Sequence record: MT446416.1
Length of the DNA: 64,000 nucleotides
Origin: Escherichia virus TH47
Reading direction: 5' to 3' (one strand)
Part shown: one piece after another, positions 1 to 64,000 of the stretch
Layout of the letters: every line of letters begins with the position of its first letter
How positions within the stretch are numbered: the stretch's first letter is position 1
Made by a program: the position numbers and the translations under genes
Notes under the pieces: generated by a model
What the model was told of the DNA's origin: nothing
The model's input: the letters and a program-made list of their open reading frames with translations, nothing else
The model's database searches: none

Positions 1-1
1 A

Positions 2-1051
2 GAAGCTGAAGTAATTGACAATACCCTATCTGATGGTGATAAGGTTATGATATTCACAACTGATGGTGAAGATTATGTGAGATACCAAAACAATGCATGG
101 GAAACCATCTTGAGTGTATCAAAAATCAAAACTGACACCACACCAACCTTGTACACAGTAAGAAACACTGCGAACGGAACTGTAGAACTACTAGATAGTA
201 CTGGAGTTGTACTTCGTTATGATAACATCACTAAACAACAGAATGAACCAGCAATACCTCTAGCATTGAACATCGTTCGTATTAGAACCTTTGCTGATCC
301 AGAATTCTTGGTTGATGGTGTTAAGTTGTATGAAACAAATAGAAATTATGCTATCGACGCAATGAACTATGAAGTATTCTACGACACAACACTATACGGT
401 GGTTCTTATAATGATGGAATTACACCAGATGACGTTGATGTTTGGGTAGTGTCTAACGAGATATTTGAAGTTGATGGTGTTACCATTGATAACGGATATA
501 ACTTACCAATTACTGGTGCAGGTGTTCTTAGTGAGTTAGTGAGAACAAAAATGACTGATAGTGTGGAAATTAACGTGTTCGAGTATGATGTTGGTATTAT
601 TCAACCTGTACTGAATGCTGAAGGGGTATGGGAATATGCATATCCACTAGTTAGTGATACATATATTGGTGTAGTTGGTGGAACAGTAACTAACATTACT
701 GCTATCAGTGAAGAAAATGCTACTTATGTTTCACAACCAGATTCAGTTAGTCCATATAGTGTTACTAATAATGTTCTATCTGGTGCTGGTGCAAGTATGA
801 ATGATATTATTTCTCTTGGTTTTGAAAAAGTTGAAGTACGATTTGCAAATAACTTACTCCGTGGGGTAATGTATAGTGCAGAACACGACTTTAAAGAGAA
901 TGTGACATATTCATTTAATGGATTGAACTTAGGTAAAGTTAATTTACTAAAACGTTATAGTGTTAACAGTTATCCAATCGAACTATCGGTTTACTCCGAT
1001 AGTTTGCAAATAAGTGGTAATGACATTAAAAATCTATTAGAAGTTAAATAA
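2..1051 (+). CDS. hypothetical virion/tail-associated protein, 5' end truncated by window edge
   Basis: Frame open from nt 2 with no stop until TAA at 1049-1051; ORF track start at 47 is an internal Met; followed by hairpin terminator. Confidence 0.5.
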   Translation, partial: EAEVIDNTLSDGDKVMIFTTDGEDYVRYQNNAWETILSVSKIKTDTTPTLYTVRNTANGTVELLDSTGVVLRYDNITKQQNEPAIPLALNIVRIRTFADPEFLVDGVKLYETNRNYAIDAMNYEVFYDTTLYGGSYNDGITPDDVDVWVVSNEIFEVDGVTIDNGYNLPITGAGVLSELVRTKMTDSVEINVFEYDVGIIQPVLNAEGVWEYAYPLVSDTYIGVVGGTVTNITAISEENATYVSQPDSVSPYSVTNNVLSGAGASMNDIISLGFEKVEVRFANNLLRGVMYSAEHDFKENVTYSFNGLNLGKVNLLKRYSVNSYPIELSVYSDSLQISGNDIKNLLEVK

Positions 1052-1054
1052 CAA

Positions 1055-1086
1055 AAAGGAGAGCAAATGCTCTCCTTTTCTTTTTT
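1055..1086. terminator. bidirectional rho-independent terminator
   Basis: Perfect 10-bp stem aaaggagagc/gctctccttt with 4-nt loop, A-run upstream and T-run downstream; sits between convergent genes. Confidence 0.7.
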
Positions 1087-3373
1087 ACGCAATAACTTTT
1101 TCTACTGCTTTAGTTCGTTTAGGTTTGATTGCCAATTTACCATCAATCACATCAAACGTTACGTTACCACCATTAACCAGAGAACCACACAACATCTCTT
1201 TAGCTAGTGGGACACGGATGTTTTGCTCAATAGTGCGTTTCATTGGACGTGCACCCATTCCAACTTTAACACCATTTGTTGCCAACCACTCACGAGCCGC
1301 TTTGGTCAGTGAAACTTTAACTTTGCGGTCTTTGATTTGTTCATTCAAACTTCCCATGAACTTATCAATGATGCTGTCAATCGCTTCGCTGCTTAGGTCT
1401 TTGAATGTCACAATACTATCGATACGGTTGATGAATTCAGGTGGCAAGAATGCTTTAATCGCTTTATCTTGTGCTGTATCACTACCGCTCATCCCAATAC
1501 TACGCTTGGTTGAATCTGCTGCACCAAGGTTAGTCGTCATAATAACAGTTACGTTATTGAAGTAAACAGTTTTACCTTGTGAACCAGTCAAACGTCCTTC
1601 GTCCAGAACCTGTAGGAAGGTTAGTAGTACTTTACGATCAGCTTTTTCGATTTCATCGAGCAACAGTACTGCATTCGGGAACTGCTCAATCTTGTCGAGT
1701 AGCAGACCGTTACCAGAATCGTGACCAACATAGCCTGGAGGTGAACCAATCAGTTTAGCAACAGTATGTTCCTGTGAAAACTCGGACATATCGAAACGAA
1801 TCAGTTCAGAACCAGTTGCATCAGCCAGTGCTTTGGTAATTTCAGTTTTACCAGTACCAGATGGCCCAACAAACATGAATGCACCTTGAACACTTGATTT
1901 ATCACGCAGACCAGCACGAGCTACCATCACGTTATCAACCAGTTTCTGTACTGCTTCTTCTTGACCGTATACACGAGAACGGAGTGCATCTGGTAGATTA
2001 CGCATACGTTCACTTTCAGTGCAAGCAACCACGTTAATATCTAGGTTTGCGATACCTGCAACAACTTCTTGAATCAGTGCAACAGTGATGATGTTATCAT
2101 CAGTTTCACGAGAACGTACTTTCGCTGCCGCCGCATCCATTAGGTCGATTGCTTTGTCAGGGAAGTGTTTGTTCTTCAGGAACTTATCACTTAGTGTAAT
2201 AACTGCATCCATTGCTTCAGTACTGAACTCTACGTTATGGAAAGTTTCATAAGTAGATTTCAAACCATTCACAATCGCACGGGTTTCATCAATTGATGGC
2301 TCAACTACATCAATTTTCATGAAACGACGAGTTAGTGCACTATCTTTTTCGATGTTTTTACGATATTCATCGTAAGTTGTTGCACCGATTACACGAATCT
2401 CACCACGAGATAGTGCAGGTTTGAGCATGTTGCTCATATCCATAGAACCGTTGCTTGCTGAACCAGCACCAACCATAATATGGATTTCATCGATGAACAC
2501 AATAGTGTTTTCACGTTTCTTCAGTTCTTTTAGTAGGTTATCGATACGTTCTTCGAACTCACCACGGTACTTAGTACCAGCAGTCAGTGCACCTACGTTC
2601 AGAGACAGAATTTCAACATCTTTAAGATGCTCTGGTACTTCACCATCAGCGATTGCCTGTGCTAGACCATCAATGATTTGAGTTTTACCAACACCAGCTT
2701 CACCAGTCAGGATGGCATTCTTCTTAGTCTTACGGGCCAGAGTTTCAATCAGTGCAGAAAGCTCTTTCTGGCGACCAATCATTGGGTCAAGTTTACCTTC
2801 TTTTGCAAGTGCTGTTAGGTTAGTGGTGTAATCTTCTAAACCTTTTTGTTTGGACGATGGTTGCTGTTGTGCCACTTTTTTCTCCCCAGTTGGCTCATCA
2901 CTAATGCTTTGAAGGTTGATTCCGTTGTCGATTGCTTCTACGTGCTTCTGTAGAGTTCGTGCTGCTTCAGTACAAGTGATACCCTCTTCACGCAATGCTG
3001 CTTCTAGTGCAGTATTTGGGAAGGACAAACACTCAAACAGTACAAAATAAGCATCAATTGAGAAATCATCACGTTTAAGTTGCTCAATTACTGATTTCTT
3101 AGAAAGTTCCTGAACTACACGGTTCACGAGAAGTGATGTGCGGTTCGCTTCATCACCATCAGCACTTTTAGGTGCATGTGGGAATGTTGTATTCTTCAGA
3201 TATGCAATCAAACGACCGTGTAGGTTGTCTGCATCGATGTTCATATCTTCAAATACTGCTTTGATGCTATCGATTGTCAGTACTGTAGCACTTAGATGGT
3301 CAATAGTCAAGAAGGTATGACCCAGAGAAGTTGCCAGTTCGTCGCTTTTTTTGAATAATTGGGTAAGATTCAT
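1085..3373 (-). CDS. clpA: ClpA-like AAA+ unfoldase (Clp_N domain plus two AAA modules)
   Basis: N-terminal Clp_N-like repeats; D1 Walker A GEAGVGKT and Walker B FIDEIH; D2 Walker A GPSGTGKT and LLLDEIEKA; IGM tripeptide in D2 (ClpP-docking IGF/IGL-like loop); no ClpB middle domain. Start placed at ATG 3373 (GGAGAA SD 6 nt upstream) rather than GTG 3397. Confidence 0.85.
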   Translation of the reverse strand: MNLTQLFKKSDELATSLGHTFLTIDHLSATVLTIDSIKAVFEDMNIDADNLHGRLIAYLKNTTFPHAPKSADGDEANRTSLLVNRVVQELSKKSVIEQLKRDDFSIDAYFVLFECLSFPNTALEAALREEGITCTEAARTLQKHVEAIDNGINLQSISDEPTGEKKVAQQQPSSKQKGLEDYTTNLTALAKEGKLDPMIGRQKELSALIETLARKTKKNAILTGEAGVGKTQIIDGLAQAIADGEVPEHLKDVEILSLNVGALTAGTKYRGEFEERIDNLLKELKKRENTIVFIDEIHIMVGAGSASNGSMDMSNMLKPALSRGEIRVIGATTYDEYRKNIEKDSALTRRFMKIDVVEPSIDETRAIVNGLKSTYETFHNVEFSTEAMDAVITLSDKFLKNKHFPDKAIDLMDAAAAKVRSRETDDNIITVALIQEVVAGIANLDINVVACTESERMRNLPDALRSRVYGQEEAVQKLVDNVMVARAGLRDKSSVQGAFMFVGPSGTGKTEITKALADATGSELIRFDMSEFSQEHTVAKLIGSPPGYVGHDSGNGLLLDKIEQFPNAVLLLDEIEKADRKVLLTFLQVLDEGRLTGSQGKTVYFNNVTVIMTTNLGAADSTKRSIGMSGSDTAQDKAIKAFLPPEFINRIDSIVTFKDLSSEAIDSIIDKFMGSLNEQIKDRKVKVSLTKAAREWLATNGVKVGMGARPMKRTIEQNIRVPLAKEMLCGSLVNGGNVTFDVIDGKLAIKPKRTKAVEKVIA

Positions 3374-3411
3374 GTATTCTCCTAAATGAGTAGTCACTCT
3401 AATTAATAAAC

Positions 3412-3439
3412 ATTATATCACATTCTTTGCGTTTGTCAA
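3412..3439 (-). promoter_or_regulatory. sigma70-type promoter TTGACA-N16-TGaTATAAT driving the ClpA-like gene
   Basis: Minus-strand reading TTGACAaacgcaaagaatgtgaTATAAT; consensus -35 and extended -10, about 32-nt leader to the ATG. Confidence 0.6.
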
Positions 3440-3444
3440 CAAGG

Positions 3445-3450
3445 TAAATA
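3445..3450 (+). promoter_or_regulatory. T4-late-like TAAATA motif 31 nt upstream of ATG 3482
   Basis: One of eight TAAATA sites found 31-36 nt upstream of gene starts in this window. Confidence 0.3.
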
Positions 3451-3481
3451 AAGATATACCCGATTTATTTTGGAGACAAAC

Positions 3482-4978
3482 ATGACATACAGAATGTGGA
3501 AAAAAGGTAGAACCAATGATTACAAGTTCATTGACTCTGCCATAGCAGAACAATACAACATCGGTGGTGTTGACATGTGGCTTTATGCCTATGTCGGACC
3601 AAAACAAGTCGCTGATAACACTGATTTATCATATGGCGGTGATTATTATGGTTCAGATAGTACCGTTGTGTCAAGCATTGGTGATTTAATTTTTGGTGAC
3701 ACTCCAAGTCGTAACTATAATCTCGAAGCTATCACCTTAAGTTGCGTCTACCAAGTCCAAGAAGCAACTCCTGACTTGAAAATCCCAGGATTGTTCTTCA
3801 ACTTTAACACTATGGACATCACAATTCATTATAACACAATGATTCAGCGTTTGGGAAGAAAAATTATGCCAGGTGACGTAATCGAACTCCCTAACTTACG
3901 TGATTTTGATGTACTTGGTAAAGATTCTGGTTTAAATCGCTTCTATGTAGTACAAGATGGGTTTAGAACATCAGAAGGTTACTCAGTTACATGGCAACAT
4001 CACATTTACAAACTCCGTGTTAAACCTCTTACTGATTCACCAGAGTATTCAGACCTTCTAGGTAACAATAACTACCCTGATGACCCAGATGAACCAAACA
4101 ACGGCAATGGTAATACTGATGATGGCTCTTCAGAGAACAGCAGCTATGGTAATGAAATGGACATTATGAACCGTATCATTATGCAAGCTGATGATGAAGT
4201 ACCATACATTCATTTTACTAACGAACACTTGTTCGATGACAGACCAGATACCGTTGATTTGTCTAAGTATATGCTAAATGGATACGAATTACCAGAGGAA
4301 CCAGCAAATAAAATGTATTTCCTCAAGAAAACTTACCCAGTACTGAAAGAACTATCTAATGATACATGGATTTCTGTAGAAGTCAAGCGTGGAACAATCT
4401 TTCCTCGCAAACCGATGGATGGTGACTTCTTCTTTAAAGAAAACGAGGCTGATGTCACTGGCTTCTCATTGTATCAATACGATAAATCTGCCAAAAAGTG
4501 GCTAAATTGTGATGTTGAGTATACTACAGAAAGCACACCACCACAAGGGGTTGATGATTTTTATATTGAATACAAAGAACCACACATTTATCAGTACTTA
4601 AATGGTAAATGGGGAGAACCAGAAGTAACTTACGTTAATGACCCATTCACTTCTAATAGTGTTTATGGAAATATCGATTCACAACAAGATTATCGTCCTA
4701 AGATTCCTCCAGCACGAGGTACAGTTCCTGAAGGTAATATGTTCCCAAGTGATGCAGTTGATGGTGATTACTACTATCGTACCGATTATACACCAGTAAC
4801 CCTATGGGAATACAGTGCATCCAAGAATTCTTGGGTGATTTTCGATTACGGTGGTAGAAAACCGTGGGAAGGTGCAGATCTTGCTCTAACAGAATTTGTT
4901 AATAGCCCGAACCGTGTACCATTACATGATGCAGTTAAACCTAATACAGCGTATCGTATACATAAGGATTCAGAATGA
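3482..4978 (+). CDS. hypothetical protein (possible virion structural)
   Basis: 498-aa ORF; ATG 3482 with GGAG SD; ORF-track start 3470 is TTG; stop overlaps next ATG (ATGA). Confidence 0.5.
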   Translation: MTYRMWKKGRTNDYKFIDSAIAEQYNIGGVDMWLYAYVGPKQVADNTDLSYGGDYYGSDSTVVSSIGDLIFGDTPSRNYNLEAITLSCVYQVQEATPDLKIPGLFFNFNTMDITIHYNTMIQRLGRKIMPGDVIELPNLRDFDVLGKDSGLNRFYVVQDGFRTSEGYSVTWQHHIYKLRVKPLTDSPEYSDLLGNNNYPDDPDEPNNGNGNTDDGSSENSSYGNEMDIMNRIIMQADDEVPYIHFTNEHLFDDRPDTVDLSKYMLNGYELPEEPANKMYFLKKTYPVLKELSNDTWISVEVKRGTIFPRKPMDGDFFFKENEADVTGFSLYQYDKSAKKWLNCDVEYTTESTPPQGVDDFYIEYKEPHIYQYLNGKWGEPEVTYVNDPFTSNSVYGNIDSQQDYRPKIPPARGTVPEGNMFPSDAVDGDYYYRTDYTPVTLWEYSASKNSWVIFDYGGRKPWEGADLALTEFVNSPNRVPLHDAVKPNTAYRIHKDSE

Positions 4979-6318
4979 AAATAGATTATTATTATGATGG
5001 TCAATTTCGTCGAGTACTGAAACATCTTATCAGAGTGTTTGGTGAATTTCAAGTACAAAATGGTGTTGATGCTGACGGAAAACCAAAATATAAGAAAGTT
5101 CCTTGCCGCTATGCAGATATTTCACGTATGGCAGCAGCAATTATTAATGGTAACAGTGAGAACGTGCTTCCAACAGCACCAATCATGACCATTAGTGTAA
5201 ACCAACTTAAACTAGATCGCAAGTCAGTTCGTTCAAACGCAAATGAAACATTAGTTATGGGGACTAACAAGTCCCCTGGAATTAACGAATATACTAAAGA
5301 CTTAGATAAACAGTATAAAGTAACTCGTCATAACCCAGTACCTTGGACATTTACGTTTGATGTTAATATTTGGGTTACACAAACACAAACTAAAATGGAA
5401 CTATTTGAGCAAATTTCAACATTGTTTGCTCCTAGTATTCAATTACAACTCTCCGAGAACCCACTGGATTGGACATCATTGAGTGATGTGGAGTTGATTG
5501 ACTGTCAATTTACTACTCGTGGTTTCCCACAAGGAACCGATAGTGATTTGGATATAATGGTATTGACATTTGAAACCACAATTTGGTTCTCTTTGCCAGC
5601 TATTGTTGAGAAACCAAAACTTATCCAACAAATCACCACCAATATTAAAGGTGCTCGTGATGAACTTGATTTTGAAATTGGTAATTACTCGGATATCATT
5701 ACTGATGTATTCACACCAAAGAACTTATGTATTAAAGTTGATGAAATAACAAACTCTGAACTTAATATCCCAGATACTTACCAACTCACTCTTGTTAGTC
5801 AATCACTATCAGAAACATCACCAAATGGTGGGATTTATTCATGGGAAAAATACCTTAAGTACTTGGACCCAGAATATGAAGACAAGACTGTAGGTATTAA
5901 ATTCCAACAAGCTATAGAAGAGGATAACCCACTAAAAGGACATATCTCTTCATTTGGGGAAGGGGCTGATTCTAACAAGATTGTAGTTCAGCTTGATAAT
6001 AGTAATTATACTGTTGATTATACAATACATGGATTCATTAGTAAAGACTCTTTGTTATATAACGCACTACCTGAACAATATTATGTAAATAATAGCATAC
6101 ATAACATCATTTACAAAGAGACTGAAATCCCAGCGAACTATTTGTTTAAAATTACCAATGATGGAGCAGAACTTATTGAGCCATCGCGAGTACACCACTA
6201 TGTTTATAATATGGAAGATAGTGGATATTATAGATATAATGACAAATTCAAATGGCATAAGAGTATTATGTCAGTATATCGTCAGGGATATTGGAAAATA
6301 ACTTTCACTGACAAATAA
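4975..6318 (+). CDS. hypothetical protein
   Basis: 447-aa ORF translationally coupled to upstream gene; no recognisable motif. Confidence 0.5.
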   Translation: MKIDYYYDGQFRRVLKHLIRVFGEFQVQNGVDADGKPKYKKVPCRYADISRMAAAIINGNSENVLPTAPIMTISVNQLKLDRKSVRSNANETLVMGTNKSPGINEYTKDLDKQYKVTRHNPVPWTFTFDVNIWVTQTQTKMELFEQISTLFAPSIQLQLSENPLDWTSLSDVELIDCQFTTRGFPQGTDSDLDIMVLTFETTIWFSLPAIVEKPKLIQQITTNIKGARDELDFEIGNYSDIITDVFTPKNLCIKVDEITNSELNIPDTYQLTLVSQSLSETSPNGGIYSWEKYLKYLDPEYEDKTVGIKFQQAIEEDNPLKGHISSFGEGADSNKIVVQLDNSNYTVDYTIHGFISKDSLLYNALPEQYYVNNSIHNIIYKETEIPANYLFKITNDGAELIEPSRVHHYVYNMEDSGYYRYNDKFKWHKSIMSVYRQGYWKITFTDK

Positions 6319-6330
6319 GGAGGTGTTGTT

Positions 6331-6795
6331 ATGAATGAAGCAGTAGGTGCTATATTTTTATCTAAAAGTACTGGACACATGATGTTAAACTTGAGATCAG
6401 AAAGAAGTACGTATTCTAACAACTGGGCATTTGTTGGTGGGAAGCTTGAGTATAATGAAACTCCGTTACAGGGTCTTATGCGTGAGATTAAAGAAGAGCT
6501 AGGTGATTCTATTCCAACGATAATAGATATTATACCATTTGATGTATTTTGTACGAAGAATGGTAAATTTAAATATTATTCATTTGTCATTGTAGTTGAA
6601 AATGAATTCGTACCTACTTTAAATCATGAGAGTTCTGGTTATGCATGGGTTAAGATTGGCTCATGGCCCAAACCATTACATCCTGGTGCAAAAAACACAT
6701 TACTTAACACAAATTTAATGAAGGATTTCTATTCATTGTGGGAAAGTATACGACAAGGTACACAGTTTGTCAACAGCTTACCATATCGATATTAA
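6331..6795 (+). CDS. Nudix hydrolase
   Basis: Nudix box GGKLEYNETPLQGLMREIKEELG (G-x5-E-x7-REUxEExGU); AGGAGG SD. Confidence 0.8.
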   Translation: MNEAVGAIFLSKSTGHMMLNLRSERSTYSNNWAFVGGKLEYNETPLQGLMREIKEELGDSIPTIIDIIPFDVFCTKNGKFKYYSFVIVVENEFVPTLNHESSGYAWVKIGSWPKPLHPGAKNTLLNTNLMKDFYSLWESIRQGTQFVNSLPYRY

Positions 6796-6800
6796 TAAAA

Positions 6801-6830
6801 AAAGGAGCCAATGGCTCCTTTTTTCTTTTT
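6801..6830. terminator. bidirectional rho-independent terminator
   Basis: aaaggagcc/ggctccttt stem flanked by A-run and T-run, between convergent genes. Confidence 0.7.
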
Positions 6831-7929
6831 ATACCCCAATTAGTGGGATACCTGTTATATTAAGTAGAACAGATACTTGAAGCTTAACTGACTCACCTGC
6901 CGAAAGGTTGTTTACTATACCATCTACGCGGAACCCTAAGTTTTTATTAGAGTTAAGAGAGTTAATCACCCAGTTTTCGTAATCCGCTTTTGTAATACCA
7001 TTCGGATTTGGGAGAGTTGGGTCAACACCATTAATTACCATAGATACATCCCAATTAGGGCGACTACTTGTAATTACATCCTTGATTGATTCTAGTTGTG
7101 TAATGCGACGTGGGTCTGGAATCTGACTTGCACCAATTGAACCAGGAACAAATTTACCTTGGTTATCAACATAGAACTGACCTTTAATGAAAAATGTTTT
7201 TGAATTATACGGAAGAGAAACAATTTCACCTGATGAATCACTAACTTCACGAATCATAATTTTCAATTCATAAAAATAGTTACTACCAAATTCAAACACA
7301 CCAGTACCATTTGTGAATGTTGTCCAGTTATTTGAATCAACCTGTGAAGTACCACCCATATTGAAGTAAGCTAATGGCTTAGTACTGTTACTTTGTGTAA
7401 ATTCAATATATTTCTTACCTGTATCATAGTTGATATCAAGTAGTGTGGAGTACTCTTTATTTTCTGGACGAGATGTTTGAATTTCACGCCATTCTTTATT
7501 TTTCATTAGGACACGAAGGGAATCACCATTACTGGTAAGAACCATACGACCCATAATACTATTTTCACCATCTGGTACGGTGTTGAAAATTGAAATCATT
7601 GGGATAGATGCCCAGTCAGCTTCAGATGCAGTATCTACTGGCTGACGAGCATTATCAACTAATGCAAGAAGTAGTTCGCCAGTGTTGCCAGTATTTCTGT
7701 ACCAAATCTGACCATTAACGTTACCACGAGGTGCAGTTGCTCCACTGAAGTTCTCAACCAAGTGGAGGAAGTTTTCGTTCCATGCTTGACCGTAACCAAC
7801 TTTATTTCGACCTGCAAAGTTTAACGGTACTGGGTTACTACCAGGTTGGTTTGGTCCTAATATTACGTTATTTGGAATGGTAGCATAAACGCTACCATTA
7901 CTTCTATAAATTGTATAACTTACACTCAT
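6829..7929 (-). CDS. hypothetical protein (possible tail/baseplate component)
   Basis: 366-aa ORF, ATG with AAGGTGA SD; first of three co-oriented genes. Confidence 0.5.
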   Translation of the reverse strand: MSVSYTIYRSNGSVYATIPNNVILGPNQPGSNPVPLNFAGRNKVGYGQAWNENFLHLVENFSGATAPRGNVNGQIWYRNTGNTGELLLALVDNARQPVDTASEADWASIPMISIFNTVPDGENSIMGRMVLTSNGDSLRVLMKNKEWREIQTSRPENKEYSTLLDINYDTGKKYIEFTQSNSTKPLAYFNMGGTSQVDSNNWTTFTNGTGVFEFGSNYFYELKIMIREVSDSSGEIVSLPYNSKTFFIKGQFYVDNQGKFVPGSIGASQIPDPRRITQLESIKDVITSSRPNWDVSMVINGVDPTLPNPNGITKADYENWVINSLNSNKNLGFRVDGIVNNLSAGESVKLQVSVLLNITGIPLIGV

Positions 7930-7941
7930 ATCATCACCTTA

Positions 7942-8550
7942 TTATTGTAGTTGGACACGAACTGTGTATTTGATTTGCAAAACACGGTTAGCACTTTTCT
8001 CAACTGGGTGAAAAATAATATGGGTAAGTGGAATACCGCTATCACCATTTGTATATAAACCCAATTCGTCAAATACATATGTCCCATCCATGCTAGTACC
8101 AGAGCTAACACCTTGGTCAGATGGCTCACCTAAACCTAATGTACAAATACAGACGATATCAGTGTAAGCTTGGCCTGGAATGTGAACAGTTGTAATGTTG
8201 TTATATTGTGAATCAATACCAGCAGAGATACGTGGGTTGATTTTTTTCAGATAAGTCTGAGAATATAGACCACCGAAAGAAGTAACGCGTGGTTTCTTGT
8301 ATGTGATACGACCAGTACTCAAAACTACTGTTCCACCATTACCAAAACGCATCTCACTAATAGATCCAATAGGAATACCAGTACTATCTTGATTATAAGC
8401 CAACGCATTAGCAATAGCAGTACTCATATTTTCAGGGTGAATTGCGTTTGATTTATCCAAAACGATTTTTTGGTTAGATGGATCAGTAACGTCAGTAATT
8501 AGTACATGACCCTTAACAAATAGTTTTGGTTGTTCTGTTTCTAATTTCAT
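7942..8550 (-). CDS. hypothetical protein
   Basis: 202-aa ORF, ATG with AAGGA SD. Confidence 0.5.
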   Translation of the reverse strand: MKLETEQPKLFVKGHVLITDVTDPSNQKIVLDKSNAIHPENMSTAIANALAYNQDSTGIPIGSISEMRFGNGGTVVLSTGRITYKKPRVTSFGGLYSQTYLKKINPRISAGIDSQYNNITTVHIPGQAYTDIVCICTLGLGEPSDQGVSSGTSMDGTYVFDELGLYTNGDSGIPLTHIIFHPVEKSANRVLQIKYTVRVQLQ

Positions 8551-8559
8551 TTCTAATCC

Positions 8560-9057
8560 TTAGTAGTTAATTAAAATTTGTTCTAACTTACCAGCTAAAC
8601 TTTTTTGTACATCAGATGGATACTTGCTAATGTAATCACGGTCAATACCAACTTTCAGATAGGTAAAGTTTCCGGTTAAGGTTTCAGCGAATGTACCAGT
8701 TGTACCTTGTTCTCTAATAAGGTCACCACCATTTGGGTTAAGAATGACATTATCAGTAAATTCAAGATAGAAGTTGCAGCTTTCGGTAAATTTAATTGGG
8801 AACCAATCATCGTCCGATGGATTACTTGCCAGTGTAGCGAGTACGTAAATTCTACCAATGAAGTTACGTAGGGTAAAGGATATTGTATGTAATCCTGTAG
8901 TACTACCATAATAGCCGCCACTAGCTAATGATAATGTTTGTTCGTTCCAATGATAATCTAAGTTAGCAGGATACCAGCTATCTGATTCAGGAAATTCTTG
9001 CCATGAACCATCTTTAGTTTTTCTTTTGAAGAGGAAGTCTTTTGATCTTAATGCCAT
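8560..9057 (-). CDS. hypothetical protein
   Basis: 165-aa ORF; first gene of minus-strand operon. Confidence 0.45.
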   Translation of the reverse strand: MALRSKDFLFKRKTKDGSWQEFPESDSWYPANLDYHWNEQTLSLASGGYYGSTTGLHTISFTLRNFIGRIYVLATLASNPSDDDWFPIKFTESCNFYLEFTDNVILNPNGGDLIREQGTTGTFAETLTGNFTYLKVGIDRDYISKYPSDVQKSLAGKLEQILINY

Positions 9058-9088
9058 TGTTAAGCCCTTTTAGTAGTGAACTTTCATT

Positions 9089-9094
9089 TATTTA
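9089..9094 (-). promoter_or_regulatory. T4-late-like TAAATA motif 31 nt upstream of ATG 9057
   Basis: Recurrent motif and spacing. Confidence 0.3.
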
Positions 9095-9124
9095 TTAATG
9101 GCAACGAAATGTATTTTGTACTGA

Positions 9125-9130
9125 TAAATA
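9125..9130 (+). promoter_or_regulatory. T4-late-like TAAATA motif 36 nt upstream of ATG 9167
   Basis: Recurrent motif and spacing; divergent partner of the 9089 site. Confidence 0.3.
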
Positions 9131-9166
9131 TTGGTATATGACATTAACTCATACAAGGGAAATATT

Positions 9167-10294
9167 ATGACAATTTCATTCAACAATGGGTCAGGTGGTT
9201 CATGTAATAATTCTGGCATCAAAAGTTTAGTTATTAACGCTGCTGGACATTTAATTGTAACCTATTCCGACAATACAATCCAAGACCTAGGTCTAGTGGT
9301 TGGACAAAATGGTGCTAACGGTAGAAACTTTTATCCAAATGAGATAGGTTTTGAAGTTCCTAATGAACTCTTCCGTGTTGGTGAAGAACTAGGGTGGTGT
9401 TATCTTAGTCTTGCAAATGGCACTAGTACTTTATATTTTAAATCAAACGATGCACAAGAAGAAATTAGTACTTGGAACCGTGTAGAGTTTGGTAAAGGTG
9501 ATACTGGCGAAACTGGTAAACCATTCCACATTGACAGTTCTGGTACGGTGTTTCCAACAACTGGTCTTTTCAATAATTACACATTCTATAATACTGAAGA
9601 TGGTAAATTATATTTCTATCAAAGCGTAACTGCAACATGGAGTGATGGTATTCCTTTCCGTGGTGAACAAGGTCTACGTGGTCGTTTCCATATTGATAGT
9701 ACTGGTAGTCAATTCCCAAGTATTGATAATCTACCACAAGATTATTGCTTCTATAACACTACTGATGGTAATTTGTATTATGTTGATATCGTAACTACAT
9801 CATCAACCCCAACTAAAGAGTGGAGTGCTGGAATCTTATTCCGTGGTAAAGACGGTGAAGAAGGTAAGCAAGGTGAGCAAGGTGTTCAGGGTGAACCTGG
9901 TAAAGACACAGTTGTTATCATCAACACTATTGATCATTCATGGACTAACGCATTGTTAGTTATTGGTACATGCCCTGCTGGATACCTAGTAACTAATATC
10001 GAAGTTGACATTAATCAAGCATATGATGAACCAGTAAATGAAATGTTTGTACGTTTCGGTGGTGAAGCACAAGAAGATATTGGTGGTACTGTAATTGCAC
10101 CTGTTGATTATTTCGATATCAACCGCAAAATGCGTTACATTGTTAACGAAACCAACCACGAAGTATCAAGTAAAGATGAAATCATTTCTTGTGTATTCAA
10201 TGATTCCGTAAACAACAGTTCATTTGGTGAAATGAAGATCGTTTGTACTTTATCATGGCAAGCACCTATTCAGCCTATTCAAGATAACATTTAA
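9167..10294 (+). CDS. tail-fibre-like protein with collagen-like G-X-Y tract
   Basis: Seven consecutive G-X-Y triplets (GKDGEEGKQGEQGVQGEPGKD); duplicated ~30-aa segment FHIDSxG...FYNTxDGxLY; ATG 9167 preferred over TTG 9131. Confidence 0.55.
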   Translation: MTISFNNGSGGSCNNSGIKSLVINAAGHLIVTYSDNTIQDLGLVVGQNGANGRNFYPNEIGFEVPNELFRVGEELGWCYLSLANGTSTLYFKSNDAQEEISTWNRVEFGKGDTGETGKPFHIDSSGTVFPTTGLFNNYTFYNTEDGKLYFYQSVTATWSDGIPFRGEQGLRGRFHIDSTGSQFPSIDNLPQDYCFYNTTDGNLYYVDIVTTSSTPTKEWSAGILFRGKDGEEGKQGEQGVQGEPGKDTVVIINTIDHSWTNALLVIGTCPAGYLVTNIEVDINQAYDEPVNEMFVRFGGEAQEDIGGTVIAPVDYFDINRKMRYIVNETNHEVSSKDEIISCVFNDSVNNSSFGEMKIVCTLSWQAPIQPIQDNI

Positions 10295-10308
10295 AAGAGG
10301 GTTGATAC

Positions 10309-10344
10309 ATGGCAGTTTTTTCCAATTTAGAAGGGACCATGATG
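10309..10344 (+). repeat. conserved N-terminal module, copy 1, shared by adjacent fibre genes
   Basis: atggcagttttttccaatttagaagggaccatg versus copy at 12465; encodes MAVFSNLEGTM. Confidence 0.7.
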
Positions 10345-12450
10345 CCAACATTCAAGTTGGGTAAACGTGGTGCTTCTATTAATTTTGTAAACGATTCTGT
10401 CGCAATCAAAGACTTTTTAGGTGAAACGTTCCTACCTGTTAAGGTGGGAACTCCTAATGACGATGATTCCGCAGTAAACGTTATGTATCTTGAAGATAAC
10501 CCAAATGCTTTATTTGGCGTACTTCCACCAACAAATGACATTGGTAAAAATAACAACACTTATTTTCAAGTTGATTCTGAGGGTATTGTTGATATCTTTG
10601 CAAAAACAAATGATGTTTGGGTAAAATCATTATACATTAATAAAAATGTCCTTTCCAGTGTTAACGGTGCTGATTATATCGGACTTATTACTGGAGGAAC
10701 ACTCCAACAGGCACAGTTTTACATAACTCCAGAAGAGTTTGGTGCAAAAGGTGATGGCATCACTGATGACACGGCAGCGGTTAACGCATGTGCAGTTTAT
10801 GCAAAAGAACACCAAATCCAAATTCAAGCTGGTGGTAATTATCGTATCAGAACTGCTGTTTATTTGAATGATATTCAATGGTTTGGTGGAACAATCACTG
10901 GCAACGGTGGCACAATGGTATCAGTACTGAATAGTACAATCCAACAAGCAACATTAACAGGATGTTATTTAAAATTCTTTGGTGGTGATGGTAAATTTTA
11001 TTTTAATAAATTTATTAATATTACAAGTACTGCTACATTTCTAATGCAAGGTATGACTGAATCAGGTACTATCGACTTTTGCTTTAATGAAATGACACAA
11101 TGTAAGTACGGTGTTCTTCAGCAAGGCACTGGTGAGAAAATGACAGTTGGGCGTTATTCATACAACCACATCCATGATATATATGGTGATGCAATTGAAT
11201 TGAACGTAGTCAACTCACATTACCCAGACGGTTTTGTAATAGAAGGTAACTTGATTGAAAACGTAGATGGTACAGATGCACCAATTCCTCTTTCAAACTG
11301 GGGTATTGGTATCGGCGTTGCTGGTTCTGGTCCTTATGATGTGAATGCTGATGATTCACAATATGTAAAAAAATTCGTTATAAAAAATAACCGCTTGTAC
11401 AATGTCCGTCAATGTATTCACGTTGAGTTGGGTAAAGACTTTAAAATTCTCAATAATGAAGTTTATCCATCAACGTTGGTATCAATTGGTACTGGTTTGA
11501 CAACCGCTGGTGTAATTACTTATGGTTCTGTTGATTTTATTATTGATGGCCTATCTGGGCATCTATTAAATGATCCATCAGTAACTAACCGTATGGTTTC
11601 TATTAACTGGGGTGTAACATCTGGTAAATTTGCTGGTCCTCCACGTAACTTTAAATTATGTAATCTCCACATTCCTGAGTCGTCTATTATTGTGTATACT
11701 TCAGGCTCTGATAATTGGCTAAATACTACTGAACTTTCTAATATTACATGTAGTAGAATTCAATGGCGTGGATTGCCGTCATCTTCCAAGTTTAATAATA
11801 TCAGTACTAAAGAACTTGATGTTATTGGACAACACCTTGCAACTGAAGGTGAAGGAGGGGGCTTATATACTCGCTCTAAATATACATATACCAACTGGAC
11901 TAATTGTGTTGTTCAAGATGATTGTAACATATCAAAATATAGTTTCTCAAGAATGTATGTTGACCGTATTGACCAATCATCTAATAACTTTAAAGTAACC
12001 ACTGCAATTGATGGAACTGGACATCGTGGACCTGTAGTAATACCTGTAGTTGAACAGTATTACGTGCCTTATGATGTTTTTCCTGGTGGGAGATATTTCC
12101 CAGAAGGAACAATTATCCATAAACAATCAGGTGGAAAATTTATTGTTACAGTAGGTGGTTCTTTCTTTGGTCGATATGACACAATTAGACAAACAGTTGC
12201 AGGACAAACTTATATCGAAGCATTGGGTGTATCATGGGGTGATAATCAATATGCTAAAGCTGCTGGAACCGAAATCCTAATCACAGGAGCAGGGGAAAAC
12301 GGCGAAGATTTAAAAACATATATCACTAGAGCAGTTTATGTTGTTAATAATGCGTATCGTATCGATATTGCCGATCCGATTGTTACTGCTACCGCAGCAG
12401 GGGCATTATTGAAAGCTGCTCAACCAATAACATATATCACCCTATCTTAA
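10309..12450 (+). CDS. tailspike with pectate-lyase-like beta-helix (putative depolymerase)
   Basis: EFGAKGDGITDDTAAVNA motif typical of pectate-lyase-fold tailspikes; N-terminal 11 aa identical to next gene. Confidence 0.65.
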   Translation: MAVFSNLEGTMMPTFKLGKRGASINFVNDSVAIKDFLGETFLPVKVGTPNDDDSAVNVMYLEDNPNALFGVLPPTNDIGKNNNTYFQVDSEGIVDIFAKTNDVWVKSLYINKNVLSSVNGADYIGLITGGTLQQAQFYITPEEFGAKGDGITDDTAAVNACAVYAKEHQIQIQAGGNYRIRTAVYLNDIQWFGGTITGNGGTMVSVLNSTIQQATLTGCYLKFFGGDGKFYFNKFINITSTATFLMQGMTESGTIDFCFNEMTQCKYGVLQQGTGEKMTVGRYSYNHIHDIYGDAIELNVVNSHYPDGFVIEGNLIENVDGTDAPIPLSNWGIGIGVAGSGPYDVNADDSQYVKKFVIKNNRLYNVRQCIHVELGKDFKILNNEVYPSTLVSIGTGLTTAGVITYGSVDFIIDGLSGHLLNDPSVTNRMVSINWGVTSGKFAGPPRNFKLCNLHIPESSIIVYTSGSDNWLNTTELSNITCSRIQWRGLPSSSKFNNISTKELDVIGQHLATEGEGGGLYTRSKYTYTNWTNCVVQDDCNISKYSFSRMYVDRIDQSSNNFKVTTAIDGTGHRGPVVIPVVEQYYVPYDVFPGGRYFPEGTIIHKQSGGKFIVTVGGSFFGRYDTIRQTVAGQTYIEALGVSWGDNQYAKAAGTEILITGAGENGEDLKTYITRAVYVVNNAYRIDIADPIVTATAAGALLKAAQPITYITLS

Positions 12451-12464
12451 AGGAGATTATAAAA

Positions 12465-12500
12465 ATGGCAGTTTTTTCTAATTTAGAAGGAACCATGAAG
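12465..12500 (+). repeat. conserved N-terminal module, copy 2
   Basis: Near-identical to 10309-10344. Confidence 0.7.
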
Positions 12501-13364
12501 AAGACCTTCATACTTGGTAAAAATGGTGCACAAATTGCCACTAATGGTAATGTTGTTCAAATCCAGAACTACACGGGTACACAACTTCTTCCTGTTTCAG
12601 CAGGTGACCCAACCGCAAATACACACTTGGTTACATTGGGTTATTTGAATACACATAGCGGTGGTGGTGGCGGTTCCGGTATTTTACGTGGAACTATTGC
12701 ACCATCTGAATCAATTGGTGTAGATGGTGACGCTTACTTCTTAGTTGACAGTACTAATATTATTCAGATCTATATTAAAGACCTTGGTGTTTGGAAACCT
12801 CTCCAAAGCACAACTCCAGGTACTGATAGTTCTTACGTTACTACTGAAATCGTTCCTGTATCGGCATTTACATTAGTTCCTGGAACAACAGATCAATATA
12901 CTTATTCTTTACCTGAATCAGTACATGGTCGTGGTCCAGATATTATGGTTCAGCTACAGGGTGACCCTGGTAACATCCCACTTGACACTGTATTCCAAAC
13001 TAACGTCACTGTGAGTGGTATTGGTGACATTACGATTGATGTTATTGGTCAAATCACTGATTATACAAGTGTCAAAGTCAACATCATAGGAGCAACAACA
13101 ATGACAGTACCTTATAGTAAATTAATTAACCAAGCGGATTGGGTAGTATCTAGTGATGAATACACCATTACTATCCCAGCGTCTGAACATAACCAAACAC
13201 CTGATAATTTGTATATTTCAATTTATTCAAATAAAACTCCAGGTAGCACAGCAGCATCACCATTTGAACTGGTAATAACCGAAACTCAAATTGATGCAAG
13301 TGGTAATGTTACATTCACTTCTGACGAAGCGTTTAGTGGTAAAATAGTAATTTCTGGTAAATAA
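12465..13364 (+). CDS. tail fibre protein sharing N-terminal anchor with the tailspike
   Basis: MAVFSNLEGTM N-terminus; poly-Gly linker HSGGGGGSG; AAAGGAG SD. Confidence 0.55.
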   Translation: MAVFSNLEGTMKKTFILGKNGAQIATNGNVVQIQNYTGTQLLPVSAGDPTANTHLVTLGYLNTHSGGGGGSGILRGTIAPSESIGVDGDAYFLVDSTNIIQIYIKDLGVWKPLQSTTPGTDSSYVTTEIVPVSAFTLVPGTTDQYTYSLPESVHGRGPDIMVQLQGDPGNIPLDTVFQTNVTVSGIGDITIDVIGQITDYTSVKVNIIGATTMTVPYSKLINQADWVVSSDEYTITIPASEHNQTPDNLYISIYSNKTPGSTAASPFELVITETQIDASGNVTFTSDEAFSGKIVISGK

Positions 13365-13373
13365 AAAAAATAG

Positions 13374-13406
13374 TCCAGACTACGATTCATCGAGTCTGGA
13401 TTTTTT
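13374..13406 (+). terminator. rho-independent terminator
   Basis: tccagact/agtctgga stem followed by T6. Confidence 0.65.
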
Positions 13407-13482
13407 ATATCAATAACTAAATATATGTATATTAACAAGGTCAAATGTATTTTATGCTTTTTGCCTATTTGGAGGGAACTAA

Positions 13483-16400
13483 ATGTACTCGATTAAAACA
13501 GATCTCGATATAACTGGTGGTGCAACGGTTGGTAAAGATCTTCTTGTGAAAGGCGATGCAGTATTCAATAAAAATCTAACAGTTAATGGAACCGTAACTT
13601 TTGCTGACGCTGTATTCACTGCGATTGAAGCAGGAACTGTAGACATTTCATCTACACTAGATGTTGCTGGTAAAGCATCATTGAATGGTGGGATTGAAGT
13701 TCATGGTAATTCCGTAATTGGTAATTTACCAGTTGGCTCTGATACTGCAACGATTAATTCTAATGCACAATTCCAAAGCCCAGTATCAATGGCAGGTAAC
13801 CTAACACAAACGGCTGGCACTGCTGTACTAAAAGATACCCAAGTGGCATCAATGGATGTTCTTGGAACTTCTTCATTTAAAGGTAATATTACTGCTGAAA
13901 CTGGCACTACCGCAGCATTTGACAAAATAACTGCAACTGATGCAACATTCACAAACACTGCAACTACTGATATCACATCAACTGGAACTGCAAACTTTAA
14001 AGATGTGAATATTTCCGGTACACTAGGTGGAACATTTAGTCTATCTGATGTTAATGCAACAACTCTAACTGTTTCTGGTTTAACCAGTCTACAAGGTGGT
14101 GTTACATTAGGTTCCAACATTACTGGTGTGAATAGTAGTGCAAACTTCCGTGATATTAAAATTGGTTCCAATGCTGCAAACACTAACTACCGTTTGAGCT
14201 TTAACTATTCTGCTCCAAGTCTTCGTCCAACTGTAATTCTACAGAACGAAATCCAATCAGAATTGATGTCTCCAGCTACCCTAAGTGTATTGAAAACTGC
14301 ATCTTTTGGTGATTCGTCATTATCCACTTTTGGTATTACTGGTAATGGTCTAAACAAACTAGATTACCTAACAGTATCTGGTAACTCTGTTCAAGATCCA
14401 ACAACTCCACTATTACAAGTAACTTCAGGTAAAACTAAAGTTCATGATTTCGAAGTAACAGGAACTGCAACTATTCCTAACATTGAAAGTACTGGAACTG
14501 CTAATTTTAATAACATCAACGTATCTGGTACACTCGGCGGTACTTTCAGTCTTGATGATATTGAAGCAAACACTCTAACTGTTTCTGGATTAACTAGCCT
14601 TGTTGGTGGTGTAACTTTGGGTGCTGATATTTCCGGTGCTAATAGTACTGCTAATTTTAAAGCAGTAAGTTTAGGACAAAACGCAGCCGATGCTAACGTT
14701 AAGTATGGTTTTGCTTATTCTGCCCCTGGTGCACGTCCAACTGTAATTCTACAAAATGAAATTCAGTCTGAACTAGTATCTCCAGCAGTACTAAATGTAC
14801 AAAAAACTGCTACCTTCGGTGATGCATCTCTTGCAACCTATGGTATCACAGGTAACGGTCTAAACAAACTAGATTATCTATCTATTACTGGTAATGGTAC
14901 ACAAAGTCCAGCAACGCCACAACTACAAGTAGCTGGTAAATCAGTACTAAATGATGTTGAATTCACTGGTACTGTAACTGGCCTAACAGTTGATGTAAGT
15001 GGTCAAGACCTAACTCCTAAATCTGTTGTTGCTGCTGAAGCAATCAAAGGACAAACCCTTGAATCTGTTGGTCAAACCACCGTAGGAACTAACCTACAAG
15101 TTGGTGGAACAGCTAATGTTGTTGGTGCACTAACTGGTACTGCTGCAACCTTTACTGGTGACGTAAGTGCTGCTAAAGGTACTTTCAGTGGTGATGTTAG
15201 CGTTACTGGGCAAACTGTAACTGTACGTGATTTAGTAGTAACTGGCACAACTACTGGTGTAACTGCCCAAGCTGACGTTGATGGTCTTGATATCGCCCCA
15301 AATAAAGTTGATGTTACAACAACACTATCTGTTGCTGGGGACACTACTTTAGCTGGTCTAACTGCTAGTTCAGTAACAAGTACTGGTGATGTTACTGGTG
15401 CGTCTGTATCTGGTAATACAGTAACTGCGGCTGGTGCACTATCTGGTGGTTCTCTTGCAGTAACTGGTGCTGGTTCTATGGCTTCACTAACTGTTCCAAG
15501 TATTACTGGGGACACTACTTTTGCTAATAACGTAACTATTACTGGAACACTAACTCCGAGTAGTATAGATTTAAGCACTACTGATGTAAGTGCTGCTTCT
15601 TTAACAACTACTGGTAACGTAACTGTTGGTGGTTCTCTTGCAGTAACTGGTGCTATTGATTTGTCTGCTGCTGATGTAGTAACAAAATCAGTTAGTGCAA
15701 CTAACCCAAGTACATTTGGTGTAATTAATGCATCTTCTGTTGCCGCAACTGGTGACGTTTCAGGTGGCACTCTAACTACTACTGGTGCAGCGAAAGTAGG
15801 AACACTAACTAGTACTGGTGTAGTATCTGGTTCGCGTTTGTCTTCTGGTACTGCAACAATCTCAACTTCTGTAACAGTTCCAACTTTACAAGCTGAAGCT
15901 GCTGGTGCTGGTACACTAAATCTAGCAAGTAATGTTGTCGCGGCAAAAGATCTAACTGTCACTGGTGTATTCAAACCTGAAGGTGGTCTTGACCTAACAA
16001 CTGTTGATATTACTGCAAACTCACTAACTACTACTGCTGATGTTAATGTTGGTGGAAACTTAGTAGTTGATGGTACTTTTGACCTAAGTGCTGCTGATGT
16101 ATCAGTTAAATCTCTTGTAAGTGCAGAGGCAATTACTAGTGGTGGTGTGATTACCGTTACCGATTCAACCAATACTAGTTCGTTCCCTAAAATTACTTCA
16201 ACTGATGCAACACTCTTTACAGTAAATGCAGGTACTATTAATGCAACTGGCAACAGTGTACTACAAAGTGTATCAGCTACTCAAGTAACTGCTACTAGTG
16301 CTGAATTTTCTGGTAGTGGCCTTGGTCTTCAAGTTGATAATGATGCAAACGTTGGTGGTGCATTATCTGTTGGTGGCATTGCAACTGTTGGTTCTTTAAC

Positions 16401-18441
16401 AACAACTGCTGCTTCTCTTAATATTGCAAAAAATACTGCAATCAATGGTGATTTAGCTGTATCTGGTACACTAACTGCTGGTTCAATCGACCTAAGCAAT
16501 ACTGATGTAACCGTTAAATCTCTTGATTCACTAGGTAACGCACACATTGCTGGTAACCTAACTGTTGATGGTGCATTCGACTTAAGTGCAACTAACCTTG
16601 TAGCTGCAAGTCTAGCAAGTACTGGTTCTACTACTGTTGGAACTGATCTAGTACTAACAACTGGTGTTGTGACTGGTAGCCCAGCTATCTCTGGTAATAC
16701 AACAATCGGTGGAACTCTTGGTGTAACTGGTGCTGTTAACCTAACTGATATTGTTAATATCGGTAAGAAAGTAACAGTGAGTACTGGTGGTATTCAGGTA
16801 GTTGATGGTGGTATCAATACTAACACAATTAACGTTTCTGGTGCTACTACTCTAGCAGGAACTTCCATTACTGGAACTTTAGGTGTAACTGGTGCTTCTA
16901 CTCTAGCAGGTGTATCTGCAACATCACTAACAGTTTCTGGTGACAGTACTGTTCAGAAACTAACTGTCCAAGGTGAATTGATCCCACAAGGTGGTCTTGA
17001 CCTAAGCGGTGCAGACATTACTGCTAATAGTCTAACTACTGCAACAACTATCAATGCAACTGGCCTAAGTACTCTAAGTGGTGGTGTTAGTACTTCTACT
17101 GTGACTGCATCTGGTCTAGCAACTGTTGGAAGTTTAACTTCTACTGCAAACGCATCAGTTGGTGGTAATTTGGGTGTAACTGGAACTCTAGGTGTTACTG
17201 GTGCAACTACTGTATCTTCACTAACAGCTACTGGTGCAGTGAAAACTGGTACAACCCTAACTGTTGGTACTCCAGTTGGTGAACAACCTGAAACTGTACA
17301 GATCATTCCAGATACTTATATTGCTGGTAAATTGCGTGTAATCGGCGGTATTAACGCTGATATTGATGTTAGTGGTCAAACACTAGAACCATATGCAATT
17401 GAAGCTGCTGCAACACTATCTGCTGTTGGTAACATTACTTCTGGTGCAACCATCGTTTCTAAAGCTGCAACAATTGGTGATGTTGGTTCACAAAACAACA
17501 ACCTAACTGTTAATGGTAACGTAGTAACTAATGGTGACTTCACAGTTACTGGGGTACTAAATGCACAATTGAACCAAGCAGATTCCGATGTAGCTGTTAA
17601 ATCTTTAACTGCAACTAATAACGTTGCGGCTGGTACTTCAATCACTGCTGGTACTTCCATCACTGCAACTGGATTACTTAAAGGTAATACTTTAGAAGTT
17701 ACTACTACTGGTTCATTTGGTGGTGCAGTAACTATGTCAAGTGGTGCAAACATCACTGGTACAGTGGGTATTACTGCTGGTGACCTAACAGTAGGTGGTA
17801 ATATCTCTGCAACTGGCACTGCTGGATTCGGTGCAACAACCGTTTCTACAATTACAACATCAGGTTTGGCTACACTTGCAAGTACATCCGTTACTGGTAA
17901 CGCAACAGTAGGTGGAACACTAGCAGTAACAGGAGCACTAACTGCGAATGGTAACGTAACATTAGGTGACGCAGCGGCTGACGTTCTAACCGTTAATGCA
18001 ACTTCATCATTTAAAGAAAATGCTGTGTTTGATAAGGCAGTAACAGTAACTGGTGAACTAACCACTACTAATGCTAACTTAACTACTACAACAGTAACTA
18101 CCAAAAAGTATGATGTAATCCCAACTCAAGTTACATCATCAGTAATTGCTCCAACCGGAACATGGACTCCAGATGGTACAAGTAACGTGTACTTCATCAC
18201 TCTAGACCAAGATACCACGTTGGCTCCAATTACTGGCCTAATTGGTGGCGGTAAAGCTGCATCAGTATACATCTATGTTAAACAAGATACAACTGGTAAC
18301 AGAAACTTTACAACTGATGGTACTTATGCTGTTGTTGATGGTGAACTAAACAAAACTGCTGGTAGCGTGACCATTTACCAAGTAATTTATGATGGTGTAA
18401 GTCCAGTTACTGATTTGTTCATTGCACAACGTACTGCTTAA
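13483..18441 (+). CDS. giant repetitive fibrous protein (1652 aa)
   Basis: T/G/V/S/A-rich periodic sequence; GGAGGG SD; tandem 170-aa duplication near N-terminus. Confidence 0.6.
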   Translation: MYSIKTDLDITGGATVGKDLLVKGDAVFNKNLTVNGTVTFADAVFTAIEAGTVDISSTLDVAGKASLNGGIEVHGNSVIGNLPVGSDTATINSNAQFQSPVSMAGNLTQTAGTAVLKDTQVASMDVLGTSSFKGNITAETGTTAAFDKITATDATFTNTATTDITSTGTANFKDVNISGTLGGTFSLSDVNATTLTVSGLTSLQGGVTLGSNITGVNSSANFRDIKIGSNAANTNYRLSFNYSAPSLRPTVILQNEIQSELMSPATLSVLKTASFGDSSLSTFGITGNGLNKLDYLTVSGNSVQDPTTPLLQVTSGKTKVHDFEVTGTATIPNIESTGTANFNNINVSGTLGGTFSLDDIEANTLTVSGLTSLVGGVTLGADISGANSTANFKAVSLGQNAADANVKYGFAYSAPGARPTVILQNEIQSELVSPAVLNVQKTATFGDASLATYGITGNGLNKLDYLSITGNGTQSPATPQLQVAGKSVLNDVEFTGTVTGLTVDVSGQDLTPKSVVAAEAIKGQTLESVGQTTVGTNLQVGGTANVVGALTGTAATFTGDVSAAKGTFSGDVSVTGQTVTVRDLVVTGTTTGVTAQADVDGLDIAPNKVDVTTTLSVAGDTTLAGLTASSVTSTGDVTGASVSGNTVTAAGALSGGSLAVTGAGSMASLTVPSITGDTTFANNVTITGTLTPSSIDLSTTDVSAASLTTTGNVTVGGSLAVTGAIDLSAADVVTKSVSATNPSTFGVINASSVAATGDVSGGTLTTTGAAKVGTLTSTGVVSGSRLSSGTATISTSVTVPTLQAEAAGAGTLNLASNVVAAKDLTVTGVFKPEGGLDLTTVDITANSLTTTADVNVGGNLVVDGTFDLSAADVSVKSLVSAEAITSGGVITVTDSTNTSSFPKITSTDATLFTVNAGTINATGNSVLQSVSATQVTATSAEFSGSGLGLQVDNDANVGGALSVGGIATVGSLTTTAASLNIAKNTAINGDLAVSGTLTAGSIDLSNTDVTVKSLDSLGNAHIAGNLTVDGAFDLSATNLVAASLASTGSTTVGTDLVLTTGVVTGSPAISGNTTIGGTLGVTGAVNLTDIVNIGKKVTVSTGGIQVVDGGINTNTINVSGATTLAGTSITGTLGVTGASTLAGVSATSLTVSGDSTVQKLTVQGELIPQGGLDLSGADITANSLTTATTINATGLSTLSGGVSTSTVTASGLATVGSLTSTANASVGGNLGVTGTLGVTGATTVSSLTATGAVKTGTTLTVGTPVGEQPETVQIIPDTYIAGKLRVIGGINADIDVSGQTLEPYAIEAAATLSAVGNITSGATIVSKAATIGDVGSQNNNLTVNGNVVTNGDFTVTGVLNAQLNQADSDVAVKSLTATNNVAAGTSITAGTSITATGLLKGNTLEVTTTGSFGGAVTMSSGANITGTVGITAGDLTVGGNISATGTAGFGATTVSTITTSGLATLASTSVTGNATVGGTLAVTGALTANGNVTLGDAAADVLTVNATSSFKENAVFDKAVTVTGELTTTNANLTTTTVTTKKYDVIPTQVTSSVIAPTGTWTPDGTSNVYFITLDQDTTLAPITGLIGGGKAASVYIYVKQDTTGNRNFTTDGTYAVVDGELNKTAGSVTIYQVIYDGVSPVTDLFIAQRTA
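13978..14997 (+). repeat. tandem duplication (2 x about 510 bp) inside the giant fibre gene
   Basis: Protein segments 166-335 and 336-500 align over their full length (STGTANF...TVILQNEIQSEL...GITGNGLNKLDYL). Confidence 0.7.
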
Positions 18442-18507
18442 TAATTATAATAAAAAAAACGGTGTCATCAATTATGGTGACACCATCTTAACAAGTGAGG
18501 TAGTTAT

Positions 18508-19287
18508 ATGTTTACATATGTAAAAGGTAGTTCTAAAGAAAATTATGAATTGGGTAACATCATCTCCAACCCAGTTGGTGTTAAGGGTTTAAAAGAACGC
18601 CCTGGGGCAACTCCAGATGATGAACAAACATATCGTTATTTGTACAGTGATATTCGTGCACTTTATGGTATTTCAAGTAAAGATGGTTCTGAAATTGAAC
18701 CTAATAACGCTGTTCGCAAAGAAGAGGGTTTCTGGTGGTTGGAATATAAGAATGTTGGTAATGTGAACGCAATTAATGAGAATTTGGAATATATTAAACT
18801 ACAAGATAGTAATCAACCAGTCATCACATTCTTAGAAGAAGCAGAAGGTGAATATAAAGAGTTAACAGTACTGAAAACTTATAATTATGTTGATATGGAC
18901 ATTGCAGCAGTTAAATCTGATCTGAAAGCACGCACAGTATCATCTCGTAGTGATCGTATTAATGCTGGTTATATGTTTAACGGTCATCGTTATAGTACTG
19001 ATCTAGCTGGTCGTCAAATGCTTCTTAATTATTATACACAAGTAACTTCCGGTTCTGATAGCGTTTCGATTTTCCTTGATGACGCAATTGTAAAACTATC
19101 TGCTGCTGAAATGACTCAACTATACACTGAAGCATTTGCTATGGTTGAATCCCTATTTGCAGAGTGTAATAAGCAATGTGCTGACATTGATGCAGTTCCT
19201 GATGCTGATGAAGATGCAATTTATAAAGCACAACAGGCGGCTGTATGGGTATATGAAGGTATTGATATTCCTGAGCGTACTCGTTAA
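18508..19287 (+). CDS. hypothetical protein (possible fibre assembly or accessory)
   Basis: 259-aa ORF with GTGAGG SD; function is a positional guess. Confidence 0.4.
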   Translation: MFTYVKGSSKENYELGNIISNPVGVKGLKERPGATPDDEQTYRYLYSDIRALYGISSKDGSEIEPNNAVRKEEGFWWLEYKNVGNVNAINENLEYIKLQDSNQPVITFLEEAEGEYKELTVLKTYNYVDMDIAAVKSDLKARTVSSRSDRINAGYMFNGHRYSTDLAGRQMLLNYYTQVTSGSDSVSIFLDDAIVKLSAAEMTQLYTEAFAMVESLFAECNKQCADIDAVPDADEDAIYKAQQAAVWVYEGIDIPERTR

Positions 19288-19302
19288 TTTATATTTTTTT
19301 TA

Positions 19303-19335
19303 AAGGTCAACTATGGTTGGCCTTTTCTTTTATCT
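19303..19335 (+). terminator. rho-independent terminator
   Basis: 8-bp stem aggtcaac/gttggcct (one G-U pair) followed by ttttctttt. Confidence 0.6.
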
Positions 19336-19339
19336 AAAA

Positions 19340-19345
19340 TAAATA
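19340..19345 (+). promoter_or_regulatory. T4-late-like TAAATA motif 34 nt upstream of ATG 19380
   Basis: Recurrent motif and spacing. Confidence 0.3.
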
Positions 19346-19379
19346 CTTAATATATAATCTATTCTGAGGAAATATTTAA

Positions 19380-21344
19380 ATGAGTATAAATCGAATTAGA
19401 GGTGATGGTGGTGTAATTATAGATAGTCAGGCATTTCTAGAATTACCTAAAGCACCGACTAAAGAAACCGCTGATGTGGTTAGATCAGGGATGATTAGAT
19501 ACAATAAAGGATGGAAAGCATTTGAAGGTGTACTAGACTTTGAAGATGGTTCAATGGCATATCGACGTTTTGCAAACCTAGATGCGAACGGTAAACTTCT
19601 TACTTCCCAATTACCAGATTCAGTAACTAGTGGTTTACAATTTGTTGGTACATATAATCCCATCCCAGATGATATCGATCCACCTTTAGCACAAACTCCA
19701 CTACCAGCACCATCACCATCGCTTAATGGTGATTATTATGTCGTTCGTGGTATAATGGATGCCGCACAAGCACATTATGAAGCAAATAATCCACAAACAA
19801 GTCCTGTTACATTTACACCTACAAATCCAACTGGACAAGGTAATTGGATTGAAATTTTATATTATGTTGACTCTAATCCAAATATATCTGGTGCTAAACT
19901 AGTAACATACGCTTTTGCTAGAATTATTACTGCATCTATTCCCAGTACTGGACATGATGGCCTTGAAAATTTAGCAACAGATACTGACTTGACCAAACCA
20001 TTTGCATCTGGTGTTCCAATGAACCAAACTGCACTTTCAGATGGCGATTGGATTATTATAACTGAAGATAAGAATATACGTCTTCGTCAGTCAAGAACAA
20101 GCATTTCCGCTGCTTCAGTATTATATGACAATACTGTAATGATTGCAAATCATCGTCAATTTAGAACAAACGCAGGGACCGTTCAAACATCCATAGATAA
20201 CGTTGTGATTGAGTGTTTACGTAGAACTGGCGATTCCATGTATAATGATGGAACAGACGGCTCTGGGCGTTTTGGGGTGGTGTATGGCAGTGCAGCAGCA
20301 CCAGCATTGACATTTAATAATAATCCGTTTGACCCAACGAATAACCCAGGTAATGACCCAACTAAGTGGTCCGATGCTAATACTGGTATATTTCATCCAT
20401 CCGATGACGCAATTGGGTTCAGCACTGCTGGCACAGAACGTGTTCGAATTAATAATGGAACACTAACATTATTCCAAACTACCGCTACACCAGCAGCTAC
20501 GCCAGTAATACGTTTTGATAATGCATCAAACACAAACGTAGGGATAAGTGCAAGTAGTAATATTATTTCTTTAAGTTCAATGAATAAAGTTCAAGTTGAA
20601 TTTAAAAATGGTGAATCACATTTTCATGGAAATATTATTGTAGATGGTTCAACATCACTAACTGGTGATTTAGACGCAGGTAACATCAATGCCAGCGGGA
20701 ATTTAGTTGTTAAAGGTAATACAACACTAGGTGACACTACTGGTGACACTATTACAGTTAATGGTGTTAGTACTTATAATGCAAATACTAATTTCAATGG
20801 AACTAATAACAAATTCAAAAACATAAACTTACTAGAGAATGGTGTATTCACATTAGAAAGTACTACAAACCAAAGTGATATAAAACTACTTGGTGCAGAC
20901 TTACGTTTCACTATGGGAAGTTATGCTGATGTAAGTATATATGATAACGGTGTTATTCGTACTCGTTTCAACCGATATGGTATTCAATTACCAGTACTGG
21001 CTACAATTGATAACTCGGTTGGTGTTGATGGTATGATTGCATACTCAAATACCGAACGTACATCGATGCAGAAGGTTCAAGGACAATGGGTTCCAATTGG
21101 TTCTGGTTCTGTTCGTACTGACCCGTTTGTTGCGTCAGCGTGGGTTTTAAACGGCTCATATTACACATTAACAGTAACTGCTAGTAACATAGTAACTGCT
21201 GAAATTCAAGAACTCGTAAGTACTGGTGTTTACACTCGTGTTGAAGTTGATAGTGTTACATTCAATGGAACAAGCGTAGTGTTCAGTATCCCTGCAACTC
21301 CTGATGTGAGATTTGCCGGACGTACACTGGTTACATTAAGATAA
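19380..21344 (+). CDS. tail-fibre-like protein
   Basis: 654-aa ORF; N-terminal GMIRYNKGWKAFEGV segment and Gly/Asn/Thr-rich body resemble fibre proteins. Confidence 0.5.
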   Translation: MSINRIRGDGGVIIDSQAFLELPKAPTKETADVVRSGMIRYNKGWKAFEGVLDFEDGSMAYRRFANLDANGKLLTSQLPDSVTSGLQFVGTYNPIPDDIDPPLAQTPLPAPSPSLNGDYYVVRGIMDAAQAHYEANNPQTSPVTFTPTNPTGQGNWIEILYYVDSNPNISGAKLVTYAFARIITASIPSTGHDGLENLATDTDLTKPFASGVPMNQTALSDGDWIIITEDKNIRLRQSRTSISAASVLYDNTVMIANHRQFRTNAGTVQTSIDNVVIECLRRTGDSMYNDGTDGSGRFGVVYGSAAAPALTFNNNPFDPTNNPGNDPTKWSDANTGIFHPSDDAIGFSTAGTERVRINNGTLTLFQTTATPAATPVIRFDNASNTNVGISASSNIISLSSMNKVQVEFKNGESHFHGNIIVDGSTSLTGDLDAGNINASGNLVVKGNTTLGDTTGDTITVNGVSTYNANTNFNGTNNKFKNINLLENGVFTLESTTNQSDIKLLGADLRFTMGSYADVSIYDNGVIRTRFNRYGIQLPVLATIDNSVGVDGMIAYSNTERTSMQKVQGQWVPIGSGSVRTDPFVASAWVLNGSYYTLTVTASNIVTAEIQELVSTGVYTRVEVDSVTFNGTSVVFSIPATPDVRFAGRTLVTLR

Positions 21345-21350
21345 TAAAAA

Positions 21351-21380
21351 AGGGAGACATAAGTCTCCCTTTTCTTTTAT
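21351..21380. terminator. bidirectional rho-independent terminator
   Basis: agggagac/gtctccct stem, A-run upstream, T-run downstream; between convergent genes. Confidence 0.7.
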
Positions 21381-22306
21381 ACAGCCATTGGTGCTTTGAT
21401 TGTTGGCATTGGATCGTAATTAACTAATTTGAAAGAATCCATAGTGAAATCTTCAATATCAGTAATAGTAGGATCTAACCATAATTCTGGTAATGTACGT
21501 GGTTCACGTTGGAGTTGCTCTTTTACTTGTTCAATATGGTTTTGATAGATATGGCAGTCGCCACCATTCCAAATAAATTCACCAACATCTAACCCAGTAA
21601 TTTGTGCAATCATATGAGTTAGTAGTGAGTAACTACTAATGTTAAATGGTACACCAAGGAATAAATCAGCACTGCGTTGATGAAGAATACAACTTAGTTT
21701 ACCCTGTACAACACAAAACTGCACAAAGCTATGACAGGGTGGCAAAGTCATAGCATCAAGCTCACCAACGTTCCATGCACTTAGAATGTGACGACGACCG
21801 TATGGATCAGTATTGATACCTTCAATAACTTGTTTTAGCTGGTCAGTTACACGACGCATAATAACACCATGTGAACCAGTATAATCAATAACTTTATACC
21901 CTTTATCTTTTAGTTCTTGAATTTCTTCAGTACTGGAACTGAATTTATAATCTTCCCATTCACGCCATTGTTTACCATAAACTGGGCCAAGCTCACCATC
22001 AGAATACCCAAGGCTTACACCTTGATTAAGGTAGTTGTCTGTCCAAATTGTTTTCTTTTCTACATCACGTGTCCCGTGTAAAATTTCACACAGACGACGC
22101 TCATCGTGAGAACCTTCAATAAACCATAACAATTCTGAAGTCATTGCTTTCCAAGCCAAACGTTTAGTAGTTACTGCTGGGAAACCTTCTTTTAGGTCAA
22201 AACGCATTTGTTGTCCGATTAGCTTGATAGTGCCAACACCAGTACGATCAACGCTTTCGACACCTTGATCCAGAATTCTTTGATATAGTTCTTGTAGTTG
22301 TTTCAT
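21377..22306 (-). CDS. thyA: thymidylate synthase
   Basis: DRTGVGT, LPPCHSFVQF (catalytic Cys), GKLSCILHQRSADLFLGVPFNI, C-terminal IKAPMAV; about 33-aa in-frame insertion relative to E. coli ThyA. Confidence 0.92.
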   Translation of the reverse strand: MKQLQELYQRILDQGVESVDRTGVGTIKLIGQQMRFDLKEGFPAVTTKRLAWKAMTSELLWFIEGSHDERRLCEILHGTRDVEKKTIWTDNYLNQGVSLGYSDGELGPVYGKQWREWEDYKFSSSTEEIQELKDKGYKVIDYTGSHGVIMRRVTDQLKQVIEGINTDPYGRRHILSAWNVGELDAMTLPPCHSFVQFCVVQGKLSCILHQRSADLFLGVPFNISSYSLLTHMIAQITGLDVGEFIWNGGDCHIYQNHIEQVKEQLQREPRTLPELWLDPTITDIEDFTMDSFKLVNYDPMPTIKAPMAV

Positions 22307-22899
22307 TTTACGTCCTTGAAAAATGTAATAAAGTGTTCCATGTGTTTTTGTGTAGCATTACGTGAACCAATCCCAGTCCAGTTACCGTGTGGTGCTGGTA
22401 TTGAGAATGTTTCAGTAAACTCTTTCAGTACTGTATCATAATAAAATACAGAGCGAGTGTTCATATCATAACAATATATTTCTGGATTATCAACTGAATC
22501 CATATACATCTGTACTGCCCATGCAGTTCCACCTGAAACTTGCGTAGGTGATGTAATATTTGCAATACAATATACTCTTTTAGTATTAAGTATCTGATAA
22601 CTATTTCTTGCAAGTAATTTATATACATACGAACCGGGCTTCGGAACTGTTCGGCGTAAAGAGTAACATGCAATGTTTAATTGTTTTAATATTGAACTAT
22701 CACAAAGGATATTGGATGGAATTTCTAATATAGTATTTTCATCTACGCTGCTTTGGTGACCCTTGAATGAAAAATTTATTACTTCAAATCCATTGTCTTT
22801 TGCATAGATAGAAAAAAGGCGGTCAGCACCTGCTGCCCCGCCACTGAAACATACATTAGATAAACCATTGATTGCTTCATCTAATTCTATTTTATTCAT
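22303..22899 (-). CDS. Rossmann-fold protein with DprA/LOG-like G-G-A-x-G-A-D signature, function unknown
   Basis: CFSGGAAGADRLF motif; ATGA overlap with thyA start. Confidence 0.4.
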   Translation of the reverse strand: MNKIELDEAINGLSNVCFSGGAAGADRLFSIYAKDNGFEVINFSFKGHQSSVDENTILEIPSNILCDSSILKQLNIACYSLRRTVPKPGSYVYKLLARNSYQILNTKRVYCIANITSPTQVSGGTAWAVQMYMDSVDNPEIYCYDMNTRSVFYYDTVLKEFTETFSIPAPHGNWTGIGSRNATQKHMEHFITFFKDVK

Positions 22900-22904
22900 T
22901 TATA

Positions 22905-23558
22905 TTATTTTGCTTTACGTTCTGCAAATGCCTGTTTAACTTTCTCAATTGCTTTGGTTTGTGAAATTCCTTCTGGGATTTCAATATAGAAAGTTTTGCT
23001 ATCAGGTGCTACAGGTGTTGCTTGAACTTGTGGACGTAGAGATGGTTCTAAGTTGTAAGCACGTTCAAAGTGCTCTTTAGCCAACTGCTCATAACGTTGT
23101 GCATCTTTAAGTAGTTGCTCAACAATGGTAGCTTCTTCAACAGAAGTATCAACTTCTTGTGGCTTGAATGGGTTGTATTCTTTAACTTTACCATCTTCAT
23201 GTTTTTTAGTATCATTATCATTGATTGCGTTGTTTAGAACATCAAGAGAAATCTTACTGTTTCCGCCAACATGCATATCAATATCACAAGTACGTGCACG
23301 ACGCAAATGTTGTAGATTATGAAGAACATCTAGCATTTTGCGACCGTCTAGATGACCAATCTTATGCATAACTTCCCACAAATCTACATTCGATTGACCT
23401 TGATTCATTACTAAATCTGCAACAGATTGAGCATATGCTTCAGGAAGTGAGTCGCGATAAACAATGAGACAATGTTCTGGATCATCAGGGAGTGAACGCC
23501 ATACCACAAATACTCGTGAACCCGTATTACGTACTACACCAACGTGACGAATAGCCAT
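22905..23558 (-). CDS. hypothetical protein
   Basis: 217-aa ORF with AAAGGAGAA SD. Confidence 0.5.
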   Translation of the reverse strand: MAIRHVGVVRNTGSRVFVVWRSLPDDPEHCLIVYRDSLPEAYAQSVADLVMNQGQSNVDLWEVMHKIGHLDGRKMLDVLHNLQHLRRARTCDIDMHVGGNSKISLDVLNNAINDNDTKKHEDGKVKEYNPFKPQEVDTSVEEATIVEQLLKDAQRYEQLAKEHFERAYNLEPSLRPQVQATPVAPDSKTFYIEIPEGISQTKAIEKVKQAFAERKAK

Positions 23559-23560
23559 TA

Positions 23561-23791
23561 TTATTCTCCTTTATTTTGTTCAGCAGCAGCTTGTGCAGCA
23601 TCAGCTTCTTCTTGTGCTTTGATATCTTCGAGTGCAGAGTTAGCAAACTCAACAAACTTAGATACGACTGGAGCAACATCAACAAGTTCTTCGACTTTAA
23701 ATGAATTACGAGCAACAGCAGCTTCCATGATTTTAGCAGCGTTGATTAGGTCGATTAGGGTTAGTTGAATTTTTTCTGGTTCTTGTTCCAT
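23561..23791 (-). CDS. small acidic hypothetical protein
   Basis: Start placed at ATG 23791 (GGAGAG SD); ORF-track start 23890 would overlap the upstream terminator and promoter. Confidence 0.4.
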   Translation of the reverse strand: MEQEPEKIQLTLIDLINAAKIMEAAVARNSFKVEELVDVAPVVSKFVEFANSALEDIKAQEEADAAQAAAEQNKGE

Positions 23792-23825
23792 TTTAATACT
23801 CTCCATGTATGTTGTTACAAATATA

Positions 23826-23853
23826 ATTATATCACCTTTTTCCAAGCTGTCCC
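23826..23853 (-). promoter_or_regulatory. promoter GGGACA-N16-TGaTATAAT
   Basis: Minus-strand GGGACAgcttggaaaaaggtgaTATAAT; same architecture as sites at 44835 and 57615. Confidence 0.55.
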
Positions 23854-23856
23854 GCT

Positions 23857-23888
23857 GAAAAAAGTAGAGAACGGAATTTTCCGTTCTC
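23857..23888 (-). terminator. rho-independent terminator after the VWA gene
   Basis: Perfect 8-bp stem gagaacgg/ccgttctc with T-run on minus strand; immediately upstream of the promoter. Confidence 0.65.
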
Positions 23889-23900
23889 ATTATTTAGTAC

Positions 23901-25310
23901 TTAGCTACGTTGACGCTTTTTGTCAGCTTCATATTCGTAGTGTACAGTTTCGCCAAATGGTGCTTGTTTGTTAGGATTACTGTGGATAACAAACAGTGTC
24001 TTACAGTAATCAGGATCACCCCATGACTGCCACGGCTCACCATCGGTAAACATAATAAGCTGTTTAGGCTTATAGTTGTCATGCTTCATATGAACCCATA
24101 CTGCTTCAAAGTCAGTACCACCACCACCTTTCACTGGATATTCGAGAATCTTACTCTCTTCACCAGTTTTGTAATCTTTAACAGTATAAACTTCAGTATC
24201 GAACGTCATGATACGGATTTTAAATTGTTTAAACTGCTTAGTGATACCCAGTACTTCACTGATGAAATCACGGAGCATATCTTCAGAGATAGAACCGGAT
24301 GCATCTAGTGCAATTGCAATATCAATATCATCATCTGGTTTCATGCCTGGGAAGATTGGATTCCCGTAGAATGAACCAGTACTACCAAAACCAGCACCCC
24401 ATGAACGACGATTAGGACTTTGATAAGTTGCGTCAGACTTCAACCAGCTACGCAGTGTGCGGTGAAGTTTGGAACGCCAGTCAATCTTAGGTTCTTTGAA
24501 GTTGTTAATCATACGTGCGATTTCAGCAGGAGTACCACCTGCACGAGCAGCATTCATCATTGCTGTTTTGAAATCATCCATATAATCACGTTTTTGTTTA
24601 TCACTTGAACCACCTTCTTGACCTTCTTGTGGAACGTCATGCTGGTCGATTGTTGTACCTTTGCCTTTACCATCTTTGATATCACCAAAAGTACCGCGTG
24701 ATTTACCTTCACCCTCACCACTACCAGCCTGTGGATTTCCTTCACCTTCCCCGTCTTGATCCTGTTTATCTTCTTCTTCGAGAATGTTATAAATCTCTTC
24801 AGCAGTCATACCATCGTACTTTTTATCGTACAGCCATTGGCTTTGGATTTTACCAATTTTATCACGAACAAGAATCTGGTTAATTGCATAGTCAGCAGCA
24901 CGGTTATAACGCTGCGGGTCACGCATACCACGACGCAAGAAGTGGTCATATGCACAGTGAAGAATCTCATGACAGATAACTGCAATCAGGTTTTCATCAG
25001 TCAAACCTTCTGTCATTTCTTTAAGTTGTTCTTCAGTTACTTCAGGATGTTTCTCACGAATTGCTTCTTCGTATGCGGACTTTTTGGATTGGTCCTGAAT
25101 ACCCATGATGAATTCTACGTTGTAGAATAAATGCTTACCATCTACTGCCAAAGTACGACACCATGTATTGTTTGCAACTGGACGCAGACGAGAAGCCAGT
25201 ACACCAAAGAATGGGAATGTTAGCATTAAAGATGTGCGAGCTAAGATCAGACGATCTTGACATTCTTTCTGGAGAGCCGGAGTAACATCACTGAAACGTT
25301 TATCTGACAT
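23901..25310 (-). CDS. VWA-domain protein with N-terminal HExxH metallopeptidase-like domain
   Basis: HEILH motif in N-terminal half; MIDAS-like DASGS in C-terminal VWA region; GAGGAAA SD. Confidence 0.75.
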   Translation of the reverse strand: MSDKRFSDVTPALQKECQDRLILARTSLMLTFPFFGVLASRLRPVANNTWCRTLAVDGKHLFYNVEFIMGIQDQSKKSAYEEAIREKHPEVTEEQLKEMTEGLTDENLIAVICHEILHCAYDHFLRRGMRDPQRYNRAADYAINQILVRDKIGKIQSQWLYDKKYDGMTAEEIYNILEEEDKQDQDGEGEGNPQAGSGEGEGKSRGTFGDIKDGKGKGTTIDQHDVPQEGQEGGSSDKQKRDYMDDFKTAMMNAARAGGTPAEIARMINNFKEPKIDWRSKLHRTLRSWLKSDATYQSPNRRSWGAGFGSTGSFYGNPIFPGMKPDDDIDIAIALDASGSISEDMLRDFISEVLGITKQFKQFKIRIMTFDTEVYTVKDYKTGEESKILEYPVKGGGGTDFEAVWVHMKHDNYKPKQLIMFTDGEPWQSWGDPDYCKTLFVIHSNPNKQAPFGETVHYEYEADKKRQRS

Positions 25311-25342
25311 TTGTATTTCCTCGTTTAGTTAAGATAAAAGAA

Positions 25343-25360
25343 GGATACCATGTGGTATCC
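25343..25360 (-). promoter_or_regulatory. intercistronic hairpin (possible attenuator) between ATPase and VWA genes
   Basis: Palindrome ggatacca/tggtatcc followed on the minus strand by tcttttat. Confidence 0.35.
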
Positions 25361-25385
25361 TCCTTGTCAACACTCTTTTTAATTA

Positions 25386-26714
25386 TTAACCAAGAGAGCG
25401 TGCTTTACGTACTAGGTCAGAGTACTTCATAACGAAGTCTTTAAACGCTGGTACATCTTTAATCGTAATCGCTACTTTATGAAGCGTGATGGTACGAATC
25501 GCCAGTACTGCCAGTTCTGCTTGAGTTGCAGAGAAGTTATGGTCTAGGAAGGTGATGAAGTTGTTGCACAGCTTACCCCAATCTTCCACTGGTAGACGTT
25601 GTTCTTGCTTCTCATTGTAGAGGTCGATAATTTTGTAAACCAGATTCAGAGTGATGAAGTAGTTCGCGGAAATATCAAGCGAAGCATCAATCTCTTTAAT
25701 CTCACCCTGTAGGATGGACATGGTATCTGGTAGTTTAGCTACGTTATCAACATACTCGATGTATTCAGTTGCTACGCCTTCACCAACACGACCTGCAATC
25801 ATCGCACGGAACACTTCTTTATCAATGTTCTTAACTTTCTTCAGATCTTCGTAGCGTGCTACTGCTTCCCATGAACGTGGAGAAGTACCACCACAGTGAG
25901 AAGGATCTTGTGGGCTAAGGGTGTTGAAGTGTTTAGCACCAGTGTTGTTGATGAACGCAACAGTTGCTGGGTTCAAACGCTTGCCAATCGCATAATCGTT
26001 AATCCAATCTTGATGATAAGGAATCATTTCGATGTGGGTCATACGGTCACGCAGTGGTGTAGCTAGAGAGAACGTTACACCGCCATCAGTTTCACGGTTA
26101 CCTGCTGCGAGAATCAGTGCAGTCTTAGGTAGCTTCATCTCACCAACACAACGGTCGAGGATTAGCTGGTAAGACGCTGCCTGTACAATCGGCATTGCAG
26201 AGTTGATTTCGTCAAACAGGATAACACCTTTCCAATCATCGGGCAATTTCAGTACTTTTGGTGCTGCCCACACAACTGCTGTTTCAGCGATGTAATCTTG
26301 TGCACTAGCCAGTTCAGATTCAATCAGTTGCTTACCATCCATATCAAGGAACACTTTCTCTGGAACTGGAATACCACGAAGGTCACTTGGTTCAATCTGA
26401 GACAAACGGAAATCGATAAAGTTAGTGTCTTGGTCGATTAGTTTGGCTTCAAACGCTGCCAGTTCACGGCGAAGTTGATCGGCATTTTCAGTATCAGCTT
26501 CGATTTGTTGTTTCATGAACTCAATTTTTGCCACGTTATCTTTACGCAGTGGGTAGTTCTCATCAGCGTATTGACGTGCGATAGCAGATTTACCGATACC
26601 AGGGCTACCCCAAATCATCAGGCTATCTTGAATCATGTCAGCCAGTGCCATTGCTTCTTTAGCTTTCTTAGGAGTCAGTTTTACGTTCAGGATATCGTTG
26701 TTTTGAGTAGACAT
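25386..26714 (-). CDS. MoxR/CbbQ-like AAA+ ATPase
   Basis: Walker A GSPGIGKS, Walker B ILFDEIN, coiled-coil insertion; AAAGGAAAA SD. Confidence 0.75.
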   Translation of the reverse strand: MSTQNNDILNVKLTPKKAKEAMALADMIQDSLMIWGSPGIGKSAIARQYADENYPLRKDNVAKIEFMKQQIEADTENADQLRRELAAFEAKLIDQDTNFIDFRLSQIEPSDLRGIPVPEKVFLDMDGKQLIESELASAQDYIAETAVVWAAPKVLKLPDDWKGVILFDEINSAMPIVQAASYQLILDRCVGEMKLPKTALILAAGNRETDGGVTFSLATPLRDRMTHIEMIPYHQDWINDYAIGKRLNPATVAFINNTGAKHFNTLSPQDPSHCGGTSPRSWEAVARYEDLKKVKNIDKEVFRAMIAGRVGEGVATEYIEYVDNVAKLPDTMSILQGEIKEIDASLDISANYFITLNLVYKIIDLYNEKQEQRLPVEDWGKLCNNFITFLDHNFSATQAELAVLAIRTITLHKVAITIKDVPAFKDFVMKYSDLVRKARSLG

Positions 26715-26754
26715 GTATATTTTCCTTTTGTTGGATAAAATCGTTTAGGTTTCT

Positions 26755-26783
26755 ATTATAGCCAATCCGTGGGCAAAAGTAAA
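26755..26783 (-). promoter_or_regulatory. proximal promoter P3 (TTTACT-N17-TATAAT)
   Basis: Minus-strand TTTACTtttgcccacggattggcTATAAT about 40 nt upstream of the ATPase ATG. Confidence 0.4.
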
Positions 26784-26823
26784 GGAACTGTGTTAAAAGA
26801 ATTTTTAACTTATCAGTTCCTTT
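26781..26823 (-). promoter_or_regulatory. hairpin (possible attenuator/terminator) between P2 and P3
   Basis: Perfect 10-bp inverted repeat aaaggaactg/cagttccttt with 23-nt loop, followed on minus strand by acttttg. Confidence 0.4.
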
Positions 26824-26885
26824 GTTACTTCATGAATCATCCGTGTATTTAAAAAGGCATTTCTCTTTGCCGTCTTGATGTGGTC

Positions 26886-26913
26886 ATTATATCACATCGT
26901 TCAGGCTTGTCAA
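26886..26913 (-). promoter_or_regulatory. promoter P2 (TTGACA-N16-TGaTATAAT) with A-rich UP element
   Basis: Minus-strand aaaaaaaagttgTTGACAagcctgaacgatgtgaTATAAT; part of a ~70-bp direct repeat. Confidence 0.65.
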
Positions 26914-26979
26914 CAACTTTTTTTTATTTCTTTTTCAATCTCACATCTTGTGATTTTGAAAACTTGCTTCGTGGTGGTC

Positions 26980-27007
26980 ATTATATCACATCATTCGGCG
27001 TTGTCAA
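26980..27007 (-). promoter_or_regulatory. promoter P1 (TTGACA-N16-TGaTATAAT) with A-rich UP element
   Basis: Minus-strand aaaaaaaaagatgTTGACAacgccgaatgatgtgaTATAAT; second copy of the repeat. Confidence 0.65.
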
Positions 27008-27034
27008 CATCTTTTTTTTTCTTTATTTTCGAAG

Positions 27035-27412
27035 CTACATGTGCATCGAAATTAACATTCTAAAATCATCACCACACAATGTTAACTCTGTAACTATCAT
27101 TGCGTCAGAGAGGTATATGTACTGCCCTTCAACATAGTAGGGTGAAGTACATATCCTATCAAGCGATGTAAAGATTATAGAACTTTTGAACTCTCTTTGC
27201 AAGGGGATTTTTGTAAATTCGTAAAGAATGTTTTCTTTACAAATTGTATATCCAAACTTGCTAAGTCTTAAACCACCGCCAGTTCTGAAATTTTCAAAAA
27301 TTGACATCAGAAGCATACGGTCTGTTAATTCAGCGTCTGATCCATGTACTTCTCTAACTTTTAAAAGTACATCGTTTTGAAATTCAGTACTGTTGTGTGG
27401 TTCAGGGATCAT
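27035..27412 (-). CDS. hypothetical protein
   Basis: 125-aa ORF, last gene of a long minus-strand operon. Confidence 0.45.
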   Translation of the reverse strand: MIPEPHNSTEFQNDVLLKVREVHGSDAELTDRMLLMSIFENFRTGGGLRLSKFGYTICKENILYEFTKIPLQREFKSSIIFTSLDRICTSPYYVEGQYIYLSDAMIVTELTLCGDDFRMLISMHM

Positions 27413-27415
27413 ATA

Positions 27416-27808
27416 TTACATCCCCACAAAACCCTGTCTTGCTGCATATGAAGGAGCATCTTTAACTTTATAGTCTTGGACACCATCTTTACCAATTTTC
27501 GGACCCATATCTTTGGTTCCGAAGCAGCAATCAGTGGATTCATCAACTTCTTCAGTACTTTCATCATTATATCGAACATCCGATAAAATGTCACACGCTT
27601 TTTGAAGCTTTTCTACGATTTCTTTTTGATCTTCACCTGATTTAACCTTATCCACAATGTGGATAAGGCATTCGGTGATATCTTTAAGTAAATCGGTGGC
27701 TACAGCATCAGAAGGAGTCTCAACTGCAAAACTTTCTTCTTCAGTAGATTCTTCACTAGAAGTGATTTCATCTAATGCTTCAACCAATTCACGATAATTA
27801 TATCCCAT
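27416..27808 (-). CDS. acidic hypothetical protein
   Basis: 130-aa ORF with AGGGGA SD. Confidence 0.45.
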   Translation of the reverse strand: MGYNYRELVEALDEITSSEESTEEESFAVETPSDAVATDLLKDITECLIHIVDKVKSGEDQKEIVEKLQKACDILSDVRYNDESTEEVDESTDCCFGTKDMGPKIGKDGVQDYKVKDAPSYAARQGFVGM

Positions 27809-27809
27809 C

Positions 27810-28799
27810 TTATTTGTCCCCTAGAAATTGTTGATATTTCTTCTGGAGACTTTCGAAAATGTCTTCGACTTCTTCATCGCTTTCATCTTCTAGTTCTTCG
27901 TTACCTTCCACGGACTCATCACTCTCATTAACATTGAGTGGGTTGTCACCTAGAGCAGTACCTGGAAACTTAGGTTCAAATTTGTGAACACGGTTCTCGT
28001 TACCGTCATTGTCATAGTACTCTGGTTCAGGACGATTGTCAACATCTTCATCAACGACACGTCTCCAGTAGAACTTGTTACCCTTGGTAATAACAACAAA
28101 GTGGTCACCTTCTACACCATTAGTTTTAGCTTGACCGTCACGAACGGCATCAGCTTCAGTGTTGTAAGGTCCAAAATCAGTACTGTCACCTTGTTCTTCA
28201 TCTTCAGAGATGGTTAGGTCTGGTAGGAAAGTGTTTTCTTCAACTTTAACTTCAGTATCTGGGTTACCTTCTACTGAATATTCATCTTCTGGTTCGTCTT
28301 GAAGACCAGCTAGAGATAGCATACGACTGAAATCGAATTCTTCTTCGATGATTTCTTCTTCTTCCTCTTCTTCAACTGATTCTAGTTGAGGTTGACCGGA
28401 AAGATCTAAAGAAAACTCTTCTTCATCTGCAACCCCAGGCTCTTCGAACTCTGCATCCATACTTACTTCTTCAGAATCACCACCAAAATCACCAGCTTCA
28501 GCAGATAGTGAGTCAGCAGCTACTTCCAATGGGTCTTCAACTGGTGCATCAATCGCACCATCCATTGCACCACCAACTTCTTCTTCAGCACCAGCACCAA
28601 TGGAATCCATGTCGAGTGGAGCGATTGGTGGTAGAGAAGGGGTCATAGACCCCATAGAAGGAACTGGAGCAGCAACAGGAGAAGCTTGACGCTCTGCTTG
28701 ACCAGCTAATGCAAGCATACGAGATAGTGTTTCTAGATCTTCAGATTCTAGACCTGCGATATCGATTTTAACTTGTGCTTCATTAATTTTTTTAGCCAT
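27810..28799 (-). CDS. highly acidic (Glu/Asp-rich) protein
   Basis: 329-aa ORF, strongly acidic low-complexity C-terminal half. Confidence 0.5.
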   Translation of the reverse strand: MAKKINEAQVKIDIAGLESEDLETLSRMLALAGQAERQASPVAAPVPSMGSMTPSLPPIAPLDMDSIGAGAEEEVGGAMDGAIDAPVEDPLEVAADSLSAEAGDFGGDSEEVSMDAEFEEPGVADEEEFSLDLSGQPQLESVEEEEEEEIIEEEFDFSRMLSLAGLQDEPEDEYSVEGNPDTEVKVEENTFLPDLTISEDEEQGDSTDFGPYNTEADAVRDGQAKTNGVEGDHFVVITKGNKFYWRRVVDEDVDNRPEPEYYDNDGNENRVHKFEPKFPGTALGDNPLNVNESDESVEGNEELEDESDEEVEDIFESLQKKYQQFLGDK

Positions 28800-28821
28800 T
28801 TTAAATAAATCCTTTTAGTTA

Positions 28822-39256: not shown

Positions 39257-41251
39257 TTAATATTTTTTTGTGTATTTTATATTACCAGAGTTGTAAATCT
39301 TATAATATCCCAATACATCACAGCAAATTTGTCTCTCAGTTAAGTTAATATCATGACCTTTCTTGACCAATTTATGTTTTTGACATTTCTGACGTGAAAT
39401 CCTCTCATGTGTTTGTGGGTCATAATAAAAATATCCGGGTTCTGTATAGCTATCAAACTCAAAGCCAAGAACTGTATAAAGATCACCACTACTCCAATCC
39501 ATATCCGCATATGTCAATAATGATTGTGGATTATATACTGTTTCAAAATATTTTAGTAATTTTGATGCACCACCAACAACTGTACCGGATGAACAGTATC
39601 TGATTAATTCATATTCATAGTTTTTATCAAACCTTGATTTACCAAAGGTCATAACTGCAACTAAATCACTTCCATAGTAAAGTCCAATGTGAATACTTGC
39701 TTGTGCAACACCTTGAATATGGTGTGATTTAGTAAACATATTACTTACTTGTTTGTCTATATTTCTAACAGTACATTTTCTAGCATAAATTCTATTTGAC
39801 ACTAGAAGTTTATTCTTTAAACGTTCCTTGATAATTTTATTTGTTAATGGGTTATCCCATTCATCTTCATAAATGTGAATAAGATTCACCCCATGTTTTA
39901 AACAATCCAATACCTTATCTTGATGTTTAGTGGAATTTACATTTTCATCATTATGCCAATACACACCATTAAATTCAATAGCTAGATTACGGTCTGGGAT
40001 ATACACATCCAACTCTTTAGGTTTCAGCACTGAACGGTCGTTTTCTATAATTTGCATATTTTGTATTAATGATTTTATATAATCAACTAAATCTTTCTCT
40101 TTCAATGAATGACCATTATTTTTCTGACACTTACATTTCACTTTATGATTTTTATACTTACTATAAAACAATTCATCACAATACTCACACCAAAATGGGT
40201 ATTCGTCTGTATTAACTTTCATCATTAGGTCGGTGTTTTCAAATAATGGAATATAGTTTTTATCAATATTTGCAACAATGATATTATATCTTTCGTCTAG
40301 ACGAGCAAGTGACATTTTCTCTTTATACTCATCAGTCTGTGAGTAGTGTTCTGAACCATATCTATTTTTTGTGGTTTCTTTCATTTTTTCAATGATAGAA
40401 TTATTTTGGGCTGGGTGTTTTACACCATATCGCTCCACATTGGTATTATGAACTTTTTCCTGAACACTCATATTGCTCATTGGGTAAAATGAATTATACT
40501 TCAACGTGTTGGTGTTTTTTATTTTATCTTGGACAATTTTATTTGATAGTGGATTGCCACCATATCGTTCAAGATTTGTTTTATTGATTTTTTCACGAAT
40601 CGTCGGTGATGATAAAGAATACTCAGCACCGTATCTTAATATATTTGTGTTTTTGGCTTTCTCTTTTACTTCATTTCTTTTGCTTTGGAATTCAACACCA
40701 TACTTTTTTAAATTTGTTGCTTTTACTTTATTGAATATTTCAGAGTTTTGGTTTGGATATTCACAACCATATCGCTCTATATTAGTTTGTTTGATTTTAT
40801 CTTTAGTTTCTGATGTTTGTAAATTAGATGAGACACCATAACGCTCAATGTTAGTTTTTTCTTTCTTTTGTTTTACTTCTTGTATTTGGGACACATTAGA
40901 TACACCATACATATCCATTAATGTTGATTTTGTTTTATTAGTTCGATTTTTATAATACATTTCATGGCATACATTACATGTATTTTTCTTATTAATCACA
41001 TAGTCATCACAAAATTTATAAAATCCTTTTTGGAAATTTTTGTATCTTGCTTTTTTTCCGCAATATGCAGTTGGAACGGTTGTTATATCATTCATGAACA
41101 TATATAGAATTTTATATATTTCGAAATCAGTTTTTGGTTCTATTCCAAAAGTAGAAAGGAGAACCCTCACACGAGAGTCCCCTTTGTATAAATGTACCCA
41201 TGAATTAATATGTTTTGACAACAAAAGTTTTTTTAATTCTTCATTGTTCAT
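39257..41251 (-). CDS. homing-endonuclease-like protein with ten ~23-aa RYG repeats and a Vsr-like nuclease domain
   Basis: Cys-rich N-terminus; ten ~23-aa R/K-Y-G/N repeats; C-terminal LAIEFNGVYWH motif typical of PD-(D/E)xK homing-endonuclease-like domains. Confidence 0.6.
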   Translation of the reverse strand: MNNEELKKLLLSKHINSWVHLYKGDSRVRVLLSTFGIEPKTDFEIYKILYMFMNDITTVPTAYCGKKARYKNFQKGFYKFCDDYVINKKNTCNVCHEMYYKNRTNKTKSTLMDMYGVSNVSQIQEVKQKKEKTNIERYGVSSNLQTSETKDKIKQTNIERYGCEYPNQNSEIFNKVKATNLKKYGVEFQSKRNEVKEKAKNTNILRYGAEYSLSSPTIREKINKTNLERYGGNPLSNKIVQDKIKNTNTLKYNSFYPMSNMSVQEKVHNTNVERYGVKHPAQNNSIIEKMKETTKNRYGSEHYSQTDEYKEKMSLARLDERYNIIVANIDKNYIPLFENTDLMMKVNTDEYPFWCEYCDELFYSKYKNHKVKCKCQKNNGHSLKEKDLVDYIKSLIQNMQIIENDRSVLKPKELDVYIPDRNLAIEFNGVYWHNDENVNSTKHQDKVLDCLKHGVNLIHIYEDEWDNPLTNKIIKERLKNKLLVSNRIYARKCTVRNIDKQVSNMFTKSHHIQGVAQASIHIGLYYGSDLVAVMTFGKSRFDKNYEYELIRYCSSGTVVGGASKLLKYFETVYNPQSLLTYADMDWSSGDLYTVLGFEFDSYTEPGYFYYDPQTHERISRQKCQKHKLVKKGHDINLTERQICCDVLGYYKIYNSGNIKYTKKY
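40277..40939 (-). repeat. in-frame ~69-bp tandem repeats encoding the RYG modules
   Basis: RYG/KYG/RYN recur every 22-24 residues (protein positions ~115-323). Confidence 0.6.
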
Positions 41252-41277
41252 ATAGTTCTCTTTTTAAATGTTTAAAT

Positions 41278-42069
41278 TTATCCGATAATCATTCCAAGTG
41301 GTTCCCCACCATCTTTATATCGCTTCAACTGTTCTTTTAGTTGTTCTTGTAATTGGATACCTTCATTTCTTAATGTATCACCATCCATTGAAAATGTCCC
41401 TTGCGGTCCAGGCAATGAAGCAAACTTAGCACGGTTACGACCAAGCATAATCATTGCTTCAGACAATGCCCAATCACGAAGCCACGGGTAACTTTGCTGA
41501 CGTTGGAATAACAATGGTTCTGGGATGTTATGATATACATGTAATAATACTTCTTCTGTACCACGAATATCACGATCAATAATAAGTTTCTTAGTCATTT
41601 GGTTGAATTGGAATATAATTTCACGTCCAAACATACGACCAACCAATTCTTGAAATTGAAAGCTGAAATCATATGTTGTTAGGTCATATCCACCTGCATT
41701 CCTAGCAGACGTCAATAGATATGTATTTGTGAATGCCAATGAGAATGGGTCTACGCTGTTACCTGACCCAGAACTTAAATAACCATTACCATAACGATAA
41801 ATCTTTTTAACAATTTCTACTTCTGTTGGTAGCATATATACCGATTGTGAATCATAAAATTTCATATTTAAAAATGCTTCTTCTTTAGAAGCAGAACTCC
41901 ACGCTCTGTAATTTGATACAGCATTATCAATTGCAATTTCTAATTGACCATCAGTAATTTCTACCTCAACTGCACCTGCTCCCAACATTTGAGTGATAAC
42001 ATCTTTCAGTTTTTCACGATGATCAAAATTAGGAGCATCTGGGTTTCCACCCATATAATTGTAAGACAT
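41278..42069 (-). CDS. hypothetical protein
   Basis: 263-aa ORF; its GAGGTG SD lies in the 3' arm of the upstream hairpin. Confidence 0.5.
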   Translation of the reverse strand: MSYNYMGGNPDAPNFDHREKLKDVITQMLGAGAVEVEITDGQLEIAIDNAVSNYRAWSSASKEEAFLNMKFYDSQSVYMLPTEVEIVKKIYRYGNGYLSSGSGNSVDPFSLAFTNTYLLTSARNAGGYDLTTYDFSFQFQELVGRMFGREIIFQFNQMTKKLIIDRDIRGTEEVLLHVYHNIPEPLLFQRQQSYPWLRDWALSEAMIMLGRNRAKFASLPGPQGTFSMDGDTLRNEGIQLQEQLKEQLKRYKDGGEPLGMIIG

Positions 42070-42075
42070 AAAAAA

Positions 42076-42117
42076 AGCACCTCATTAATGTTTATATATA
42101 CATTATTTAGAGGTGCT
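42076..42117 (-). promoter_or_regulatory. SD-sequestering hairpin with TAAATA late-like motif in its loop
   Basis: Stem agcacctc/gaggtgct; 3' arm contains the SD; loop carries TAAATA 34 nt upstream of ATG 42069. Confidence 0.45.
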
Positions 42118-42122
42118 AATAC

Positions 42123-42350
42123 TTATTTTGAATTATACAAGCAGTACAGGTATACCAACGGAGTAAAATGTTCTGAATCTATAGCATATATTAACTGTGT
42201 AACATATATTCCGTATAAATCTCGACTTTTATCTCGGTACATTAACAATGAATTATTAAAGTATGGGTCAACCCAGTACTTTATATTATTTAACATCAAT
42301 GTATTGTTTCTGTATCCTGATAATTTTAAGCATTTAGCCAACTTTTTCAC
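42123..42350 (-). CDS. possible small ORF (75 aa), uncertain
   Basis: GTG start, overlaps upstream gene by 17 nt, no clear SD. Confidence 0.25.
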   Translation of the reverse strand: MKKLAKCLKLSGYRNNTLMLNNIKYWVDPYFNNSLLMYRDKSRDLYGIYVTQLIYAIDSEHFTPLVYLYCLYNSK

Positions 42351-42711
42351 AATTACTTAGTAAGTGTGTGATTACATCGGCAGTGAATGGTCCTAGAACT
42401 AAAACTTCTTCTCCATTACCGAAGATACTCAATGGTACAGATTGTTGTCCTGCTAGATATTCGATTTGTTCTAATTCGAAAATGTCATCAGCAGCATAAA
42501 CAACCTGTTCCATTTCATTATCTTTAATCCATGACTGCCAATGTTCTTTAAACTGCTTCGCTTCGTATTCCAGCACATAGTTAGGTGATTCTGGATTGTA
42601 CTGATGTAGCATTGTCATACCAGCCATGACCAGTTCTTTTGGTGATGGAGTAGAATCTTTCAGTACTACGATAGCTTGGATAGTTTTAACTTTAACGTTT
42701 TGAGCAGCCAT
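42334..42711 (-). CDS. hypothetical protein
   Basis: 125-aa ORF with AGAGGT SD. Confidence 0.5.
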   Translation of the reverse strand: MAAQNVKVKTIQAIVVLKDSTPSPKELVMAGMTMLHQYNPESPNYVLEYEAKQFKEHWQSWIKDNEMEQVVYAADDIFELEQIEYLAGQQSVPLSIFGNGEEVLVLGPFTADVITHLLSNCEKVG

Positions 42712-42723
42712 TAGATACCTCTA

Positions 42724-43032
42724 TTATAGAATGATTTTGTTATCAGGAACAATCAGTGCTGGTTTTTCTTCGATAGCCTTGATTGCTTCAACATAAGCTT
42801 CAACTAGTGCAGGGTTTGCATCACTGATGCTGATGATGTTGGATTTATAAAAAATAACGCCTTTTTCAGAACTAATGAATTCTAGGTAATCACGTAGAAT
42901 GATTTCACCTTGTTCGTCAGTACCTAGCTGTGCTGGGTAGTTAACTACTACTGCTTCAGGTGCATCATTTTGTAGAATTGCTAGTACTGGGCCAACGCTG
43001 TTGATGTTTAGTAGTTTAACGGTCATAGTCAT
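42724..43032 (-). CDS. hypothetical protein
   Basis: Start placed at ATG 43032 rather than TTG 43041. Confidence 0.45.
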   Translation of the reverse strand: MTMTVKLLNINSVGPVLAILQNDAPEAVVVNYPAQLGTDEQGEIILRDYLEFISSEKGVIFYKSNIISISDANPALVEAYVEAIKAIEEKPALIVPDNKIIL

Positions 43033-43051
43033 TTTTGTCAAGTCCTTTTGT

Positions 43052-43528
43052 TTATTTTATAATGTATAAGTGTTTTTCTGCATTAACCAGTCTGTGGTCA
43101 ATGATTTCTTTGATAACGTTCCAGTTACCACCGCCTAAATCGGCTCCAATTTTCGGGAAGTGTACATGAACAGTGCGTTCAACGTTACATAAGTAATTGA
43201 GTTGTTTGAAAACATCATCGATTGCATCATAACTCACATACTTAGAACCGTCATTACCATAGTACTTTTGGGTAATGCAGTTTGCGATAAGCAAATCATC
43301 ACTTATAGAAGAATATGAAATTTGTCCTGTTCTTAGAAATCCCATTTCCTTTTCATATGCTTTATAATCATCATATGCCATCGGGTAACGATTTCTTAGT
43401 TCTTTTGCAAAACCCGAACCCATCTTACCCTGTGCATTACAACCATGAGCGATTATATGCAACGCGGTTTGATCATCAGTAACAGTGTTGAACAATTCAA
43501 ACAAATTACCTAGGTGTTCATGTATCAT
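43052..43528 (-). CDS. macro-domain-like protein (ADP-ribose binding/processing fold)
   Basis: HGCNAQGKMGSGFA and FPKIGADLGGGNW resemble the two glycine-rich macro-domain motifs; GGAGAA SD. Confidence 0.55.
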   Translation of the reverse strand: MIHEHLGNLFELFNTVTDDQTALHIIAHGCNAQGKMGSGFAKELRNRYPMAYDDYKAYEKEMGFLRTGQISYSSISDDLLIANCITQKYYGNDGSKYVSYDAIDDVFKQLNYLCNVERTVHVHFPKIGADLGGGNWNVIKEIIDHRLVNAEKHLYIIK

Positions 43529-43537
43529 TATATTCTC

Positions 43538-43567
43538 CGAAAAGAAAGGACTCTGTAATCAGAGTCC
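43538..43567 (-). terminator. rho-independent terminator/attenuator
   Basis: ggactct/agagtcc stem followed by tttcttttc on minus strand, immediately before the macro gene SD. Confidence 0.5.
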
Positions 43568-43579
43568 TTAATTTATATT

Positions 43580-43837
43580 TTATTCTTCTTCACCGAATCG
43601 AATTTTTTTCAATTCTTTTCGTTGTTTGCGAGCAATGGTACTTTTGTGAAGTCTATTACCACGTTTTGTGTCTTTCGTGATGTACCATGAATCTTCTGGT
43701 GCATTATAATCACAATAACCATCTTCTGTAATCGTCCCTAAGAAAGCAGACTTTTTAGGAATGGATGTTTGAGCTTTAGCAGCGAATTGGCCTTTTGCTA
43801 ATTGTTCACGAAAACTGAGCATAATAGTATCTCCCAA
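43580..43837 (-). CDS. hypothetical basic protein
   Basis: 85-aa ORF, Lys/Arg-rich C-terminus. Confidence 0.4.
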   Translation of the reverse strand: MGDTIMLSFREQLAKGQFAAKAQTSIPKKSAFLGTITEDGYCDYNAPEDSWYITKDTKRGNRLHKSTIARKQRKELKKIRFGEEE

Positions 43838-43867
43838 ATTGTTACGAAGAACTTGTGTTCTTCATTA

Positions 43868-44110
43868 TTATTTAGGGTTGCTCGAAACCTCTACTGAAGC
43901 GATGAATGCCAAAATATCATCTTTACTGAAAGCTTCAATAATATAAGCAACCGCTTTATCGTACTGTTCTTTCTTAGTAGTGTATTCTTTCATTTTGTGA
44001 ATTTTACGTTGTGCTTTAACTTTTGCAGCTTCCATATCAGGCATTTTAAATTCAACACCCAATGTGTCAGCTAAATGTTTTGCACGAGATGATACTTTAT
44101 CAATATTCAT
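43868..44110 (-). CDS. hypothetical protein
   Basis: 80-aa ORF. Confidence 0.4.
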   Translation of the reverse strand: MNIDKVSSRAKHLADTLGVEFKMPDMEAAKVKAQRKIHKMKEYTTKKEQYDKAVAYIIEAFSKDDILAFIASVEVSSNPK

Positions 44111-44358
44111 TAATTCCAGCGACCTTCTTTAAGACCTTCAACGAAACCAGTACAGCCACCTGGAACGTAAACATCGTTTACGAAAATTTGTGGAACCTGT
44201 CGTACTGGCTCGCCACATAGTTCAGATAGTTTAGCACCATCAATACCAGCGGTAACAATATCGATAAACTCCATATCAAATTTGTTATTTTCACATACTG
44301 CTTTTGCAGTGTCGCAGAATTTACAACCAGTAGTGCGACCATAAATTTTAACTTTCAT
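44110..44358 (-). CDS. glutaredoxin/NrdC-like redoxin
   Basis: CKFC active-site CxxC near N-terminus and PQIFVND...GG motif. Confidence 0.65.
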   Translation of the reverse strand: MKVKIYGRTTGCKFCDTAKAVCENNKFDMEFIDIVTAGIDGAKLSELCGEPVRQVPQIFVNDVYVPGGCTGFVEGLKEGRWN

Positions 44359-44758
44359 TTCTTTTCCCTTTATTTCGTTGAAACATCGTAACAGCCTTTA
44401 TTATACTGTTACACATTCGTTCAGTCAAATACTTTTGACAATCTAGTACATCAATGTACATGAACTTATCCAATTCTGGGTGACTTCTACCATATCGGTT
44501 TGTGTAAGTACTCTTACACTCTAACTCTTCTGGTATAGGCTTATCTTTGGCTGTATAGAAAAATAAAACTAAACGTTTCCCCTTTCTATACGATACATCA
44601 CCAAGAAACAGAAGATCATCTTCATCGATTTCATATCCTGTCTCTTCGTAGCATTCGCGAACAGCAGCCTCTTTAAATGTTTCTGTACCTTCAGTTTTAC
44701 CTTTAGGTAAGTCCCAGTGATTCTGTCCGTGTTGTATGCCCGATAAGTATCTGACCAT
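44348..44758 (-). CDS. Nudix hydrolase (second copy)
   Basis: Nudix box GKTEGTETFKEAAVRECYEETGY; start ATG 44758 very close to a -10 element (possible short leader). Confidence 0.65.
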   Translation of the reverse strand: MVRYLSGIQHGQNHWDLPKGKTEGTETFKEAAVRECYEETGYEIDEDDLLFLGDVSYRKGKRLVLFFYTAKDKPIPEELECKSTYTNRYGRSHPELDKFMYIDVLDCQKYLTERMCNSIIKAVTMFQRNKGKRNES

Positions 44759-44834
44759 CACGATAAAATATTATACCACAACTATAACGCATAATCTTAT
44801 CTCTTTATCATCAAGTGATGTTCAGATACTAGTA

Positions 44835-44862
44835 ATTATATCAGAAGATGTTAACTTGTCCC
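44835..44862 (-). promoter_or_regulatory. promoter GGGACA-N16-TGaTATAAT
   Basis: Minus-strand GGGACAagttaacatcttctgaTATAAT just after the CCA-enzyme stop; a second TGgTATAAT lies at 44770-44778. Confidence 0.55.
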
Positions 44863-44867
44863 AGCTT

Positions 44868-45983
44868 TTAGAACATTTGCTTGATTGCTTCAATACGCAA
44901 TTCAGCAACAAAATCACGAATCTCTGATGTTTGGAGTTCACCATCTTTCACTAACTGCTGAATATCAGGTAATTCAACATCAGTATAACGATCATAAACT
45001 TTAATAATCAAATCTTCAAGATCAGAATCAATTTCTTTGTTCAAAATGAAGTTTTCCAGTACTTTGTAAAGGAAATCTTCGCCACCATTGTTTTTGATAT
45101 TCATCTCCAGTAAGATTTGTCCCATTTCAACGGGGGTCTTCTTACGGAAGGTTTTAATATCTTCACGGAAACGCTTGATGTAATTACTAAACTTCACGTA
45201 CTTAACTGGAACCTTAATAGAACCATTAAGTACTGAATCATTATTTACTTCTTCATTTTCAAGAAGTACTGTCCATAAGAAATATGGTTTATATTCTTCT
45301 GTACAATTTGCAGCGATAGCATCAATTAATTCCAGACGTTTCTTGGTAACTGGAACTGTAGTAAATGCCTTTTCGTAATAACCAAATTGTACCAGAGTTT
45401 TGATAAACTTGGAAGGGTTTTCTTCAGAAAGTGCTTTTTCGAATTCAACAAAAACACGATCTGGAACTAGATGGTCTAGTTCACCAGTACTAACCATATC
45501 TTTACACATTGTCATAGTATCATCATGGATTGTAAAGTCTGAGTAACGTGTAGCGAAACGTGCCAAACGTAGTACACGCAATGGATCTTCTTTAAAGTGT
45601 TCTGATACATGACGAAGTACTTTGTTCTTGATATCAGCTTTCCCGCCATAAGGGTCGATGTGAATCTGGAGTACTGGATCATACGCTATGCTATTTACCG
45701 TAATATCCCTTCTGTATAGATCTTGCTCTAGTGTCACGCCTTTAGTATTCACTTCGAAGCCACCGTAGCCAGTACCAGTTTTACGTTCGGTACGTGCCAA
45801 TGCGTGCTCATTACCCTCTGGACTTAGATACACTGGAAAATCCTTACCTACTTGCTTATAGCCAATACTTTGTAAGTACTTAATATCGGATTCGGTAGCA
45901 CCGACAATGACATAATCTTTGTCTTTTGCACGAATACCCATTAAACGGTCCCTCACATAGCCGCCCACCAAATACTTTTTCAT
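44868..45983 (-). CDS. cca: tRNA nucleotidyltransferase (CCA-adding enzyme), head domain only
   Basis: YLVGGYVRD...KDKDYV, EHALARTERK, GYGGF, TLEQDLYRRDITVNS, EDPLRVLRLARF match E. coli Cca as recalled; no HD domain. Confidence 0.85.
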   Translation of the reverse strand: MKKYLVGGYVRDRLMGIRAKDKDYVIVGATESDIKYLQSIGYKQVGKDFPVYLSPEGNEHALARTERKTGTGYGGFEVNTKGVTLEQDLYRRDITVNSIAYDPVLQIHIDPYGGKADIKNKVLRHVSEHFKEDPLRVLRLARFATRYSDFTIHDDTMTMCKDMVSTGELDHLVPDRVFVEFEKALSEENPSKFIKTLVQFGYYEKAFTTVPVTKKRLELIDAIAANCTEEYKPYFLWTVLLENEEVNNDSVLNGSIKVPVKYVKFSNYIKRFREDIKTFRKKTPVEMGQILLEMNIKNNGGEDFLYKVLENFILNKEIDSDLEDLIIKVYDRYTDVELPDIQQLVKDGELQTSEIRDFVAELRIEAIKQMF

Positions 45984-47047
45984 AATATACCTTCCTCTGA
46001 AAGATGTTTTTTTAATACAGTTAAGTGGTCTTCATAATATGTTACACGTATTAATTTAATAAAATTCTTTTCACAATATTGTGTCTTTATAGTATCGTTA
46101 TCCTTGATGTTTTTCAATTTATCTTCTCCACCCCAATGAGGTGATTTCTCAAAATGTTGTTTACCATCATACTCAATACAAATATCATAATCAACCAAAT
46201 AAAAATCAAATCTTAATAACATTTTATTTTTACAGTCACTAAATGTTTGTTCTTTATTAAATTTTATACCATTTTCAATTAAAAAACGTGTTATTTCTCT
46301 ACTAGCTCTGGATTCAGTATGTTCAGATGAGCATATTGGGCAACCTTGTTTTTTATTTTTTGCTATATGAAAATTTGGAATGATATAAAAAGAATTATTA
46401 TGTTTTTTACAAATTATTTCAACATGAGTGCTACTATTAATGTAGATGACTTTTGAATAGTCATATACATTACCATGAATTTCTTTTGCTCGTTCAACAA
46501 ATTCAGCGGTGGTGAATGCGTGTGCTAATCTGGTTTTTTCAAATCGACAAATAGAGCAACCCTGACCACTTTGTATATTACTAATTTCCATTTCATCAAC
46601 GTGACCACATTTTAAGCATTTATAAGTTAATTTGGTTCTTTTATCTTTAATTATTGGTTGTTCTAAAAGTAATTCACATTCACCAGTCATTAGACTTTTT
46701 GAAGTCTTATAAAGATAATATCTATAATTTGCATTGTCATATTTCCCAATGATATATTTCATACCTTTCGTTTTTATATCATTTATATTTCTTTTTGTAT
46801 ATATAATACCATCTTTTTCAACAACAGTTCTTGTAAAACTAGATTTCCATTCATCACTTGATGTTATAGCAAATCCTAAAATATTATATCCTTTTTCTAT
46901 TATTTCTTCAAAATGTTCTTTAGGTGTTTTTGATGTTTTAATTAATTTTGGTGATAAATCTTCGGGACGCATCCATTCGAAACGCATACCTAATTCTTCA
47001 TGGAAATATACCTTCTCGTTATTTTCATTAAAATAAAATTTATACAT
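45980..47047 (-). CDS. homing-endonuclease-like protein (zinc ribbons plus Vsr-like nuclease motif)
   Basis: CLKCGH...CSIC and CPIC zinc-ribbon pairs; RFDFYLVDYDICIEYDGKQHF motif shared with the 39257-41251 protein. Confidence 0.55.
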   Translation of the reverse strand: MYKFYFNENNEKVYFHEELGMRFEWMRPEDLSPKLIKTSKTPKEHFEEIIEKGYNILGFAITSSDEWKSSFTRTVVEKDGIIYTKRNINDIKTKGMKYIIGKYDNANYRYYLYKTSKSLMTGECELLLEQPIIKDKRTKLTYKCLKCGHVDEMEISNIQSGQGCSICRFEKTRLAHAFTTAEFVERAKEIHGNVYDYSKVIYINSSTHVEIICKKHNNSFYIIPNFHIAKNKKQGCPICSSEHTESRASREITRFLIENGIKFNKEQTFSDCKNKMLLRFDFYLVDYDICIEYDGKQHFEKSPHWGGEDKLKNIKDNDTIKTQYCEKNFIKLIRVTYYEDHLTVLKKHLSEEGIL

Positions 47048-47190
47048 TTTCTAATCTTATTCCCCCATCAACCAATCAAGCAAATGTTCCCAGAATCCTT
47101 TAGGCTTATATTCTGGGTATTCATATTCATCAGTTCCTTGTTCGGAAACACCCCAATCTTCTTCTAATACTGTAACCACAATGCCTCCAA

Positions 47191-47613
47191 TTAAATCAAT
47201 CTGTCACGTAGACGGTCGTAATATTTTGCATGTATATCTAGTATACACTGAAATGATGGATAGTCAATACTAAATGTATCATCAATGAACATGTACTGAT
47301 CAAGTGTTTCAGGACCATTATCAACAACTGGCAATGAACCTTCTTTTTTTGACAGTGTGTTCCACATCAACTCACATGTAGTATCGAAAATTGCGTATGT
47401 TAATTCTATCTTACTTTTTCTAAGTGTAATTAATAATTCATCATTCTCTTCTAACGAGTTTCGTATTTTTATACGTACAGTACCCTGAAATTTATTAGTG
47501 GTTAGTACTCTATATTGATTATACGAAATTATACCTCGTATTTCAGTACTGATTTCTTGTTCAGAAAAGAACCTTACTGTACTGTGGAAATTTGGTATTT
47601 TACGAATGTCCAT
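47191..47613 (-). CDS. hypothetical protein, paralog of next gene
   Basis: Shares QYxFIDDTF(S/G)xD(Y/F) motif with 47600-48013. Confidence 0.45.
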   Translation of the reverse strand: MDIRKIPNFHSTVRFFSEQEISTEIRGIISYNQYRVLTTNKFQGTVRIKIRNSLEENDELLITLRKSKIELTYAIFDTTCELMWNTLSKKEGSLPVVDNGPETLDQYMFIDDTFSIDYPSFQCILDIHAKYYDRLRDRLI

Positions 47614-48013
47614 TCAAATTCCTTTCGTATATATGGTATACGTTCATTATACTATTATATAGATCAAAGTCAAATCCAAATGTGTCATCAATGAACTGAT
47701 ATTGTAGATATTCTTCATATGAAGCATCAATTGGTAATGAGCCATTACGCACATCATCTGATTTAAAATCGTCAATGTATCTTAATGTTATGTCTTCATC
47801 AACCGTGATATCTATCATCAACGTATCGTCACTGTACCATAGGTTGTGTATACGGATGTAAAGTCTCTTAGCACGATTAAACCAAGATACATTGGTATAG
47901 CGATGAAGTTTGTCTAAATTGAAGAAAAAACCTGACTCGTTCTTACTTATGTTTTTAATATGTTCTGCAATCGGTTCAATTATATGAACAATGTTGAATG
48001 TTTTCATAAACAA
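47600..48013 (-). CDS. hypothetical protein, paralog of previous gene
   Basis: Shared C-terminal motif; tandem arrangement. Confidence 0.45.
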   Translation of the reverse strand: MFMKTFNIVHIIEPIAEHIKNISKNESGFFFNLDKLHRYTNVSWFNRAKRLYIRIHNLWYSDDTLMIDITVDEDITLRYIDDFKSDDVRNGSLPIDASYEEYLQYQFIDDTFGFDFDLYNSIMNVYHIYERNLNGHS

Positions 48014-48189
48014 ATCTCATAACGGTTTGTGTTTGGATTGTAGCAATAGGTATCATTAATTTTAACACCAGGTTTAAGTGTGATGGTTGTACCTACTTCA
48101 GTACTGGGTTCCGCATCACAGTAAATCATCACACCAACTCCTGCGAGTAAGGCTATGATACATACAATTACACATATGGTATATTCCAT
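48004..48189 (-). CDS. small single-TM membrane protein (holin-like candidate)
   Basis: Hydrophobic segment ICVIVCIIALLAGVGVMIY; GAGGAA SD. Confidence 0.35.
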   Translation of the reverse strand: MEYTICVIVCIIALLAGVGVMIYCDAEPSTEVGTTITLKPGVKINDTYCYNPNTNRYEICL

Positions 48190-48202
48190 TTCAATTCCTC
48201 GG

Positions 48203-48595
48203 TTATAAAAAGTAATTGTACATTTTATTGTACAATATAAAAAGGTCTTTCACATTATCATAAGTAATATTAGATACATCATGAATTAATGATAACTGAA
48301 AAAATGATGCTTCGTCTATATCTACTGGGATTATAACATCATCGTCTTCGTCCATTTTATTGGTGTAGTATTTTATGTGATCAGCATTCATCTCAATAGA
48401 GAACGCAAGGTTGGATTTTGTATAATCTTCAATTAATCCGATAAATTTAGATTTTTCATTAATAAAAAATCCAATCCCAAAACAACGGTTATCTGAATAT
48501 GGATAGTACCATCTATTAAAAACTAGGCTTTCAGGTAAATCATCATCATGTGTTGATACGAGAGATTTTACTACATCTACCCAAACATAATTCAT
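48203..48595 (-). CDS. hypothetical protein
   Basis: 130-aa ORF. Confidence 0.45.
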   Translation of the reverse strand: MNYVWVDVVKSLVSTHDDDLPESLVFNRWYYPYSDNRCFGIGFFINEKSKFIGLIEDYTKSNLAFSIEMNADHIKYYTNKMDEDDDVIIPVDIDEASFFQLSLIHDVSNITYDNVKDLFILYNKMYNYFL

Positions 48596-48648
48596 AATTA
48601 AAACTCCATAAGAAAAGGGACAGAATTAATCTGTCCCTTTATTATATC

Positions 48649-48981
48649 TTACTCTTCGTCTTCAGTCAAGTCTTCTTGAACTGGATGTTCTGGGTGGTTA
48701 CGGCGATGCAATTTGATGCTTTTGTCTTTACCTAAGACAGTTTCCATTTTTTCAAATGAATCACCAATTGCTTTGTATAAATCTGCATCATCGGCTGTAA
48801 CACTCTTACCGCCTGATGTTAAAGTTACGGAATATTGGTTCTTATGCTCTTTCTTCACATGAACACCAATATGCAGTACTGAAGAATCACTAAACTTCGT
48901 TAGTGCATTTGCTTCAGCATGAATTGCGTCATTGATTGCTGGAGTAATATCAACATTACCTTGGATAACTAAATCTAGCAT
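48649..48981 (-). CDS. ribosome hibernation factor-like protein (HPF/RaiA family)
   Basis: Collinear with bacterial HPF as recalled: GNVDIT, VTLTSGGKSV, DLYKAIGDSFEKME, KDKSIK; acidic tail. Confidence 0.6.
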   Translation of the reverse strand: MLDLVIQGNVDITPAINDAIHAEANALTKFSDSSVLHIGVHVKKEHKNQYSVTLTSGGKSVTADDADLYKAIGDSFEKMETVLGKDKSIKLHRRNHPEHPVQEDLTEDEE

Positions 48982-49005
48982 AATTTACCTACCTTTTTTT
49001 TAGTT

Positions 49006-49932
49006 TTAAAGATTACTAACTAACAATTCTGCACGGTTTCCTACTTGACGATACCATAGAGAATTCTTAATTTCTTTTTTGAACTTGTTATCATTTTGAT
49101 TATCAACGCTTTTCCATAATTTATTGAAAGTATTTAACTTATCAACTCCTAATGTAAATGCCATCTCAAATAAAATTCGTTGTTGTTCAGCCGTAAGGTT
49201 TGTTGCATTTCTTTTCTTCAATAATAAAACTAAATCATTATTAGTTCGTTCCATGTCAGACAATAAAAGTTTATGTGCTTGTGACTTCGTAATACCATTA
49301 CGATACTTACTTGCATCTGATTCTTTCTTTCCAAGATAATGTCCGTACCCAATAGTGAAGTTACCTTTTATATCACGATACGGATAAAATTTAGAATTTC
49401 GATATGGAACTCCAACTTTCCCACCAAGTAAACGTCGTTTGTTCTTGGACTGAAATTCAATAGAACCTTCAGCTTCTTTGATGTGATTGACAATTTCTGG
49501 ATCTTTATAATCAAACAGTACAGTCACATCTGGTAACAATACGTGCTTCAAATCCTCTTTTGTTGGGATAAAGATACCCTGAGAAGTATGAAGAGTTGCA
49601 TTTAAGTTGATGTTCTTCAACAAAATGACATAATCTTCAATCTGTACATTTTTAGGTTTAAATTTCTGTGCAATAGAATAATAACTATCACCAGGTTGAA
49701 CCGTATAATGTTTCTCGCTGCTTGGAACTGCTTTTGGTACTGATACCTTTGGTAGTTCCTGCTTTTGAATTTGAGTAAACTGTGGTTTTAAATTATGCAC
49801 CTGACTTTCGTCTAATGATGGTACATGATCACTTTGAGAAAAACCATAAAATCCAATAGCAGCGAATAGGGCTGATGAAACTAATACGCCTACGGCAATT
49901 TTAGTTTTCAGTGCTTTTTTCGCTTTTTTCAA
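49006..49932 (-). CDS. endolysin: N-terminal signal-anchor, LysM, T4-lysozyme-like (GH24) domain
   Basis: TM KIAVGVLVSSALFAAIGFYGF; LysM YTVQPGDSYYSIAQKF; catalytic EAEGS...YRDIKGNFTIGYGH; start likely TTG 49932 after AAGGAGG. Confidence 0.75.
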   Translation of the reverse strand: MKKAKKALKTKIAVGVLVSSALFAAIGFYGFSQSDHVPSLDESQVHNLKPQFTQIQKQELPKVSVPKAVPSSEKHYTVQPGDSYYSIAQKFKPKNVQIEDYVILLKNINLNATLHTSQGIFIPTKEDLKHVLLPDVTVLFDYKDPEIVNHIKEAEGSIEFQSKNKRRLLGGKVGVPYRNSKFYPYRDIKGNFTIGYGHYLGKKESDASKYRNGITKSQAHKLLLSDMERTNNDLVLLLKKRNATNLTAEQQRILFEMAFTLGVDKLNTFNKLWKSVDNQNDNKFKKEIKNSLWYRQVGNRAELLVSNL

Positions 49933-50099
49933 AACGCCTCCTTTGTTGGTTGTTAACAATGAGCAATCACAAAGAGGGCAAAGAGGCCATTTGCAAAAGC
50001 CTCATTGGACTTTCTACAGTACTCAGTTGTTCTTTGGAACATTTAAGTAGTATAGCATACTTTTTAGTTATATCAAGACCTATTTACCAAATAACCACA

Positions 50100-50510
50100 T
50101 TAATCGTAATATGTTCTACCAATGGTGATGTGATATTTGAAATATTTAGATGCTAAACCAAGTTCATCACGAATTTGTGCAATGAAATCATCTTCAAACT
50201 CTATGATAAAGAATGACCCAGGTTTCTTATTGTCTTTTACTTCTTCGATGAAAGGTTCGAACTTAATCTTAACTTTCATACCATCGTACTTTTTCCAGTA
50301 CTCTGGATTTGGTGGCACTTCACCACGAACGATACTGACATGTGCTCCCCATTGGGGGTCTTTAATATCAATATGTAAGTCAGTTCTGATGAAGTACTGG
50401 TAGTATCGAACCAACTGTAATGGAAGTTGCAGTACTAACCAGAAGTCCTTCTTCTTTTTCATAGTGCCACGATCTGGATCATACACCAGAGTTCCTTCCA
50501 TTTCAATCAT
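50100..50510 (-). CDS. 2H phosphoesterase superfamily protein
   Basis: Two H-x-S/T-x motifs, HVSI and HITI, about 67 residues apart. Confidence 0.55.
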   Translation of the reverse strand: MIEMEGTLVYDPDRGTMKKKKDFWLVLQLPLQLVRYYQYFIRTDLHIDIKDPQWGAHVSIVRGEVPPNPEYWKKYDGMKVKIKFEPFIEEVKDNKKPGSFFIIEFEDDFIAQIRDELGLASKYFKYHITIGRTYYD

Positions 50511-50517
50511 ATTTTAC

Positions 50518-50721
50518 CTATAAATTTACATATATGTTTTTATTTTCAATACGAACATAAGTTTCTAAAACATCTTTCGGAATTTTATTACTTGTTTTGT
50601 ACCATGTAGTATTATCTACTAAAACAAAAGTTTCACCTTCAGTTTCACCAAATGTACTTAGTGCATAAATGAAGTAGTTTGGTGATGCACTACAATAAAC
50701 ATCAGCATTAATTTCAATCAT
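50518..50721 (-). CDS. hypothetical small protein
   Basis: 67-aa ORF. Confidence 0.35.
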   Translation of the reverse strand: MIEINADVYCSASPNYFIYALSTFGETEGETFVLVDNTTWYKTSNKIPKDVLETYVRIENKNIYVNL

Positions 50722-50867
50722 ATTTTACACCACAATAAAGCTTAATACAACGAGTGTAATAAACACACCCACAATGGCGGTCATTTCAGGGTTAGCATCG
50801 TATGTATAACGGATGCACTTTAGAAAATCTTTACCAAACTTTTTTAGTCCATTCATATATTTTCCTT

Positions 50868-51224
50868 TCATTTCTTGTGTAAAGGGTCGGCACTTTCATA
50901 ATAGATTGTATCATTGTTTCGCTCAATAGTAAAACTCTTTTGACACAACTCTTCAGCTAAACCCTTAGCATAGTTTAATACATCTCGGTTGAGATATACT
51001 TCTTCTTTTGGAAAGCGTGGGTACTGAATAATACGAGCACACATTCCACTTTCAAGACCACCCGTGTAGATGTATTCACACGGAATCAATTGTACACAAA
51101 AACCAAGATTGAATGTGAACTTTCTTGTGTACTCTCTTGCTGTTTGGATATCACCAGCAATATGAATATTCCAGTACTGCGTTTCAACTGTACCTTTGTC
51201 GATGTATTTCATACTCATCTCCAA
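50868..51224 (-). CDS. hypothetical protein
   Basis: 118-aa ORF. Confidence 0.4.
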   Translation of the reverse strand: MEMSMKYIDKGTVETQYWNIHIAGDIQTAREYTRKFTFNLGFCVQLIPCEYIYTGGLESGMCARIIQYPRFPKEEVYLNRDVLNYAKGLAEELCQKSFTIERNNDTIYYESADPLHKK

Positions 51225-51241
51225 TTATAGCATAAAAAATC

Positions 51242-51637
51242 CTACTTGCCCAAATCTTCTATAATTCTTTTTATGGTATCATTGTTTTCCAGACATAAAG
51301 TACTGAAATTTCTACCTGTTTTTTCATTTAGTTCGCTGATTTCAAGCATAAGATAACCATACGTGATATCTTGAATCCTACTTCGTTTTACCCTTGAGTA
51401 CAGTTTTATGGGTACAGATACACGAGTATTCAAAAAGAATTCTGGTAAATCATAACGATATACCAGGTATTCATTCTTGGAACGTCTACGACTGTACGAT
51501 TCTAAACACTGTGGGAAACGTCTGTCAAAAATACTACTCCTTAACTTAAGGAACATTGGATCTATCTTATGTGAGTAATATGATTTGATTATTTCATCAA
51601 ATCTTTTTGTATGTCGTTTACGCCATCTCATAATCAA
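51242..51637 (-). CDS. hypothetical protein
   Basis: 131-aa ORF. Confidence 0.4.
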   Translation of the reverse strand: MIMRWRKRHTKRFDEIIKSYYSHKIDPMFLKLRSSIFDRRFPQCLESYSRRRSKNEYLVYRYDLPEFFLNTRVSVPIKLYSRVKRSRIQDITYGYLMLEISELNEKTGRNFSTLCLENNDTIKRIIEDLGK

Positions 51638-52077
51638 ACCTTAAAAAATATAATAGGAAAGTATTTTGTTTCCGAATCTGAAATACTGTTACAGTAATCT
51701 TTCAATTCATCATGGATAACATTCAAATGAATAGTAGGATAGTTCATAGGTTTCTGTACTGGGCCAGTGGCATATACGCAATCTGTTCTATCCCAACTTA
51801 CATATTGGGTTGGATAATTATCTTTAGTACGTTCTTCAATAATAATATTATATTCTGGTGTATTCAATACATATATATCACATTGAGAAATGTACTGAAC
51901 ATTAAAATCACCGTCAGTGAGATGGATCATGTTCCCATCGCAATATAAGCATGATGGTTCAGTGTATCCTAAAATTGAAGATAAAGTTCTGAAGTTTGCT
52001 CCTGGACCCAAATATACCAAATTCGTGTGTAAACAAATATCAATGAAACGTTTGAAGACTTCAGTTTCGTTATGCAT
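51634..52077 (-). CDS. hypothetical protein
   Basis: 147-aa ORF, 4-nt overlap with next gene. Confidence 0.4.
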   Translation of the reverse strand: MHNETEVFKRFIDICLHTNLVYLGPGANFRTLSSILGYTEPSCLYCDGNMIHLTDGDFNVQYISQCDIYVLNTPEYNIIIEERTKDNYPTQYVSWDRTDCVYATGPVQKPMNYPTIHLNVIHDELKDYCNSISDSETKYFPIIFFKV

Positions 52078-52120
52078 ATAGATACCTTAAAAAGACCCCA
52101 CATAGTGAGGTCAAACACTT

Positions 52121-52345
52121 TTAAACGTTATCATCATCCAATATTTCACGGTAAACATAATAAACATGTGTACCTAGAAGAACAATGAGTACAATGAAGA
52201 CTAACCAGAATGGTACAAAATGCAGTACAAGTGCAAATGCCATTACGGTAATAATCATTACTACTGAACTGAAAATAAGACTGGTCGCTTTTTTAAATCC
52301 AGATAGTACATCATTCAAAACGCGTTTCATAAATGAATCAACCAT
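52121..52345 (-). CDS. small membrane protein (two predicted TM helices)
   Basis: Two hydrophobic segments. Confidence 0.4.
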   Translation of the reverse strand: MVDSFMKRVLNDVLSGFKKATSLIFSSVVMIITVMAFALVLHFVPFWLVFIVLIVLLGTHVYYVYREILDDDNV

Positions 52346-52922
52346 TTTTCTTCCTCATATAATCCATATAGCAAGTTCTGCATAGACTCTTGTATGATTC
52401 ATCACCACCAATAAAGACTTTATCAGTACTTTCAACTATACGGGCATTCATAGTGGCTTCTTTGCCACACTTCTGATTCTCACACACGTTCTTAAGTTCA
52501 TGTATGTCATCAGCTATTTCGAACAGTCTTTGTGAACCTTCAAAAAGATTGGATTCAAAATCTGTTCGGATTCCATAACAGGAAACATCAACACCATAAT
52601 TATCTGCTATATCAGCTAAATGGTCAATTTGTTCTCTGTTTAAAAATTGACATTCATCAACATAGATACTGTTAATGTCAACGTCATTTTTGAGTGTTTC
52701 TTTAACTTTAAGAAGAACACTAATGTCATTTTTTGGAATTACTTCAGCCTCAGCTTCGATGCCAATTCTCGAAGTAATCTTTCCTGTTCCATAACGATCA
52801 TCAAGTGCACTGGTTAAGTAAATTACCTTCATTCCATTTTTCTTATGGTTATATGCTTTTTGTAAAAGATGAGTACTTTTACCACTAGACATACTACCAT
52901 AGTAATATACTAATTTACTCAT
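52338..52922 (-). CDS. tdk: thymidine kinase
   Basis: P-loop GSMSSGKST, VDECQFL, CYGIRTDF, C-terminal zinc ribbon; collinear with E. coli Tdk as recalled. Confidence 0.9.
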   Translation of the reverse strand: MSKLVYYYGSMSSGKSTHLLQKAYNHKKNGMKVIYLTSALDDRYGTGKITSRIGIEAEAEVIPKNDISVLLKVKETLKNDVDINSIYVDECQFLNREQIDHLADIADNYGVDVSCYGIRTDFESNLFEGSQRLFEIADDIHELKNVCENQKCGKEATMNARIVESTDKVFIGGDESYKSLCRTCYMDYMRKKNG

Positions 52923-53253
52923 TTTTAATCCTTAAGTACGTGTGCTTGCATTTTAATCTATTACCATAGGATGAAATTGGGATATTGAACATTTCTATTT
53001 TACCCTCTTTTAAAAGACGTAAAATATCTGGATCGTTTTTGGTTTGTACACAATGAAGACCATTGACTTGAATTTCTACACCATTATTCAGAAATTCATA
53101 AATCTTCTGTCTACGCTTCCCACCGAAACTTTCATTTCGGATAACATCTCTTAGGTCTTTATATTCTTGTTTTAATTTCCTGTCAAAAAGTGTTCCATCT
53201 TTCTTTCTGATTTCTTCAATACACTTATATTGAGTTTGTCCTCTAAGAGCCAT
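52915..53253 (-). CDS. hypothetical protein
   Basis: 112-aa ORF. Confidence 0.4.
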   Translation of the reverse strand: MALRGQTQYKCIEEIRKKDGTLFDRKLKQEYKDLRDVIRNESFGGKRRQKIYEFLNNGVEIQVNGLHCVQTKNDPDILRLLKEGKIEMFNIPISSYGNRLKCKHTYLRIKNE

Positions 53254-53722
53254 ATTTGACCTCGTTGGGATATTTCTTCATTAACTCATGTAAACGTTGA
53301 ATTTCCTGATTTTTCTTATGTTCTTCATCATACTTCTTAGAAAGATTCTTTCTTGTATTTGATTCTAATAATCTAAAATTAGTACAGAATCTATCATTTT
53401 TAGCAACGTTCTTACGTAACGCATCAAAAACAGTACTGAAATAGTTATCCAATGGAAAAGAAGTGTCAGTGTAATTATAAAAATCCATTACATTTGTCAG
53501 GTTCACATGTTCAATTACCGCACCATTGTGCGTTACAATAAACATTATATCACCATAATTACAATTTGCATCAGTACGGTGCAGATATAAATGATCACGT
53601 AAATAATCTTTTAATTTATGTTCAATACCACTTTGTTCAGTACTTTGAAATACCAAAACTTCACCATAGGTTGTATTACCGTCATATTCATTTGGTTCGC
53701 GGATAATTGTAAGGTTATACAT
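53243..53722 (-). CDS. hypothetical protein
   Basis: 159-aa ORF. Confidence 0.4.
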   Translation of the reverse strand: MYNLTIIREPNEYDGNTTYGEVLVFQSTEQSGIEHKLKDYLRDHLYLHRTDANCNYGDIMFIVTHNGAVIEHVNLTNVMDFYNYTDTSFPLDNYFSTVFDALRKNVAKNDRFCTNFRLLESNTRKNLSKKYDEEHKKNQEIQRLHELMKKYPNEVKYGS

Positions 53723-53730
53723 ATAACTCC

Positions 53731-54021
53731 TTATACCGGAGATACGGTACTCAGCATTAGTAGAGCAGTGTTTTCATCAATTTCATGTTGATTGTCGCAA
53801 ACTAGAGTTTCCAGCAGATCTGGATTGTAATAATAATGTTCATAATCTGTATCATTTGGAATATGGTGATAGGTGAATACAATGTCAAATACATCATCAT
53901 CATTTTCACTTTTGAAACGCTTTAATTCTTCTACACTTTCAACAAAGCCATACTCTTCAAAAGCAGTAGTACCATCTTGTAGTTTCATCCATGCACTTGC
54001 GACAATTTTCATAAATTTCAA
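53731..54021 (-). CDS. hypothetical protein
   Basis: 96-aa ORF. Confidence 0.4.
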   Translation of the reverse strand: MKFMKIVASAWMKLQDGTTAFEEYGFVESVEELKRFKSENDDDVFDIVFTYHHIPNDTDYEHYYYNPDLLETLVCDNQHEIDENTALLMLSTVSPV

Positions 54022-54025
54022 ATCC

Positions 54026-54613
54026 TTATTCTTTTGTAATGTTTAGTTTAGAAACGAAATGGTTTTTTGCTTCTTCAAATGTCATTGAAGTATATACTGG
54101 GTTCCAATTATCGTCAAGATCTGTAAGTACTTTAACTTCCATTACATCTTCAGGTGTGTAGAATTGCCATGTATTATGGTCTGGCTCATAATTAGGATCT
54201 AGTACAAAAACTGTTCCATTCTGACCATAAACTTCCCCATCATTTAATAGTTCACTGAAGAAATCTTCACCTGTTGTTGGGTCTTCGTATGCATTATAAA
54301 AACGAAAAACAACATTCTCAACATCAGTTCGGGTAGTACCATCGTCTTCATCATATTCCACCAAACGGTCCTGATGAAATACTAGGTCAATAGCACCAAT
54401 GCGAGGTTTATTATGTGGAGTTTTGATTTCTTGCTGGGAATTGTAATCCATACGTTCAGTACTGATGAATACACCACTTGGTGTGATTTCAATACCAGAC
54501 ACATTTTCTGGTGAATAGTACGCTTCACACATATCATCAATATACATGTGCTCATGATACACTTCCATTTCAGGGTTCTGCATCAACAGTGCTGCTAGGT
54601 CTTTTGCTTTCAA
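54026..54613 (-). CDS. hypothetical protein
   Basis: 195-aa ORF. Confidence 0.4.
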   Translation of the reverse strand: MKAKDLAALLMQNPEMEVYHEHMYIDDMCEAYYSPENVSGIEITPSGVFISTERMDYNSQQEIKTPHNKPRIGAIDLVFHQDRLVEYDEDDGTTRTDVENVVFRFYNAYEDPTTGEDFFSELLNDGEVYGQNGTVFVLDPNYEPDHNTWQFYTPEDVMEVKVLTDLDDNWNPVYTSMTFEEAKNHFVSKLNITKE

Positions 54614-55002
54614 TCTTCAATCTCCATAGAGTCATCACTTTCGTAATCATCACTAGTGTACTTAGTTTTTACCTCAATACCATTCTCATGTAGGTATGTG
54701 ATAAAACCATTACCATGAACGAATTGATTATAATATGTATTTTCTTCTACATGTGAGTCATAATCATCTTCGTAATATGTGGGCATTGTAACATCATGAC
54801 CAGCACTTTGCAAGTACTGGAACAATTCTTTCAGTACTACTTCGATATCACCTTCTTCTGTACCATAACAATATGCAGGTTCACCGTGAGTGAATTTGAA
54901 TCCTTTACAGGAAACTGTATAAATGTCACTCATGTTCATACCACAATCATCACATTCATGTATAGAACAATGCTGGTGGAATTTAATCTTTTTGATTTGC
55001 AT
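54610..55002 (-). CDS. hypothetical protein
   Basis: 130-aa ORF, Cys/His-rich N-terminus, acidic C-terminus. Confidence 0.4.
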   Translation of the reverse strand: MQIKKIKFHQHCSIHECDDCGMNMSDIYTVSCKGFKFTHGEPAYCYGTEEGDIEVVLKELFQYLQSAGHDVTMPTYYEDDYDSHVEENTYYNQFVHGNGFITYLHENGIEVKTKYTSDDYESDDSMEIED

Positions 55003-55351
55003 TTAGAAAATCCTGTAAAGATGTAGTAGACATTGGACTATCAGCACCATCATACCACAGTGATGTATATGGCTGAACTGAACTAATATCAATACACAAC
55101 CCTTCACGCTCACATTTTTGAGCGAATTCTTCAGTAGTTTGTTTGTTACCAAAAGAAATCTCAAATTCATAACTCTCAAATTCATAACTAGACATATCAA
55201 TATCAGTACTGTAAATTAATGCACCATCATATGTAATATGGAGTTTAGAATCTGCGTCAAAAAGACGATCTGAAATAGCTTCATAATCATCTTCAGGAAC
55301 TGCTTCAATAAGACGGGCCATTAGTCCAGATGTTACGCGGTAATCACTCAT
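54983..55351 (-). CDS. hypothetical protein
   Basis: Start at ATG 55351 (GGAGAA SD) rather than GTG 55381. Confidence 0.4.
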   Translation of the reverse strand: MSDYRVTSGLMARLIEAVPEDDYEAISDRLFDADSKLHITYDGALIYSTDIDMSSYEFESYEFEISFGNKQTTEEFAQKCEREGLCIDISSVQPYTSLWYDGADSPMSTTSLQDFLNANQKD

Positions 55352-55362
55352 ATATATTCTCC

Positions 55363-55392
55363 AAAAGAAAAGGAGAGTCACAATGACTCTCC
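55363..55392 (-). terminator. rho-independent terminator
   Basis: Perfect 9-bp stem ggagagtca/tgactctcc with T-run on minus strand. Confidence 0.6.
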
Positions 55393-55399
55393 ATATATT

Positions 55400-55843
55400 T
55401 TATTGTAAAACTTTAAGTTTGTAAAGCATTCCTTCACAAAAACTCATAATGTCTTCTAGTGTGTTAGTACTGCCATAGTCTTCAGCCTCTTCAAGCATAG
55501 CATGAATGGCTTTACATTGACTAACATATTCTTCAAGAATTGGTACACAATCCTCGATAGGGGTAAAACGATAACTGTTACCAGTACCTACCTGTAATGC
55601 CCCGCGAGTGTTCATAATACCCTCTACAAATGCATCAACGTACTCAGGTAACTCTTTGTATAGTTCATCCAATTGTAGATGCTTAGTGTAGAAATGGCTC
55701 TGTAAATGCCAGTTGTGAGCAGCAGCACTTAAAAATAAACTATTCTCAATAAATGTAAGTAGTACTTCATCATAAGAACTATCTTCTTCAGTATCTCCAA
55801 TAAAGTCCATAACGTGGCGAAGTGTTGATATATCTTCATTCAT
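55400..55843 (-). CDS. hypothetical protein
   Basis: Start at ATG 55843 (GAGGATG SD) rather than 55876. Confidence 0.4.
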   Translation of the reverse strand: MNEDISTLRHVMDFIGDTEEDSSYDEVLLTFIENSLFLSAAAHNWHLQSHFYTKHLQLDELYKELPEYVDAFVEGIMNTRGALQVGTGNSYRFTPIEDCVPILEEYVSQCKAIHAMLEEAEDYGSTNTLEDIMSFCEGMLYKLKVLQ

Positions 55844-55872
55844 ATAATTACATCCTCTATGTGTATTCATAT

Positions 55873-56514
55873 TCATATTTTATTTATAGTAATGGTGATA
55901 TTAAAACTTTCTATATCATTCTTTAATATATCAACTCGTTTTCGTAAACCATCTATAACTTCTGGTATTACATCATTTTTATACATCTCTATTAACTCTT
56001 CTATATATTTTTTCTTTTCTATCTGCCACGCACGATGTGCATCTTCTGGAGTTTCATAAACACCAATGTATGTTGTTTTATTATATATTGTTATTTTAGC
56101 ACAATAAGGTTTGGTATATTCACTCACCATGTCTTTTGGACGTTTTCTGTATATCACTCCCATTCCATATGGTGATGCATTTGCAGCACTGTCTAGTATA
56201 CAGTAATTCAATTCTTTGGGAACAAATGCACATGTTTCAGGAGAATAGATTTTCTTACTCCCACCAATAATATCTTTATCTAATTGATATCCTTCTTTAT
56301 AATGTGATTTGTACCAAATTTTAAATTTTGAATAATACTTCCACTCATCACATACAACAGTTCCAATATAAGAACCCTTAGCCTTATCGGAATAGCATCG
56401 GTCTAACATACGTTGCCATGCACAATATATTGCTCGATCTGGATTTGTTATACTAGCATCACCTTTTATATCACAGATGCCATGACCATAAAACTTCTTC
56501 ATTAATTTATCCAT
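55873..56514 (-). CDS. putative DNA-binding protein with AP2-like domain
   Basis: W..M..RCY...Y.G..VC.EW module and C-terminal YIGVYETPEDAHRAWQ AP2-like motif; no nuclease motif seen. Confidence 0.45.
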   Translation of the reverse strand: MDKLMKKFYGHGICDIKGDASITNPDRAIYCAWQRMLDRCYSDKAKGSYIGTVVCDEWKYYSKFKIWYKSHYKEGYQLDKDIIGGSKKIYSPETCAFVPKELNYCILDSAANASPYGMGVIYRKRPKDMVSEYTKPYCAKITIYNKTTYIGVYETPEDAHRAWQIEKKKYIEELIEMYKNDVIPEVIDGLRKRVDILKNDIESFNITITINKI

Positions 56515-56524
56515 ATTTTTGTAA

Positions 56525-56953
56525 TTAGTTAATAATAAAGGTAACTTCAGGATTCATTTCTGAAACTGCATTTCTTTTACTTCTATTCCATAGTACTCTA
56601 TTGTTATATAATGAAGAATCACAAATTATAAGTAAGCAATTCCTTAATCTACTTACAGTACTTTGATTACTTAAATCAGTTTCTGTAACAAAAAATACAT
56701 TATCAGGAACTTCTACAGGAATTGATTTATCAAAGAAGAAAACTACAATAGGTCTGTTTGTATGAACTAAATTAATAAAGTCTAAAATACTGTTATAAAA
56801 TTCAGTTCCTTTGTTTAAACTTAATGGATCTTTGATCCTCTTCAAATATGTCTGAACCAATTTATGATCGTTTTTGATTTGATACTCAAAATATTCTTTG
56901 AATAACATTTGTGTTAATTCAGATGTATTGGATATTTTCGTTGTGTTACTCAT
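56525..56953 (-). CDS. hypothetical protein
   Basis: 142-aa ORF directly downstream of the non-coding unit. Confidence 0.45.
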   Translation of the reverse strand: MSNTTKISNTSELTQMLFKEYFEYQIKNDHKLVQTYLKRIKDPLSLNKGTEFYNSILDFINLVHTNRPIVVFFFDKSIPVEVPDNVFFVTETDLSNQSTVSRLRNCLLIICDSSLYNNRVLWNRSKRNAVSEMNPEVTFIIN

Positions 56954-57091
56954 TCACTTCGTTCTCTCGTAACTCAAGAAGTCACTACGTTTACTTCGTA
57001 AACTAGTTCCTTCTGAAAATGATAATGTACTTTAAAAGCTTGACGGGATTTGTTGAGGACTATTTCATCCCCCCGCAGGGGAATGAAGGTA

Positions 57092-57116
57092 ATAAAAAAG
57101 AGACAATTAAGTCTCT
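57092..57116 (-). terminator. rho-independent terminator ending the candidate ncRNA
   Basis: Perfect 6-bp stem agagac/gtctct, 6-nt loop, T6-7 on the minus strand only. Confidence 0.55.
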
Positions 57117-57608
57117 CTTGACGATGATGGCATCGGATATTATCGAATTGCGAATTTCTCAAATTTTGGACGGATCTTTCTTGTACCAAAATTTAGAGAG
57201 CGAAAGCGGGTTGCTCGGTTTCTCTCTATCGCAGTCATATGCAACGGTCGCTGGTCTTTTCATCAACAGCACTCAGTACTAAACTCTATTCGATCAAAGT
57301 AGTACCTGTTCTCAAATTTTGGACGCAACTTTCTTGTAAAATCGCGTCCACAATCCTTGAACTCCCTTAGCAAATTCGTAAGGTGCGAACCTTATACATC
57401 TATCTAGGAACTCTCTGTGTGCTTATTGGAGTTCTTTATACAGCCGTGTCGCCGTGATTCGTGGTCTTATCTCGTGTTTGTTTGATTGCCAGTACTCTAA
57501 CAGGTTTCTTTTGCTGTTCGCTACAACGGTAAAGCTCATCTATCCTTTACATTTTCAAGAGAAGTAGGTTCTCATTATCCATTTTTCAATGTCCGTTGTC
57601 ATTTTACA
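57092..57608 (-). ncRNA. candidate structured non-coding RNA (~515 nt), promoter-to-terminator unit without ORF
   Basis: Own promoter at 57615-57642 and own terminator at 57092-57116; all frames interrupted by stops; 17-nt direct repeat at 57156-57172 and 57309-57325; several GC-rich hairpins. Confidence 0.4.
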
Positions 57609-57614
57609 ATATAC

Positions 57615-57642
57615 ATTATATCACTAGGATGTATTATGTCCC
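57615..57642 (-). promoter_or_regulatory. promoter GGGACA-N16-TGaTATAAT driving the non-coding unit
   Basis: Minus-strand GGGACAtaatacatcctagtgaTATAAT just after the stop of the 57644-58057 gene. Confidence 0.55.
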
Positions 57643-57643
57643 G

Positions 57644-58057
57644 TTACATGTATACCTTTTTCAAATCCTTGGAACAACGGTCAAAAATTGTTTTGATGAA
57701 TTCGACATCCTCTTTGATATTGGAGTCTATAGCATCATTCTCGTTTCTTGTCGTGTTCCTGTATTTGTGTTCAGGGTGATTGTATACCACCTTGACTACA
57801 TTATTTAGGTCTACAAAAAATGACGATTTTTGCGTATAGGAAGCCTGAAGCTTAATGAGTTTACCATCGTTTTGTAGATTAGTCTTGTGAATTAGTTCTT
57901 CAATACCATCTAAATGGCTATAGCTATCCTGTTCTTTGACGAATGTAACAGTTACCAGTACTGACTTCTCATCTCCAAAGTCAGAGATATTTTTAACAGC
58001 ACTGATGATTTCTAAGTTTGAAAAATCTAATTCTTTTAGCATTACAAGTATTTCCAT
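57644..58057 (-). CDS. hypothetical protein
   Basis: 137-aa ORF. Confidence 0.45.
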   Translation of the reverse strand: MEILVMLKELDFSNLEIISAVKNISDFGDEKSVLVTVTFVKEQDSYSHLDGIEELIHKTNLQNDGKLIKLQASYTQKSSFFVDLNNVVKVVYNHPEHKYRNTTRNENDAIDSNIKEDVEFIKTIFDRCSKDLKKVYM

Positions 58058-58398
58058 AAAGTTCGATAAGTGATAATTTCTTCTCTGGTAACAGAAACTT
58101 CATAGCACTTAACACCATCAGTTTCATTTCTGAATGGTTCTGCTGGTCTATCTTCTGTTAAACCTCGTTCATACGTACAATGATAATATTTGTTCGTGTT
58201 CATGTCAAGAAAAACTAGATCAAATTCTTCTGTCCATCGTCTATGCCCTTTACTTTCATTACTAATGATTTTGTACTTAACATCTGGATTGAATGATTCA
58301 GTACTGTCATCCCATGTACCATAGTCAGTATATTCATCATCTTCATCTAACTCTGCCAGATGCCACATTAACTGCGGTAAAAAGATTTTAGATTTCAT
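58042..58398 (-). CDS. hypothetical protein
   Basis: 118-aa ORF. Confidence 0.45.
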   Translation of the reverse strand: MKSKIFLPQLMWHLAELDEDDEYTDYGTWDDSTESFNPDVKYKIISNESKGHRRWTEEFDLVFLDMNTNKYYHCTYERGLTEDRPAEPFRNETDGVKCYEVSVTREEIITYRTLWKYL

Positions 58399-58452
58399 TT
58401 ATTTTCTCCAAAAAAATAGGGACTCGATTTCTCAAGTCCCTATCATAACACA

Positions 58453-59064
58453 TTAATTGTGATTATTCAATTTCTTTTGTTCTTTTTTTAGAGCTTTCAT
58501 ATGTCGTCCAAAATCACGGACATGCCATATATGGTCGGTTTCCCATAGTTCTGTACGTAAACGGCGTTCTTCCAATTCTTCTGGAGTAGGAATTTTAGAT
58601 TTCTTCTTATCTTTATTGAAAAAATCATTCATATGTTCTTCCAGTAGATTTCTACCCTTAACTTTTTCCAGGAATTCATCTACTGATTCAGTTTTATTAG
58701 AACGAAGACTGTTACAACGTGAACACATTGTGTTGTAATTTGACTCTAAATCAGGTCCACCCTTAGATGCTAGTTGGTTATTATCTACTGTCATCAGTAC
58801 TTCATATAGACCACAAACTGCATAGACATTTAAGTGAGGTTTACCATATACCGGATCTGTGCTATGTGAACGCTCAATGCGAACTTCAGTAGCTTCAATG
58901 CCACACGCAACGCATTTGCAATTCTTAACGAATGTCAGTACTTTTTGTGGGAAGTATCGGAAAGTAACACCGTTATATGTATAGCGTTTCATCTGTGTAC
59001 TTCTTTGATTTAACTCATTAAGAAGTGATAGTTTGGCAACATAGTAGACCTGATATTTTGACAT
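58453..59064 (-). CDS. Cys-rich zinc-finger protein, possibly HNH-like
   Basis: CKCVAC...H...CSRCNSLRSNK; canonical HNH histidines not all present. Confidence 0.35.
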   Translation of the reverse strand: MSKYQVYYVAKLSLLNELNQRSTQMKRYTYNGVTFRYFPQKVLTFVKNCKCVACGIEATEVRIERSHSTDPVYGKPHLNVYAVCGLYEVLMTVDNNQLASKGGPDLESNYNTMCSRCNSLRSNKTESVDEFLEKVKGRNLLEEHMNDFFNKDKKKSKIPTPEELEERRLRTELWETDHIWHVRDFGRHMKALKKEQKKLNNHN

Positions 59065-59066
59065 TT

Positions 59067-59381
59067 TTAATCCTCGGATTTAATTTTAACCTTAACATCT
59101 TGATTTTGTAAATCACGAATAGTTTTAATTAATGCATCATGTTTTAGTGCACAGTCATTGTACATTGCATCCCATTTTGCAAGTACTGCAAGAATTTCAG
59201 CACCATCATATCCTCTGAACCCGTTTTTATCGACCATGATCTTACTTGGTAGTGGTGTGTTTTCATCACAACGTTCAAGTAAGATTTCTTGTTCTACAAT
59301 TGGCTTAGGTTGATACTTAATTTCTTCAGCACAACCACTAATTAATAGAAAAGAAATTGCAAATACTAAAGCGTATTTCAT
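59067..59381 (-). CDS. outer-membrane lipoprotein, o-spanin candidate
   Basis: Signal peptide with lipobox LISGC; 4-nt overlap with upstream i-spanin candidate. Confidence 0.5.
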   Translation of the reverse strand: MKYALVFAISFLLISGCAEEIKYQPKPIVEQEILLERCDENTPLPSKIMVDKNGFRGYDGAEILAVLAKWDAMYNDCALKHDALIKTIRDLQNQDVKVKIKSED

Positions 59382-59752
59382 TTGAATTTATTCCTCGCTG
59401 CAAGGGAATTCTGTTTAAGTTCATTCAGAAGTTTAACGCCATCTTCATCTAGACATACGTTTTTGTAAACTTCTCTTTCTACTATAATAGGCACTTGTGT
59501 CTCGATAACTTTAGCATTATCTTGCATTATCTTTTTGGTTTCGATATAGTTTTTTGCATTTTCTTGCTGCATCTTAGCGAGTGCAGAATCAACTTTCTTT
59601 TCTATTTTTTGGTCAATACTTTCTTTATAACCAGTATAATAAGTATTTGCTGACCATCCACCATAAACACAACCTGCCATTACTCCTACTACCAAAATTG
59701 GTTTCCAATATGGTATTAAAACTTTTGAAACAATAATTTCTAGTACACTCAT
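59378..59752 (-). CDS. i-spanin candidate (N-terminal TM plus periplasmic coiled coil)
   Basis: TM ILVVGVMAGCVYGGW followed by charged helical region. Confidence 0.5.
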   Translation of the reverse strand: MSVLEIIVSKVLIPYWKPILVVGVMAGCVYGGWSANTYYTGYKESIDQKIEKKVDSALAKMQQENAKNYIETKKIMQDNAKVIETQVPIIVEREVYKNVCLDEDGVKLLNELKQNSLAARNKFK

Positions 59753-59805
59753 AATAACATCTCCTATAGTTGGTAATATTATTTAGAGTGTACTATATTA
59801 TATGT

Positions 59806-60222
59806 TTACAACATTTTTTGAATATGATCTACGAGTTTACATAGCATTGTATCATTATCTTCGTACTTTTGATCAACTTCAACTTTGAATTCTTCTTCAA
59901 GTTCCATGATCATTTCAATCCAGTCAAGCCAATCGAATTTAAATTTATCTTCAATTTCCCATTTCTTAAGATGGAAGTTCATTGATACATCTTTCTCTGA
60001 TGCATTTTTGTCGCGACTTGTAATGAATTTGACAATTGCTTTTTCAACGTCAGTTAGTTCACGTGTGCGATATTCTGGATCAAGATACCATTCGCCATTA
60101 TTGATAGCTTCCAACGAAAGTCTAAGTTCATGCATTAGTTTATAACGATCAGTACTTTTCTGGATGCGGTTAACTTCGCGATTCAGTACACGTAGTGCGT
60201 CTTTGATTTGTTCGTTTAGCAT
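59806..60222 (-). CDS. hypothetical protein
   Basis: Start at ATG 60222 (AAGAGGA SD) to avoid overlap with upstream gene. Confidence 0.4.
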   Translation of the reverse strand: MLNEQIKDALRVLNREVNRIQKSTDRYKLMHELRLSLEAINNGEWYLDPEYRTRELTDVEKAIVKFITSRDKNASEKDVSMNFHLKKWEIEDKFKFDWLDWIEMIMELEEEFKVEVDQKYEDNDTMLCKLVDHIQKML

Positions 60223-60232
60223 AACAATCCTC

Positions 60233-62509
60233 TTATTTTTTACTGTACCATTGCATTTCACGGATATCTAATAGTACCTTCGTAGCCAACTTTATGTTTG
60301 GTCGCTTCGGTAGATGGGTTTTATGATACGCCACATTTCGGATGTAGTCAACCTTTTCGTTGAAATAATCCATAACTTCTTGATACAACCACTTCCCGTT
60401 ACGAATGTCCATCAACATAGCAGCATCTGGTCGGTGAACTTGGATGATGCCAGTTTCAAGTGCTTCCTCGGCTGTATTCAGCAGCCTGATTGTATGCATA
60501 GCATGTTTGCAATTTCCATGTAATGCGGTTTTTCCATTTCTACGAGTAATGAGTGTTCCGTTGGGAACAGAAAAACACACAGTTCTGTAATTAGTAACTG
60601 GAATTTTTTCAAGATTTTGTTTCATGTTCATTTTTTCGGTTTTGGGTTTCATATTGATATGAATTTGATATATATCAACACTACCAAAATTGGTTTCGTT
60701 TGTGTATGGTCCCCATTTTGATGTTTCATAACCACATAGCAATGCTAGTTTTTGAACATCATCAGCTAATAATGAATTGGTAGTATAATATACAAATGTA
60801 TCATTGTCATTAACTAAATTTCGTTTTGTTCCATCACCTTGTAACAAACCTTTCAGAAGGAAATCCATTTTACGTTTTGTTAAATCAAATACCCAATTTG
60901 GAATTCGTTTATTATATGAACCATGTCCACAATCATTATATAATGCTTCAGCTACTTCACTTGGGAATGTATATCTTGATTCGTCATTAGCTTGATAATC
61001 TTTCTTTTCTATAATGTATTCATTAAACATTAATTGACCAGATTTTTTGTATTTTGATAAAGCACAACGCATACCTTGACTAGTTTTTGACTGGGAAATA
61101 TATAAAGATTTTACTTTACCATCCCTGAAATTTATGCACCCATCTGAAATAAACCATCCCATGAGTTGAAGATAAACTTTGATATCCATGTAGTCAATTG
61201 GACTTTTTTTATCTTTGTGTTCTTTAGTTATTGGGGATATTGTATTCAAAATTTTATATGTTTCTTTTAATTGTGCTGCTTCTACAAATTTCCAATCAGA
61301 CATATCTTTTTGTTGATTTCGTGCATAATCCTTAACATACATTCGGTGGTTAGCAGTCACTAAAGTATCTTGGTGATGACCAGTGAAATGGTATAGATTG
61401 CCATTATATAAATTATCAAAACGTTCAGTGTATTTCTGATATTCAACTTTGTGATTTTTGTCAAAAGTAGCTAATAGATCGTTTTCAGTAATATCATCAA
61501 ATAACTTCCAACCATCTTTAGTTAAGAATTCAGTATCAAAACTATAACAGTCATAACCGTGGTGTGATTCAAGAATAGCACGTTTGGCATTACGGTTCTG
61601 CTTCCATTTGTGATAACTCTTACGGTTCTCACTATTTTCTTTGTATTCCTTTTCATTGAATTTTACAATGAGTTCAGGACGAACTTTTAATTCTTCCGAA
61701 GTACGTTCTTTATTGAAGTAACGTAGTGAACCATCAGCATTCACTGTACTTTCATTCGGGTTGATAATTACCCCAAAGATGTTTTCACCGTAATGGATTA
61801 GTTCATATCCAGAATTGTAATTCAATAAATTGAAATCACGATCTAATACTTTGTCAGTACTATAATTATGTACTAAACGTACAAAATGATATTGTTTCAA
61901 TGCTTGTGTTGAAACTAATTGTAATGAAGTATCACGCATGTATTTTTCGAAATCAATTTTTGTAGCATTGAATGGGTGAAGATTGGATTTATTCAAACGG
62001 TCAACCAAATACTGCGGGAATGTATCATACATCCATGAAAGTACTTCGTCAACTGGATGTTCTTCTAAAATTTCATTTAGTTTACGTTCAGCAATTCGTT
62101 CCTTATCGAGCCATCCGTGGTGATTCGACATACGCTTAACCTGATTGTATGCATAACCACTGTATGAATGAGCAATCTTTGAACTCAATAATTGCTGATT
62201 GAATGAGCGTAGATAGTCATAGATTTCAGTACTTTCTACGATGTGTTCCGGTTTAACCCATAGTGATTCAAGAATGTTTGGGTTAGCTTCTGTATAAAGA
62301 CTTAAGTACTGATTGACTTCATAAAATTTAGTATCTTCTTCAGAAGGATCTGAAACTTCCTTAACATTAAAAAAAGGAGTTAGGATAAATTCTTTGTTTG
62401 CAAGGAAGATACCACGATAATCGGTATCACTTTCTGGTGTGCTTGTGCCATACGCCTGTGAACCCGCTAAGTGTTTAACAATTGTTTGTTCTAGAAAATT
62501 GTTTTTCAT
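60233..62509 (-). CDS. Pol-beta-superfamily nucleotidyltransferase-like protein interrupted by an intein
   Basis: N-terminal GS-x9-SDTD nucleotidyltransferase signature; 346-aa insertion with intein and LAGLIDADG motifs; ATGA coupling with upstream gene. Confidence 0.65.
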   Translation of the reverse strand: MKNNFLEQTIVKHLAGSQAYGTSTPESDTDYRGIFLANKEFILTPFFNVKEVSDPSEEDTKFYEVNQYLSLYTEANPNILESLWVKPEHIVESTEIYDYLRSFNQQLLSSKIAHSYSGYAYNQVKRMSNHHGWLDKERIAERKLNEILEEHPVDEVLSWMYDTFPQYLVDRLNKSNLHPFNATKIDFEKYMRDTSLQLVSTQALKQYHFVRLVHNYSTDKVLDRDFNLLNYNSGYELIHYGENIFGVIINPNESTVNADGSLRYFNKERTSEELKVRPELIVKFNEKEYKENSENRKSYHKWKQNRNAKRAILESHHGYDCYSFDTEFLTKDGWKLFDDITENDLLATFDKNHKVEYQKYTERFDNLYNGNLYHFTGHHQDTLVTANHRMYVKDYARNQQKDMSDWKFVEAAQLKETYKILNTISPITKEHKDKKSPIDYMDIKVYLQLMGWFISDGCINFRDGKVKSLYISQSKTSQGMRCALSKYKKSGQLMFNEYIIEKKDYQANDESRYTFPSEVAEALYNDCGHGSYNKRIPNWVFDLTKRKMDFLLKGLLQGDGTKRNLVNDNDTFVYYTTNSLLADDVQKLALLCGYETSKWGPYTNETNFGSVDIYQIHINMKPKTEKMNMKQNLEKIPVTNYRTVCFSVPNGTLITRRNGKTALHGNCKHAMHTIRLLNTAEEALETGIIQVHRPDAAMLMDIRNGKWLYQEVMDYFNEKVDYIRNVAYHKTHLPKRPNIKLATKVLLDIREMQWYSKK
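60512..61549 (-). mobile_element. intein with LAGLIDADG homing endonuclease (346 aa)
   Basis: Starts CYSFDTEFLT (block A), block B TANH, LAGLIDADG motifs LMGWFISDG and LLQGDG, ends HGN before Cys +1; codons checked against DNA. Confidence 0.7.
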
Positions 62510-62907
62510 AAGTAAATCGTTAACTCCTTTAGAAAACCATTATAGTATCGTTTAAAATCATGATCCAGTACTTGGTAGTCATTGTAACTAAAACCTAGAT
62601 TTATAATAGTATCTTCTTGGAAGAATTTCTCTTCATTCATTACTTCGATAGGTTCATATACTTTTCCACCTTTATATACTTTAGTAAAGAACATACCATC
62701 ATTGTTAATTTCAACGTACATGAAATTATTTTCTGGATCTCGTGGACACACAATGTTTAATGAACTGGTTCCGTTGTTATTATATTCGTATGAGATAATA
62801 TCAAAAGAATCGATACCATAACACTTGGACTTTTCTTTGTCACCAAAGACTTTTCTATCTGTACTCATATTGCGTATAGTACTATAGATATCATCAACTG
62901 TAGTCAT
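62506..62907 (-). CDS. hypothetical protein
   Basis: 133-aa ORF. Confidence 0.45.
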   Translation of the reverse strand: MTTVDDIYSTIRNMSTDRKVFGDKEKSKCYGIDSFDIISYEYNNNGTSSLNIVCPRDPENNFMYVEINNDGMFFTKVYKGGKVYEPIEVMNEEKFFQEDTIINLGFSYNDYQVLDHDFKRYYNGFLKELTIYL

Positions 62908-62909
62908 AA

Positions 62910-63419
62910 TTAACCACCGTACTTTGACTTGTATGTTTCTAATGATAAAGAAATACGATTTTGCTTTTTAATTCTTTCATCAATATCCTTTGAATTCTTC
63001 ACACTTCTGTATACATCAGCTAATAAATTATAATCTTCTTTATTTGAACTATGCGGTGACCAACCTATATCTGTTTTGATTCGAACATATGCTTTATTTG
63101 ATGTGAAATAAAAACTGAATCCGTTGGACCCATCAAAAATATCATAAGTATCTACCCAATCGCCATAAGGGAAACTCATTGGTACTGACTCGTGATCAAT
63201 AGTGATATCCGATAAATTTTTAGAACAGTACTTTGCAAAGTGATATACAATCGGATCGCATTTTGATAATTCATATTTGTATTCAATGATAGATTTTCTA
63301 TTAGTATCATTGATGGCATATTCTTTCATCAAAGGACTTTTTTTGATGATAAGAGTCCACAGAAACGATTCTAATCCAGTTTCATCAACTTTTTCTTTCT
63401 TTTTGAAAAATGAAATCAT
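62910..63419 (-). CDS. hypothetical protein, weak paralog of next gene
   Basis: 169-aa ORF; shares E.KY.LSK pattern with 63416-63937. Confidence 0.45.
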   Translation of the reverse strand: MISFFKKKEKVDETGLESFLWTLIIKKSPLMKEYAINDTNRKSIIEYKYELSKCDPIVYHFAKYCSKNLSDITIDHESVPMSFPYGDWVDTYDIFDGSNGFSFYFTSNKAYVRIKTDIGWSPHSSNKEDYNLLADVYRSVKNSKDIDERIKKQNRISLSLETYKSKYGG

Positions 63420-63937
63420 TTATATAAACCCTTAATTTTCTGTCTATTATGTATATCATTTTGCTGAATTTTCAAATTAGTAAGATTGTGTCTTACACCT
63501 TCAACACCACGCATTATTTGTAACATAATTAGTGATTCATCATAGGTTAGCACATTGCTATTATTATCGATATACACCTTCACTCCACTTTCAAGATAAT
63601 CATTTTCTTTGGAGTTGAAGTTTCTAATAGCAAACTTGACTCCATTTGTTGTATCCGTGAATACATATCGTTCAGCACCGTAGAATGTTCTACCACGAAA
63701 TAAACTGCCGTCTTCCCACTTCCAACGACTGGAATCATAATCATTAACGTAATCAATGATTAATGGTAGCAAAGGGTGTTTGCTCAATTTATATTTTGCT
63801 TCTAACAGAACACGACGATCTTGATCTGTATTGATACTATCTTTAAGTGAAAAACTTTTTGATATAATTTTAAAGATAATTTCATGCCAAATTAAAGTAC
63901 TGTTTTGTTTTCCAACTGGGCCAAAAAACATATTCAT
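63416..63937 (-). CDS. hypothetical protein
   Basis: 173-aa ORF. Confidence 0.45.
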   Translation of the reverse strand: MNMFFGPVGKQNSTLIWHEIIFKIISKSFSLKDSINTDQDRRVLLEAKYKLSKHPLLPLIIDYVNDYDSSRWKWEDGSLFRGRTFYGAERYVFTDTTNGVKFAIRNFNSKENDYLESGVKVYIDNNSNVLTYDESLIMLQIMRGVEGVRHNLTNLKIQQNDIHNRQKIKGLYK

Positions 63938-64000
63938 TCCTCATTAATATAAATCAGTAATGTCTTTGTATGCATTAAACTGTAACAGTTTAATGCATAC

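Follow-up and report, generated by a model that had tools for sequence, protein, structure and literature searches.

A ClpA-like AAA+ unfoldase gene in a Rak2-like jumbo coliphage whose close relatives also encode ClpP and a ClpS-like protein

Sequence comparison confirms that positions 1085-3373 (minus strand) of a 64,000-nucleotide stretch of Escherichia virus TH47 (MT446416.1; hereafter the window) encode a predicted intact ClpA-type double-ring AAA+ protein. On balance, we favour the reading that it is a functional hexameric ClpA-family unfoldase and most likely serves as the ATPase in a ClpAP protease that the phage encodes together with a ClpS-like adaptor. The window is Rak2-like jumbo coliphage DNA, 99.3% identical to fEgEco12, EC.P1 and WPEC5, and as a gene call our result adds nothing new, the ClpA-like gene being already known: GenBank holds proteins 99.9% identical to it (several labelled Clp ATP-binding subunit or ClpA-like, others hypothetical protein), a ClpA-like annotation is present in 121Q, slurp01, Sharanji and others, and the family has its own PHROG entry, 4871. 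Jumbo-phage ClpA has been discussed previously (PMC6102473, PMC7824862). The papers on fEgEco12, Sharanji and phAPEC6 do not discuss Clp genes, and our literature searches turned up no biochemistry or genetics on a phage ClpA or ClpP.

The coding sequence and its domains are arranged as follows:

1085..3373, minus strand: coding sequence of the ClpA-like AAA+ unfoldase (762 aa plus stop codon), from PHROG 4871, E. coli ClpA and dN/dS
2924..3373, minus strand: divergent N-terminal Clp_N-type domain (~aa 1-150), from Pfam Clp_N and alignment to TIGR02639 and E. coli ClpA
2054..2818, minus strand: D1 AAA+ module (~aa 186-440), from Pfam and a motif table against E. coli ClpA
1124..2053, minus strand: D2 AAA+ module and D2-small domain (~aa 441-750), from Pfam and the same motif table
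1490..1498, minus strand: I626-G627-M628 tripeptide occupying the place of the IGL docking loop in E. coli ClpA, from alignment

A Pfam search of the 762-aa protein returned AAA (D1), AAA_lid_9, AAA_2 (D2, E=3e-49) and ClpB_D2-small. Set against E. coli ClpA in the motif table, the Walker A and B motifs, pore-loop tyrosines, arginine fingers and sensor-2 are intact across D1 and D2: D1 carries Walker A GEAGVGKT (K230), pore loop KYRGE (Y269), Walker B IVFIDE (D295, E296) and arginine fingers in LTRRF, and D2 carries Walker A GPSGTGKT (K509), pore loop GYVG (Y548), Walker B LLLDE (D573, E574), arginine finger FINRID and sensor-2 GARPM. With a phmmer match to E. coli ClpA (1ksf) at E=2e-178, these motifs bear out the full-length double-ring ClpA-type unfoldase proposed in a preliminary description of this DNA. 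As to the Clp_N domain proposed there, the isolated N-terminus contains one marginal Pfam Clp_N repeat (aa 11-59, 21.5 bits versus a cutoff of 20.7) and aligns with the N domains of TIGR02639 and of E. coli ClpA, but a second repeat went undetected.

At the level of the whole protein, the NCBIfam ClpA model TIGR02639 aligns end to end with 751.8 bits, under its equivalog cutoff of 993.15 bits, and NF008263 scores 649.9 bits against a cutoff of 1350; since both scores lie under the equivalog cutoffs, the protein is best named ClpA-like or ClpA-family and not an equivalog of bacterial ClpA. BLASTP identity to E. coli ClpA is 43%, and PHROG 4871 matches over the full length with 1020 bits. ClpA and the phage protein align without a break or insertion across D1 and D2, meaning that an M-domain is absent, and models of ClpB, ClpV, ClpK and ClpG match the phage protein in two separate stretches. 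Because the M-domain is absent, a ClpB-like stand-alone disaggregase, one of the roles offered in the preliminary description, is unlikely.

The gene is bounded by its own transcription and translation signals:

3379..3383, minus strand: Shine-Dalgarno sequence AGGAG, 5 nt upstream of the clpA ATG
3412..3439, minus strand: sigma-70-type promoter, TTGACA-16 nt-TATAAT with an extended -10 (TGTGATATAAT)
1053..1080, no strand assigned: bidirectional intrinsic terminator (hairpin) lying between the stop codon of ClpA and the giant structural gene that converges on it

The enclosing open reading frame spans 1085..3397 (minus strand), and the ATG at 3373, which yields the 762-aa protein, is the start also annotated in the ClpA genes of relatives. 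We rejected the GTG at 3397, which lies ~15 nt past the -10 hexamer, lacks a ribosome-binding site and is used by no annotation. The promoter (TTGACA-16 nt-(TG)TATAAT) matches the consensus at 12/12 positions, in agreement with the earlier claim of a consensus promoter for clpA itself; the 64-kb window has just 3 perfect promoters of this kind. It is kept in fEgEco12, phAPEC6 (-35 = TAGACA) and CBB (TGTGCTATAAT). The hairpin, followed by a T-run, lies directly past the ClpA stop codon and is also present in phAPEC6 and, with a different stem sequence, in CBB. In fEgEco12, near-consensus sigma-70 promoters immediately precede ClpA, ClpP and the g413-g414 operon; the ClpA and ClpP promoters share the extended -10 TGTGATATAAT, an 11-mer with 9 copies on the fEgEco12 plus strand and 0 on the other.

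Since clpA lies on the strand opposite to its neighbours and has its own sigma-70-type promoter and terminator, it does not appear to be a member of a late operon and would instead form an autonomous transcription unit, transcribed by the host sigma-70 RNA polymerase. Such a promoter points to expression apart from the surrounding late tail and baseplate genes, and, as judged from promoter sequence, clpA is probably expressed early or in mid-infection. A literature search for Asteriusvirus transcriptomics returned nothing relevant, and the PhageExpressionAtlas preprint mentions clpP only for the host.

Candidate partners of ClpA are found in near-identical relatives, TH47 itself having been read here over 64 kb. 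Within this window, a tblastn search using ClpP and ClpS from E. coli, phage and PA5oct as queries gave nothing credible at E<=1. The earlier remark that ClpA occurs without a ClpP gene therefore holds for the window but is an effect of its limits: in fEgEco12, a 99.9%-identical relative, ClpP (g207; Pfam CLP_protease, E=1e-41, full length) lies ~25 kb past the point where the window ends. The g207 protein shares 36% identity with E. coli ClpP; its Ser-His-Asp triad aligns and is retained in 66/66 members of the phage ClpP clade. Among the nine closest phages, eight carry a g207-type ClpP at >=99.6% identity, with BF17 at 95.7%. Some records label g207 orthologues as a head-maturation protease; we rejected this label because fEgEco12 has a separate T4 gp21-type prohead protease, g348, located in its head module. 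ClpA is the only Clp-type unfoldase in fEgEco12, where an E. coli ClpX query matches ClpA D2 alone.

The ClpS-like adaptor (fEgEco12 g414) required a family profile for its detection, as the single sequence is only weakly recognized (Pfam ClpS 15.6 bits, under the cutoff; PDB matches at E ~0.4-0.7). The profile recovers structures of E. coli ClpS (E=4e-5), and 19/19 family members match Pfam ClpS (best E=3.5e-8), with residues aligned to the N-degron pocket that differ from those of E. coli ClpS. The three genes are scattered over ~170 kb of fEgEco12 (ClpA at 168 kb, ClpP at 80.5 kb, ClpS-like at 251.8 kb) with no operon, and the bacterial clpS-clpA adjacency is absent. All close relatives encode both ClpP and the ClpS-like gene, and redirection of host ClpP, put forward in the preliminary description, is therefore no longer the default reading.

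The preliminary description had also placed an IG[FLM]-type loop at the ClpP-docking position, and the alignment agrees: KRSIGMSGS (1481-1507, minus strand) aligns with E. coli KSIGLIHQ, which contains the I617-G618-L619 docking loop, and the phage IGM is a conservative variant fitting the canonical [LIVM]-G-[FLM] motif. Where E. coli ClpA has I620, another pocket contact in the E. coli ClpAP complex, phage ClpA has Ser or a gap.

Within the phage ClpA clade, the tripeptide drifts widely (IGM, LGL, IGV, IGA, IGG, MSM, MNM, MGM and others) and differs by sublineage, with IGM in the TH47 type, LGL in the 121Q type, IGV in RaK2, and LGM or MGM in GAP32, XbC2 and related types. This variability could mean that, in certain lineages, selection on docking to ClpP has relaxed. 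The docking pocket of phage ClpP is remodelled, with L114 changed to G, F82 to N or S (non-aromatic) and Y60 to T. Among the few named pairs compared (TH47 type, 121Q type, RaK2, GAP32 and an Erwinia phage), ClpA tripeptide and ClpP pocket residues co-vary in no simple pattern; the TH47 and 121Q types have identical pocket residues and different tripeptides (IGM versus LGL). The drifting tripeptide and the remodelled pocket together hint at a private phage ClpA-ClpP interface, and as side observations both may be new.

Full-length ClpA is uncommon in phages, as the preliminary description had supposed: matches covering >=80% of the protein occur in 96/50,697 records. In the same genera, the number of records with a match is 70 for ClpA (at >=60% identity), 69 for ClpP and 71 for the ClpS-like protein; all three were confirmed inside a single genome for fEgEco12 and a small number of other phages. 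Phage ClpA forms a distinct clade, in which identities run from 100% down to 54% and then fall to <=45% for the other, mostly unnamed matches (one gammaproteobacterial-labelled ClpA stands at 40%). Phages from at least 9 genera have an orthologue at the same genomic position, and the site, with a tail-sheath-stabiliser cluster on one side and a giant structural gene (3,323 aa) on the other, is strictly conserved from coliphages to Pectobacterium phage CBB (61% identity). With dN/dS at ~0.04 against phAPEC6 (0.07 for the N domain, a sign of constraint there as well), clpA is, on comparative grounds, an old acquisition under strong purifying selection.

[quoted passage not shown] The main docking partner would be the phage's own ClpP, the orthologue of g207, and the choice of substrate would be tuned by the ClpS-like adaptor, the orthologue of g414; candidate substrates include host proteins, defence factors and early phage proteins. 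More tentatively, and with well under even confidence, phage ClpA and ClpP may constitute an orthogonal protease of the phage's own, kept apart from host ClpA, ClpX and ClpP by a remodelled interface (the three ClpP pocket substitutions described above, the drifted ClpA tripeptide and the loss of I620), with the altered, clade-invariant pocket of the ClpS-like adaptor steering it early in infection to non-canonical substrates such as host defence or housekeeping proteins.

It is also conceivable that E. coli ClpP is the docking partner and that phage ClpA turns host proteolysis on substrates of the phage's choosing, with phage ClpP irrelevant to its action. The exact alignment of IGM, a conservative motif variant, with IGL is consistent with this, as is early sigma-70 expression, which would put ClpA into a cell full of host ClpP. 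However, the lineage always has its own ClpP, catalytically intact as judged by its aligned triad, and no other Clp unfoldase to serve it; the tripeptides MSM, MNM and IGG of relatives would be expected to suit the canonical hydrophobic pocket poorly, and the I620 contact is lost. We regard such hijacking as unlikely, while noting that phage ClpA may work with both host and phage ClpP. E. coli ClpA by itself has chaperone activity and can remodel RepA, and a phage ClpA acting alone might comparably remodel or hold tail and baseplate proteins, for example its 3,323-aa neighbour, during virion assembly without proteolysis. The strictly conserved site, kept out to CBB between tail and baseplate genes, would suit such a role and to this extent counts against the ClpAP model; Iyer et al. 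also suggested that jumbo-phage ClpA and ClpX may help virion assembly (PMC7824862). Against an assembly role, clpA lies outside the late operon, on the opposite strand and with its own signals, keeps a ClpP-type loop, and has no M-domain for DnaK-coupled disaggregation. In addition, the orthologue gp246c is absent from the phAPEC6 virion proteome, in which the products of both flanking structural genes were detected, and the clade as a whole has kept both ClpP and the ClpS-like gene together with clpA. We regard this reading, too, as unlikely.

The remaining alternative, a recent and possibly non-functional capture of a host clpA, had been named in the preliminary description as what would undo its proposal. 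It has shared family membership in its favour, but the 43% identity to E. coli ClpA, the lack of any megablast match to clpA in 5,426 complete E. coli genomes, the low dN/dS (0.04), the intact motifs and the shared position across genera refute a recent host origin, to which we assign a negligible probability.

The ClpAP reading is of modest importance at present, in that no phage ClpA/ClpP/ClpS set appears in the literature we searched to have been studied experimentally. Should the set prove to be a self-contained protease whose docking interface is private to the phage, it would illustrate how giant phages seize control of host proteostasis or get rid of defence proteins, and protein-degradation engineering would gain a naturally orthogonal ClpAP pair.

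Compared with known systems, the phage protein resembles ClpB/Hsp104 as a double-ring Hsp100 AAA+ protein with similar D1 and D2, but lacks their coiled-coil M-domain and is matched by ClpB models in two pieces; ClpB is not known to have a ClpP-docking-type loop, which phage ClpA carries. The likeness to E. coli ClpA (PDB 1ksf, 6w1z) is closer, extending to the N domain, D1, D2 and D2-small without an M-domain (the alignment covers residues 17-741), to all Walker, pore-loop, arginine-finger and sensor-2 motifs, and to the place of the docking tripeptide. The phage protein differs in its 43% identity, its score under the ClpA equivalog cutoff, its divergent N domain with one detectable Clp_N repeat and its loop (IGM-S versus IGL-I), and its gene is not beside clpS. 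Pseudomonas phage PA5oct and Agrobacterium phage Atu_ph07 likewise encode ClpA, ClpP and ClpS together, though their ClpA identity is 41%. In PA5oct, unlike in the TH47 group, the three genes lie inside 23 kb among DnaJ, FtsH-like and chaperonin genes; its ClpP is nearer to the bacterial enzyme (46% identity with that of E. coli versus 36% for g207), and its ClpS is of normal size (~100 aa), whereas the g414 type has 181 aa with N- and C-terminal extensions. The closest comparison is with ClpA of the Rak2-like jumbo phages (121Q gp581, phAPEC6 gp246c, RaK2_00069, GAP32, CBB gp235; PHROG 4871), which are orthologues at 61-99.9% identity and share position, orientation, extended -10 promoter and terminator, with small differences only and a tripeptide that varies by sublineage; the TH47 protein is a member of this group.

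The gene at window positions 1085-3373 (minus strand) is a known, annotated ClpA-like gene typical of the Rak2-like jumbo phages. Its DNA is 99.0-99.3% identical to that of the Escherichia jumbo phages EC.P1, WPEC5, fEgEco12, vB_Ec-M-J, Ecwhy_1, Turkey3, WPEC3 and BF17, and 84% identical to that of the 121Q, PBECO4 and phAPEC6 (Asteriusvirus) group. The window is colinear, with some indels, with 105.3-171.45 kb of fEgEco12; the ClpA genes of the two differ at 16 nt and their proteins at a single residue. One ~2-kb segment lacking a counterpart at the same position in fEgEco12 is filled by a 664-aa DUF7487-domain ORF (39257-41251, minus strand, E=4e-38); further segments unmatched in fEgEco12 lie at ~45984-47042, 55351-56521 and 60513-61547, and ~5.1 kb of fEgEco12 long-tail-fibre genes is absent near window position 17900. 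Since the ClpA gene is already named in many records of these relatives, matches PHROG 4871 over its full length (1020 bits), and belongs to a set (ClpA, ClpX, ClpP, ClpS) listed among jumbo-phage proteins by Iyer et al. (PMC7824862), the finding is already known at the annotation level; a literature search for an experimental study of a phage ClpA found none.

Features of the ClpA gene, its promoter 11-mer and its putative partner (window coordinates unless stated)
3439-3412, minus strand: sigma-70-type promoter TTGACA-16 nt-TATAAT with TG extended -10, matching 12/12 consensus positions
3383-3379, minus strand: Shine-Dalgarno AGGAG upstream of the ClpA ATG
1085..3397, minus strand: ClpA ORF, encoding 762 aa from the ATG at 3373
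D1 motifs: Walker A GEAGVGKT, pore loop KYRGE, Walker B IVFIDE, Arg fingers LTRRF
D2 motifs: Walker A GPSGTGKT, pore loop GYVG, Walker B LLLDE, Arg finger FINRID, sensor-2 GARPM
nt 1490-1498: docking tripeptide I626-G627-M628, aligned with I617-G618-L619 of E. coli ClpA
1053-1080: terminator hairpin and T-run after the ClpA stop codon
3412-3422 and 26886-26896: sites of the 11-mer TGTGATATAAT
80,543-81,238 of fEgEco12: ClpP gene g207, full-length CLP_protease (Pfam E=1e-41)

The preliminary description of a complete double-ring AAA+ unfoldase of ClpA type holds: motif comparison (residues numbered via BLASTP alignment with E. coli ClpA) found all catalytic elements intact, and the best PDB match is E. 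coli ClpA (phmmer E=2e-178; 43% identity by BLASTP). The start codon is shared with annotated relatives, and Pfam domains comprise AAA (D1), AAA_lid_9, AAA_2 (D2, E=3e-49) and ClpB_D2-small. Of the proposed Clp_N domain, one repeat is detected, which barely exceeds the Pfam threshold with the N-terminus searched alone (21.5 versus 20.7 bits). The alignment to the NCBIfam ClpA model runs end to end, pairing residues 3-741 with model positions 5-733, though at 752 bits it falls short of the 993-bit equivalog cutoff; models for ClpB, ClpV, ClpK and ClpG match in two pieces only, indicating that an M-domain is lacking. The IGM loop likewise aligns with the ClpP-docking tripeptide I617-G618-L619 of E. 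coli ClpA, which inserts into a hydrophobic pocket of ClpP (Lopez et al., bioRxiv 10.1101/820209).

It had been left open that the gene might be a recent, non-functional acquisition from a host, which our data refute. Besides the modest identity to E. coli ClpA, megablast against 5,426 complete E. coli genomes gave no match, and in a collection of 5.8 billion proteins the phage clade runs unbroken from 100% to 54% identity, followed by matches at <=45% that are mostly unnamed (one is labelled gammaproteobacterial ClpA, at 40%). Comparison with phAPEC6 gave dN 0.043 and dS ~1.06, hence a dN/dS of ~0.04 overall (N domain 0.07, D1 0.03, D2 0.03) that is only approximate because dS is near saturation; constraint on ClpA is clearly strong. 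Synteny is alike in fEgEco12, phAPEC6 and CBB (a Pectobacterium phage with ClpA at 61% identity), in the order tail-sheath stabiliser, structural gene, ClpA in opposite orientation, and a giant structural gene of ~3,300 aa. ClpA is an old gene passed on vertically, rather than one lately captured from a host or in decay. A NUDIX hydrolase gene (6331-6795, plus strand) is also non-structural amid late genes, lying on the opposite strand inside the tail/baseplate module at a position kept in phAPEC6 and CBB. A protein cluster (P0001) with a representative ~100% identical to the window ClpA, named 'AAA family ATPase [Escherichia coli]' by NCBI, has 69 members, spread over 35 contigs (longest, 378,573 bp); these appear to be whole jumbo-phage genomes deposited within E. 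coli assemblies, although the set of complete E. coli genomes holds none.

As described previously, the window contains no ClpP, and no ClpS was found there either. A search for Clp partner genes across the whole fEgEco12 genome located g207 ~25 kb past the far end of the window, encoding a protein whose Ser, His and Asp align with those of E. coli ClpP (36% identity). A role for g207 as the prohead protease was ruled out, the genuine one being g348 in the head module. Gene g414 (181 aa, labelled 'protease adapter protein') has a ClpS core at approximately residues 69-139. Searched singly, it falls below the Pfam threshold for ClpS, but the top ten matches of its family profile (n=19) are all ClpS, with E. 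coli ClpS structures reached at E=4e-5, and Pfam ClpS matches 19/19 family members (best E=3.5e-8). No ClpX was found in fEgEco12, where an E. coli ClpX query matches only D2 of ClpA, and ClpA is the sole Clp-type unfoldase encoded by this phage. The three genes are distributed alike: phage-database records number 70 for ClpA (>=60% identity), 69 for g207-type ClpP and 71 for the g414-type adaptor, and all three genes occur in phages of Escherichia, Klebsiella, Salmonella, Erwinia, Yersinia, Xanthomonas, Pectobacterium, Cronobacter and Serratia. ClpP is >=99.6% identical in amino acids in 8/9 closest relatives (95.7% in BF17). By these comparisons, ClpA belongs to a scattered set of phage Clp genes, the rest of which are found beyond the window. 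Other peptidase-like genes of fEgEco12 include g214 (L006:34170-34778), very divergent and ClpP-like (Pfam CLP_protease, 20.6 bits) with the catalytic Asp and possibly also Ser unaligned, and the HslV-family-like g216 (L006:35128-35721) and g518 (L011:5560-6057) of PHROG 1040; no HslU is annotated in that genome.

ClpA is an autonomous transcription unit within the tail/baseplate module, antiparallel to both neighbours, and the promoter previously assigned to it proved to be one of three 12/12 promoters in the 64-kb window. The extended -10 and terminator hairpin are kept in phAPEC6, where the -35 hexamer is TAGACA, and in CBB, with TGTGCTATAAT and a hairpin of different stem sequence. The ClpP gene g207 has a promoter (TAGACA-16 nt-TGTGATATAAT) 35 bp upstream, sharing the extended -10 TGTGATATAAT with that of ClpA, and the g413-g414 operon has a 12/12 promoter 45 bp upstream. 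Across fEgEco12, 43/43 perfect sigma-70 promoters lie on the strand of early and middle genes, as do all 9 copies of TGTGATATAAT (0 on the other strand; ~0.5 per strand expected by our composition estimate). Copies precede ClpA, ClpP g207, ClpP-like g214, the divergent AAA+ ATPase g308 and g422, the last being followed by a GroES-like gene. For the shorter GTGATATAAT the strand counts are 23 versus 0, many copies having GGACA or AGACA at the would-be -35 position. These sites may form a promoter class of their own that connects proteostasis genes, and the promoter evidence suggests that host RNA polymerase would transcribe the Clp genes ahead of the late genes. The other two 12/12 promoters of the window are in tandem, 94 bp apart (26886-27007, minus strand; both TTGACA-16 nt-TGTGATATAAT), upstream of an ORF (25386-26714, minus strand) whose 442-aa product is a divergent AAA+ ATPase (21.3 bits to Pfam AAA). 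The apparent counterpart of this ATPase, matched by size and annotation only, is the virion-detected 49.5-kDa 'ATPase' gp265c of phAPEC6.

The docking tripeptide is strikingly variable across the phage clade; outside it, in eight hits comprising E. coli ClpA plus seven more at <=45% identity, the tripeptide is IGF, MGF, IGY or IGL.

Docking tripeptides of phage ClpA by type
IGM: window
LGL: 121Q type
IGV: RaK2
IGA, IGG: unnamed metagenomic relatives
MSM, MNM: Salmonella SE_PL type
MGM, LGM, VGM: XbC2, GAP32 and Erwinia-phage types
IGF, VGF: deeper branches

Several changes in phage ClpP affect residues that Lopez et al. (bioRxiv 10.1101/820209) assign to the pocket. The catalytic triad is kept in 66/66 members of the ClpP clade; L114 is replaced by G in 62/66, F82 by N, S, G or C in 62/66 (aromatics are nearly absent) and Y60 by T in 57/66. 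R192, presumably also a pocket residue though outside the list quoted from that study, is replaced by E, K or Q. At E. coli ClpS N34, D35, D36, T38, M40 and H66, which we take to form the N-degron pocket, the ClpS-like family has D, D, P, T, A and N; D82, D83, T86, A88 and N114 (5/6) are invariant across the 19 aligned members, whereas the Pro opposite D36 is not among the columns listed as such. Taken together, these details fit a co-adapted ClpA-ClpP-adaptor set with non-canonical specificity, perhaps insulated from the host, but suit relaxed docking constraints as well; the few matched ClpA/ClpP pairs gave no simple pattern of tripeptide-pocket co-variation.

The simplest and most likely reading, to which the promoter evidence also points, is that the phage encodes a ClpAP protease of its own, with a ClpS-like protein as specificity factor. 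The earlier proposal, that the unfoldase, with no ClpP gene in the window, could redirect host ClpP or act as a stand-alone disaggregase, was sound in its observation and is partly supported in its interpretation; relatives carry their own ClpP and ClpS-like gene outside the window. Hijacking of host ClpP by the IGM variant is possible, yet leaves the lineage's constant retention of its own ClpP unexplained. That ClpA instead serves as a proteolysis-independent assembly chaperone, as suggested by Iyer et al. (PMC7824862) and in keeping with its conserved position among tail genes, seems unlikely: it has its own sigma-70-type promoter, on the strand opposite to its neighbours, retains the ClpP loop and has no M-domain. 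It is also missing from the virions of phAPEC6, whose mass-spectrometry list includes the flanking gp245 and gp248 but neither the orthologue gp246c nor any other Clp protein. Virion mass spectrometry has reported ClpP but not ClpA in CBB (CBB_104, 1 peptide; PMC5259590) and in Pseudomonas phage PA5oct (L014:8850-9521, flagged 'ESI-MS/MS' in its GenBank record), which could reflect packaging or contamination.

The remodelling of the docking interface offers a lead that can be tested. In PA5oct, the region at 171.5-197.5 kb is a dense proteostasis block encoding a small heat-shock protein, ClpS, an FtsH-interacting membrane protein, an FtsH-like protein, ClpP, a polyubiquitin-like protein and a chaperonin, with DnaJ directly upstream of ClpA. 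The more distant PA5oct group, whose ClpA is 41% identical, thus keeps ClpS, ClpP and ClpA inside 23 kb, in the company of genes for DnaJ, an FtsH-like protein and a chaperonin, unlike the present lineage with its dispersed genes.

Follow-up and report, generated by a model that had tools for sequence, protein, structure and literature searches.

Candidate middle promoters joining a lineage-specific box to a host-type extended -10 element in an Asteriusvirus jumbo coliphage

In the middle promoters of phage T4, a phage-specific element replaces the -35 and accompanies a good sigma70 -10 element, in many cases one with TGn; these promoters are found ahead of tRNAs, of genes for replication and nucleotide metabolism and of further middle genes. 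Extended -10 promoters (TGnTATAAT) work with a poor -35 element or without -35 contacts. The Rak2-like jumbo phages 121Q, PBECO4, phAPEC6, RaK2, GAP32 and CBB have been isolated and considered for therapy; to our knowledge, a Rak2-like jumbo coliphage has no RNA polymerase of its own, and the transcription programme of the group has never been mapped. A literature search found no published transcript 5' ends or timing for Rak2-like enterobacterial phages, and promoters are not described in the RaK2 genome paper or in the Asteriusvirus characterisation papers (ph0011, Sharanji). Some phages have sigma factors of the sigma70 family with a promoter class of their own, for example gp36 of phiEco32 (PMC8948821). 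In CBB and GAP32, a motif named 'Promoter 1' was predicted with MEME, TGAAACG/TGGAACG-N13-TGnTATAAT, and in CBB it stands ahead of DNA-synthesis genes and a gp55-like gene (PMC5259590; motif in Supplementary Table S6).

The window analysed here, 64,000 nucleotides of Escherichia virus TH47 (MT446416.1), is 98.9% identical to WPEC5/Ecwhy_1 and belongs to a Rak2-like jumbo coliphage, Asteriusvirus. The original prediction had proposed six minus-strand sites sharing one extended -10 at a fixed 16-nt spacing, three with TTGACA and three with GGGACA as the -35, and a further copy of the -10 alone. All were located by pattern search (Table 1): the six sites do lie on the minus strand, the hexamer spacer of 13 nt plus TGn amounts to 16 nt, and the lone -10 is present directly after a terminator hairpin (39229-39255). 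The extended -10 is exactly TGATATAAT at all six sites and at 39210. The TTGACA trio matches the canonical sigma70 -35 and -10 at 12 of 12 positions; at the GGGACA sites, 4 of the 6 -35 positions match. A T4-type late element (TATAAATA-like, without a -35) is not present at the six sites.

Table 1. Candidate promoters and associated features in the window.
Feature	Position	Strand	Context
Host-type candidate promoter, TTGACA, 16-nt spacer, TGATATAAT	3412..3439	-	Upstream of ClpA-like ATPase gene
Class-2 candidate promoter, GGGACA, 13 nt, TGATATAAT	23826..23853	-	Heads thymidylate synthase operon
Intrinsic terminator hairpin	23867..23888	-	Ends HNH/Zn-hydrolase gene, immediately before the 23826 class-2 promoter
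Candidate proximal promoter P2, TTGACA-N13-TGATATAAT	26886..26913	-	Tandem pair with 26980
Candidate distal promoter P1, TTGACA-N13-TGATATAAT	26980..27007	-	A-rich UP-like tract upstream
Extended -10 TGATATAAT without recognisable box	39210..39218	-	Upstream of small gene and dNMP kinase gene
Class-2 candidate promoter, tGGGACA-N13-TGATATAAT	44835..44862	-	Upstream of Nudix, glutaredoxin, macro-domain gene cluster
Candidate weak class-2 member, GGGCAA-N13-TGCTATAAT	51224..51251	-	Absent from the original prediction; status uncertain
Structured non-coding RNA, about 515 nt	57093..57608	-	Inferred start 7 nt beyond the -10; 3' end at intrinsic terminator
Class-2 candidate promoter, cGGGACA-N13-TGATATAAT	57615..57642	-	Ahead of the non-coding RNA

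The shared 28-mers could in principle have arisen by chance or be left over from DNA duplication, without a regulatory role. P1 and P2 are indeed a local tandem duplication, and three copies of TGATATAAT lie within coding sequence. However, neither 28-nt pattern, in its TTGACA or its GGGACA form, had a match in 100 dinucleotide-preserving shuffles, and the flanks and spacers of the sites other than this pair are unrelated to each other. Box and -10 are moreover selectively conserved (see below), and the intergenic enrichment is strong genome-wide, so that such an origin is highly improbable. Within the window, TGNTATAAT occurs 17 times against 6.6 expected, a number that no shuffle reached. 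There are 11 copies of TGATATAAT, 10 of them on the minus strand; four had been absent from the original prediction, two inside structural genes (29294 and 32625), one at 53544 and one on the plus strand (63860). Of the 11 copies, 7 are intergenic, compared with about 9% non-coding sequence in the genome of the relative Ecwhy_1 (coding share, 91%). A generic scan for the sigma70 consensus between 21 and 40 kb is uninformative, since the 61 sites observed are close to the 64.8 expected and only two sites with 12/12 matches stand out. The copy at 53544 was rejected as a member of the class: it has no box, falls within an ORF and is missing from PBECO4. A possible downstream box, TGATATAAT-N5-(A/T)TTGTAA, seen at 57615, 53544 and 23826, was dropped, since PBECO4 has not kept it at the orthologue of 57615 and does not have the 53544 site at all.

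In relatives that are about 85% identical, box and extended -10 are unchanged at the class-2 sites and half of the spacer bases are replaced. At the three class-2 sites, 0 of 45 positions changed in box and extended -10 versus 19 of 39 in the spacer (Fisher p = 2e-8); for all six sites, the figures are 2/90 and 30/78. Furthermore, four other genera have such sites at the orthologous positions. The reading of the six sites as conserved phage promoters is supported by this retention of box and -10 while the spacers diverge, by the position kept across genera, and by the placement of the sites between genes, on the coding strand and frequently directly behind a terminator.

At 3412, the ClpA-like ATPase gene starts with the ATG at 3373 and ends at 1085; its promoter corresponds to Porf_235 of CBB, and the orthologues read TAGACA-N13-TGATATAAT in phAPEC6, TTGACA-N15-TGATATAAT in K64-1 and TGGAACG-N13-TGCTATAAT in CBB. 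On the plus strand, the same divergent intergenic region also holds a TAAATA motif of the late type. The operon behind 23826 extends from a small gene (ATG at 23791) to thymidylate synthase (21377-22306), and the site is kept in five genomes; the orthologous position has GGGACA in G17, TGAACA in RaK2, GAGATA in EJP2 and GGAACA in fHe-Yen9-04, always with 13 nt to TGnTATAAT. P2 precedes a conserved 170-nt leader and then a MoxR/N4-gp24-like ATPase gene (ATG at 26714); in G17, its box and -10 are identical and 4 of 13 spacer positions changed. The -10 of P1 is drifting in relatives, being TGTTATAAT in Ecwhy_1 and TGATACAAT in G17. At 39210, the -35 position is taken up by the 3' arm and T-tract of the terminator; compared with Ecwhy_1, the -10 is kept and the flanks differ. 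The PBECO4 orthologue of 44835 retains TGGGACA-N13-TGATATAAT with 8 of 13 spacer positions changed. The candidate at 51224 extends into the 3' end of the preceding gene and leaves only 12 nt between -10 and ATG; its identity in PBECO4 says little, since the spacer is identical too.

A genome-wide motif search, with Ecwhy_1 as the reference genome, shows GGGACA to be the core of some 25 promoters that form a class with the consensus YGRGACA-N13-TG(A/C)TATAAT. All 24 sites of the census are on the minus strand, which is the coding strand in every case; 20 are intergenic in the GenBank annotation and 2 more fall inside doubtful 5' gene extensions. In the hexamer part of the box, GRGACA, the first base is G in 22 of the 24 and the second a purine. 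Downstream are genes of replication, recombination and nucleotide metabolism, among them those for an exonuclease, a primase, a recombination protein and an RNase H-like exonuclease, the thymidylate synthase operon and the Nudix/glutaredoxin cluster, and also a tRNA-like sequence, the gene for a gp55-like late sigma (phrog_12791) and four paralogous non-coding RNAs. Among 2.9 million IMG/VR contigs, the exact GGGACA-N13-TGATATAAT has 81 matches, 7 of which are in the 121Q contig alone and 6 in four other large contigs (2, 2, 1 and 1); the remaining contigs have a single match each. The early promoters of the phage, agtaTTGACA-N14-CT-TATAAT and TACTTGCA-N16-GTATAATG, are clustered at 288-310 kb, and a late motif, nTAAATA, is found upstream of capsid, portal, sheath, baseplate and fibre genes. 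From this distribution we infer that class 2 would be a delayed-early or 'middle' regulon, set apart from early and late promoters.

By sequence comparison, the YGRGACA class is the Asteriusvirus form of the class already predicted in CBB and GAP32. The architecture is the same, a 7-mer box, 13 nt and TGnTATAAT, the window sites (c/tGGGACA-N13-TGATATAAT) differing from the CBB box at 2-3 of 7 positions. Placement is orthologous for individual promoters, including those of the non-coding RNA copies, and the gene context is shared as well, upstream of DNA-metabolism (DNA-synthesis) and gp55-like sigma genes. The boxes themselves, both predicted, are distinct: TGAAACG/TGGAACG in CBB and GAP32 versus YGRGACA here, the latter being nearer to the host TTGACA and grading into it. 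A separate class marked by GGGACA, as originally proposed, is supported by the genome-wide census, the downstream gene functions and the equivalence to CBB 'Promoter 1'. The box is degenerate, however, and GGGACA is no more than its most frequent version.

TTGACA, on the other hand, does not define a family of its own: the trio makes up a small part of the roughly 61 host-type promoters, most of which have no TGn. In sister genera, the sites orthologous to the trio have the class-2 box, intermediates such as TAGACA and TGGACA exist, and GRGACA shares 4 of 6 positions with TTGACA, so that the classes in this genus are not sharply separated. All sites might be ordinary sigma70 extended -10 promoters with GRGACA as a weaker -35; timing and specificity would then be alike, and only strength would differ between the classes. 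The sigma70 holoenzyme alone may suffice, because extended -10 promoters work without -35 contacts and TGnTATAAT is known to tolerate a poor -35; GRGACA retains the GACA of the consensus, and orthologous promoters switch among TTGACA, TAGACA, GTGACA and the class-2 box. Yet drift away from TTGACA would not repeatedly yield the observed G in first and R in second place. The sister-genus boxes GAAACG and GGAACR match TTGACA at only 2-3 of 6 positions and nevertheless show strong conservation and a constant distance to the -10. Where half of the spacer is replaced, the box remains intact, and the class is tied to particular gene functions. E. coli extended -10 promoters share the exact TGnTATAAT, and -35 independence is to be expected here as well; they have no conserved alternative -35 box, whereas here a lineage-specific box stands at a fixed distance. 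On balance, a difference in strength only seems quite unlikely.

The site at 57615 stands ahead of what appears to be a previously undescribed structured RNA of about 500 nt, with four copies per genome and putatively driven by class-2 promoters. The region has no ORF longer than 71 aa and ends in the terminator AGAGAGAC-ttaatt-GTCTCTTTTTT. Its identity to G17/PBECO4 is 95.8%, versus about 84-88% for the flanking genes, and Ecwhy_1 contains four paralogues. Homologues were searched with nhmmer; among the copies from several genera, 26 of 27 (8/8 and 18/19) have a class-2-type box and TGnTAtAAT upstream. In a 19-sequence alignment, 94% of cells are paired as compared with 34-47% in slid controls, and 43 pairs have compensatory changes. 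Rfam gave no match in the window at the gathering score or at E <= 1, nor inside the RNA in four orthologues at E <= 10. The RNA-seq-defined ncRNA001 and ncRNA002 of PA5oct were rejected as homologues, with no nhmmer match and the conserved motifs absent.

The reading that we favour, with a probability of roughly one half, is that the six sites are working promoters of one architecture, that the GRGACA trio belongs to a middle regulon, and that sigma70 would read the -10 while a phage-specified reader would recognise the box. The shared design consists of a box of 6-7 nt, 13 nt and a perfect sigma70 extended -10, YGRGACA being the Asteriusvirus form of a TGRRACR box common to Rak2-like phages. 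The invariant -10 half would be read by regions 2.4 and 3.0 of the host sigma70, and the phage-specified reader would occupy the place of sigma region 4 at the box, analogous to sigma appropriation in T4. Unmodified E. coli sigma70 holoenzyme should be capable of using the TTGACA trio from the start of infection, because its box is that of the host consensus. A phage-specified box reader is favoured because the box varies between phage genera (GRGACA, GAAACG, GGAACR) and the enterobacterial hosts have a near-identical sigma70 region 4.2. As in the MotA/AsiA-dependent middle promoters of T4, a sigma70 -10 is joined to a phage-specific box ahead of similar gene classes. The T4 MotA box, (a/t)(a/t)(a/t)TGCTTtA, has its centre near -30, however, at a distance of about 12 bp from the -10, whereas YGRGACA ends 16 nt before the -10 hexamer and does not match it. 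We know of no MotA-type activator in the Rak2-like clade, and a tblastn search of Ecwhy_1 with T4 AsiA as the query found nothing better than an E-value of 2.2, although remote homologues would escape such a search. More specifically, though only tentatively and at less than even odds, a phage-encoded factor may replace sigma70 region 4 at the box with host sigma70 at the extended -10, a second, MotA/AsiA-independent form of sigma appropriation whose regulon would include a new, Rak2-like-only family of highly structured RNAs of about 450-515 nt, with every one of the four paralogues in a genome having a class-2 promoter and a terminator to itself.

Alternatively, the RpoD-like sigma of the phage (Ecwhy_1 1662-2630, outside the window; a homologue of 121Q gp167) might replace sigma70 and read the -10 as well as, by means of its region 4.2, YGRGACA; class 2 would be its regulon. 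It is a core gene of the whole clade, has Pfam regions 2 and 3, with a region 4 (Sigma70_r4) detectable only in 121Q, and lies in the early part of the genome. Its presumed recognition helix tracks the box, RSS[LI]HRKY occurring with GRGACA and KATLSRRY with GRAACR. This helix and the TGAAAC/GGAAC box presumably resemble region 4.2 and the -35 elements of ECF-type sigma factors; an ECF-like region 4.2 found no support from Pfam (Sigma70_r4 only, in 121Q only) or from a PDB profile search. It would be economical to have one sigma each for the early, middle and late classes, but this argument is weak because the phage has at least four promoter-like motif classes. On the other side, the class-2 -10 corresponds exactly to the sigma70 optimum, TGn included, and does not vary among the genera compared, while regions 2.4 and 3.0 of the phage sigma differ between genera and equivalents of W433/W434, Q437 and E458 are missing (TT, M in Asteriusvirus, V); this combination favours host sigma70 at the -10. 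Furthermore, Ecwhy_1 and 121Q have the same box although their phage sigmas share only 59% identity. Systems of the phiEco32 gp36 type likewise have an RpoD-like sigma among the early genes and a distinct non-early promoter class; their -10-like element differs from TATAAT, whereas the host optimum found here argues against the phage sigma as the -10 reader. Replacement of sigma70 by the phage sigma is rather unlikely, and host sigma70 acting together with a phage-specified box reader remains the preferred reading.

As the box varies between phage genera and the host-type -10 is constant, the question of the box reader may be narrowed to a few in vitro experiments. For Asteriusvirus, the consensus of early, class-2 and late promoters and the genes behind each provide a testable map. 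Large structured RNAs of the size found behind the 57615 promoter are uncommon, and these would therefore be attractive targets for functional and structural work.

The window can be assigned by megablast to a Rak2-like jumbo coliphage, with 98.9% identity to the Escherichia phages WPEC5 and Ecwhy_1, both filed under Asteriusvirus, and about 84-88% identity to G17, 121Q, PBECO4 and phAPEC6. The original prediction of six promoter-like sites in this stretch is confirmed: each of the two 28-nt patterns, one with TTGACA and one with GGGACA as upstream box, occurs three times at exactly the predicted positions, and neither is matched in any of 100 dinucleotide-preserving shuffles. The 16-nt spacing between the hexamers is likewise correct and consists of 13 nt plus TGn. 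All sites lie on the minus strand, since this strand carries almost all genes of the window beyond ~21.4 kb. TGNTATAAT is found 17 times in the window against 6.6 expected. For TGATATAAT there are 11 copies, of which 10 are on the minus strand; copies absent from the original prediction lie within structural genes (29294 and 32625), within an ORF (53544) and on the plus strand (63860). The copy at 39210, described as consisting of an extended -10 only, was recovered as well, directly downstream of a terminator hairpin whose 3' arm fills the -35 position. Terminator-promoter cassettes, with a TTGACT -35 within the terminator stem (GGGTTGACTTCGGTCAGCCCTTTTTGCTATAAT, then tATTTCATCA), occur in Ecwhy_1, outside the window, at 333479, 335117, 336924, 341398 and 348035 (sequence pieces L005 and L009), and the 39210 site is a looser form of them.

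Promoter-like sites, structured RNAs and related features. Downstream genes are taken from the Ecwhy_1 annotation, with start codons located separately; positions are those of the window unless an Ecwhy_1 sequence piece (L-number) is named.
Position	Strand	Feature	Downstream
3412	-	TTGACA site (ClpA promoter)	ClpA-like ATPase
~3445-3453	+	late-type nTAAATA motif	
23826	-	GGGACA site (td-operon promoter)	small gene, three more genes, thymidylate synthase
26886 and 26980	-	tandem TTGACA sites (ATPase promoter)	conserved 170-nt leader, MoxR/N4-gp24-like ATPase, HNH/Zn-hydrolase
39210	-	extended -10 copy	small gene and dNMP kinase
44835	-	GGGACA site	Nudix hydrolase, glutaredoxin, macro-domain protein
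51224		near-member, GGGCAA-N13-TGCTATAAT, absent from the original prediction	
57615	-	GGGACA site	no gene; structured RNA
57093-57608	-	structured non-coding RNA, one of four paralogues per genome	
L008:13742-14196		Ecwhy_1 RNA paralogue	
L004:9582-10066		Ecwhy_1 RNA paralogue	
L006:~1130-1592		Ecwhy_1 RNA paralogue	

As a test for selection, every site was set against the orthologous site of a relative with ~85% identity. In the three GGGACA sites, none of the 45 positions of box and extended -10 is changed, compared with 19 of the 39 positions in the spacers (Fisher p = 2e-8); taken over all six sites, the changes amount to 2/90 and 30/78 (p = 6e-10). Across genera, the td-operon promoter keeps its position after the HNH-gene terminator amid otherwise diverged sequence, and its box, 13 nt before TGnTATAAT, is GGGACA (G17), TGAACA (RaK2), GAGATA (EJP2) or GGAACA (fHe-Yen9-04). 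The six sites are very probably functional promoters.

Some of the downstream regions have peculiarities of their own. The leader that separates the tandem TTGACA promoters from the start codon of the ATPase gene (26715-26885, minus strand) is near-identical in G17, above the regional identity of ~84%, and holds two terminator-like hairpins, GGCAaagagaaaTGCC-TTTTT and AAAGGAACTG...CAGTTCCTTT-ACTTTT, the second of which retains its pairing in RaK2 though the stem is shortened. Possible products of these promoters are an attenuated leader and a short RNA; the ATPase gene itself may instead depend on a CTATAATAG element at ~26755. Just 3' of the 44835 promoter, the Nudix hydrolase gene appears to be split by a +1 frameshift (44700-44792, minus strand), one frame encoding MRYSCGIIFYRDGQILIGHTTRTE and the next HWDLPKGK..., including the Nudix box. 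PBECO4 has the same split at 87% identity, which speaks against an error confined to a single sequence record; the frameshift could be programmed, or the start truncated in a conserved manner. A 'putative sigma 54' annotated in relatives (48649-48981, minus strand) was rejected as such, being a homologue of a ribosome hibernation factor (Pfam Ribosomal_S30AE, E = 5e-11).

The genome-wide distribution was assessed in Ecwhy_1, a complete genome of 354,537 bp that is 91% coding. The hexamer 13 nt upstream was tallied for its 93 TGNTATAAT sites, with GGGACA (7), GAGACA (6), TTGACA (5), GGAACA (3), TAGACA (2) and AGGACA (2) recurring. Allowing at most one mismatch to G[GA]GACA, the census yields 24 sites, none of them on the plus strand. 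According to the GenBank annotation, two are situated within genes and two in doubtful 5' gene extensions, and the remaining 20 are intergenic despite the high coding density. T or C precedes the hexamer in 19 of the 23 tallied sites, and the box of this class, hereafter class 2, is therefore YGRGACA. Genes downstream include those for an exonuclease, DNA primase, a recombination protein and an RNase H-like exonuclease, as well as the td operon, an operon with a nucleotide pyrophosphohydrolase and the Nudix/glutaredoxin cluster. Further targets are a tRNA-like sequence, non-coding RNAs and the gene for a gp55-like late sigma factor (phrog_12791), whose true start is likely MTNRPKRK, just 3' of the promoter. 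At Ecwhy_1 17344 (L006), the class-2 promoter GGAACA-N13-TGATATAAT is followed by GGTGAAGTGGCAGAGTGGTTTAATGC, resembling the 5' end of a tRNA, which suggests that the tRNA cluster may belong to the class-2 regulon. Among 2.9 million IMG/VR contigs, GGGACA-N13-TGATATAAT has 81 exact matches: seven in the 121Q contig, 2, 2, 1 and 1 in four other large contigs, and one in each of the remaining contigs that were hit.

For phage CBB, three promoter classes have been predicted with MEME: one that is RpoD-like, has UP elements and lies in what is presumed to be the early region, a 'divergent' one, and a late one with ATAAATA (PMC5259590). In the divergent class, also reported for GAP32, TGAAACG replaces TTGACA, and the promoters precede DNA-synthesis genes and a gp55-like gene (PMC5259590); those listed consist of TGAAACG, TGGAACG or TGGAATG, 13 nt and TGnTATAAT (PMC5259590, Supplementary Table S6). 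Since the GGGACA sites have an identical architecture, and the ClpA promoter of the window is the orthologue of CBB Porf_235, the GGGACA family can be regarded as the Asteriusvirus version of this class predicted in sister genera. The class itself was thus predicted previously in relatives, and its membership in Asteriusvirus is new; the literature searched held neither a published promoter description for Asteriusvirus nor transcript-end data for enterobacterial Rak2-like phages.

The TTGACA trio, unlike most host-type promoters, has the 13-nt gap and TGATATAAT in common with class 2. Furthermore, the orthologous boxes are TAGACA (phAPEC6) and TGGAACG (CBB) for the ClpA promoter, and GTGACA (EJP2) and GAAACA (fHe-Yen9-04) for the ATPase promoter. 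Of the two families originally proposed, the GGGACA group holds as a separate class, in line with the census and the match to CBB, whereas the TTGACA sites, with their class-2-like architecture and class-2 or intermediate orthologue boxes, do not form a family of their own. The two are best regarded as a single family in architecture, with a box that can be converted to the host consensus, and the boundary between TTGACA and class 2 is soft in Asteriusvirus.

Other promoter-like elements in Ecwhy_1 have a different appearance. Its intergenic DNA contains 61 promoters of the host type, defined as TTGACA and TATAAT 16-18 nt apart with no more than one mismatch; 20 of them are clustered at 289-310 kb amid tiny genes, most with the form agtaTTGACA-N14-CT-TATAAT, lacking TGn. 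A second stereotyped unit, aaaaagTACTTGCA-N16-GTATAATGTTTTACATC followed by a G-rich hairpin, has ~20 copies at 288-308 kb (L004/L005), outside the window. These units alternate with the former, and a tiny gene comes after each. This suggests that two distinct early promoter types may exist, with early starts of the TTGACA and the TACTTGCA kind. The motif nTAAATA, reminiscent of the T4 late element, lies 35-50 nt before the start codons of most structural genes (capsid, scaffold, portal, sheath, baseplate, fibre); the exact T4-type TATAAATA has a single copy across the window. Because the early and nTAAATA classes differ from it in form and placement, the GGGACA class is neither the early nor the late class, and it is best described as a distinct, clade-wide class of middle type.

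Which factors read these promoters can be approached by comparing their two halves. The -10 half of class-2 sites is the exact sigma70 optimum, TGn included, and is invariant between genera. The phage RpoD-like sigma (Ecwhy_1 1662-2630, L006, outside the window; Pfam regions 2 and 3) departs from group-1 sigmas at W433/W434 (TT), Q437 (M), T440 and H455 (Y) and E458 (V), in aligned regions that vary among phage genera, and its amino-acid identity between Ecwhy_1 and 121Q is 59%, with the same box in both. For these reasons host sigma70 is favoured as the factor that would read the extended -10. This phage sigma (homologues L036-L039) is unusually fast-evolving, as the 59% is found where genomes are ~85% identical in DNA, and it carries an insertion of 8-10 residues within the region 4 helix-turn-helix. 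Sigma70 region 4.2 is near-identical among the hosts of these phage genera. The box nevertheless varies by genus, which points to a phage-specified factor as its probable reader. It could also be imagined, as the main alternative, that the phage sigma reads both box and -10. Its presumed region 4.2 helix does vary in step with the box. A possible likeness to region 4.2 and -35 elements of the ECF type found no support in Pfam or a PDB profile search. Or no extra factor would be required, as extended -10 promoters can function in the absence of -35 contacts; against this counts that a box departing from the consensus is strongly conserved, and in a lineage-specific form. With host sigma70 at the -10 and a phage-specified reader at the box, the arrangement would work like T4 middle promoters, but class 2 falls outside that family: box sequence and spacing differ, and a tblastn search of Ecwhy_1 with a T4 AsiA query detected no AsiA homologue.

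The 57615 promoter is followed by ~660 nt in which the longest ORF is at most 71 aa, with an intrinsic terminator at the end. The RNA stretch has 95.8% identity to G17 and PBECO4, above that of the flanking genes, and is still detectable at ~70% identity in GAP32, CBB, fHe-Yen9-04 and Erwinia phages. Ecwhy_1 has four paralogues with ~73% identity, each within an unannotated gap of 650-850 bp. A class-2 box and TGnTAtAAT precede all eight RNAs (the four Ecwhy_1 copies plus four orthologues of other genera), with a terminator 450-515 nt downstream in seven. In IMG/VR, a 28-nt motif conserved in the RNA is limited to 19 places, nearly all on contigs 350-370 kb long, with a full-length copy at every one and a class-2 promoter at 18. 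The motif is unmatched in a set of 185,579 species genomes of bacteria and archaea, and has 19 matches among metagenome contigs. From an alignment of 19 non-redundant sequences, RNAalifold predicts a structure of 94 pairs in 19 helices, some of them long-range. Paired cells amount to 94.0%, against 34-47% with slid partners, compensatory changes affect 43 pairs, against 8-19 in the slid controls, and the covariation score is reached by none of 500 shuffles; an alignment of eight sequences gives the same picture. There is no match in Rfam, and the PA5oct ncRNAs, considered as relatives, were rejected as unrelated. On this comparative evidence, the predicted RNAs of ~450-515 nt are a family restricted to Rak2-like jumbo phages, with strong covariation support. 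As a promoter finding, the class is of moderate interest, and this is raised by the RNA family that lies behind one of its promoters.

Follow-up and report, generated by a model that had tools for sequence, protein, structure and literature searches.

Late promoters of bacteriophage T4 carry the sequence TATAAATA at positions -13 to -6, have no -35 element and are A/T-rich downstream (PMC2988020). They are read by the sigma factor gp55, acting with gp33 and the sliding clamp gp45 (PMC2988020; PMC7892883, PDB 7D7C and 7D7D). The C terminus of T4 gp55 bears a clamp-binding epitope, ...SLDFLYEAND, that is conserved in gp55 proteins of the T4 family (PMC2988020). Variation is tolerated at the first two bases of the octamer: in late promoters of T4-related phages such as Aeromonas phage Aeh1, a/gC replaces TA at -13/-12 and TAAATA is kept (PMC2988020). 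For Pectobacterium phage CBB, an ATAAATA late promoter was predicted in silico, CBB_244 was identified as a gp55-like sigma factor, and a separate TGAAACG...TATA promoter class was proposed (Buttimer et al. 2017, PMC5259590). That paper also cites a report of this late motif in Cronobacter phage GAP32 (Abbasifar et al. 2014). Promoters are not analyzed in the papers on the nearest E. coli relatives of the phage studied here (the WPEC5/vB_Ec-M-J group).

We analyzed a window of 64,000 nucleotides, the whole stretch of DNA under study, from Escherichia virus TH47 (MT446416.1). The jumbo coliphage WPEC5 (381 kb) and vB_Ec-M-J are both ~98-99% identical to the window, and the genome is AT-rich (GC ~36%). 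A preliminary description, based on the sequence alone, had reported TAAATA upstream of eight genes, namely those beginning at 3482, 9057, 9167, 19380, 34347, 35123, 38174 (tail sheath) and 42069. All eight copies are present at the reported positions. Eight further sense copies, some beyond the range covered by that description, lie 27-59 nt upstream of start codons. The 16 sites are listed below. The gap is the distance that separates the 3' end of the box from the start codon; where given, the corresponding gaps in phages 121Q, CBB and Yersinia phage Yen9-04 follow in that order.

3445..3450, + strand: TAAATA box; gap 31 nt to virion structural protein gene 3482-4978; in a divergent intergenic region shared with a ClpA-like gene, with sigma-70-type matches on the ClpA-like side
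9089..9094, - strand: TAAATA box, half of a back-to-back pair; gap 31 nt to gene 8560-9057(-)
9125..9130, + strand: TAAATA box, partner of the 9089 box; gap 36 nt to tail protein gene 9167-10294
13418..13423, + strand: TAAATA box (further copy) directly 3' of a terminator-like hairpin and T-run; gap 59 nt to 1652-aa fibre-like gene 13483-18441; WPEC5 counterpart at 223910
19340..19345, + strand: TAAATA box 3' of a terminator-like hairpin; gap 34 nt to structural gene 19380-21344; in relatives 33/31/31 nt
28833..28838, - strand: TAAATA box (further copy) within the 3' end of the upstream gene; gap 33 nt to virion protein gene 27810-28799; in relatives 33/28/32 nt
30927..30932, - strand: TAAATA copy (further copy), the weakest candidate; gap 43 nt to gene 30338-30883
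31449..31454, - strand: TAAATA box (further copy) overlapping the stop codon of the upstream gene; gap 28 nt to virion protein gene 30887-31420; 28 nt in all three relatives
34382..34387, - strand: TAAATA box directly following terminator 34420-34397; gap 34 nt to tail tube gene 33571-34347
35159..35164, - strand: TAAATA box; gap 35 nt to tail tube gene 34437-35123; in relatives 35/36/40 nt
35461..35466, - strand: TAAATA box (further copy) directly after the sheath-gene terminator 35504-35483; gap 33 nt to a 48-aa ORF, 35281-35427(-), annotated in WPEC5 as CDS0425
38225..38230, - strand: TAAATA box; gap 50 nt to tail sheath gene 35511-38174
42104..42109, - strand: TAAATA box; gap 34 nt to neck/head-tail adaptor gene 41278-42069
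43869..43874, - strand: TAAATA box (further copy); gap 46 nt to 80-aa gene 43580-43822; in relatives 47/48/45 nt
55881..55886, - strand: TAAATA box (further copy) with the full TATAAATA; gap 37 nt to gene 55400-55843 (DUF5856, annotated in relatives as a starvation-inducible DNA-binding protein)
59780..59785, - strand: TAAATA box (further copy); gap 27 nt to Rz-like spanin gene 59378-59752

The preliminary description had itself warned that selection bias might account for the pattern. To rank motifs without a prior, all 6-mers were compared in the sense zone from -75 to -15 of the 81 genes called in the window. TAAATA ranked first (11-fold, hypergeometric p=1.3e-12), with 15 sense and 2 antisense copies upstream of genes. 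This enrichment occurs despite overall depletion: the window holds 39 copies on both strands, compared with 101 +/- 9 in shuffled sequences, and 15 of the 39 fall in intergenic DNA, which makes up 5% of the window. Across the WPEC5 genome, 77 of 188 copies lie in the same zone (p=7.5e-50), and TAAATA and TATAAT are the two top upstream 6-mers. The distance to the start codon is sharply peaked at 25-39 nt; 64 of the 188 copies lie 20-49 nt upstream (12.9-fold enrichment), and all 18 single-mismatch variants reach at most 2.0-fold at this distance. For ATAAATA, 32 of 54 copies in WPEC5 are at this distance. Chance and selection bias are rejected by the k-mer ranking, in the window and genome-wide, and by the single-mismatch controls.

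Within the T4 late box, TAAATA occupies positions -11 to -6. A logo built from 76 WPEC5 sites with a gap of 15-70 nt resembles T4 late promoters in having a lone -10-type element, an A/T-rich downstream segment (A is enriched and G and C are depleted at +5 to +8 after the box) and no -35 element (upstream information content of at most 0.22 bits). No -35 signal of the host sigma-70 promoter pattern (TTGACA, 16-18 nt spacer, TATAAT, or TGnTATAAT) was found at TAAATA sites. Unlike the eight fixed bases of T4, six are fixed here, with ~50% A just upstream. The base directly 5' of the core is A in 38/76 sites and the next is T in 18/76, so the TA that opens the T4 octamer at -13/-12 is not conserved among the 76 sites, a variability also seen in Aeh1. 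The full TATAAATA has 12 copies in the WPEC5 genome, 8 of them in the upstream zone. A bipartite TAAATA-N3-6-TATA motif was considered and rejected, because the logo shows a diffuse A/T-rich stretch with no second box.

Conservation in relatives was assessed at orthologous genes. In CBB and Yen9-04, whose orthologous proteins are only 43-76% identical, nine of 10 motif-bearing genes keep the box at a nearly equal distance, and the box is found at none of ~40 motif-less genes in the same comparison. The box at orthologous genes is also kept in 121Q. In the alignments, it forms an invariant island whose flanks diverge. The 30927 copy is kept in 121Q only and is absent from CBB and Yen9-04, which counts against reading this copy as a promoter. 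CBB differs in host and genus from the present phage, which infects E. coli, yet its sequence carries the same motif and A/T-rich downstream segment before nine orthologous structural genes. The in silico predictions of this motif and sigma factor for CBB and GAP32 were made independently and support the present reading. Upstream of the sheath gene, TAAATA occurs in 74 of 75 diverse viral contigs. The TGAAACG...TATA motif of CBB has only 7 matches in WPEC5 by a crude regular expression. In the distant relative PA5oct, RNA-seq gave only sigma-70-like promoter motifs, which counts against a late-promoter role for TAAATA.

These data bear on the idea that host sigma-70 reads the sites as weak -10-like boxes, or that they reflect chance or selection bias. 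Such an explanation would draw on the AT-richness of the genome and on the fact that the preliminary description inspected only regions upstream of genes. We consider it extremely improbable, because the prior-free ranking gave p-values of about 1e-12 in the window and 7.5e-50 in the genome. Moreover, AT-rich single-mismatch neighbors are not enriched, the strand bias is 15:2, and the box is kept across genera while its flanks diverge. As for sigma-70, TAAATA matches TATAAT at only 3/6 positions, and no -35 accompanies it.

The genes that follow the boxes, which lie on either strand, encode the major head protein, prohead protease, portal-region, fibre, baseplate, sheath, tube, neck, endonuclease VII-like and spanin proteins. 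T4 late promoters likewise occur on both strands before virion and lysis genes. Counting against a strictly late class, some boxes stand before genes with no obvious late role, such as the DUF5856/Dps-like gene and small ORFs at 50-100 kb. TAAATA behaves as a promoter-like element, specific in strand and position, before virion and lysis genes. Its distribution along the genome is complementary to that of sigma-70-type matches, which are concentrated in small-gene regions and the terminal repeats, with hardly any at 120-250 kb. In structural regions, 54 sigma-70-type matches were found and 63.6 were expected from shuffled sequences, so there is no excess. Where structural genes diverge, the intergenic regions of 57-146 nt contain two back-to-back boxes and no sigma-70-type match; that of the 9089/9125 pair measures 109 nt and has zero such matches. 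In addition, boxes commonly sit directly after terminators.

A fixed distance to start codons and strand specificity would be expected equally if TAAATA acted in RNA instead of as a DNA promoter, for instance as a leader element that enhances translation or governs processing or stability. This possibility appears very unlikely to us. Sigma-70-type promoters, which might produce leaders of this kind, are not in excess in structural regions, and the short divergent intergenic regions must hold promoters but contain only the two boxes. The frequent position of boxes directly after terminators also argues against it. Finally, the intolerance of single mismatches suits recognition of DNA by a protein, and the core is the same as that of the T4 late box.

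The preliminary description had proposed a T4-type late transcription system whose factors are encoded outside the window. A gp55-like gene was located in WPEC5 (WPEC5_CDS0383), ~19.5 kb upstream of the window start. It adjoins gp47- and gp46-like genes, as in T4, and an extended -10 promoter of the sigma-70 type lies upstream of the gene itself. The protein matches PHROG late-sigma families (E=1.5e-16), and the sole match of its family profile in the PDB is T4 gp55 (7D7C chain F, E=6e-7); hhalign gave 90%. An AlphaFold model was built from protein P0001, which is 92% identical to the WPEC5 protein (pLDDT 82.5), and T4 gp55 (7D7C chain F) was its only convincing fold match in Foldseek (probability 1.00, rmsd 1.9 A). 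The profile and fold comparisons were needed because single-sequence searches were weak or negative: pairwise BLASTP against T4 gp55 gave only E=3e-4, and no relationship to T4 gp55 was returned by phmmer against the PDB, by phmmer of T4 gp55 against all ORFs, or by Pfam. Taken together, the profile matches and the predicted fold support the presence of a gp55-family sigma factor encoded outside the window.

The putative sigma factor differs from T4 gp55 in several ways. T4 gp55 has 185 aa and a clamp-binding C terminus, whereas the protein here has ~280 aa, with a predicted sigma domain 2-like fold, a ~125-residue insertion, no region 4 and no C-terminal epitope. An LDFL-like clamp-binding C terminus was found in none of 20 family members, whose tails are charged or polar. 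In this respect the phage is also unlike Aeh1-type phages, which have a recognizable gp55 with a clamp-binding motif, as well as gp45 (PMC2988020).

A gp44-like clamp loader is present. Searches of all WPEC5 and window ORFs with phmmer found no gp45 or gp62, and T4 gp33 likewise had no match, although such a small, fast-evolving protein could escape detection. Sequence-based Pfam and PHROG scans of 18 ORFs, comprising those beside the clamp loader and ORFs of 190-290 aa in the replication module, revealed no convincing gp45 or gp33, and a scan for ORFs with LDFL-like C termini yielded mostly spurious ORFs and nothing convincing. In CBB, gp33 and gp45 are likewise undetectable (PMC5259590). The insertion in the gp55-like protein was considered as a fused gp33, and this was rejected at the sequence level (hhalign 0.1%). 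The proposal of a T4-type system is thus upheld for the motif, its architecture and a gp55-like sigma factor outside the window, recognized by profile and fold, but not for gp33, gp45 or a clamp-binding tail. On its own, T4 gp55 supports just a weak basal level of transcription (PMC2988020), and the failure to find these elements counts against the T4-like reading.

The genome also encodes a second phage sigma factor, WPEC5_CDS0184, which belongs to the sigma-70 family and has regions 2 and 3. That this protein, and not the gp55-like one, reads TAAATA seems unlikely. Factors of the sigma-70 family usually depend on a -35 element or an extended -10, both of which TAAATA sites lack; TAAATA is instead the core of an element known to be read by T4 gp55. 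The TGAAACG...TATA class of CBB would better suit a sigma-70-like factor.

We infer that TAAATA is very probably the core -10-type box of late promoters in this RaK2/121Q-like jumbo coliphage, and that it is read by the gp55-like sigma factor. The pairing of box and factor, the start position and the late timing are presumed, the first by analogy with T4. Early and middle expression would come first, and the gp55-family sigma factor would then be made from its sigma-70-type promoter. It would take the place of sigma-70 on host core RNA polymerase and open DNA at TAAATA without -35 contact. With a start ~6 nt past the box, transcripts of virion and lysis genes on either strand would have leaders of ~20-35 nt. 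A box directly after a terminator would constitute a self-contained late unit.

At three genes, the box lies in or beside a predicted hairpin that would hide the ribosome-binding site. In the following list, free energies are given with and without the 5' arm.

38178..38241, - strand: predicted RNA hairpin over the sheath promoter; dG -17.7 vs -5.2 without the 5' arm, z=-3.9
42077..42116, - strand: predicted RNA hairpin over the neck-gene promoter; dG -16.9 vs -0.7, z=-5.2
3431..3481, + strand: predicted RNA hairpin over the gene-3482 promoter; dG -15.9 vs -3.3, z=-4.4

The sheath hairpin forms between the 5' arm AAATCCTTCAA, immediately 5' of the box, and the Shine-Dalgarno (SD) region TTGGAGGATTT. 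This hairpin is kept in RaK2-like relatives and, among sheath loci, is confined to the RaK2-like subclade. In the neck hairpin, GCACCTC upstream of the box pairs with GAGGTGC, which is the SD; the arms in CBB and Yen9-04 differ yet pair (CCCCTAAA / TTTAGGGG). The gene-3482 hairpin, predicted from the window sequence alone, has the SD within its 3' arm. Hairpins that hide the SD are not supported genome-wide as a general trait of late promoters (12/65 late sites vs 31/282 controls, p=0.14), and are predicted to be a gene-specific feature of the sheath, neck and 3482 genes.

A similar arrangement is known for T4 genes e, soc, 49 and I-TevI, whose ribosome-binding sites lie in hairpins with a 5' arm that overlaps the late promoter (Uzan and Miller 2010, PMC3014915). 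The three hairpins here likewise have the box within or beside the 5' arm that pairs with the SD. The affected genes are major structural genes, in contrast to the lysis, nuclease and decoration genes of T4. With the box inside the region encoding the 5' arm, only late-initiated transcripts of these three genes would be translated; the sheath hairpin, for example, presumably blocks translation of read-through transcripts only. Late transcripts would lack the 5' arm, which lends indirect support to a start downstream of the box.

The assignment of TAAATA is solid but not new, because the same motif was already predicted in related phages. This work adds genome-wide statistics, the intolerance of mismatches, the depletion of the motif elsewhere, its breadth among contigs and structural support for the sigma factor. 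It also provides a usable map of late promoters, with 16 sites in the window and ~76 in the genome, for a group of E. coli jumbo phages under development for therapy. The core of the T4 late promoter extends well beyond classical T4-like phages and is found in RaK2-like phages as well as in many environmental ones. Of greater interest is what activates a gp55-type sigma factor that has neither a clamp-binding tail nor a recognizable gp33 or gp45 beside it. We tentatively raise the possibility, which we regard as rather doubtful at present, that a broad and mostly uncultured clade of large phages has uncoupled a gp55-type sigma factor from the sliding clamp and gp33, using a minimal 6-bp box and activation through the ~125-residue domain or an unrecognized partner. 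If so, late transcription in these phages would not be tied to replication as it is in T4.

The window is part of the genome of an E. coli jumbo myophage of the RaK2/121Q-like type. A segment of 5 kb shares 99.0% identity with Escherichia phage WPEC5 (genome 381 kb) and roughly 85% with 121Q/PBECO4, and the sheath protein matches that of vB_Ec-M-J at 100% identity. From position 210491 onward, WPEC5 is colinear with most of the window at 94.8-98.6% identity, interrupted by a few insertions and deletions and with one 1.1-kb block at 87%; this complete genome served as a stand-in in genome-wide tests. Virion genes in the window encode the sheath, two or three tube paralogues, the neck, fibres and several "virion structural proteins," and are accompanied by nucleotide-metabolism genes and many small ORFs.

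Some window sequences are extra relative to WPEC5. About 1.0 kb (approximately 60512-61547) lies within an RlaP-type nucleotidyltransferase gene at 60233-62509(-), whose 758-aa product carries a LAGLIDADG domain (412 aa in WPEC5); the extra stretch probably encodes an intein that contains a homing endonuclease. A 664-aa DUF7487 protein (39257-41251(-), its gene separating the neck gene from the neighbours upstream of it) and a 355-aa protein that has a treble-clef zinc finger of the DUF4379 family (45980-47047(-)) have no counterpart in WPEC5 or in the syntenic regions of 121Q, Pectobacterium phage CBB and Yersinia phage fHe-Yen9-04 (Yen9-04), and their genes are possibly mobile or homing-type insertions.

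All eight TAAATA hexamers ("boxes") that the preliminary description placed upstream of gene starts are present, at the reported distances of 31-36 nt (50 nt for the sheath gene). The hexamer is scarce in the window, with 39 copies on both strands versus 101 +/- 9 expected from dinucleotide-preserving shuffles (~2.6-fold depletion), yet intergenic DNA, only 5% of the window, holds 15 of the 39. Because selection bias was a stated concern for those eight sites, all 6-mers were ranked without priors on the sense strand from -75 to -15 of every called gene start. TAAATA ranked first (15 sense, 2 antisense; 11-fold; hypergeometric p=1.3e-12). The observation is real and highly significant. Eight further boxes of this kind are as follows.

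13418 (+), TAAATA box
28833 (-), TAAATA box
30927 (-), TAAATA box
31449 (-), TAAATA box
43869 (-), TAAATA box
55881 (-), TAAATA box
59780 (-), TAAATA box
35461 (-), TAAATA box serving a 48-aa ORF annotated in WPEC5, directly after the sheath terminator

A 104-aa plus-strand ORF called at 35144-35458(+) is probably spurious; what this region holds is the predicted tail-tube promoter, the sheath terminator and, together with the box that serves it, this 48-aa ORF (35281-35427(-)).

The enrichment extends to the whole WPEC5 genome, where the standout 6-mers upstream of genes are TAAATA and the sigma-70 -10 hexamer TATAAT. Of 188 TAAATA copies, 77 lie in the upstream zone, with 9 antisense (p=7.5e-50), and box-to-start distances show a sharp peak at 25-39 nt (48 sites). 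At 20-49 nt, the exact hexamer is 12.9-fold enriched, compared with at most 2.0-fold for all 18 single-mismatch variants; 32 of 54 copies of ATAAATA and 8 of 12 copies of the T4 late box, TATAAATA, fall in the same interval. Each single-mismatch neighbour occurs 300-780 times, versus 188 for TAAATA, and this overall depletion suggests selection against spurious late promoters within genes. In a logo of 76 WPEC5 sites (gap 15-70 nt), a weak A (50%) directly precedes the box and an A-rich, G/C-poor stretch lies a few bases 3' of it, with no -35-like element.

This architecture is that of T4 late promoters, which consist of a single box from -13 to -6 followed by A/T-rich DNA, with nothing at -35 (PMC2988020). 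In this phage group the T4 octamer is fixed only in its last six bases; its first two positions vary, as they also do in Aeromonas phage Aeh1 (PMC2988020). In CBB, Buttimer et al. 2017 (PMC5259590) applied MEME to regions upstream of structural genes and found the consensus ATAAATA, followed by A/T-rich sequence, at 35 locations, stated that the motif occurs in GAP32 too, and likened it to the T4 late promoter; they noted a gp55-like sigma factor (CBB_244) and did not find gp33 or gp45. The TAAATA box described here is that same element, in a different genus of the group. Promoters are not analysed in the papers on the closest E. coli relatives (fEgEco12, Sharanji), RNA-seq of the distant relative PA5oct yielded only sigma-70-like motifs, and our literature search turned up no mapped start sites for RaK2-like phages.

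The box is also conserved across syntenic regions of ~42 kb from 121Q, CBB and Yen9-04. Nine of the ten boxed window genes with orthologues in all three relatives keep TAAATA in CBB and Yen9-04, at distances that differ by no more than a few nucleotides, despite protein identities of 43-76%; the tenth (start at 30883) keeps it in 121Q only. For an eleventh boxed gene (13483), all matches are distant (38-54% identity), have no box and are perhaps not orthologues. None of the ~40 box-less window genes has a box in any of the three relatives. In these alignments, TAAATA forms an invariant island between diverged flanks. Likewise, among 75 IMG/VR loci anchored on the sheath N-terminus (44-96% protein identity, mostly environmental contigs), 74 carry TAAATA 26-56 nt 5' of the sheath start amid unrelated flanks. 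Because the box is kept while flanks and proteins have diverged, strong purifying selection acts on the element throughout a broad clade.

Boxes in WPEC5 precede genes for the major head protein, prohead protease, portal region, a tail fibre, baseplate, sheath, tube, neck and a 3323-aa protein, as well as an endonuclease VII-like gene and the Rz-like spanin. An array of RCC1/ATS1-repeat paralogues ("chromosome condensation regulator") occupies the plus strand at 26.6-45 kb; eleven of these genes each have a box at 25-30 nt, and are predicted to be late and possibly virion-associated. The DUF5856 gene of the window (55400-55843(-)), annotated in relatives as encoding a starvation-inducible DNA-binding (Dps-like) protein, has a conserved late-type box, here the full TATAAATA, and is an unexpected member of the late class.

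Matches to a sigma-70-type pattern (TTGAC-N17-19-TAnnnT) are distributed differently in WPEC5, clustering in the terminal repeats and small-gene regions and being nearly absent at 120-250 kb. The long terminal repeat (1-21 kb, 360-381 kb), with many small minus-strand ORFs, has the densest cluster and no TAAATA sites, and is presumably the early region. In the structural region of the window, sigma-70-type matches do not exceed shuffled expectation (54 vs 63.6), terminator-like hairpins number 20 vs 6.8 expected from shuffles, and several boxes lie directly 3' of a terminator. Divergent gene pairs are a useful test, since promoters must lie in the intergenic DNA that the two genes share. In three such regions between structural genes (57-146 nt, including window 9058-9166), two boxes stand back to back, each 31-41 nt from its start codon, and there is no match of the sigma-70 type. 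When one gene of a divergent pair is structural and the other is not, as at the ClpA-like ATPase (window 1085-3373) and at the gp55-like gene, the sigma-70-type match is on the non-structural side and the box on the structural side.

The preliminary description had proposed that the late factors are encoded outside the window. Indeed, no gp55-like or sigma-70-like protein is encoded within it, and WPEC5 has a gp55-like gene.

WPEC5 (PV654397.1) 190031-190969 (-), gp55-like sigma factor CDS0383, ~19.5 kb upstream of the window start

This gene adjoins gp47- and gp46-like genes, an order that recalls T4. Its product matches PHROG "late sigma transcription factor" families, namely phrog_234 over residues 161-295 (E=1.5e-16) and its own family phrog_12791, and has no Pfam match; phmmer against the PDB returned nothing, and BLASTP against T4 gp55 gave a weak hit (E=3e-4, 25% identity). 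With a profile of 20 homologues, T4 gp55 (7D7C chain F) was the sole significant PDB sequence (E=6e-7), and hhalign gave 90%. The same chain was the only convincing fold match to an AlphaFold model of a 92%-identical homologue (pLDDT 82.5; prob 1.00, rmsd 1.9 A over 98 columns, target-normalised TM 0.57). Alignments place an insertion of ~125 residues after the N-terminal helix, modelled as a mixed alpha/beta domain. Because residues 1-37 are disordered in the model and homologues are mostly ~286 aa, the true start is probably near Met34, ~33 codons downstream of the annotated one. A good Shine-Dalgarno (SD) sequence precedes Met34, and a predicted extended -10 sigma-70-type promoter, TGCTATAAT, lies upstream; expression from it would fit an early/middle-to-late cascade.

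Queried against every ORF of WPEC5 and the window, T4 gp33, gp45 and gp62 gave no match, and the gp44 clamp loader was the only clamp or co-activator component detected. No clamp emerged either when ORFs near the clamp loader and similar-sized ORFs in the replication module were scanned with Pfam and PHROG. In a sequence comparison, the insertion of the gp55-like protein was not gp33-like. T4 gp55 and gp33 end in the clamp-binding sequences SLDFLYEAND and TLDFLL, and T4-related gp55 proteins keep this hydrophobic C-terminal epitope; the gp55-like family lacks it. With a gp55-like protein present and gp33, gp45 and the epitope not found, the sequences point to the promoter-recognition half of the T4 system, and clamp-dependent activation is not evident. 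The T4-type late system proposed earlier is supported by box architecture and sigma factor; for its co-activator and clamp, these searches detected no homologue. The best explanation, and a likely one, is that the boxes are gp55-type late promoters.

Some late genes have a strong predicted hairpin around the box; the SD forms its 3' arm, and its 5' arm either overlaps the box or lies immediately 5' of it (z scored against shuffled 5' arms).

3431-3481 (+), hairpin at gene 3482: dG -15.9 with the 5' arm, -3.3 without; z=-4.4
38178-38241 (-), hairpin at the sheath gene (38174): dG -17.7 with, -5.2 without; z=-3.9
42077-42116 (-), hairpin at the neck gene (42069): dG -16.9 with, -0.7 without; z=-5.2
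43833-43876 (-), hairpin at gene 43822: dG -16.7 with, -5.0 without; z=-1.9

The neck-gene arms are GCACCTC/GAGGTGC in E. coli phages and CCCCTAAA/TTTAGGGG in CBB/Yen9-04, and both combinations pair. These predicted hairpins mirror T4 genes e, soc, 49 and I-TevI, in which the late promoter lies in DNA encoding the 5' strand of an inhibitory structure, such that only late-initiated transcripts are translated (PMC3014915). The layout would fit transcription starting a few bases downstream of the box. Because SD hairpins are not enriched among late sites genome-wide (12/65 vs 31/282 controls, p=0.14) and the sheath-gene hairpin is limited to the RaK2-like subclade, these predicted hairpins are regarded here as a gene-specific feature.

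The TAAATA element is of a kind already predicted in CBB and GAP32. The point of interest is how a divergent gp55-like sigma factor would be activated when it has no clamp-binding tail and no recognisable gp33 or gp45.

Follow-up and report, generated by a model that had tools for sequence, protein, structure and literature searches.

The window analysed here is a stretch of 64,000 nucleotides from Escherichia virus TH47 (MT446416.1), a jumbo coliphage of the Asteriusvirus (Rak2-like) type. Positions 8500-13500 share 98.9% identity with the Escherichia phages fEgEco12 and WPEC5 and about 81% with phAPEC6, SP27 and G17. The gene that concerns us starts with ATG 9167 and stops at 10292-10294, exactly the limits drawn by an earlier, sequence-only reading of this DNA. 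The longest open frame begins with TTG at 9131, but this start was rejected in favour of ATG 9167, because an SD-like AAGGG lies upstream of the latter and most homologues begin with MTISF; a few carry a 9-aa extension. Public records name the gene tail fiber protein, tail protein, structural protein or hypothetical protein. A scan for sigma-70 promoters and terminators gave no more sites than are found in shuffled sequence. The gene follows a gp15-like tail completion gene, a NUDIX gene and three minus-strand virion genes, and is itself followed by tailspike and long-tail-fibre genes; the placement is the same in all relatives examined. The features of the locus are compiled in Table 1.

Table 1. 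Features of the fibre gene and its neighbours in the TH47 window (aa, residues of the 375-aa product)
Feature	Nucleotides	Strand	Residues (aa)	Remarks
Shine-Dalgarno-like AAGGG	9155..9159	+		read from sequence; 7 nt before ATG 9167
Whole ORF	9167..10294	+	375 aa	virion structural/fibre protein, PHROG 13565; core gene of Rak2-like jumbo phages
N-terminal domain	9167..9301	+	1-45	three-stranded beta-meander; putative virion anchor
G-X-Y segment 0	9302..9328	+	46-54	GQNGANGRN; 3 triplets; G46, G49, G52 at least 90% conserved
Module M0	9329..9496	+	55-110	probable divergent repeat copy; external HMM and AlphaFold strand order
G-X-Y segment 1	9497..9523	+	111-119	GDTGETGKP; 3 triplets; G111, G114 invariant
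Module M1	9524..9661	+	120-165	external HMM 45.9 bits; fragment-model pLDDT 88-95
G-X-Y segment 2	9662..9685	+	166-173	GEQGLRGR; G166, G169, G172 invariant
Module M2	9686..9844	+	174-226	external HMM 22.3 bits
G-X-Y segment 3	9845..9907	+	227-247	seven triplets, charge-rich, one proline
C-terminal jelly-roll domain	9908..10291	+	248-375	putative trimeric knob
First downstream protein	10309-12450	co-oriented with fibre gene		colanidase tailspike
Second downstream protein	12465-13364	co-oriented with fibre gene		virion protein

The product matches PHROG 13565, annotated as tail protein, over positions 1-375 of 375 (E 2.5e-213). Searching the large protein database yielded 55 full-length clusters with 43-98% identity, all of about 370-385 aa, and 71 records of phage genomes contain the gene, always as one copy; it is thus a single-copy core gene of the Rak2-like group. 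The hosts of the carrier phages belong to Escherichia, Klebsiella, Salmonella, Erwinia, Yersinia, Cronobacter, Serratia, Pectobacterium and Xanthomonas, and the named carriers include RaK2 (gp062) and K64-1 of Klebsiella, GAP32 of Cronobacter (GAP32_222) and CBB of Pectobacterium (CBB_228). Identity to the TH47 protein is 98-99.5% in Ecwhy_1, fEgEco12 and WPEC5, 81% in phAPEC6 gp253 and 121Q gene 574, and about 70% in RaK2 gp062.

The earlier reading took the product for a fibre protein of the virion, and the PHROG annotation, the slot among tail genes and the detection of close homologues by mass spectrometry bear this out. In purified phAPEC6 virions, gp253 was represented by 14 unique peptides with 65.6% coverage, among the highest listed (PMC7247149), and CBB_228 was found in virions through 13 peptides that covered 44% of it (PMC5259590). 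For RaK2 gp062 a structural role had been predicted, yet mass spectrometry missed it (PMC3622015), and it is not among the ten proteins studied of the RaK2 adsorption complex (PMC10253068). The virion papers on phAPEC6, CBB and RaK2 do not mention collagen for the homologues of this protein, and the cryo-EM paper on phiKp24 does not deal with it.

Residues 227-247 (nt 9845-9907) read GKDGEEGKQGEQGVQGEPGKD, that is, seven uninterrupted G-X-Y triplets, just as had been claimed. Among 100,000 shuffles of the protein the longest run reached six triplets in 42 cases and seven in none. Moreover, three further segments, each made of three G-X-Y triplets (aa 46-54, 111-119 and 166-174), had been overlooked; the third triplet of segment 2 closes with F174, which is also the first residue of M2. 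The total collagen content is 16 triplets, split 3, 3, 3 and 7 over four segments. On segment 3 the Pfam Collagen model PF01391 scores 16.9 bits, under its gathering cut-off of 27.2 bits. Recent slippage was rejected as the source of the run, the DNA showing just a 9-bp x 2.7 tandem. Within the 64-kb window, neither a long G-X-Y run nor the module described below occurs in any other ORF.

All four segments occupy matching positions in nearly all of the 55 family clusters, and across the family the glycines in them are either invariant or conserved to at least 90%. Insertions and deletions within them are mostly whole triplets. P0010 is shorter by one triplet (-3 aa), exactly one triplet (3 aa) is missing from segment 1 of P0053-55, and P0053 and P0054 have one additional triplet (+3 aa) in segment 2. 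The last segment has seven triplets in 15 clusters, six in 18, four or five in seven, and an arrangement of 3+3 in 15, and therefore the count of seven uninterrupted triplets is clade-specific. In the 3+3 clusters, about a quarter of the family, a one-residue deletion has split the triplets by a G-x-x-x-x-G break. Taken with the shuffles, the glycine conservation and the mostly whole-triplet indels mark the G-X-Y periodicity of the TH47 protein as uninterrupted and under selective constraint.

Between the segments lie the repeat modules. Two copies of a motif of about 30 aa had been reported, and M1 and M2 are indeed clearly related, with a strongly similar core of about 32 aa (FHIDS.G..FP...Y.FYNT.DG.LY) in a complete unit of 46-53 aa. 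Their BLOSUM62 local score is 114-120, compared with 24 +/- 5 for shuffles (z about 19; 0/2000). The duplication is old, since at DNA level the two copies agree at only 73-75% of the positions in matching stretches of 55 and 36 nt, which are spaced 165 and 183 nt apart. To the N-terminal side M0 is probably, though not certainly, a third copy, because its pairwise similarity to M1 or M2 is not significant (z <2.3). The support for it comes from two sources: an HMM built from unrelated proteins alone (here called the external HMM), which matches aa 74-114 with 8.8 bits (i-E 1e-4), and the AlphaFold strand order, which is the same as in M1 and M2. When aa 109-232 were modelled alone, the mean pLDDT was 82, with block means of about 75-95 across the modules. 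The module consensus can be written as G-x-x-F-x-[IV]-D-x-x-G ... Y-x-F-[YL]-x-T-x-x-G-x-[LI]-Y ... W-S-x-G-[IV]-x-F-x-G. None of the Pfam-A and NCBIfam models covers the module in any protein scanned, and when the PDB was searched by sequence with one profile of the family and another of the module, no solved structure matched the module. Weak PDB matches to a nanobody construct, monocot lectins, WW domains and designed Kelch propellers were judged spurious.

We further searched for the module outside this family. A phmmer search with aa 120-226 against 1.84 billion representative proteins returned 29 matches at E <=1e-3, of which a few, P0065, P0067, P0074 and P0083 among them, are clearly spurious repeat proteins. 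With a profile of the module alignment, a search of a 5.8-billion-protein database gave no match among the 42 candidates that passed its word prefilter. The informative matches are large proteins with 2-6 module copies each, for example P0060, P0061, P0068, P0080, P0082 and the group P0062/63/73/76/85; P0060, with 3351 aa, has four copies within a huge collagen region. In the full-length instances extracted, the modules are flanked on both sides by G-X-Y repeats, and in P0062-type proteins some copies adjoin with no G-X-Y between them. The collagen repeats around the module in these unrelated proteins match PF01391 with E-values down to 1e-42. Several of the module proteins carry hallmarks of tail fibres, such as the Peptidase_S74 intramolecular chaperone or Collar, and those scanned match PHROGs annotated as tail fibre.

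The two ends of the chain are beta structures in the AlphaFold full-length model, a monomer run with a 26-sequence alignment (mean pLDDT 75; folded units about 80-90). The predicted strands of the N-terminal domain are 18-23, 28-33 and 38-43. The last 128 aa form a confidently predicted beta domain, a jelly-roll fold at the C-terminal end of the collagen-like stalk. Every G-X-Y stretch has a pLDDT <50, as expected for a single chain. Mean pairwise identity in the family is highest at the N-terminus (0.70), followed by the C-terminal domain (0.60) and the modules (0.49-0.54). Neither the N-terminus nor aa 248-375 matches a Pfam or NCBIfam model, the C1q/TNF families included, and the same scan of the protein revealed no coiled-coil or Phage_fiber_2 domain. 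In structure, the C-terminal domain compares best with capsid proteins and not with proteins of the tail.

Two metagenomic variants, both in the identical syntenic slot, bear on the arrangement of these parts. Upstream of the gene, their contigs carry genes for a ClpA-like ATPase, the gp15-like protein and the NUDIX protein, and three minus-strand genes for products of about 365, 202 and 165 aa. First, in P0057 (416 aa) the N-terminus, M0 and the C-terminal domain are all retained, and 62 uninterrupted G-X-Y triplets replace M1 and M2; this protein carries a precomputed PF01391 match. M1 and M2 are therefore shaft parts that plain collagen can replace. A perfect G-X-Y run of 186 residues is hard to interpret except as a triple helix, and this interpretation would imply a trimer for the family. 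Second, P0056 (270 aa) shows 75% identity across aa 1-112, beyond which its C-terminal part is unrelated and gives a weak DUF4376 match; the recombination breakpoint at aa 112 lies at the start of the second G-X-Y segment. The first 110 or so residues are therefore the constant part. Such a constant N-terminal part is the usual signature of the end by which a fibre is attached to the virion, and a conserved N-terminal anchor with an exchangeable distal part is what P0056 and P0057 display in the same slot.

The variants also bear on whether a triple helix is formed at all. The G-X-Y stretches might be flexible glycine-rich linkers in a monomeric or otherwise oligomerised protein, which would suit their shortness, the sub-threshold Pfam score, the low AlphaFold confidence within them and the one-residue deletion that one clade tolerates in the long run. 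We hold this to be very improbable, given that glycine stands strictly at each third position at four sites across homologues of 43-98% identity, that most indels are confined to whole triplets, that a perfect run of 62 triplets serves as replacement in P0057, and that the same module sits in long bona fide collagen repeats of unrelated proteins. The collagen-like nature of the segments is thus supported indirectly, by conserved glycines, mostly whole-triplet indels and a syntenic orthologue with 62 triplets. The sequence-only reading had pictured a short collagen-like stalk beside a duplicated module; its collagen-like part receives this indirect support, and its layout has to be replaced by four G-X-Y segments that alternate with three modules.

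On balance, we consider it probable that the protein forms a short, segmented, homotrimeric virion fibre of about 30 nm that is anchored by its N-terminus. Each chain would begin with the beta-meander of aa 1-45, continue with G-X-Y segments alternating with M0, M1 and M2, and end in the knob of aa 248-375. Segments of three triplets are too short for a self-standing triple helix, and for this reason we propose that modules and knob act as trimerisation or registration nodes, which would clamp the three chains and hold the short segments in register. The N-terminal 110 or so residues would attach the fibre to the virion, and the knob would form its distal end, where a trimer of jelly rolls would cap the fibre and probably nucleate the folding of the longest collagen segment. 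As the knob is well conserved across phages of different host genera, it may more likely bind a conserved ligand or partner than a receptor that determines host range. Points that speak against a trimeric fibre are the low confidence of the G-X-Y stretches in the monomer model, the sub-threshold Pfam Collagen score, the very short three-triplet segments, the 3+3 clusters and the negative mass spectrometry result for RaK2 gp062.

The site of attachment would most probably be the baseplate or the distal tail because of the position of the gene. A trimer of this kind would measure about 27-32 nm. Our estimate allots about 14 nm to collagen, at 0.286 nm for each of 48 residues, and the rest to the knob, the N-terminal domain and the three modules. 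The baseplate fibres of CBB measure 28.6 +/- 2.7 nm with their terminal globules included, and the agreement between the two lengths is a correlation only. We also considered whether the protein could be the 119-nm tail 'whisker' of CBB and phAPEC6, and rejected this identity because the chain of 375 aa is too short and because RaK2 and GAP32, which are not known to bear hairs, have the gene as well.

These two points count as well against another placement of the same trimeric fibre, reversed or elsewhere on the particle. The jelly roll would then dock on the capsid (at hexamer centres or three-fold sites), the collar or the sheath in the manner of a cement or decoration protein, and the rod would project as head or tail 'hair'. 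In fact, cryo-EM of phAPEC6 displays fibres at each capsid hexamer centre, some of them trimeric-looking, rings on the sheath, six baseplate fibres, and 12 elongated proteins at the collar and distal tail, all of them without gene assignment. The 65.6% coverage of gp253 would suit a many-copy protein, and the C-terminal fold matches capsid cement proteins, namely the jelly rolls of KHP40 gp16, the Pam1 cement protein and the Ralstonia virion-associated protein GP4, with 5-14% sequence identity. However, those cement proteins are stand-alone head proteins of about 130 aa, whereas the TH47 domain terminates a 375-aa fibre encoded in the tail block. The gene lies in the tail, baseplate and fibre block of every relative, away from the head genes, P0056 retains the N-terminus and exchanges the C-terminus, and jelly rolls are common in distal fibre knobs too. 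Attachment by the jelly roll therefore seems unlikely to us; the capsid-type structural matches of the C-terminal domain and the unassigned capsid, collar and sheath fibres of phAPEC6 are the observations that weigh against placing the fibre on the tail.

The genes downstream suggest still another role, in which a baseplate-attached fibre would be a branching scaffold whose modules dock the N-terminal adaptors of the colanidase tailspike and of the virion protein encoded next to it. These two proteins share an N-terminus of about 110 aa with 41% identity, which usually signals a common attachment partner, and the genes are co-oriented with just 14 nt between them. Related jumbo phages form branched fibre complexes via N-terminal adaptors (PMC10253068). 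However, RaK2 and CBB lack the tailspike in this slot and have an unchanged fibre gene, and P0057 has plain collagen in place of M1 and M2, which are therefore not indispensable docking sites. We regard a scaffold of this kind as quite improbable.

The trimeric fibre that we favour resembles several known systems. It shares with collagen-like tail fibres of phages and prophages (PF01391; E. coli O157 prophage, PMC3368898; PHROGs 3904, 819 and 17587) G-X-Y repeats flanked by non-collagen domains and a charge-rich, proline-poor composition. PHROG 3904 matches aa 109-275 of the TH47 protein (E 6.8e-10), and the module-bearing relatives fall into PHROGs 3904, 819 and 17587. Unlike the PF01391 fibres, the TH47 protein has minimal collagen, its 16 triplets being cut into four by three beta modules and staying below the Pfam threshold. 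The layout is also that of C1q/TNF-type proteins (collagens VIII and X, C1q), in which a collagen stalk is followed by a C-terminal trimeric jelly-roll head. Bacillus BclA and PRD1 P5 are further examples of this arrangement. The TH47 protein differs from them in having no sequence match to C1q/TNF, its closest folds being phage capsid cement or capsid-associated proteins, and its trimeric knob is putative. Third, the predicted fold of the module may resemble the trimerisation domain of the multiplexins (collagens XV and XVIII), the match being suggestive, not proof. It agrees with the biology of collagens, which generally need an adjacent trimerisation domain to select and align the chains and to nucleate folding; C1q-type jelly rolls and the multiplexin domain are two known classes of it (PMC5126661).

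Phage fibres with collagen-like stretches are well known, and the present family has already been catalogued and detected by proteomics, so that the general understanding of phage fibres is unchanged. What we add is the domain layout of an abundant virion protein that all Rak2-like jumbo phages have conserved; the fibre apparatus of these phages is so far tied to genes only in part. Less ordinary are the beads-on-a-string layout with three-triplet segments, which would be triple-helical, and the uncurated module embedded in collagen. Should the module indeed clamp three chains, the existence of triple helices only three triplets long would be explained, and the engineering of trimeric or collagen-like proteins would gain a compact building block.

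As a tentative generalisation, the module of about 50 aa may represent a widespread, uncurated family of collagen-embedded trimerisation or registration domains in phage and bacterial fibres, a possible functional counterpart of the multiplexin NC1 trimerisation domain. In that case, beads-on-a-string fibres could be built from triple-helical segments as short as three triplets, and the design of collagen-like proteins could draw on the module as a natural nucleation unit of very small size. A related, shorter hairpin motif, P...G..GD.[FWY].NT.DG.LY...W, was also observed in the fibre proteins P0066, P0072 and P0075.

Two natural variants of the fibre protein with swapped domains, P0057 and P0056, come from metagenomic contigs, where their genes occupy the same syntenic slot. 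In P0057, the repeat modules M1 and M2 are replaced by 62 uninterrupted G-X-Y triplets, while P0056 keeps only fibre aa 1–112, followed by an unrelated C-terminal part that weakly matches DUF4376. Among the homologues in alignment A1, P0015, P0018, P0025 and P0043 have nine extra N-terminal residues, MTITHKEIY or MAIQHKEIH, ahead of the conserved MTISF start; these could reflect either the use of another start site further upstream or a difference in how the genes were called.

Features around the fibre gene and its metagenomic variants
Location	Strand	Feature	Remarks
window 6331-6795	+	NUDIX/MutT hydrolase gene	between gp15-like tail completion gene and virion/fibre genes
window 6829-7929	-	divergently transcribed gene	conserved synteny with fibre gene
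window 7942-8550	-	divergently transcribed gene	conserved synteny with fibre gene
window 8560-9057	-	divergently transcribed gene	conserved synteny with fibre gene
window 10309-12450	+	colanic-acid-degrading type tailspike	phrog_6117, weak pectate-lyase match
window 10309-10640	+	N-terminal part of tailspike	contains hairpin-like motif (by eye)
window 12465-13364	+	virion structural protein, 299 aa	phrog_10468
window 12465-12800	+	N-terminal part of virion structural protein	contains hairpin-like motif (by eye)
window 13483-18441	+	1652-aa protein	similar to long-tail-fibre proximal subunit
L007 8001-9251		P0057	fibre variant, same syntenic slot
L008 8001-8813		P0056	fibre variant, same syntenic slot

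The tailspike and virion structural protein genes sit directly downstream of the fibre gene. Their products have a common N-terminus of about 110 aa with 41% identity, both starting with MAVFSNLEGTM, and this likeness in sequence suggests a common attachment adaptor. By eye, both N-termini also hold a hairpin-like motif, P....IG..G..YF.VDS..I..I..K....W, that looks like the core of the fibre repeat module and like the short repeated motif of other fibre proteins such as P0072 and P0066; the module HMM gave no score for it in either N-terminal part. The tailspike is missing from the equivalent place in the related jumbo phages CBB and RaK2, and in the vB_Ec-M-J record it is broken into two CDS.

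On the other side of the fibre gene, the three minus-strand genes have no Pfam match, and their synteny with the fibre gene is strict in all relatives, among them the metagenomic contigs of P0057 and P0056. For the first two genes, the homologues in phAPEC6, gp250c and gp251c, are virion proteins by MS, and one is annotated as “baseplate protein” in fEgEco12. The NUDIX/MutT gene likewise keeps its position in all relatives examined.

Besides that of the fibre gene, the only run of at least four G-X-Y triplets within the window is GNLGVTGTLGVTGAT, five triplets at aa 1228–1242 of the 1652-aa protein.

Follow-up and report, generated by a model that had tools for sequence, protein, structure and literature searches.

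The tailspike of this Escherichia phage is a two-piece mosaic: an N-terminal module (N-module, residues 1-105) of the type carried by its neighbor, a gp572 orthologue, is fused to a colanidase body, and the boundary between the two, near residue 106, is sharp. We consider it probable that this spike is docked on the virion beside gp572 by an N-terminal peptide that is under purifying selection. The sequence that we analyzed, which we call the window, is a stretch of 64,000 nucleotides from Escherichia virus TH47 (MT446416.1). It belongs to a 121Q-like Asteriusvirus, within the RaK2-like jumbo coliphages. Its nucleotide identity is 98.8% to Escherichia phage fEgEco12 and about 79% to 121Q.

Two adjacent genes in a block of tail genes

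Both open reading frames are present, at 10309-12450 for the tailspike (713 amino acids) and at 12465-13364 for the second protein (299 amino acids), stop codons counted. The tailspike gene lies within a block of tail-structure genes, with intergenic gaps of 14 nt (Table 1). In deposited genomes, the two genes carry the annotations "colanic acid degradation" and "virion structural protein". The upstream neighbor is a gp574-type protein (phrog_13565, E = 2.8e-213, aligned over amino acids 13-387 of the ORF). In the RaK2-like isolate genomes that we examined, gp574 is directly upstream of the N-module gene or genes, and we treat it as a candidate partner of the N-module proteins. The downstream neighbor is a gp571-type fiber with conserved synteny (phrog_4549, "tail fiber protein", E = 1.9e-200). 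Scanning positions 8900-13600 for promoters and terminators gave no signal above the shuffled background.

Table 1. Features of the tailspike and gp572 locus, in coordinates of the window.
Feature	Coordinates	Strand	Description
gp574-type "tail protein"	9167..10294	+	375 aa from ATG; collagen-like G-X-Y stretches
36-nt 5' repeat, copy 1	10309..10344	+	encodes MAVFSNLEGTMM; inside 83-nt direct repeat 10291-10373
Tailspike N-module (aa 1-105)	10309..10623	+	near-invariant peptide; beta-rich segment aa ~1-57; small beta unit aa ~58-106
Colanidase body (aa 107-713 + stop codon)	10627..12450	+	phi92 gp150 / PHROG 6117 / PF27800 (WcaM) type
36-nt 5' repeat, copy 2	12465..12500	+	encodes MAVFSNLEGTMK; inside 83-nt direct repeat 12447-12529
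gp572-orthologue N-module (aa 1-111)	12465..12797	+	lineage-wide single-copy version; Gly-rich insert aa 65-71
gp572-orthologue distal part (aa 123-299 + stop codon)	12831..13364	+	two predicted beta-sandwich (Ig-like) domains
gp571-type long fiber	13483..18441	+	1652 aa, repetitive; downstream neighbor, context only

The second protein is the orthologue of gp572, which is conserved across the lineage as a single copy (phrog_10468, E = 1.9e-92 over amino acids 1-299). In the genomes that we examined, it keeps its place, with the gp574-type tail protein on one side and the gp571-type long fiber on the other. This protein was originally described as a fiber, but the structure prediction disagrees, as the N-module is followed by two predicted Ig-like domains. 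A fold search with the full model gave generic Ig-like matches only, and the distal part has no enzyme signature. We also considered a C-terminal tip domain common to gp572, gp569, and the metagenomic fiber P0034, but the BLASTP matches were not significant (E of 0.1-0.2) and we dropped it.

The tailspike has a colanidase body

The homology of the tailspike to the phi92 gp150-type colanidase tailspikes covers the whole beta-helix. Residues 96-712 match phi92 gp150 itself (PDB 6E0V, E = 3.8e-233), residues 94-711 match phrog_6117 (E = 1.6e-251), and the body has a precomputed Pfam match to PF27800 (WcaM). The tailspike is also 57% identical to the colanidase of phage muut across 617 amino acids, with real similarity beginning near residue 107 of the tailspike and near residue 200 of the muut protein. 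The N-terminus of the muut colanidase (about 190 amino acids) has no match to the tailspike. On the evidence of its sequence, the tailspike is a demonstrable product of past recombination.

An experimental characterization of phi92 gp150 as an enzyme that degrades colanic acid is mentioned in PMC13450770, which cites Xu et al. 2025. Activity is documented for phi92 gp150 only; given its 57% identity to this family, the copy in the window would be expected to degrade colanic acid as well. Colanic acid forms a slime layer that is general among enterobacteria, which makes an accessory that strips a barrier a more likely role for the spike than a switch of host range. The tailspike may be dispensable, as some deposited relatives have an interrupted or truncated reading frame for it.

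The two proteins share a module of about 105 residues

The original prediction noted that the two proteins begin with the same 11 residues (MAVFSNLEGTM), which is correct. A longer alignment extends the homology beyond these 11 residues, to about 105-110: BLASTP aligned residues 1-104 of the tailspike to residues 1-110 of the second protein with 45 of 110 positions identical (41%, E = 2e-19). Searching all six frames of the window with phmmer found no third copy of the N-module.

The shared unit is probably a module for attachment and trimerization. In AlphaFold2 models, which were of monomers only, residues 1-6 have pLDDT below 50, which is consistent with a segment that is disordered until it binds. 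For residues ~58-106, the best fold match was to the trimerization domain of collagen XV/XVIII, with a low score and 11% sequence identity, so that we speak of a resemblance of the predicted beta unit to the collagen-type domain rather than of membership in that family. This unit may be comparable to the T4 foldon and to the foldon-type units of phage fibers. When we searched BFVD with the fold of the N-module, the viral matches included the orthologue from a Yersinia phage along with collagen-like and tail-fiber proteins. In neither sequence nor fold does the N-module resemble the T4 gp10-like XD domain, the N-terminal domains of the CBA120 tailspikes (TSPs), or the head-binding domain of P22.

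The N-module had no match in a Pfam scan or among precomputed Pfam hits. We considered PF27114 ("Phage_tail_beta") as a description of it but did not equate the two: there are precomputed matches on two metagenomic spikes with the N-module and none on the proteins in the window. (We found no mention of PF27114 in the literature.)

Distribution among RaK2-like phages

The N-module of gp572 is found in 71 phage records, all of them RaK2-like. Because there are 106 places among these 71 records, 35 records have a second place. Of the 71 related phage genomes, 35, mostly of E. coli phages, have the tailspike between gp574 and gp572. In the nine other genera or lineages that we examined (RaK2, GAP32, CBB, fHe-Yen9-04, Munch, EJP2, XaC1, Kaldavass, and fENko-Kae01), there is no tailspike between gp574 and gp572.

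The gp572 N-module is 50-86% identical to its orthologues in other RaK2-like phages. In the tree, the N-modules of the tailspikes form their own clade, which lies outside all of the gp572 orthologues; judging from these sequences, the tailspike N-module is a diverged paralogue of the gp572 N-module.

In RaK2/K64-1, the N-module is a stand-alone protein of 115 amino acids, and both the distal domains and the adjacent long fiber have been lost. ORFs that comprise just the N-module (113-115 amino acids) are retained both in RaK2/K64-1 and in a second lineage, and metagenomes too encode stand-alone N-module proteins of this size. The RaK2 orthologue (ORF061w) is not discussed in the Alcyoneusvirus adsorption paper or in the RaK2 genome paper, and we found no mention in the literature of the N-module that this gene pair shares.

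The N-module is joined to other bodies in metagenomes

A homologue search with a profile of the N-module returned only 8 short proteins, and we used an exhaustive HMM search in its place. This search found the first part of the N-module (residues 1-65) at residue 1 of proteins whose bodies are unrelated: one beta-helix with an S74 chaperone, a second beta-helix, and fibers of 1200-1366 amino acids with propeller-type BNR-repeat domains. One metagenomic contig (L007) encodes two different beta-helix spikes with the N-module. Thus, homologous N-termini are combined with unrelated distal domains both within and between genomes.

How the spike might be mounted

Proteomics studies place the neighbors of the tailspike in the virion. 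The gp572 orthologue CBB_227 was detected in virions by mass spectrometry (5 peptides, 32% coverage, in the CBB proteome), and the orthologue ENKO_256c was identified in virions of fENko-Kae01 by LC-MS/MS. The gp574-type protein was also detected by mass spectrometry, as phAPEC6 gp253 (65.6% coverage) and as CBB_228. We infer that the tailspike is attached to the virion as well.

In the arrangement that we favor, the E. coli/Salmonella branch of the group would have gained the tailspike gene, between gp574 and gp572, with an acquired colanidase body whose closest relatives are in the unrelated phi92-like myoviruses. The N-terminal peptide and the beta segment (residues 1-57) would dock the trimer to a partner in the tail or baseplate, and the small beta unit (residues 58-106) would nucleate trimerization. 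The common module would thereby mount the acquired enzyme on the virion beside gp572. There, the enzyme would strip the colanic-acid slime so that the other fibers can reach the cell.

Alternatively, the two proteins might branch hierarchically, with one docking on the other or on gp574 at a different site, and with N-modules that diverged to suit different partners. With an identity of only 41%, the two N-modules may indeed bind different sites; furthermore, the Gly-rich insert is absent from the tailspike copy, which has conserved features of its own. Also, gp574 is an abundant virion protein and, in every RaK2-like isolate examined, the upstream neighbor; the related phage RaK2 has documented branched systems (PMC10253068). 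Nevertheless, neither protein showed a branching domain of the T4 gp10-like or CBA120-like kind, and the N-module spikes on contig L007 do not adjoin a homologue of gp574. We view a branched arrangement as unlikely.

It seems quite improbable that the N-module is just a nucleus for trimerization or folding and that the colanidase is a soluble protein that is released at lysis instead of being part of the virion. The second half of the module does resemble a collagen-type trimerization unit, and the motif formed by residues 66-112 is repeated many times inside unrelated fiber proteins. The tailspike has also not been reported in two Asteriusvirus virion proteomes: it is not listed in the structural proteome of phAPEC6 or in the JP4 supplement, data sets that are incomplete or shallow. 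(The phAPEC6 genome has both N-module ORFs intact, yet they are missing from its GenBank record, and the shallow JP4 virion set of 49 proteins includes neither N-module protein.) However, the 65-residue start of the module occurs nowhere but at the extreme N-terminus of a protein, and its first 11 residues are the most conserved part, which is typical of attachment ends and not of trimerization units inside a protein. The persistence of the N-module-only ORFs, the presence of gp572 orthologues in virions, and the location of the gene within the tail-structure block also argue against a soluble enzyme.

The identical peptide reflects constraint rather than recent exchange

The 5' ends of the two genes are near-identical, as originally noted, with 33 of 36 nucleotides the same. 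Allowing up to 3 mismatches, this 36-nt pattern matches only at the starts of the two genes (10309 and 12465), and it had 0 matches in 100 dinucleotide-preserving shuffles. The surrounding 83-nt direct repeat is 76% identical and takes in the preceding stop codon and the ribosome-binding site.

We do not read the repeat as a sign of ongoing exchange between the two genes, as the peptide and largely its codons are conserved across genera. The 11-residue peptide is near-identical across 13 loci, and M1, A2, F4, S5, N6, E8, G9, T10, and M11 are invariant in an alignment of six sequences. The same 11 residues, largely with the same codons, are found in orthologues from phages of Klebsiella, Cronobacter, Pectobacterium, Yersinia, Erwinia, and Xanthomonas. 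Between the tailspike and gp572, identical residues have the same codon at 7 of 9 positions within the first 11 codons versus 19 of 33 in the rest of the module. As this is not clearly raised, we rejected gene conversion between the paralogues. In 121Q, gp573 begins with MAVFSNFEGTM and gp572 with MAVFSNLEGTM, with 3 differences in the first 33 nucleotides and one amino-acid difference between the copies. Because the peptide is near-invariant from Klebsiella phages to Xanthomonas phages, because codon identity is not above background, and because the tailspikes form a separate clade, the comparison points firmly to a family-wide constraint rather than recent gene conversion. In our preferred model, these residues would be held in place by purifying selection that acts on the docking interface and not by recent DNA exchange.

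The longest exact run of DNA between the two genes is just 14 bp, which makes them a poor substrate for recombination. Among the genomes of related isolates, we found no chimeras of the tailspike and gp572, and the tailspike is simply present or absent. With the two clades being separate as well, the proposal that this pair favors host-range switching by recombination was not supported. The broader idea of interchangeable distal modules on a common anchor fared better: the N-modules are homologous, the distal parts are unrelated, the tailspike is a mosaic, and metagenomic bodies are varied, although exchange between these two genes was not seen in the related isolates.

A recombination cassette, with 5' ends that are kept alike by gene conversion or that act as a patch of homology for distal swaps and hence frequent host-range switching, could account for the repeat, for the recombinant origin of the tailspike, and for the first 11 codons of gp572 orthologues from several genera being the same at all synonymous sites (9/9, versus about 0.5 elsewhere), which could mark a conserved boundary, but the codon identity between paralogues, the divergence of the 121Q copies, the separate clades, the short exact run, and the lack of chimeras in related isolates make it very unlikely.

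Relation to known systems

Modular receptor-binding proteins with shared anchors are already established, and our finding is a clear but ordinary case of receptor-binding proteins that are built from swappable parts; it leaves the understanding of phage host recognition unchanged. It does set the bounds of an uncharacterized N-terminal module, which appears to be where RaK2-like jumbo phages mount their accessory spikes. It is also a case in which a jumbo phage acquired a colanidase horizontally, from a pool common to phi92-like and other phages, and it suggests a design rule by which new depolymerase bodies could be grafted onto Asteriusvirus. More tentatively, and with less than even confidence, we suggest that the MAVFSNLEGTM module is an undescribed docking module specific to the RaK2-like jumbo phages: a general socket onto which phages might mount any module that they acquire (a colanidase, other beta-helices, or BNR-repeat fibers), and whose site on the tail must stay occupied, as the stand-alone form in RaK2/K64-1 would suggest. 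If so, the module would give a defined point at which jumbo phages could be re-targeted by grafting.

The gp573 and gp572 proteins of 121Q and their counterparts in other Asteriusvirus genomes are direct orthologues in the same gene order, and nothing of substance differs. The tailspike of phi92 (gp150; PDB 6E0V/6E0W; PHROG 6117) and its Justusliebigvirus homologues are homologous to the body, from residue ~107 to the C-terminus. In contrast, the phi92-like colanidases have their own, unrelated N-terminus of ~190 amino acids where the tailspike has a RaK2-like N-module of ~105 amino acids, and here the spike is carried by an unrelated jumbo myovirus. In several Klebsiella podophages (KP32, K11, and KP34), a short, highly conserved N-terminal peptide docks an otherwise variable depolymerase to its partner, as described in PMC13352976. 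That peptide has no sequence relationship to ours, after which the homology continues for about 95 more residues. CBA120 (TSP1-4) and RaK2 (gp526-gp534) likewise have multiple receptor-binding proteins per virion, with N-terminal assembly domains and with differing distal modules that are exchanged horizontally (PMC10253068). The N-terminal domains of these branched systems are T4 gp10-like (XD) or CBA120 D1-like, and the N-module matches neither; the genes that we describe are also at a different locus from the RaK2 gp526-gp534 cluster.

A shared N-terminal module in two adjacent tail genes

In Escherichia virus TH47, the tailspike gene and the adjoining gene, which encodes an orthologue of gp572 of phage 121Q, were originally predicted to encode the same first 11 amino acids from near-identical 36-bp sequences. 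The open reading frames and their translations agree with this: both proteins begin MAVFSNLEGTM, and the 5' ends differ at just three of the first 36 nucleotides. With up to 3 mismatches allowed, this 36-nt motif matches the window at the two gene starts only, and it was found in 0 of 100 shuffles of the window. The two starts lie within an 83-nt direct repeat (76% identity) that takes in the upstream stop codon and Shine-Dalgarno region as well as the first 65 bases of coding sequence. Aligning more of the N-terminal regions extended the homology beyond the 11 residues, to around residue 105-110: BLASTP aligned residues 1-104 of the tailspike with residues 1-110 of gp572 (45/110 identities, E = 2e-19). 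We will refer to this region as the N-module. No third copy was found in the 64-kb window by phmmer in all six frames, no Pfam family covering the N-module was found by a Pfam scan or among precomputed matches, and we found no description of it in the literature.

Coordinates and lengths of the genes and proteins discussed (L, comparison locus; P, protein from the database and metagenome search)
Feature	Location	Strand	Length	Description
Tailspike gene	window 10309-12450	+	713 aa	begins MAVFSNLEGTM (ORF listing and direct sequence reading)
Tailspike body	window 10627-12450			PF27800 (WcaM), precomputed
gp572 orthologue gene	window 12465-13364	+	299 aa	begins MAVFSNLEGTM; adjoins tailspike gene (ORF listing and direct reading)
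gp572 leader codons	window 12465-12497			
gp574-type tail protein	window 9167-10294			collagen-like G-X-Y runs
Long fibre	window 13483-18441		1652 aa	Thr/Gly/Ser/Val-rich, repetitive
phAPEC6 pair	L005 7311-9452 and 9469-10365		713 and 298 aa	intact ORFs
vB_Ec-M-J tailspike	L001 13310-15452			split into two CDS
RaK2 ORF061w (P0001)	L003 9001-9348		115 aa	N-module of gp572 alone
P0014 (metagenomes)			113 aa	second, distinct N-module-only protein
Two beta-helix spikes (P0026, P0029)	L007 8001-10343 and 16571-18343			both begin MAIFS[NS]L[SN]GTM
P0026			780 aa	pectate-lyase-like spike and endosialidase-type S74 chaperone (Pfam)
P0029			705 aa	right-handed beta-helix (Pfam)
P0034, P0054, P0064, P0074, P0114, P0138			1200-1366 aa	BNR/Sortilin-Vps10-type repeat domains
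Several further targets of positions 1-65			185-300 aa	

Genomic context

The 5-kb region has 98.8% identity with its counterpart in Escherichia phage fEgEco12, 97.8-98.7% with those in eight other jumbo coliphages, and about 79% with those in 121Q, phAPEC6, PBECO4, and their relatives. These related jumbo coliphages are Asteriusvirus, within the RaK2-like jumbo myoviruses, and many deposited genomes already contain the gene pair with annotation. In 121Q, gp573 is annotated with "colanic acid degradation" and gp572 as a "virion structural protein"; the gene upstream of the pair is gp574 ("tail protein"), and the one downstream is gp571 ("tail fiber protein"). The gene order around the pair in the window agrees with the 121Q map: a ClpA-like protease, a virion protein, a T4 gp15-like sheath completion protein, and MutT; then three structural genes on the minus strand; and then gp574, the tailspike, gp572, the long fibre, gp570, gp569, and thymidylate synthase. 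Tail appendages in the RaK2-like group include baseplate fibres, three sheath rings of "hairs", and 12 elongated decorations (PMC7247149, PMC5259590).

A candidate partner of the N-module is gp574: its gene is the constant upstream neighbor in the RaK2-like isolates that we examined, and its product is an abundant virion protein (gp253 of phAPEC6, with 65.6% coverage, and CBB_228 in phage CBB). The gp574-type protein has a weak match to Pfam Collagen (amino acids 239-257) and, by eye, two FHIDS..G....Y.FYNT.DG.LY....W motifs that resemble N-module positions 66-112. The length of the long fibre differs greatly among close relatives (1638 amino acids in metagenomic copies, 1841 in 121Q and phAPEC6, and 2129 in JP4), and in vB_Ec-M-J this region is divided into several separate "tail fiber protein" CDS, which suggests that its repeat units expand and contract.

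The tailspike as a mosaic

By sequence comparison, the tailspike is a mosaic of two pieces. Residues 1 to about 105 are the region in common with gp572, and residues 96-712 correspond to gp150 of phage phi92, whose structure has been solved (PDB 6E0V, E = 3.8e-233); the tailspike also matches PHROG 6117 (E = 1.6e-251). Against the full-length phi92-like orthologue from phage muut (804 amino acids), the tailspike is 57% identical over 617 residues, with convincing similarity beginning near residue 107, at SLYINKNVLSS. The tailspike has nothing that corresponds to residues 1 to ~190 of the muut colanidase. Homology to gp572 up to about residue 105 and to the colanidases from about residue 107 implies a sharp junction near residue 106. 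The sequence evidence supports the idea of a common anchor with different distal modules. In total, 254 phage records contain a colanidase body of the phi92 gp150 family; these phages are highly diverse, with Vequintavirinae-like myoviruses and phages of ~41 kb among them, and outside the jumbo group the bodies are 27-57% identical. Cleavage of colanic acid has been shown for phi92 gp150 (PMC13450770, citing Xu et al. 2025). The Pfam family of the body takes its name, WcaM, from a protein of the host's colanic acid gene cluster, so the phage enzyme and the host pathway protein appear to be one family.

Which gene carried the module first? The first 114 residues of gp572 matched 71 phage records by tblastn, all of them RaK2-like jumbo phages, with hosts in Escherichia, Klebsiella, Salmonella, Erwinia, Yersinia, Serratia, Cronobacter, Xanthomonas, and Pectobacterium. 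There were 106 places with an N-module across these records, which implies that 35 records have two copies; among the matches listed, the two-copy records were Escherichia phages and Salmonella SD phages. The order gp574, gp572, long fibre is conserved in the gene maps. The gap between gp574 and gp572 is empty in GAP32, CBB, fHe-Yen9-04, Munch, fENko-Kae01, Kaldavass, RaK2, and E. coli phage EJP2, and in XaC1 it contains one small minus-strand ORF instead of the tailspike gene. The absence of the tailspike from this interval implies that it is a branch-specific insertion. The 299-amino-acid gp572 is the ancestral carrier of the N-module.

Why the first 11 residues match

In an alignment of both copies from the window, both copies from 121Q, and those of RaK2 and GAP32, residues M1, A2, F4, S5, N6, E8, G9, T10, and M11 are invariant, and thirteen loci, representing at least seven genera, have the pattern MA[VI]FSN[LF][ED]GTM. 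Thus, no other part of the family is as constrained as this peptide. The near-identical 36 bp had also been proposed to favor host-range switching by recombination, and this was not supported. If we consider identical residues only and exclude Met and Trp, the two genes in the window use the same codon at 7/9 sites in the first 11 codons versus 19/33 in the rest of the N-module, a difference that does not clearly point to gene conversion. The two copies of the peptide in 121Q differ by one residue (L7F) and at three of the first 33 nucleotides. Furthermore, in a neighbor-joining tree (midpoint-rooted, no bootstrap), the four tailspike N-modules form their own clade outside all of the gp572 orthologues. 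The tailspike and gp572-type N-modules that we compared are 27-43% identical, versus 49-86% among gp572 orthologues from isolates. It follows that the anchor of the tailspike is a paralogue, either old or imported, and not a fresh copy of its neighbor. The two N-modules (41% identity) could recognize different sites.

In the gp572 leader, 9/9 informative codons are identical between the window and GAP32, CBB, Yen9-04, XaC1, and Kaldavass (L004, L006, L011, L014, and L015, from Cronobacter, Pectobacterium, Yersinia, Xanthomonas, and Erwinia phages), against a background rate of about 0.4-0.55 in the rest of gp572. Candidate explanations are a constraint on translation initiation, an RNA feature, or a boundary sequence.

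The N-module on other proteins

When 1.84 billion representatives were searched exhaustively with a profile of the N-module, there were 281 matches at E ≤ 0.001, and these divided the N-module into two parts. Positions 1-65 match solely at residue 1 of the target, in front of very different bodies (see table), and one of the proteins with BNR repeats also has a carbohydrate-binding module. Positions 66-112 match a motif that is widespread among fibre and collagen-like proteins, often with many matches per protein. Among cultured phages, the N-module is confined to the RaK2-like group, apart from one marginal match in Salicola phage SCTP-2. P0026 and P0029 are encoded by the same 120-kb metagenomic contig, at a distance of 6 kb, and they provide an independent example of a genome with two spikes that have this N-terminus in common. 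Both have precomputed matches to PF27114 (Phage_tail_beta), and between them are three large proteins whose N-termini resemble that of the virion protein JP4_235.

In RaK2, the long fibre (gp571) and gp570 are gone; the next gene, ORF060w, encodes the orthologue of gp569 (E = 4e-112, with 49% identity across 372 residues at the N-terminus). That RaK2 keeps a 115-residue N-module after these losses suggests that the N-module has a structural role of its own. K64-1 also has this short form of gp572.

We propose that the N-module attaches these proteins to the virion, for four reasons: it is always found at the very start of a protein, the residues with which it begins are both the most conserved and predicted to be disordered in isolation, it precedes interchangeable bodies, and it survives alone. 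Attachment would be the role of residues 1-57, and trimerisation that of residues 58-106. In the E. coli branch, a horizontally acquired colanidase would have been given an N-module and so mounted on the virion. The principle of an assembly domain with an exchangeable body is already well documented: N-terminal assembly domains carry exchangeable enzymatic bodies in CBA120 and in the RaK2 gp526-534 complex (PMC10253068), a conserved docking peptide is described for Klebsiella podophages (PMC13352976), and large-scale structural surveys report that anchor domains are reused across classes of receptor-binding proteins (bioRxiv 10.64898/2026.05.12.724579). However, we could not detect a relationship between the N-module and the anchors of CBA120, RaK2 gp526-534, or the Klebsiella podophages.

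Presence in virions

Mass spectrometry has identified gp572 orthologues in virions (CBB_227, with 5 peptides and 32% coverage, and ENKO_256c). The tailspike is absent from the published listing of the phAPEC6 structural proteome. In the GenBank record for phAPEC6 (MK817115), both ORFs are unannotated and the numbering runs from gp253 to gp256, which may explain why neither protein is in that proteome. The JP4 data set (49 proteins) contains homologues of gp571, gp569, gp575, and gp577 and neither N-module protein.

Some tailspikes are altered (L001 13310-15452, P0006, and P0002). Besides the split gene of vB_Ec-M-J, the JNE01 tailspike is a frameshifted product of 141 amino acids, and the tailspike from an E. 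coli assembly (201 amino acids) has an internal deletion that joins the N-terminal ~150 amino acids to the last ~50. Either errors in sequencing or true decay of an accessory gene could account for these forms.
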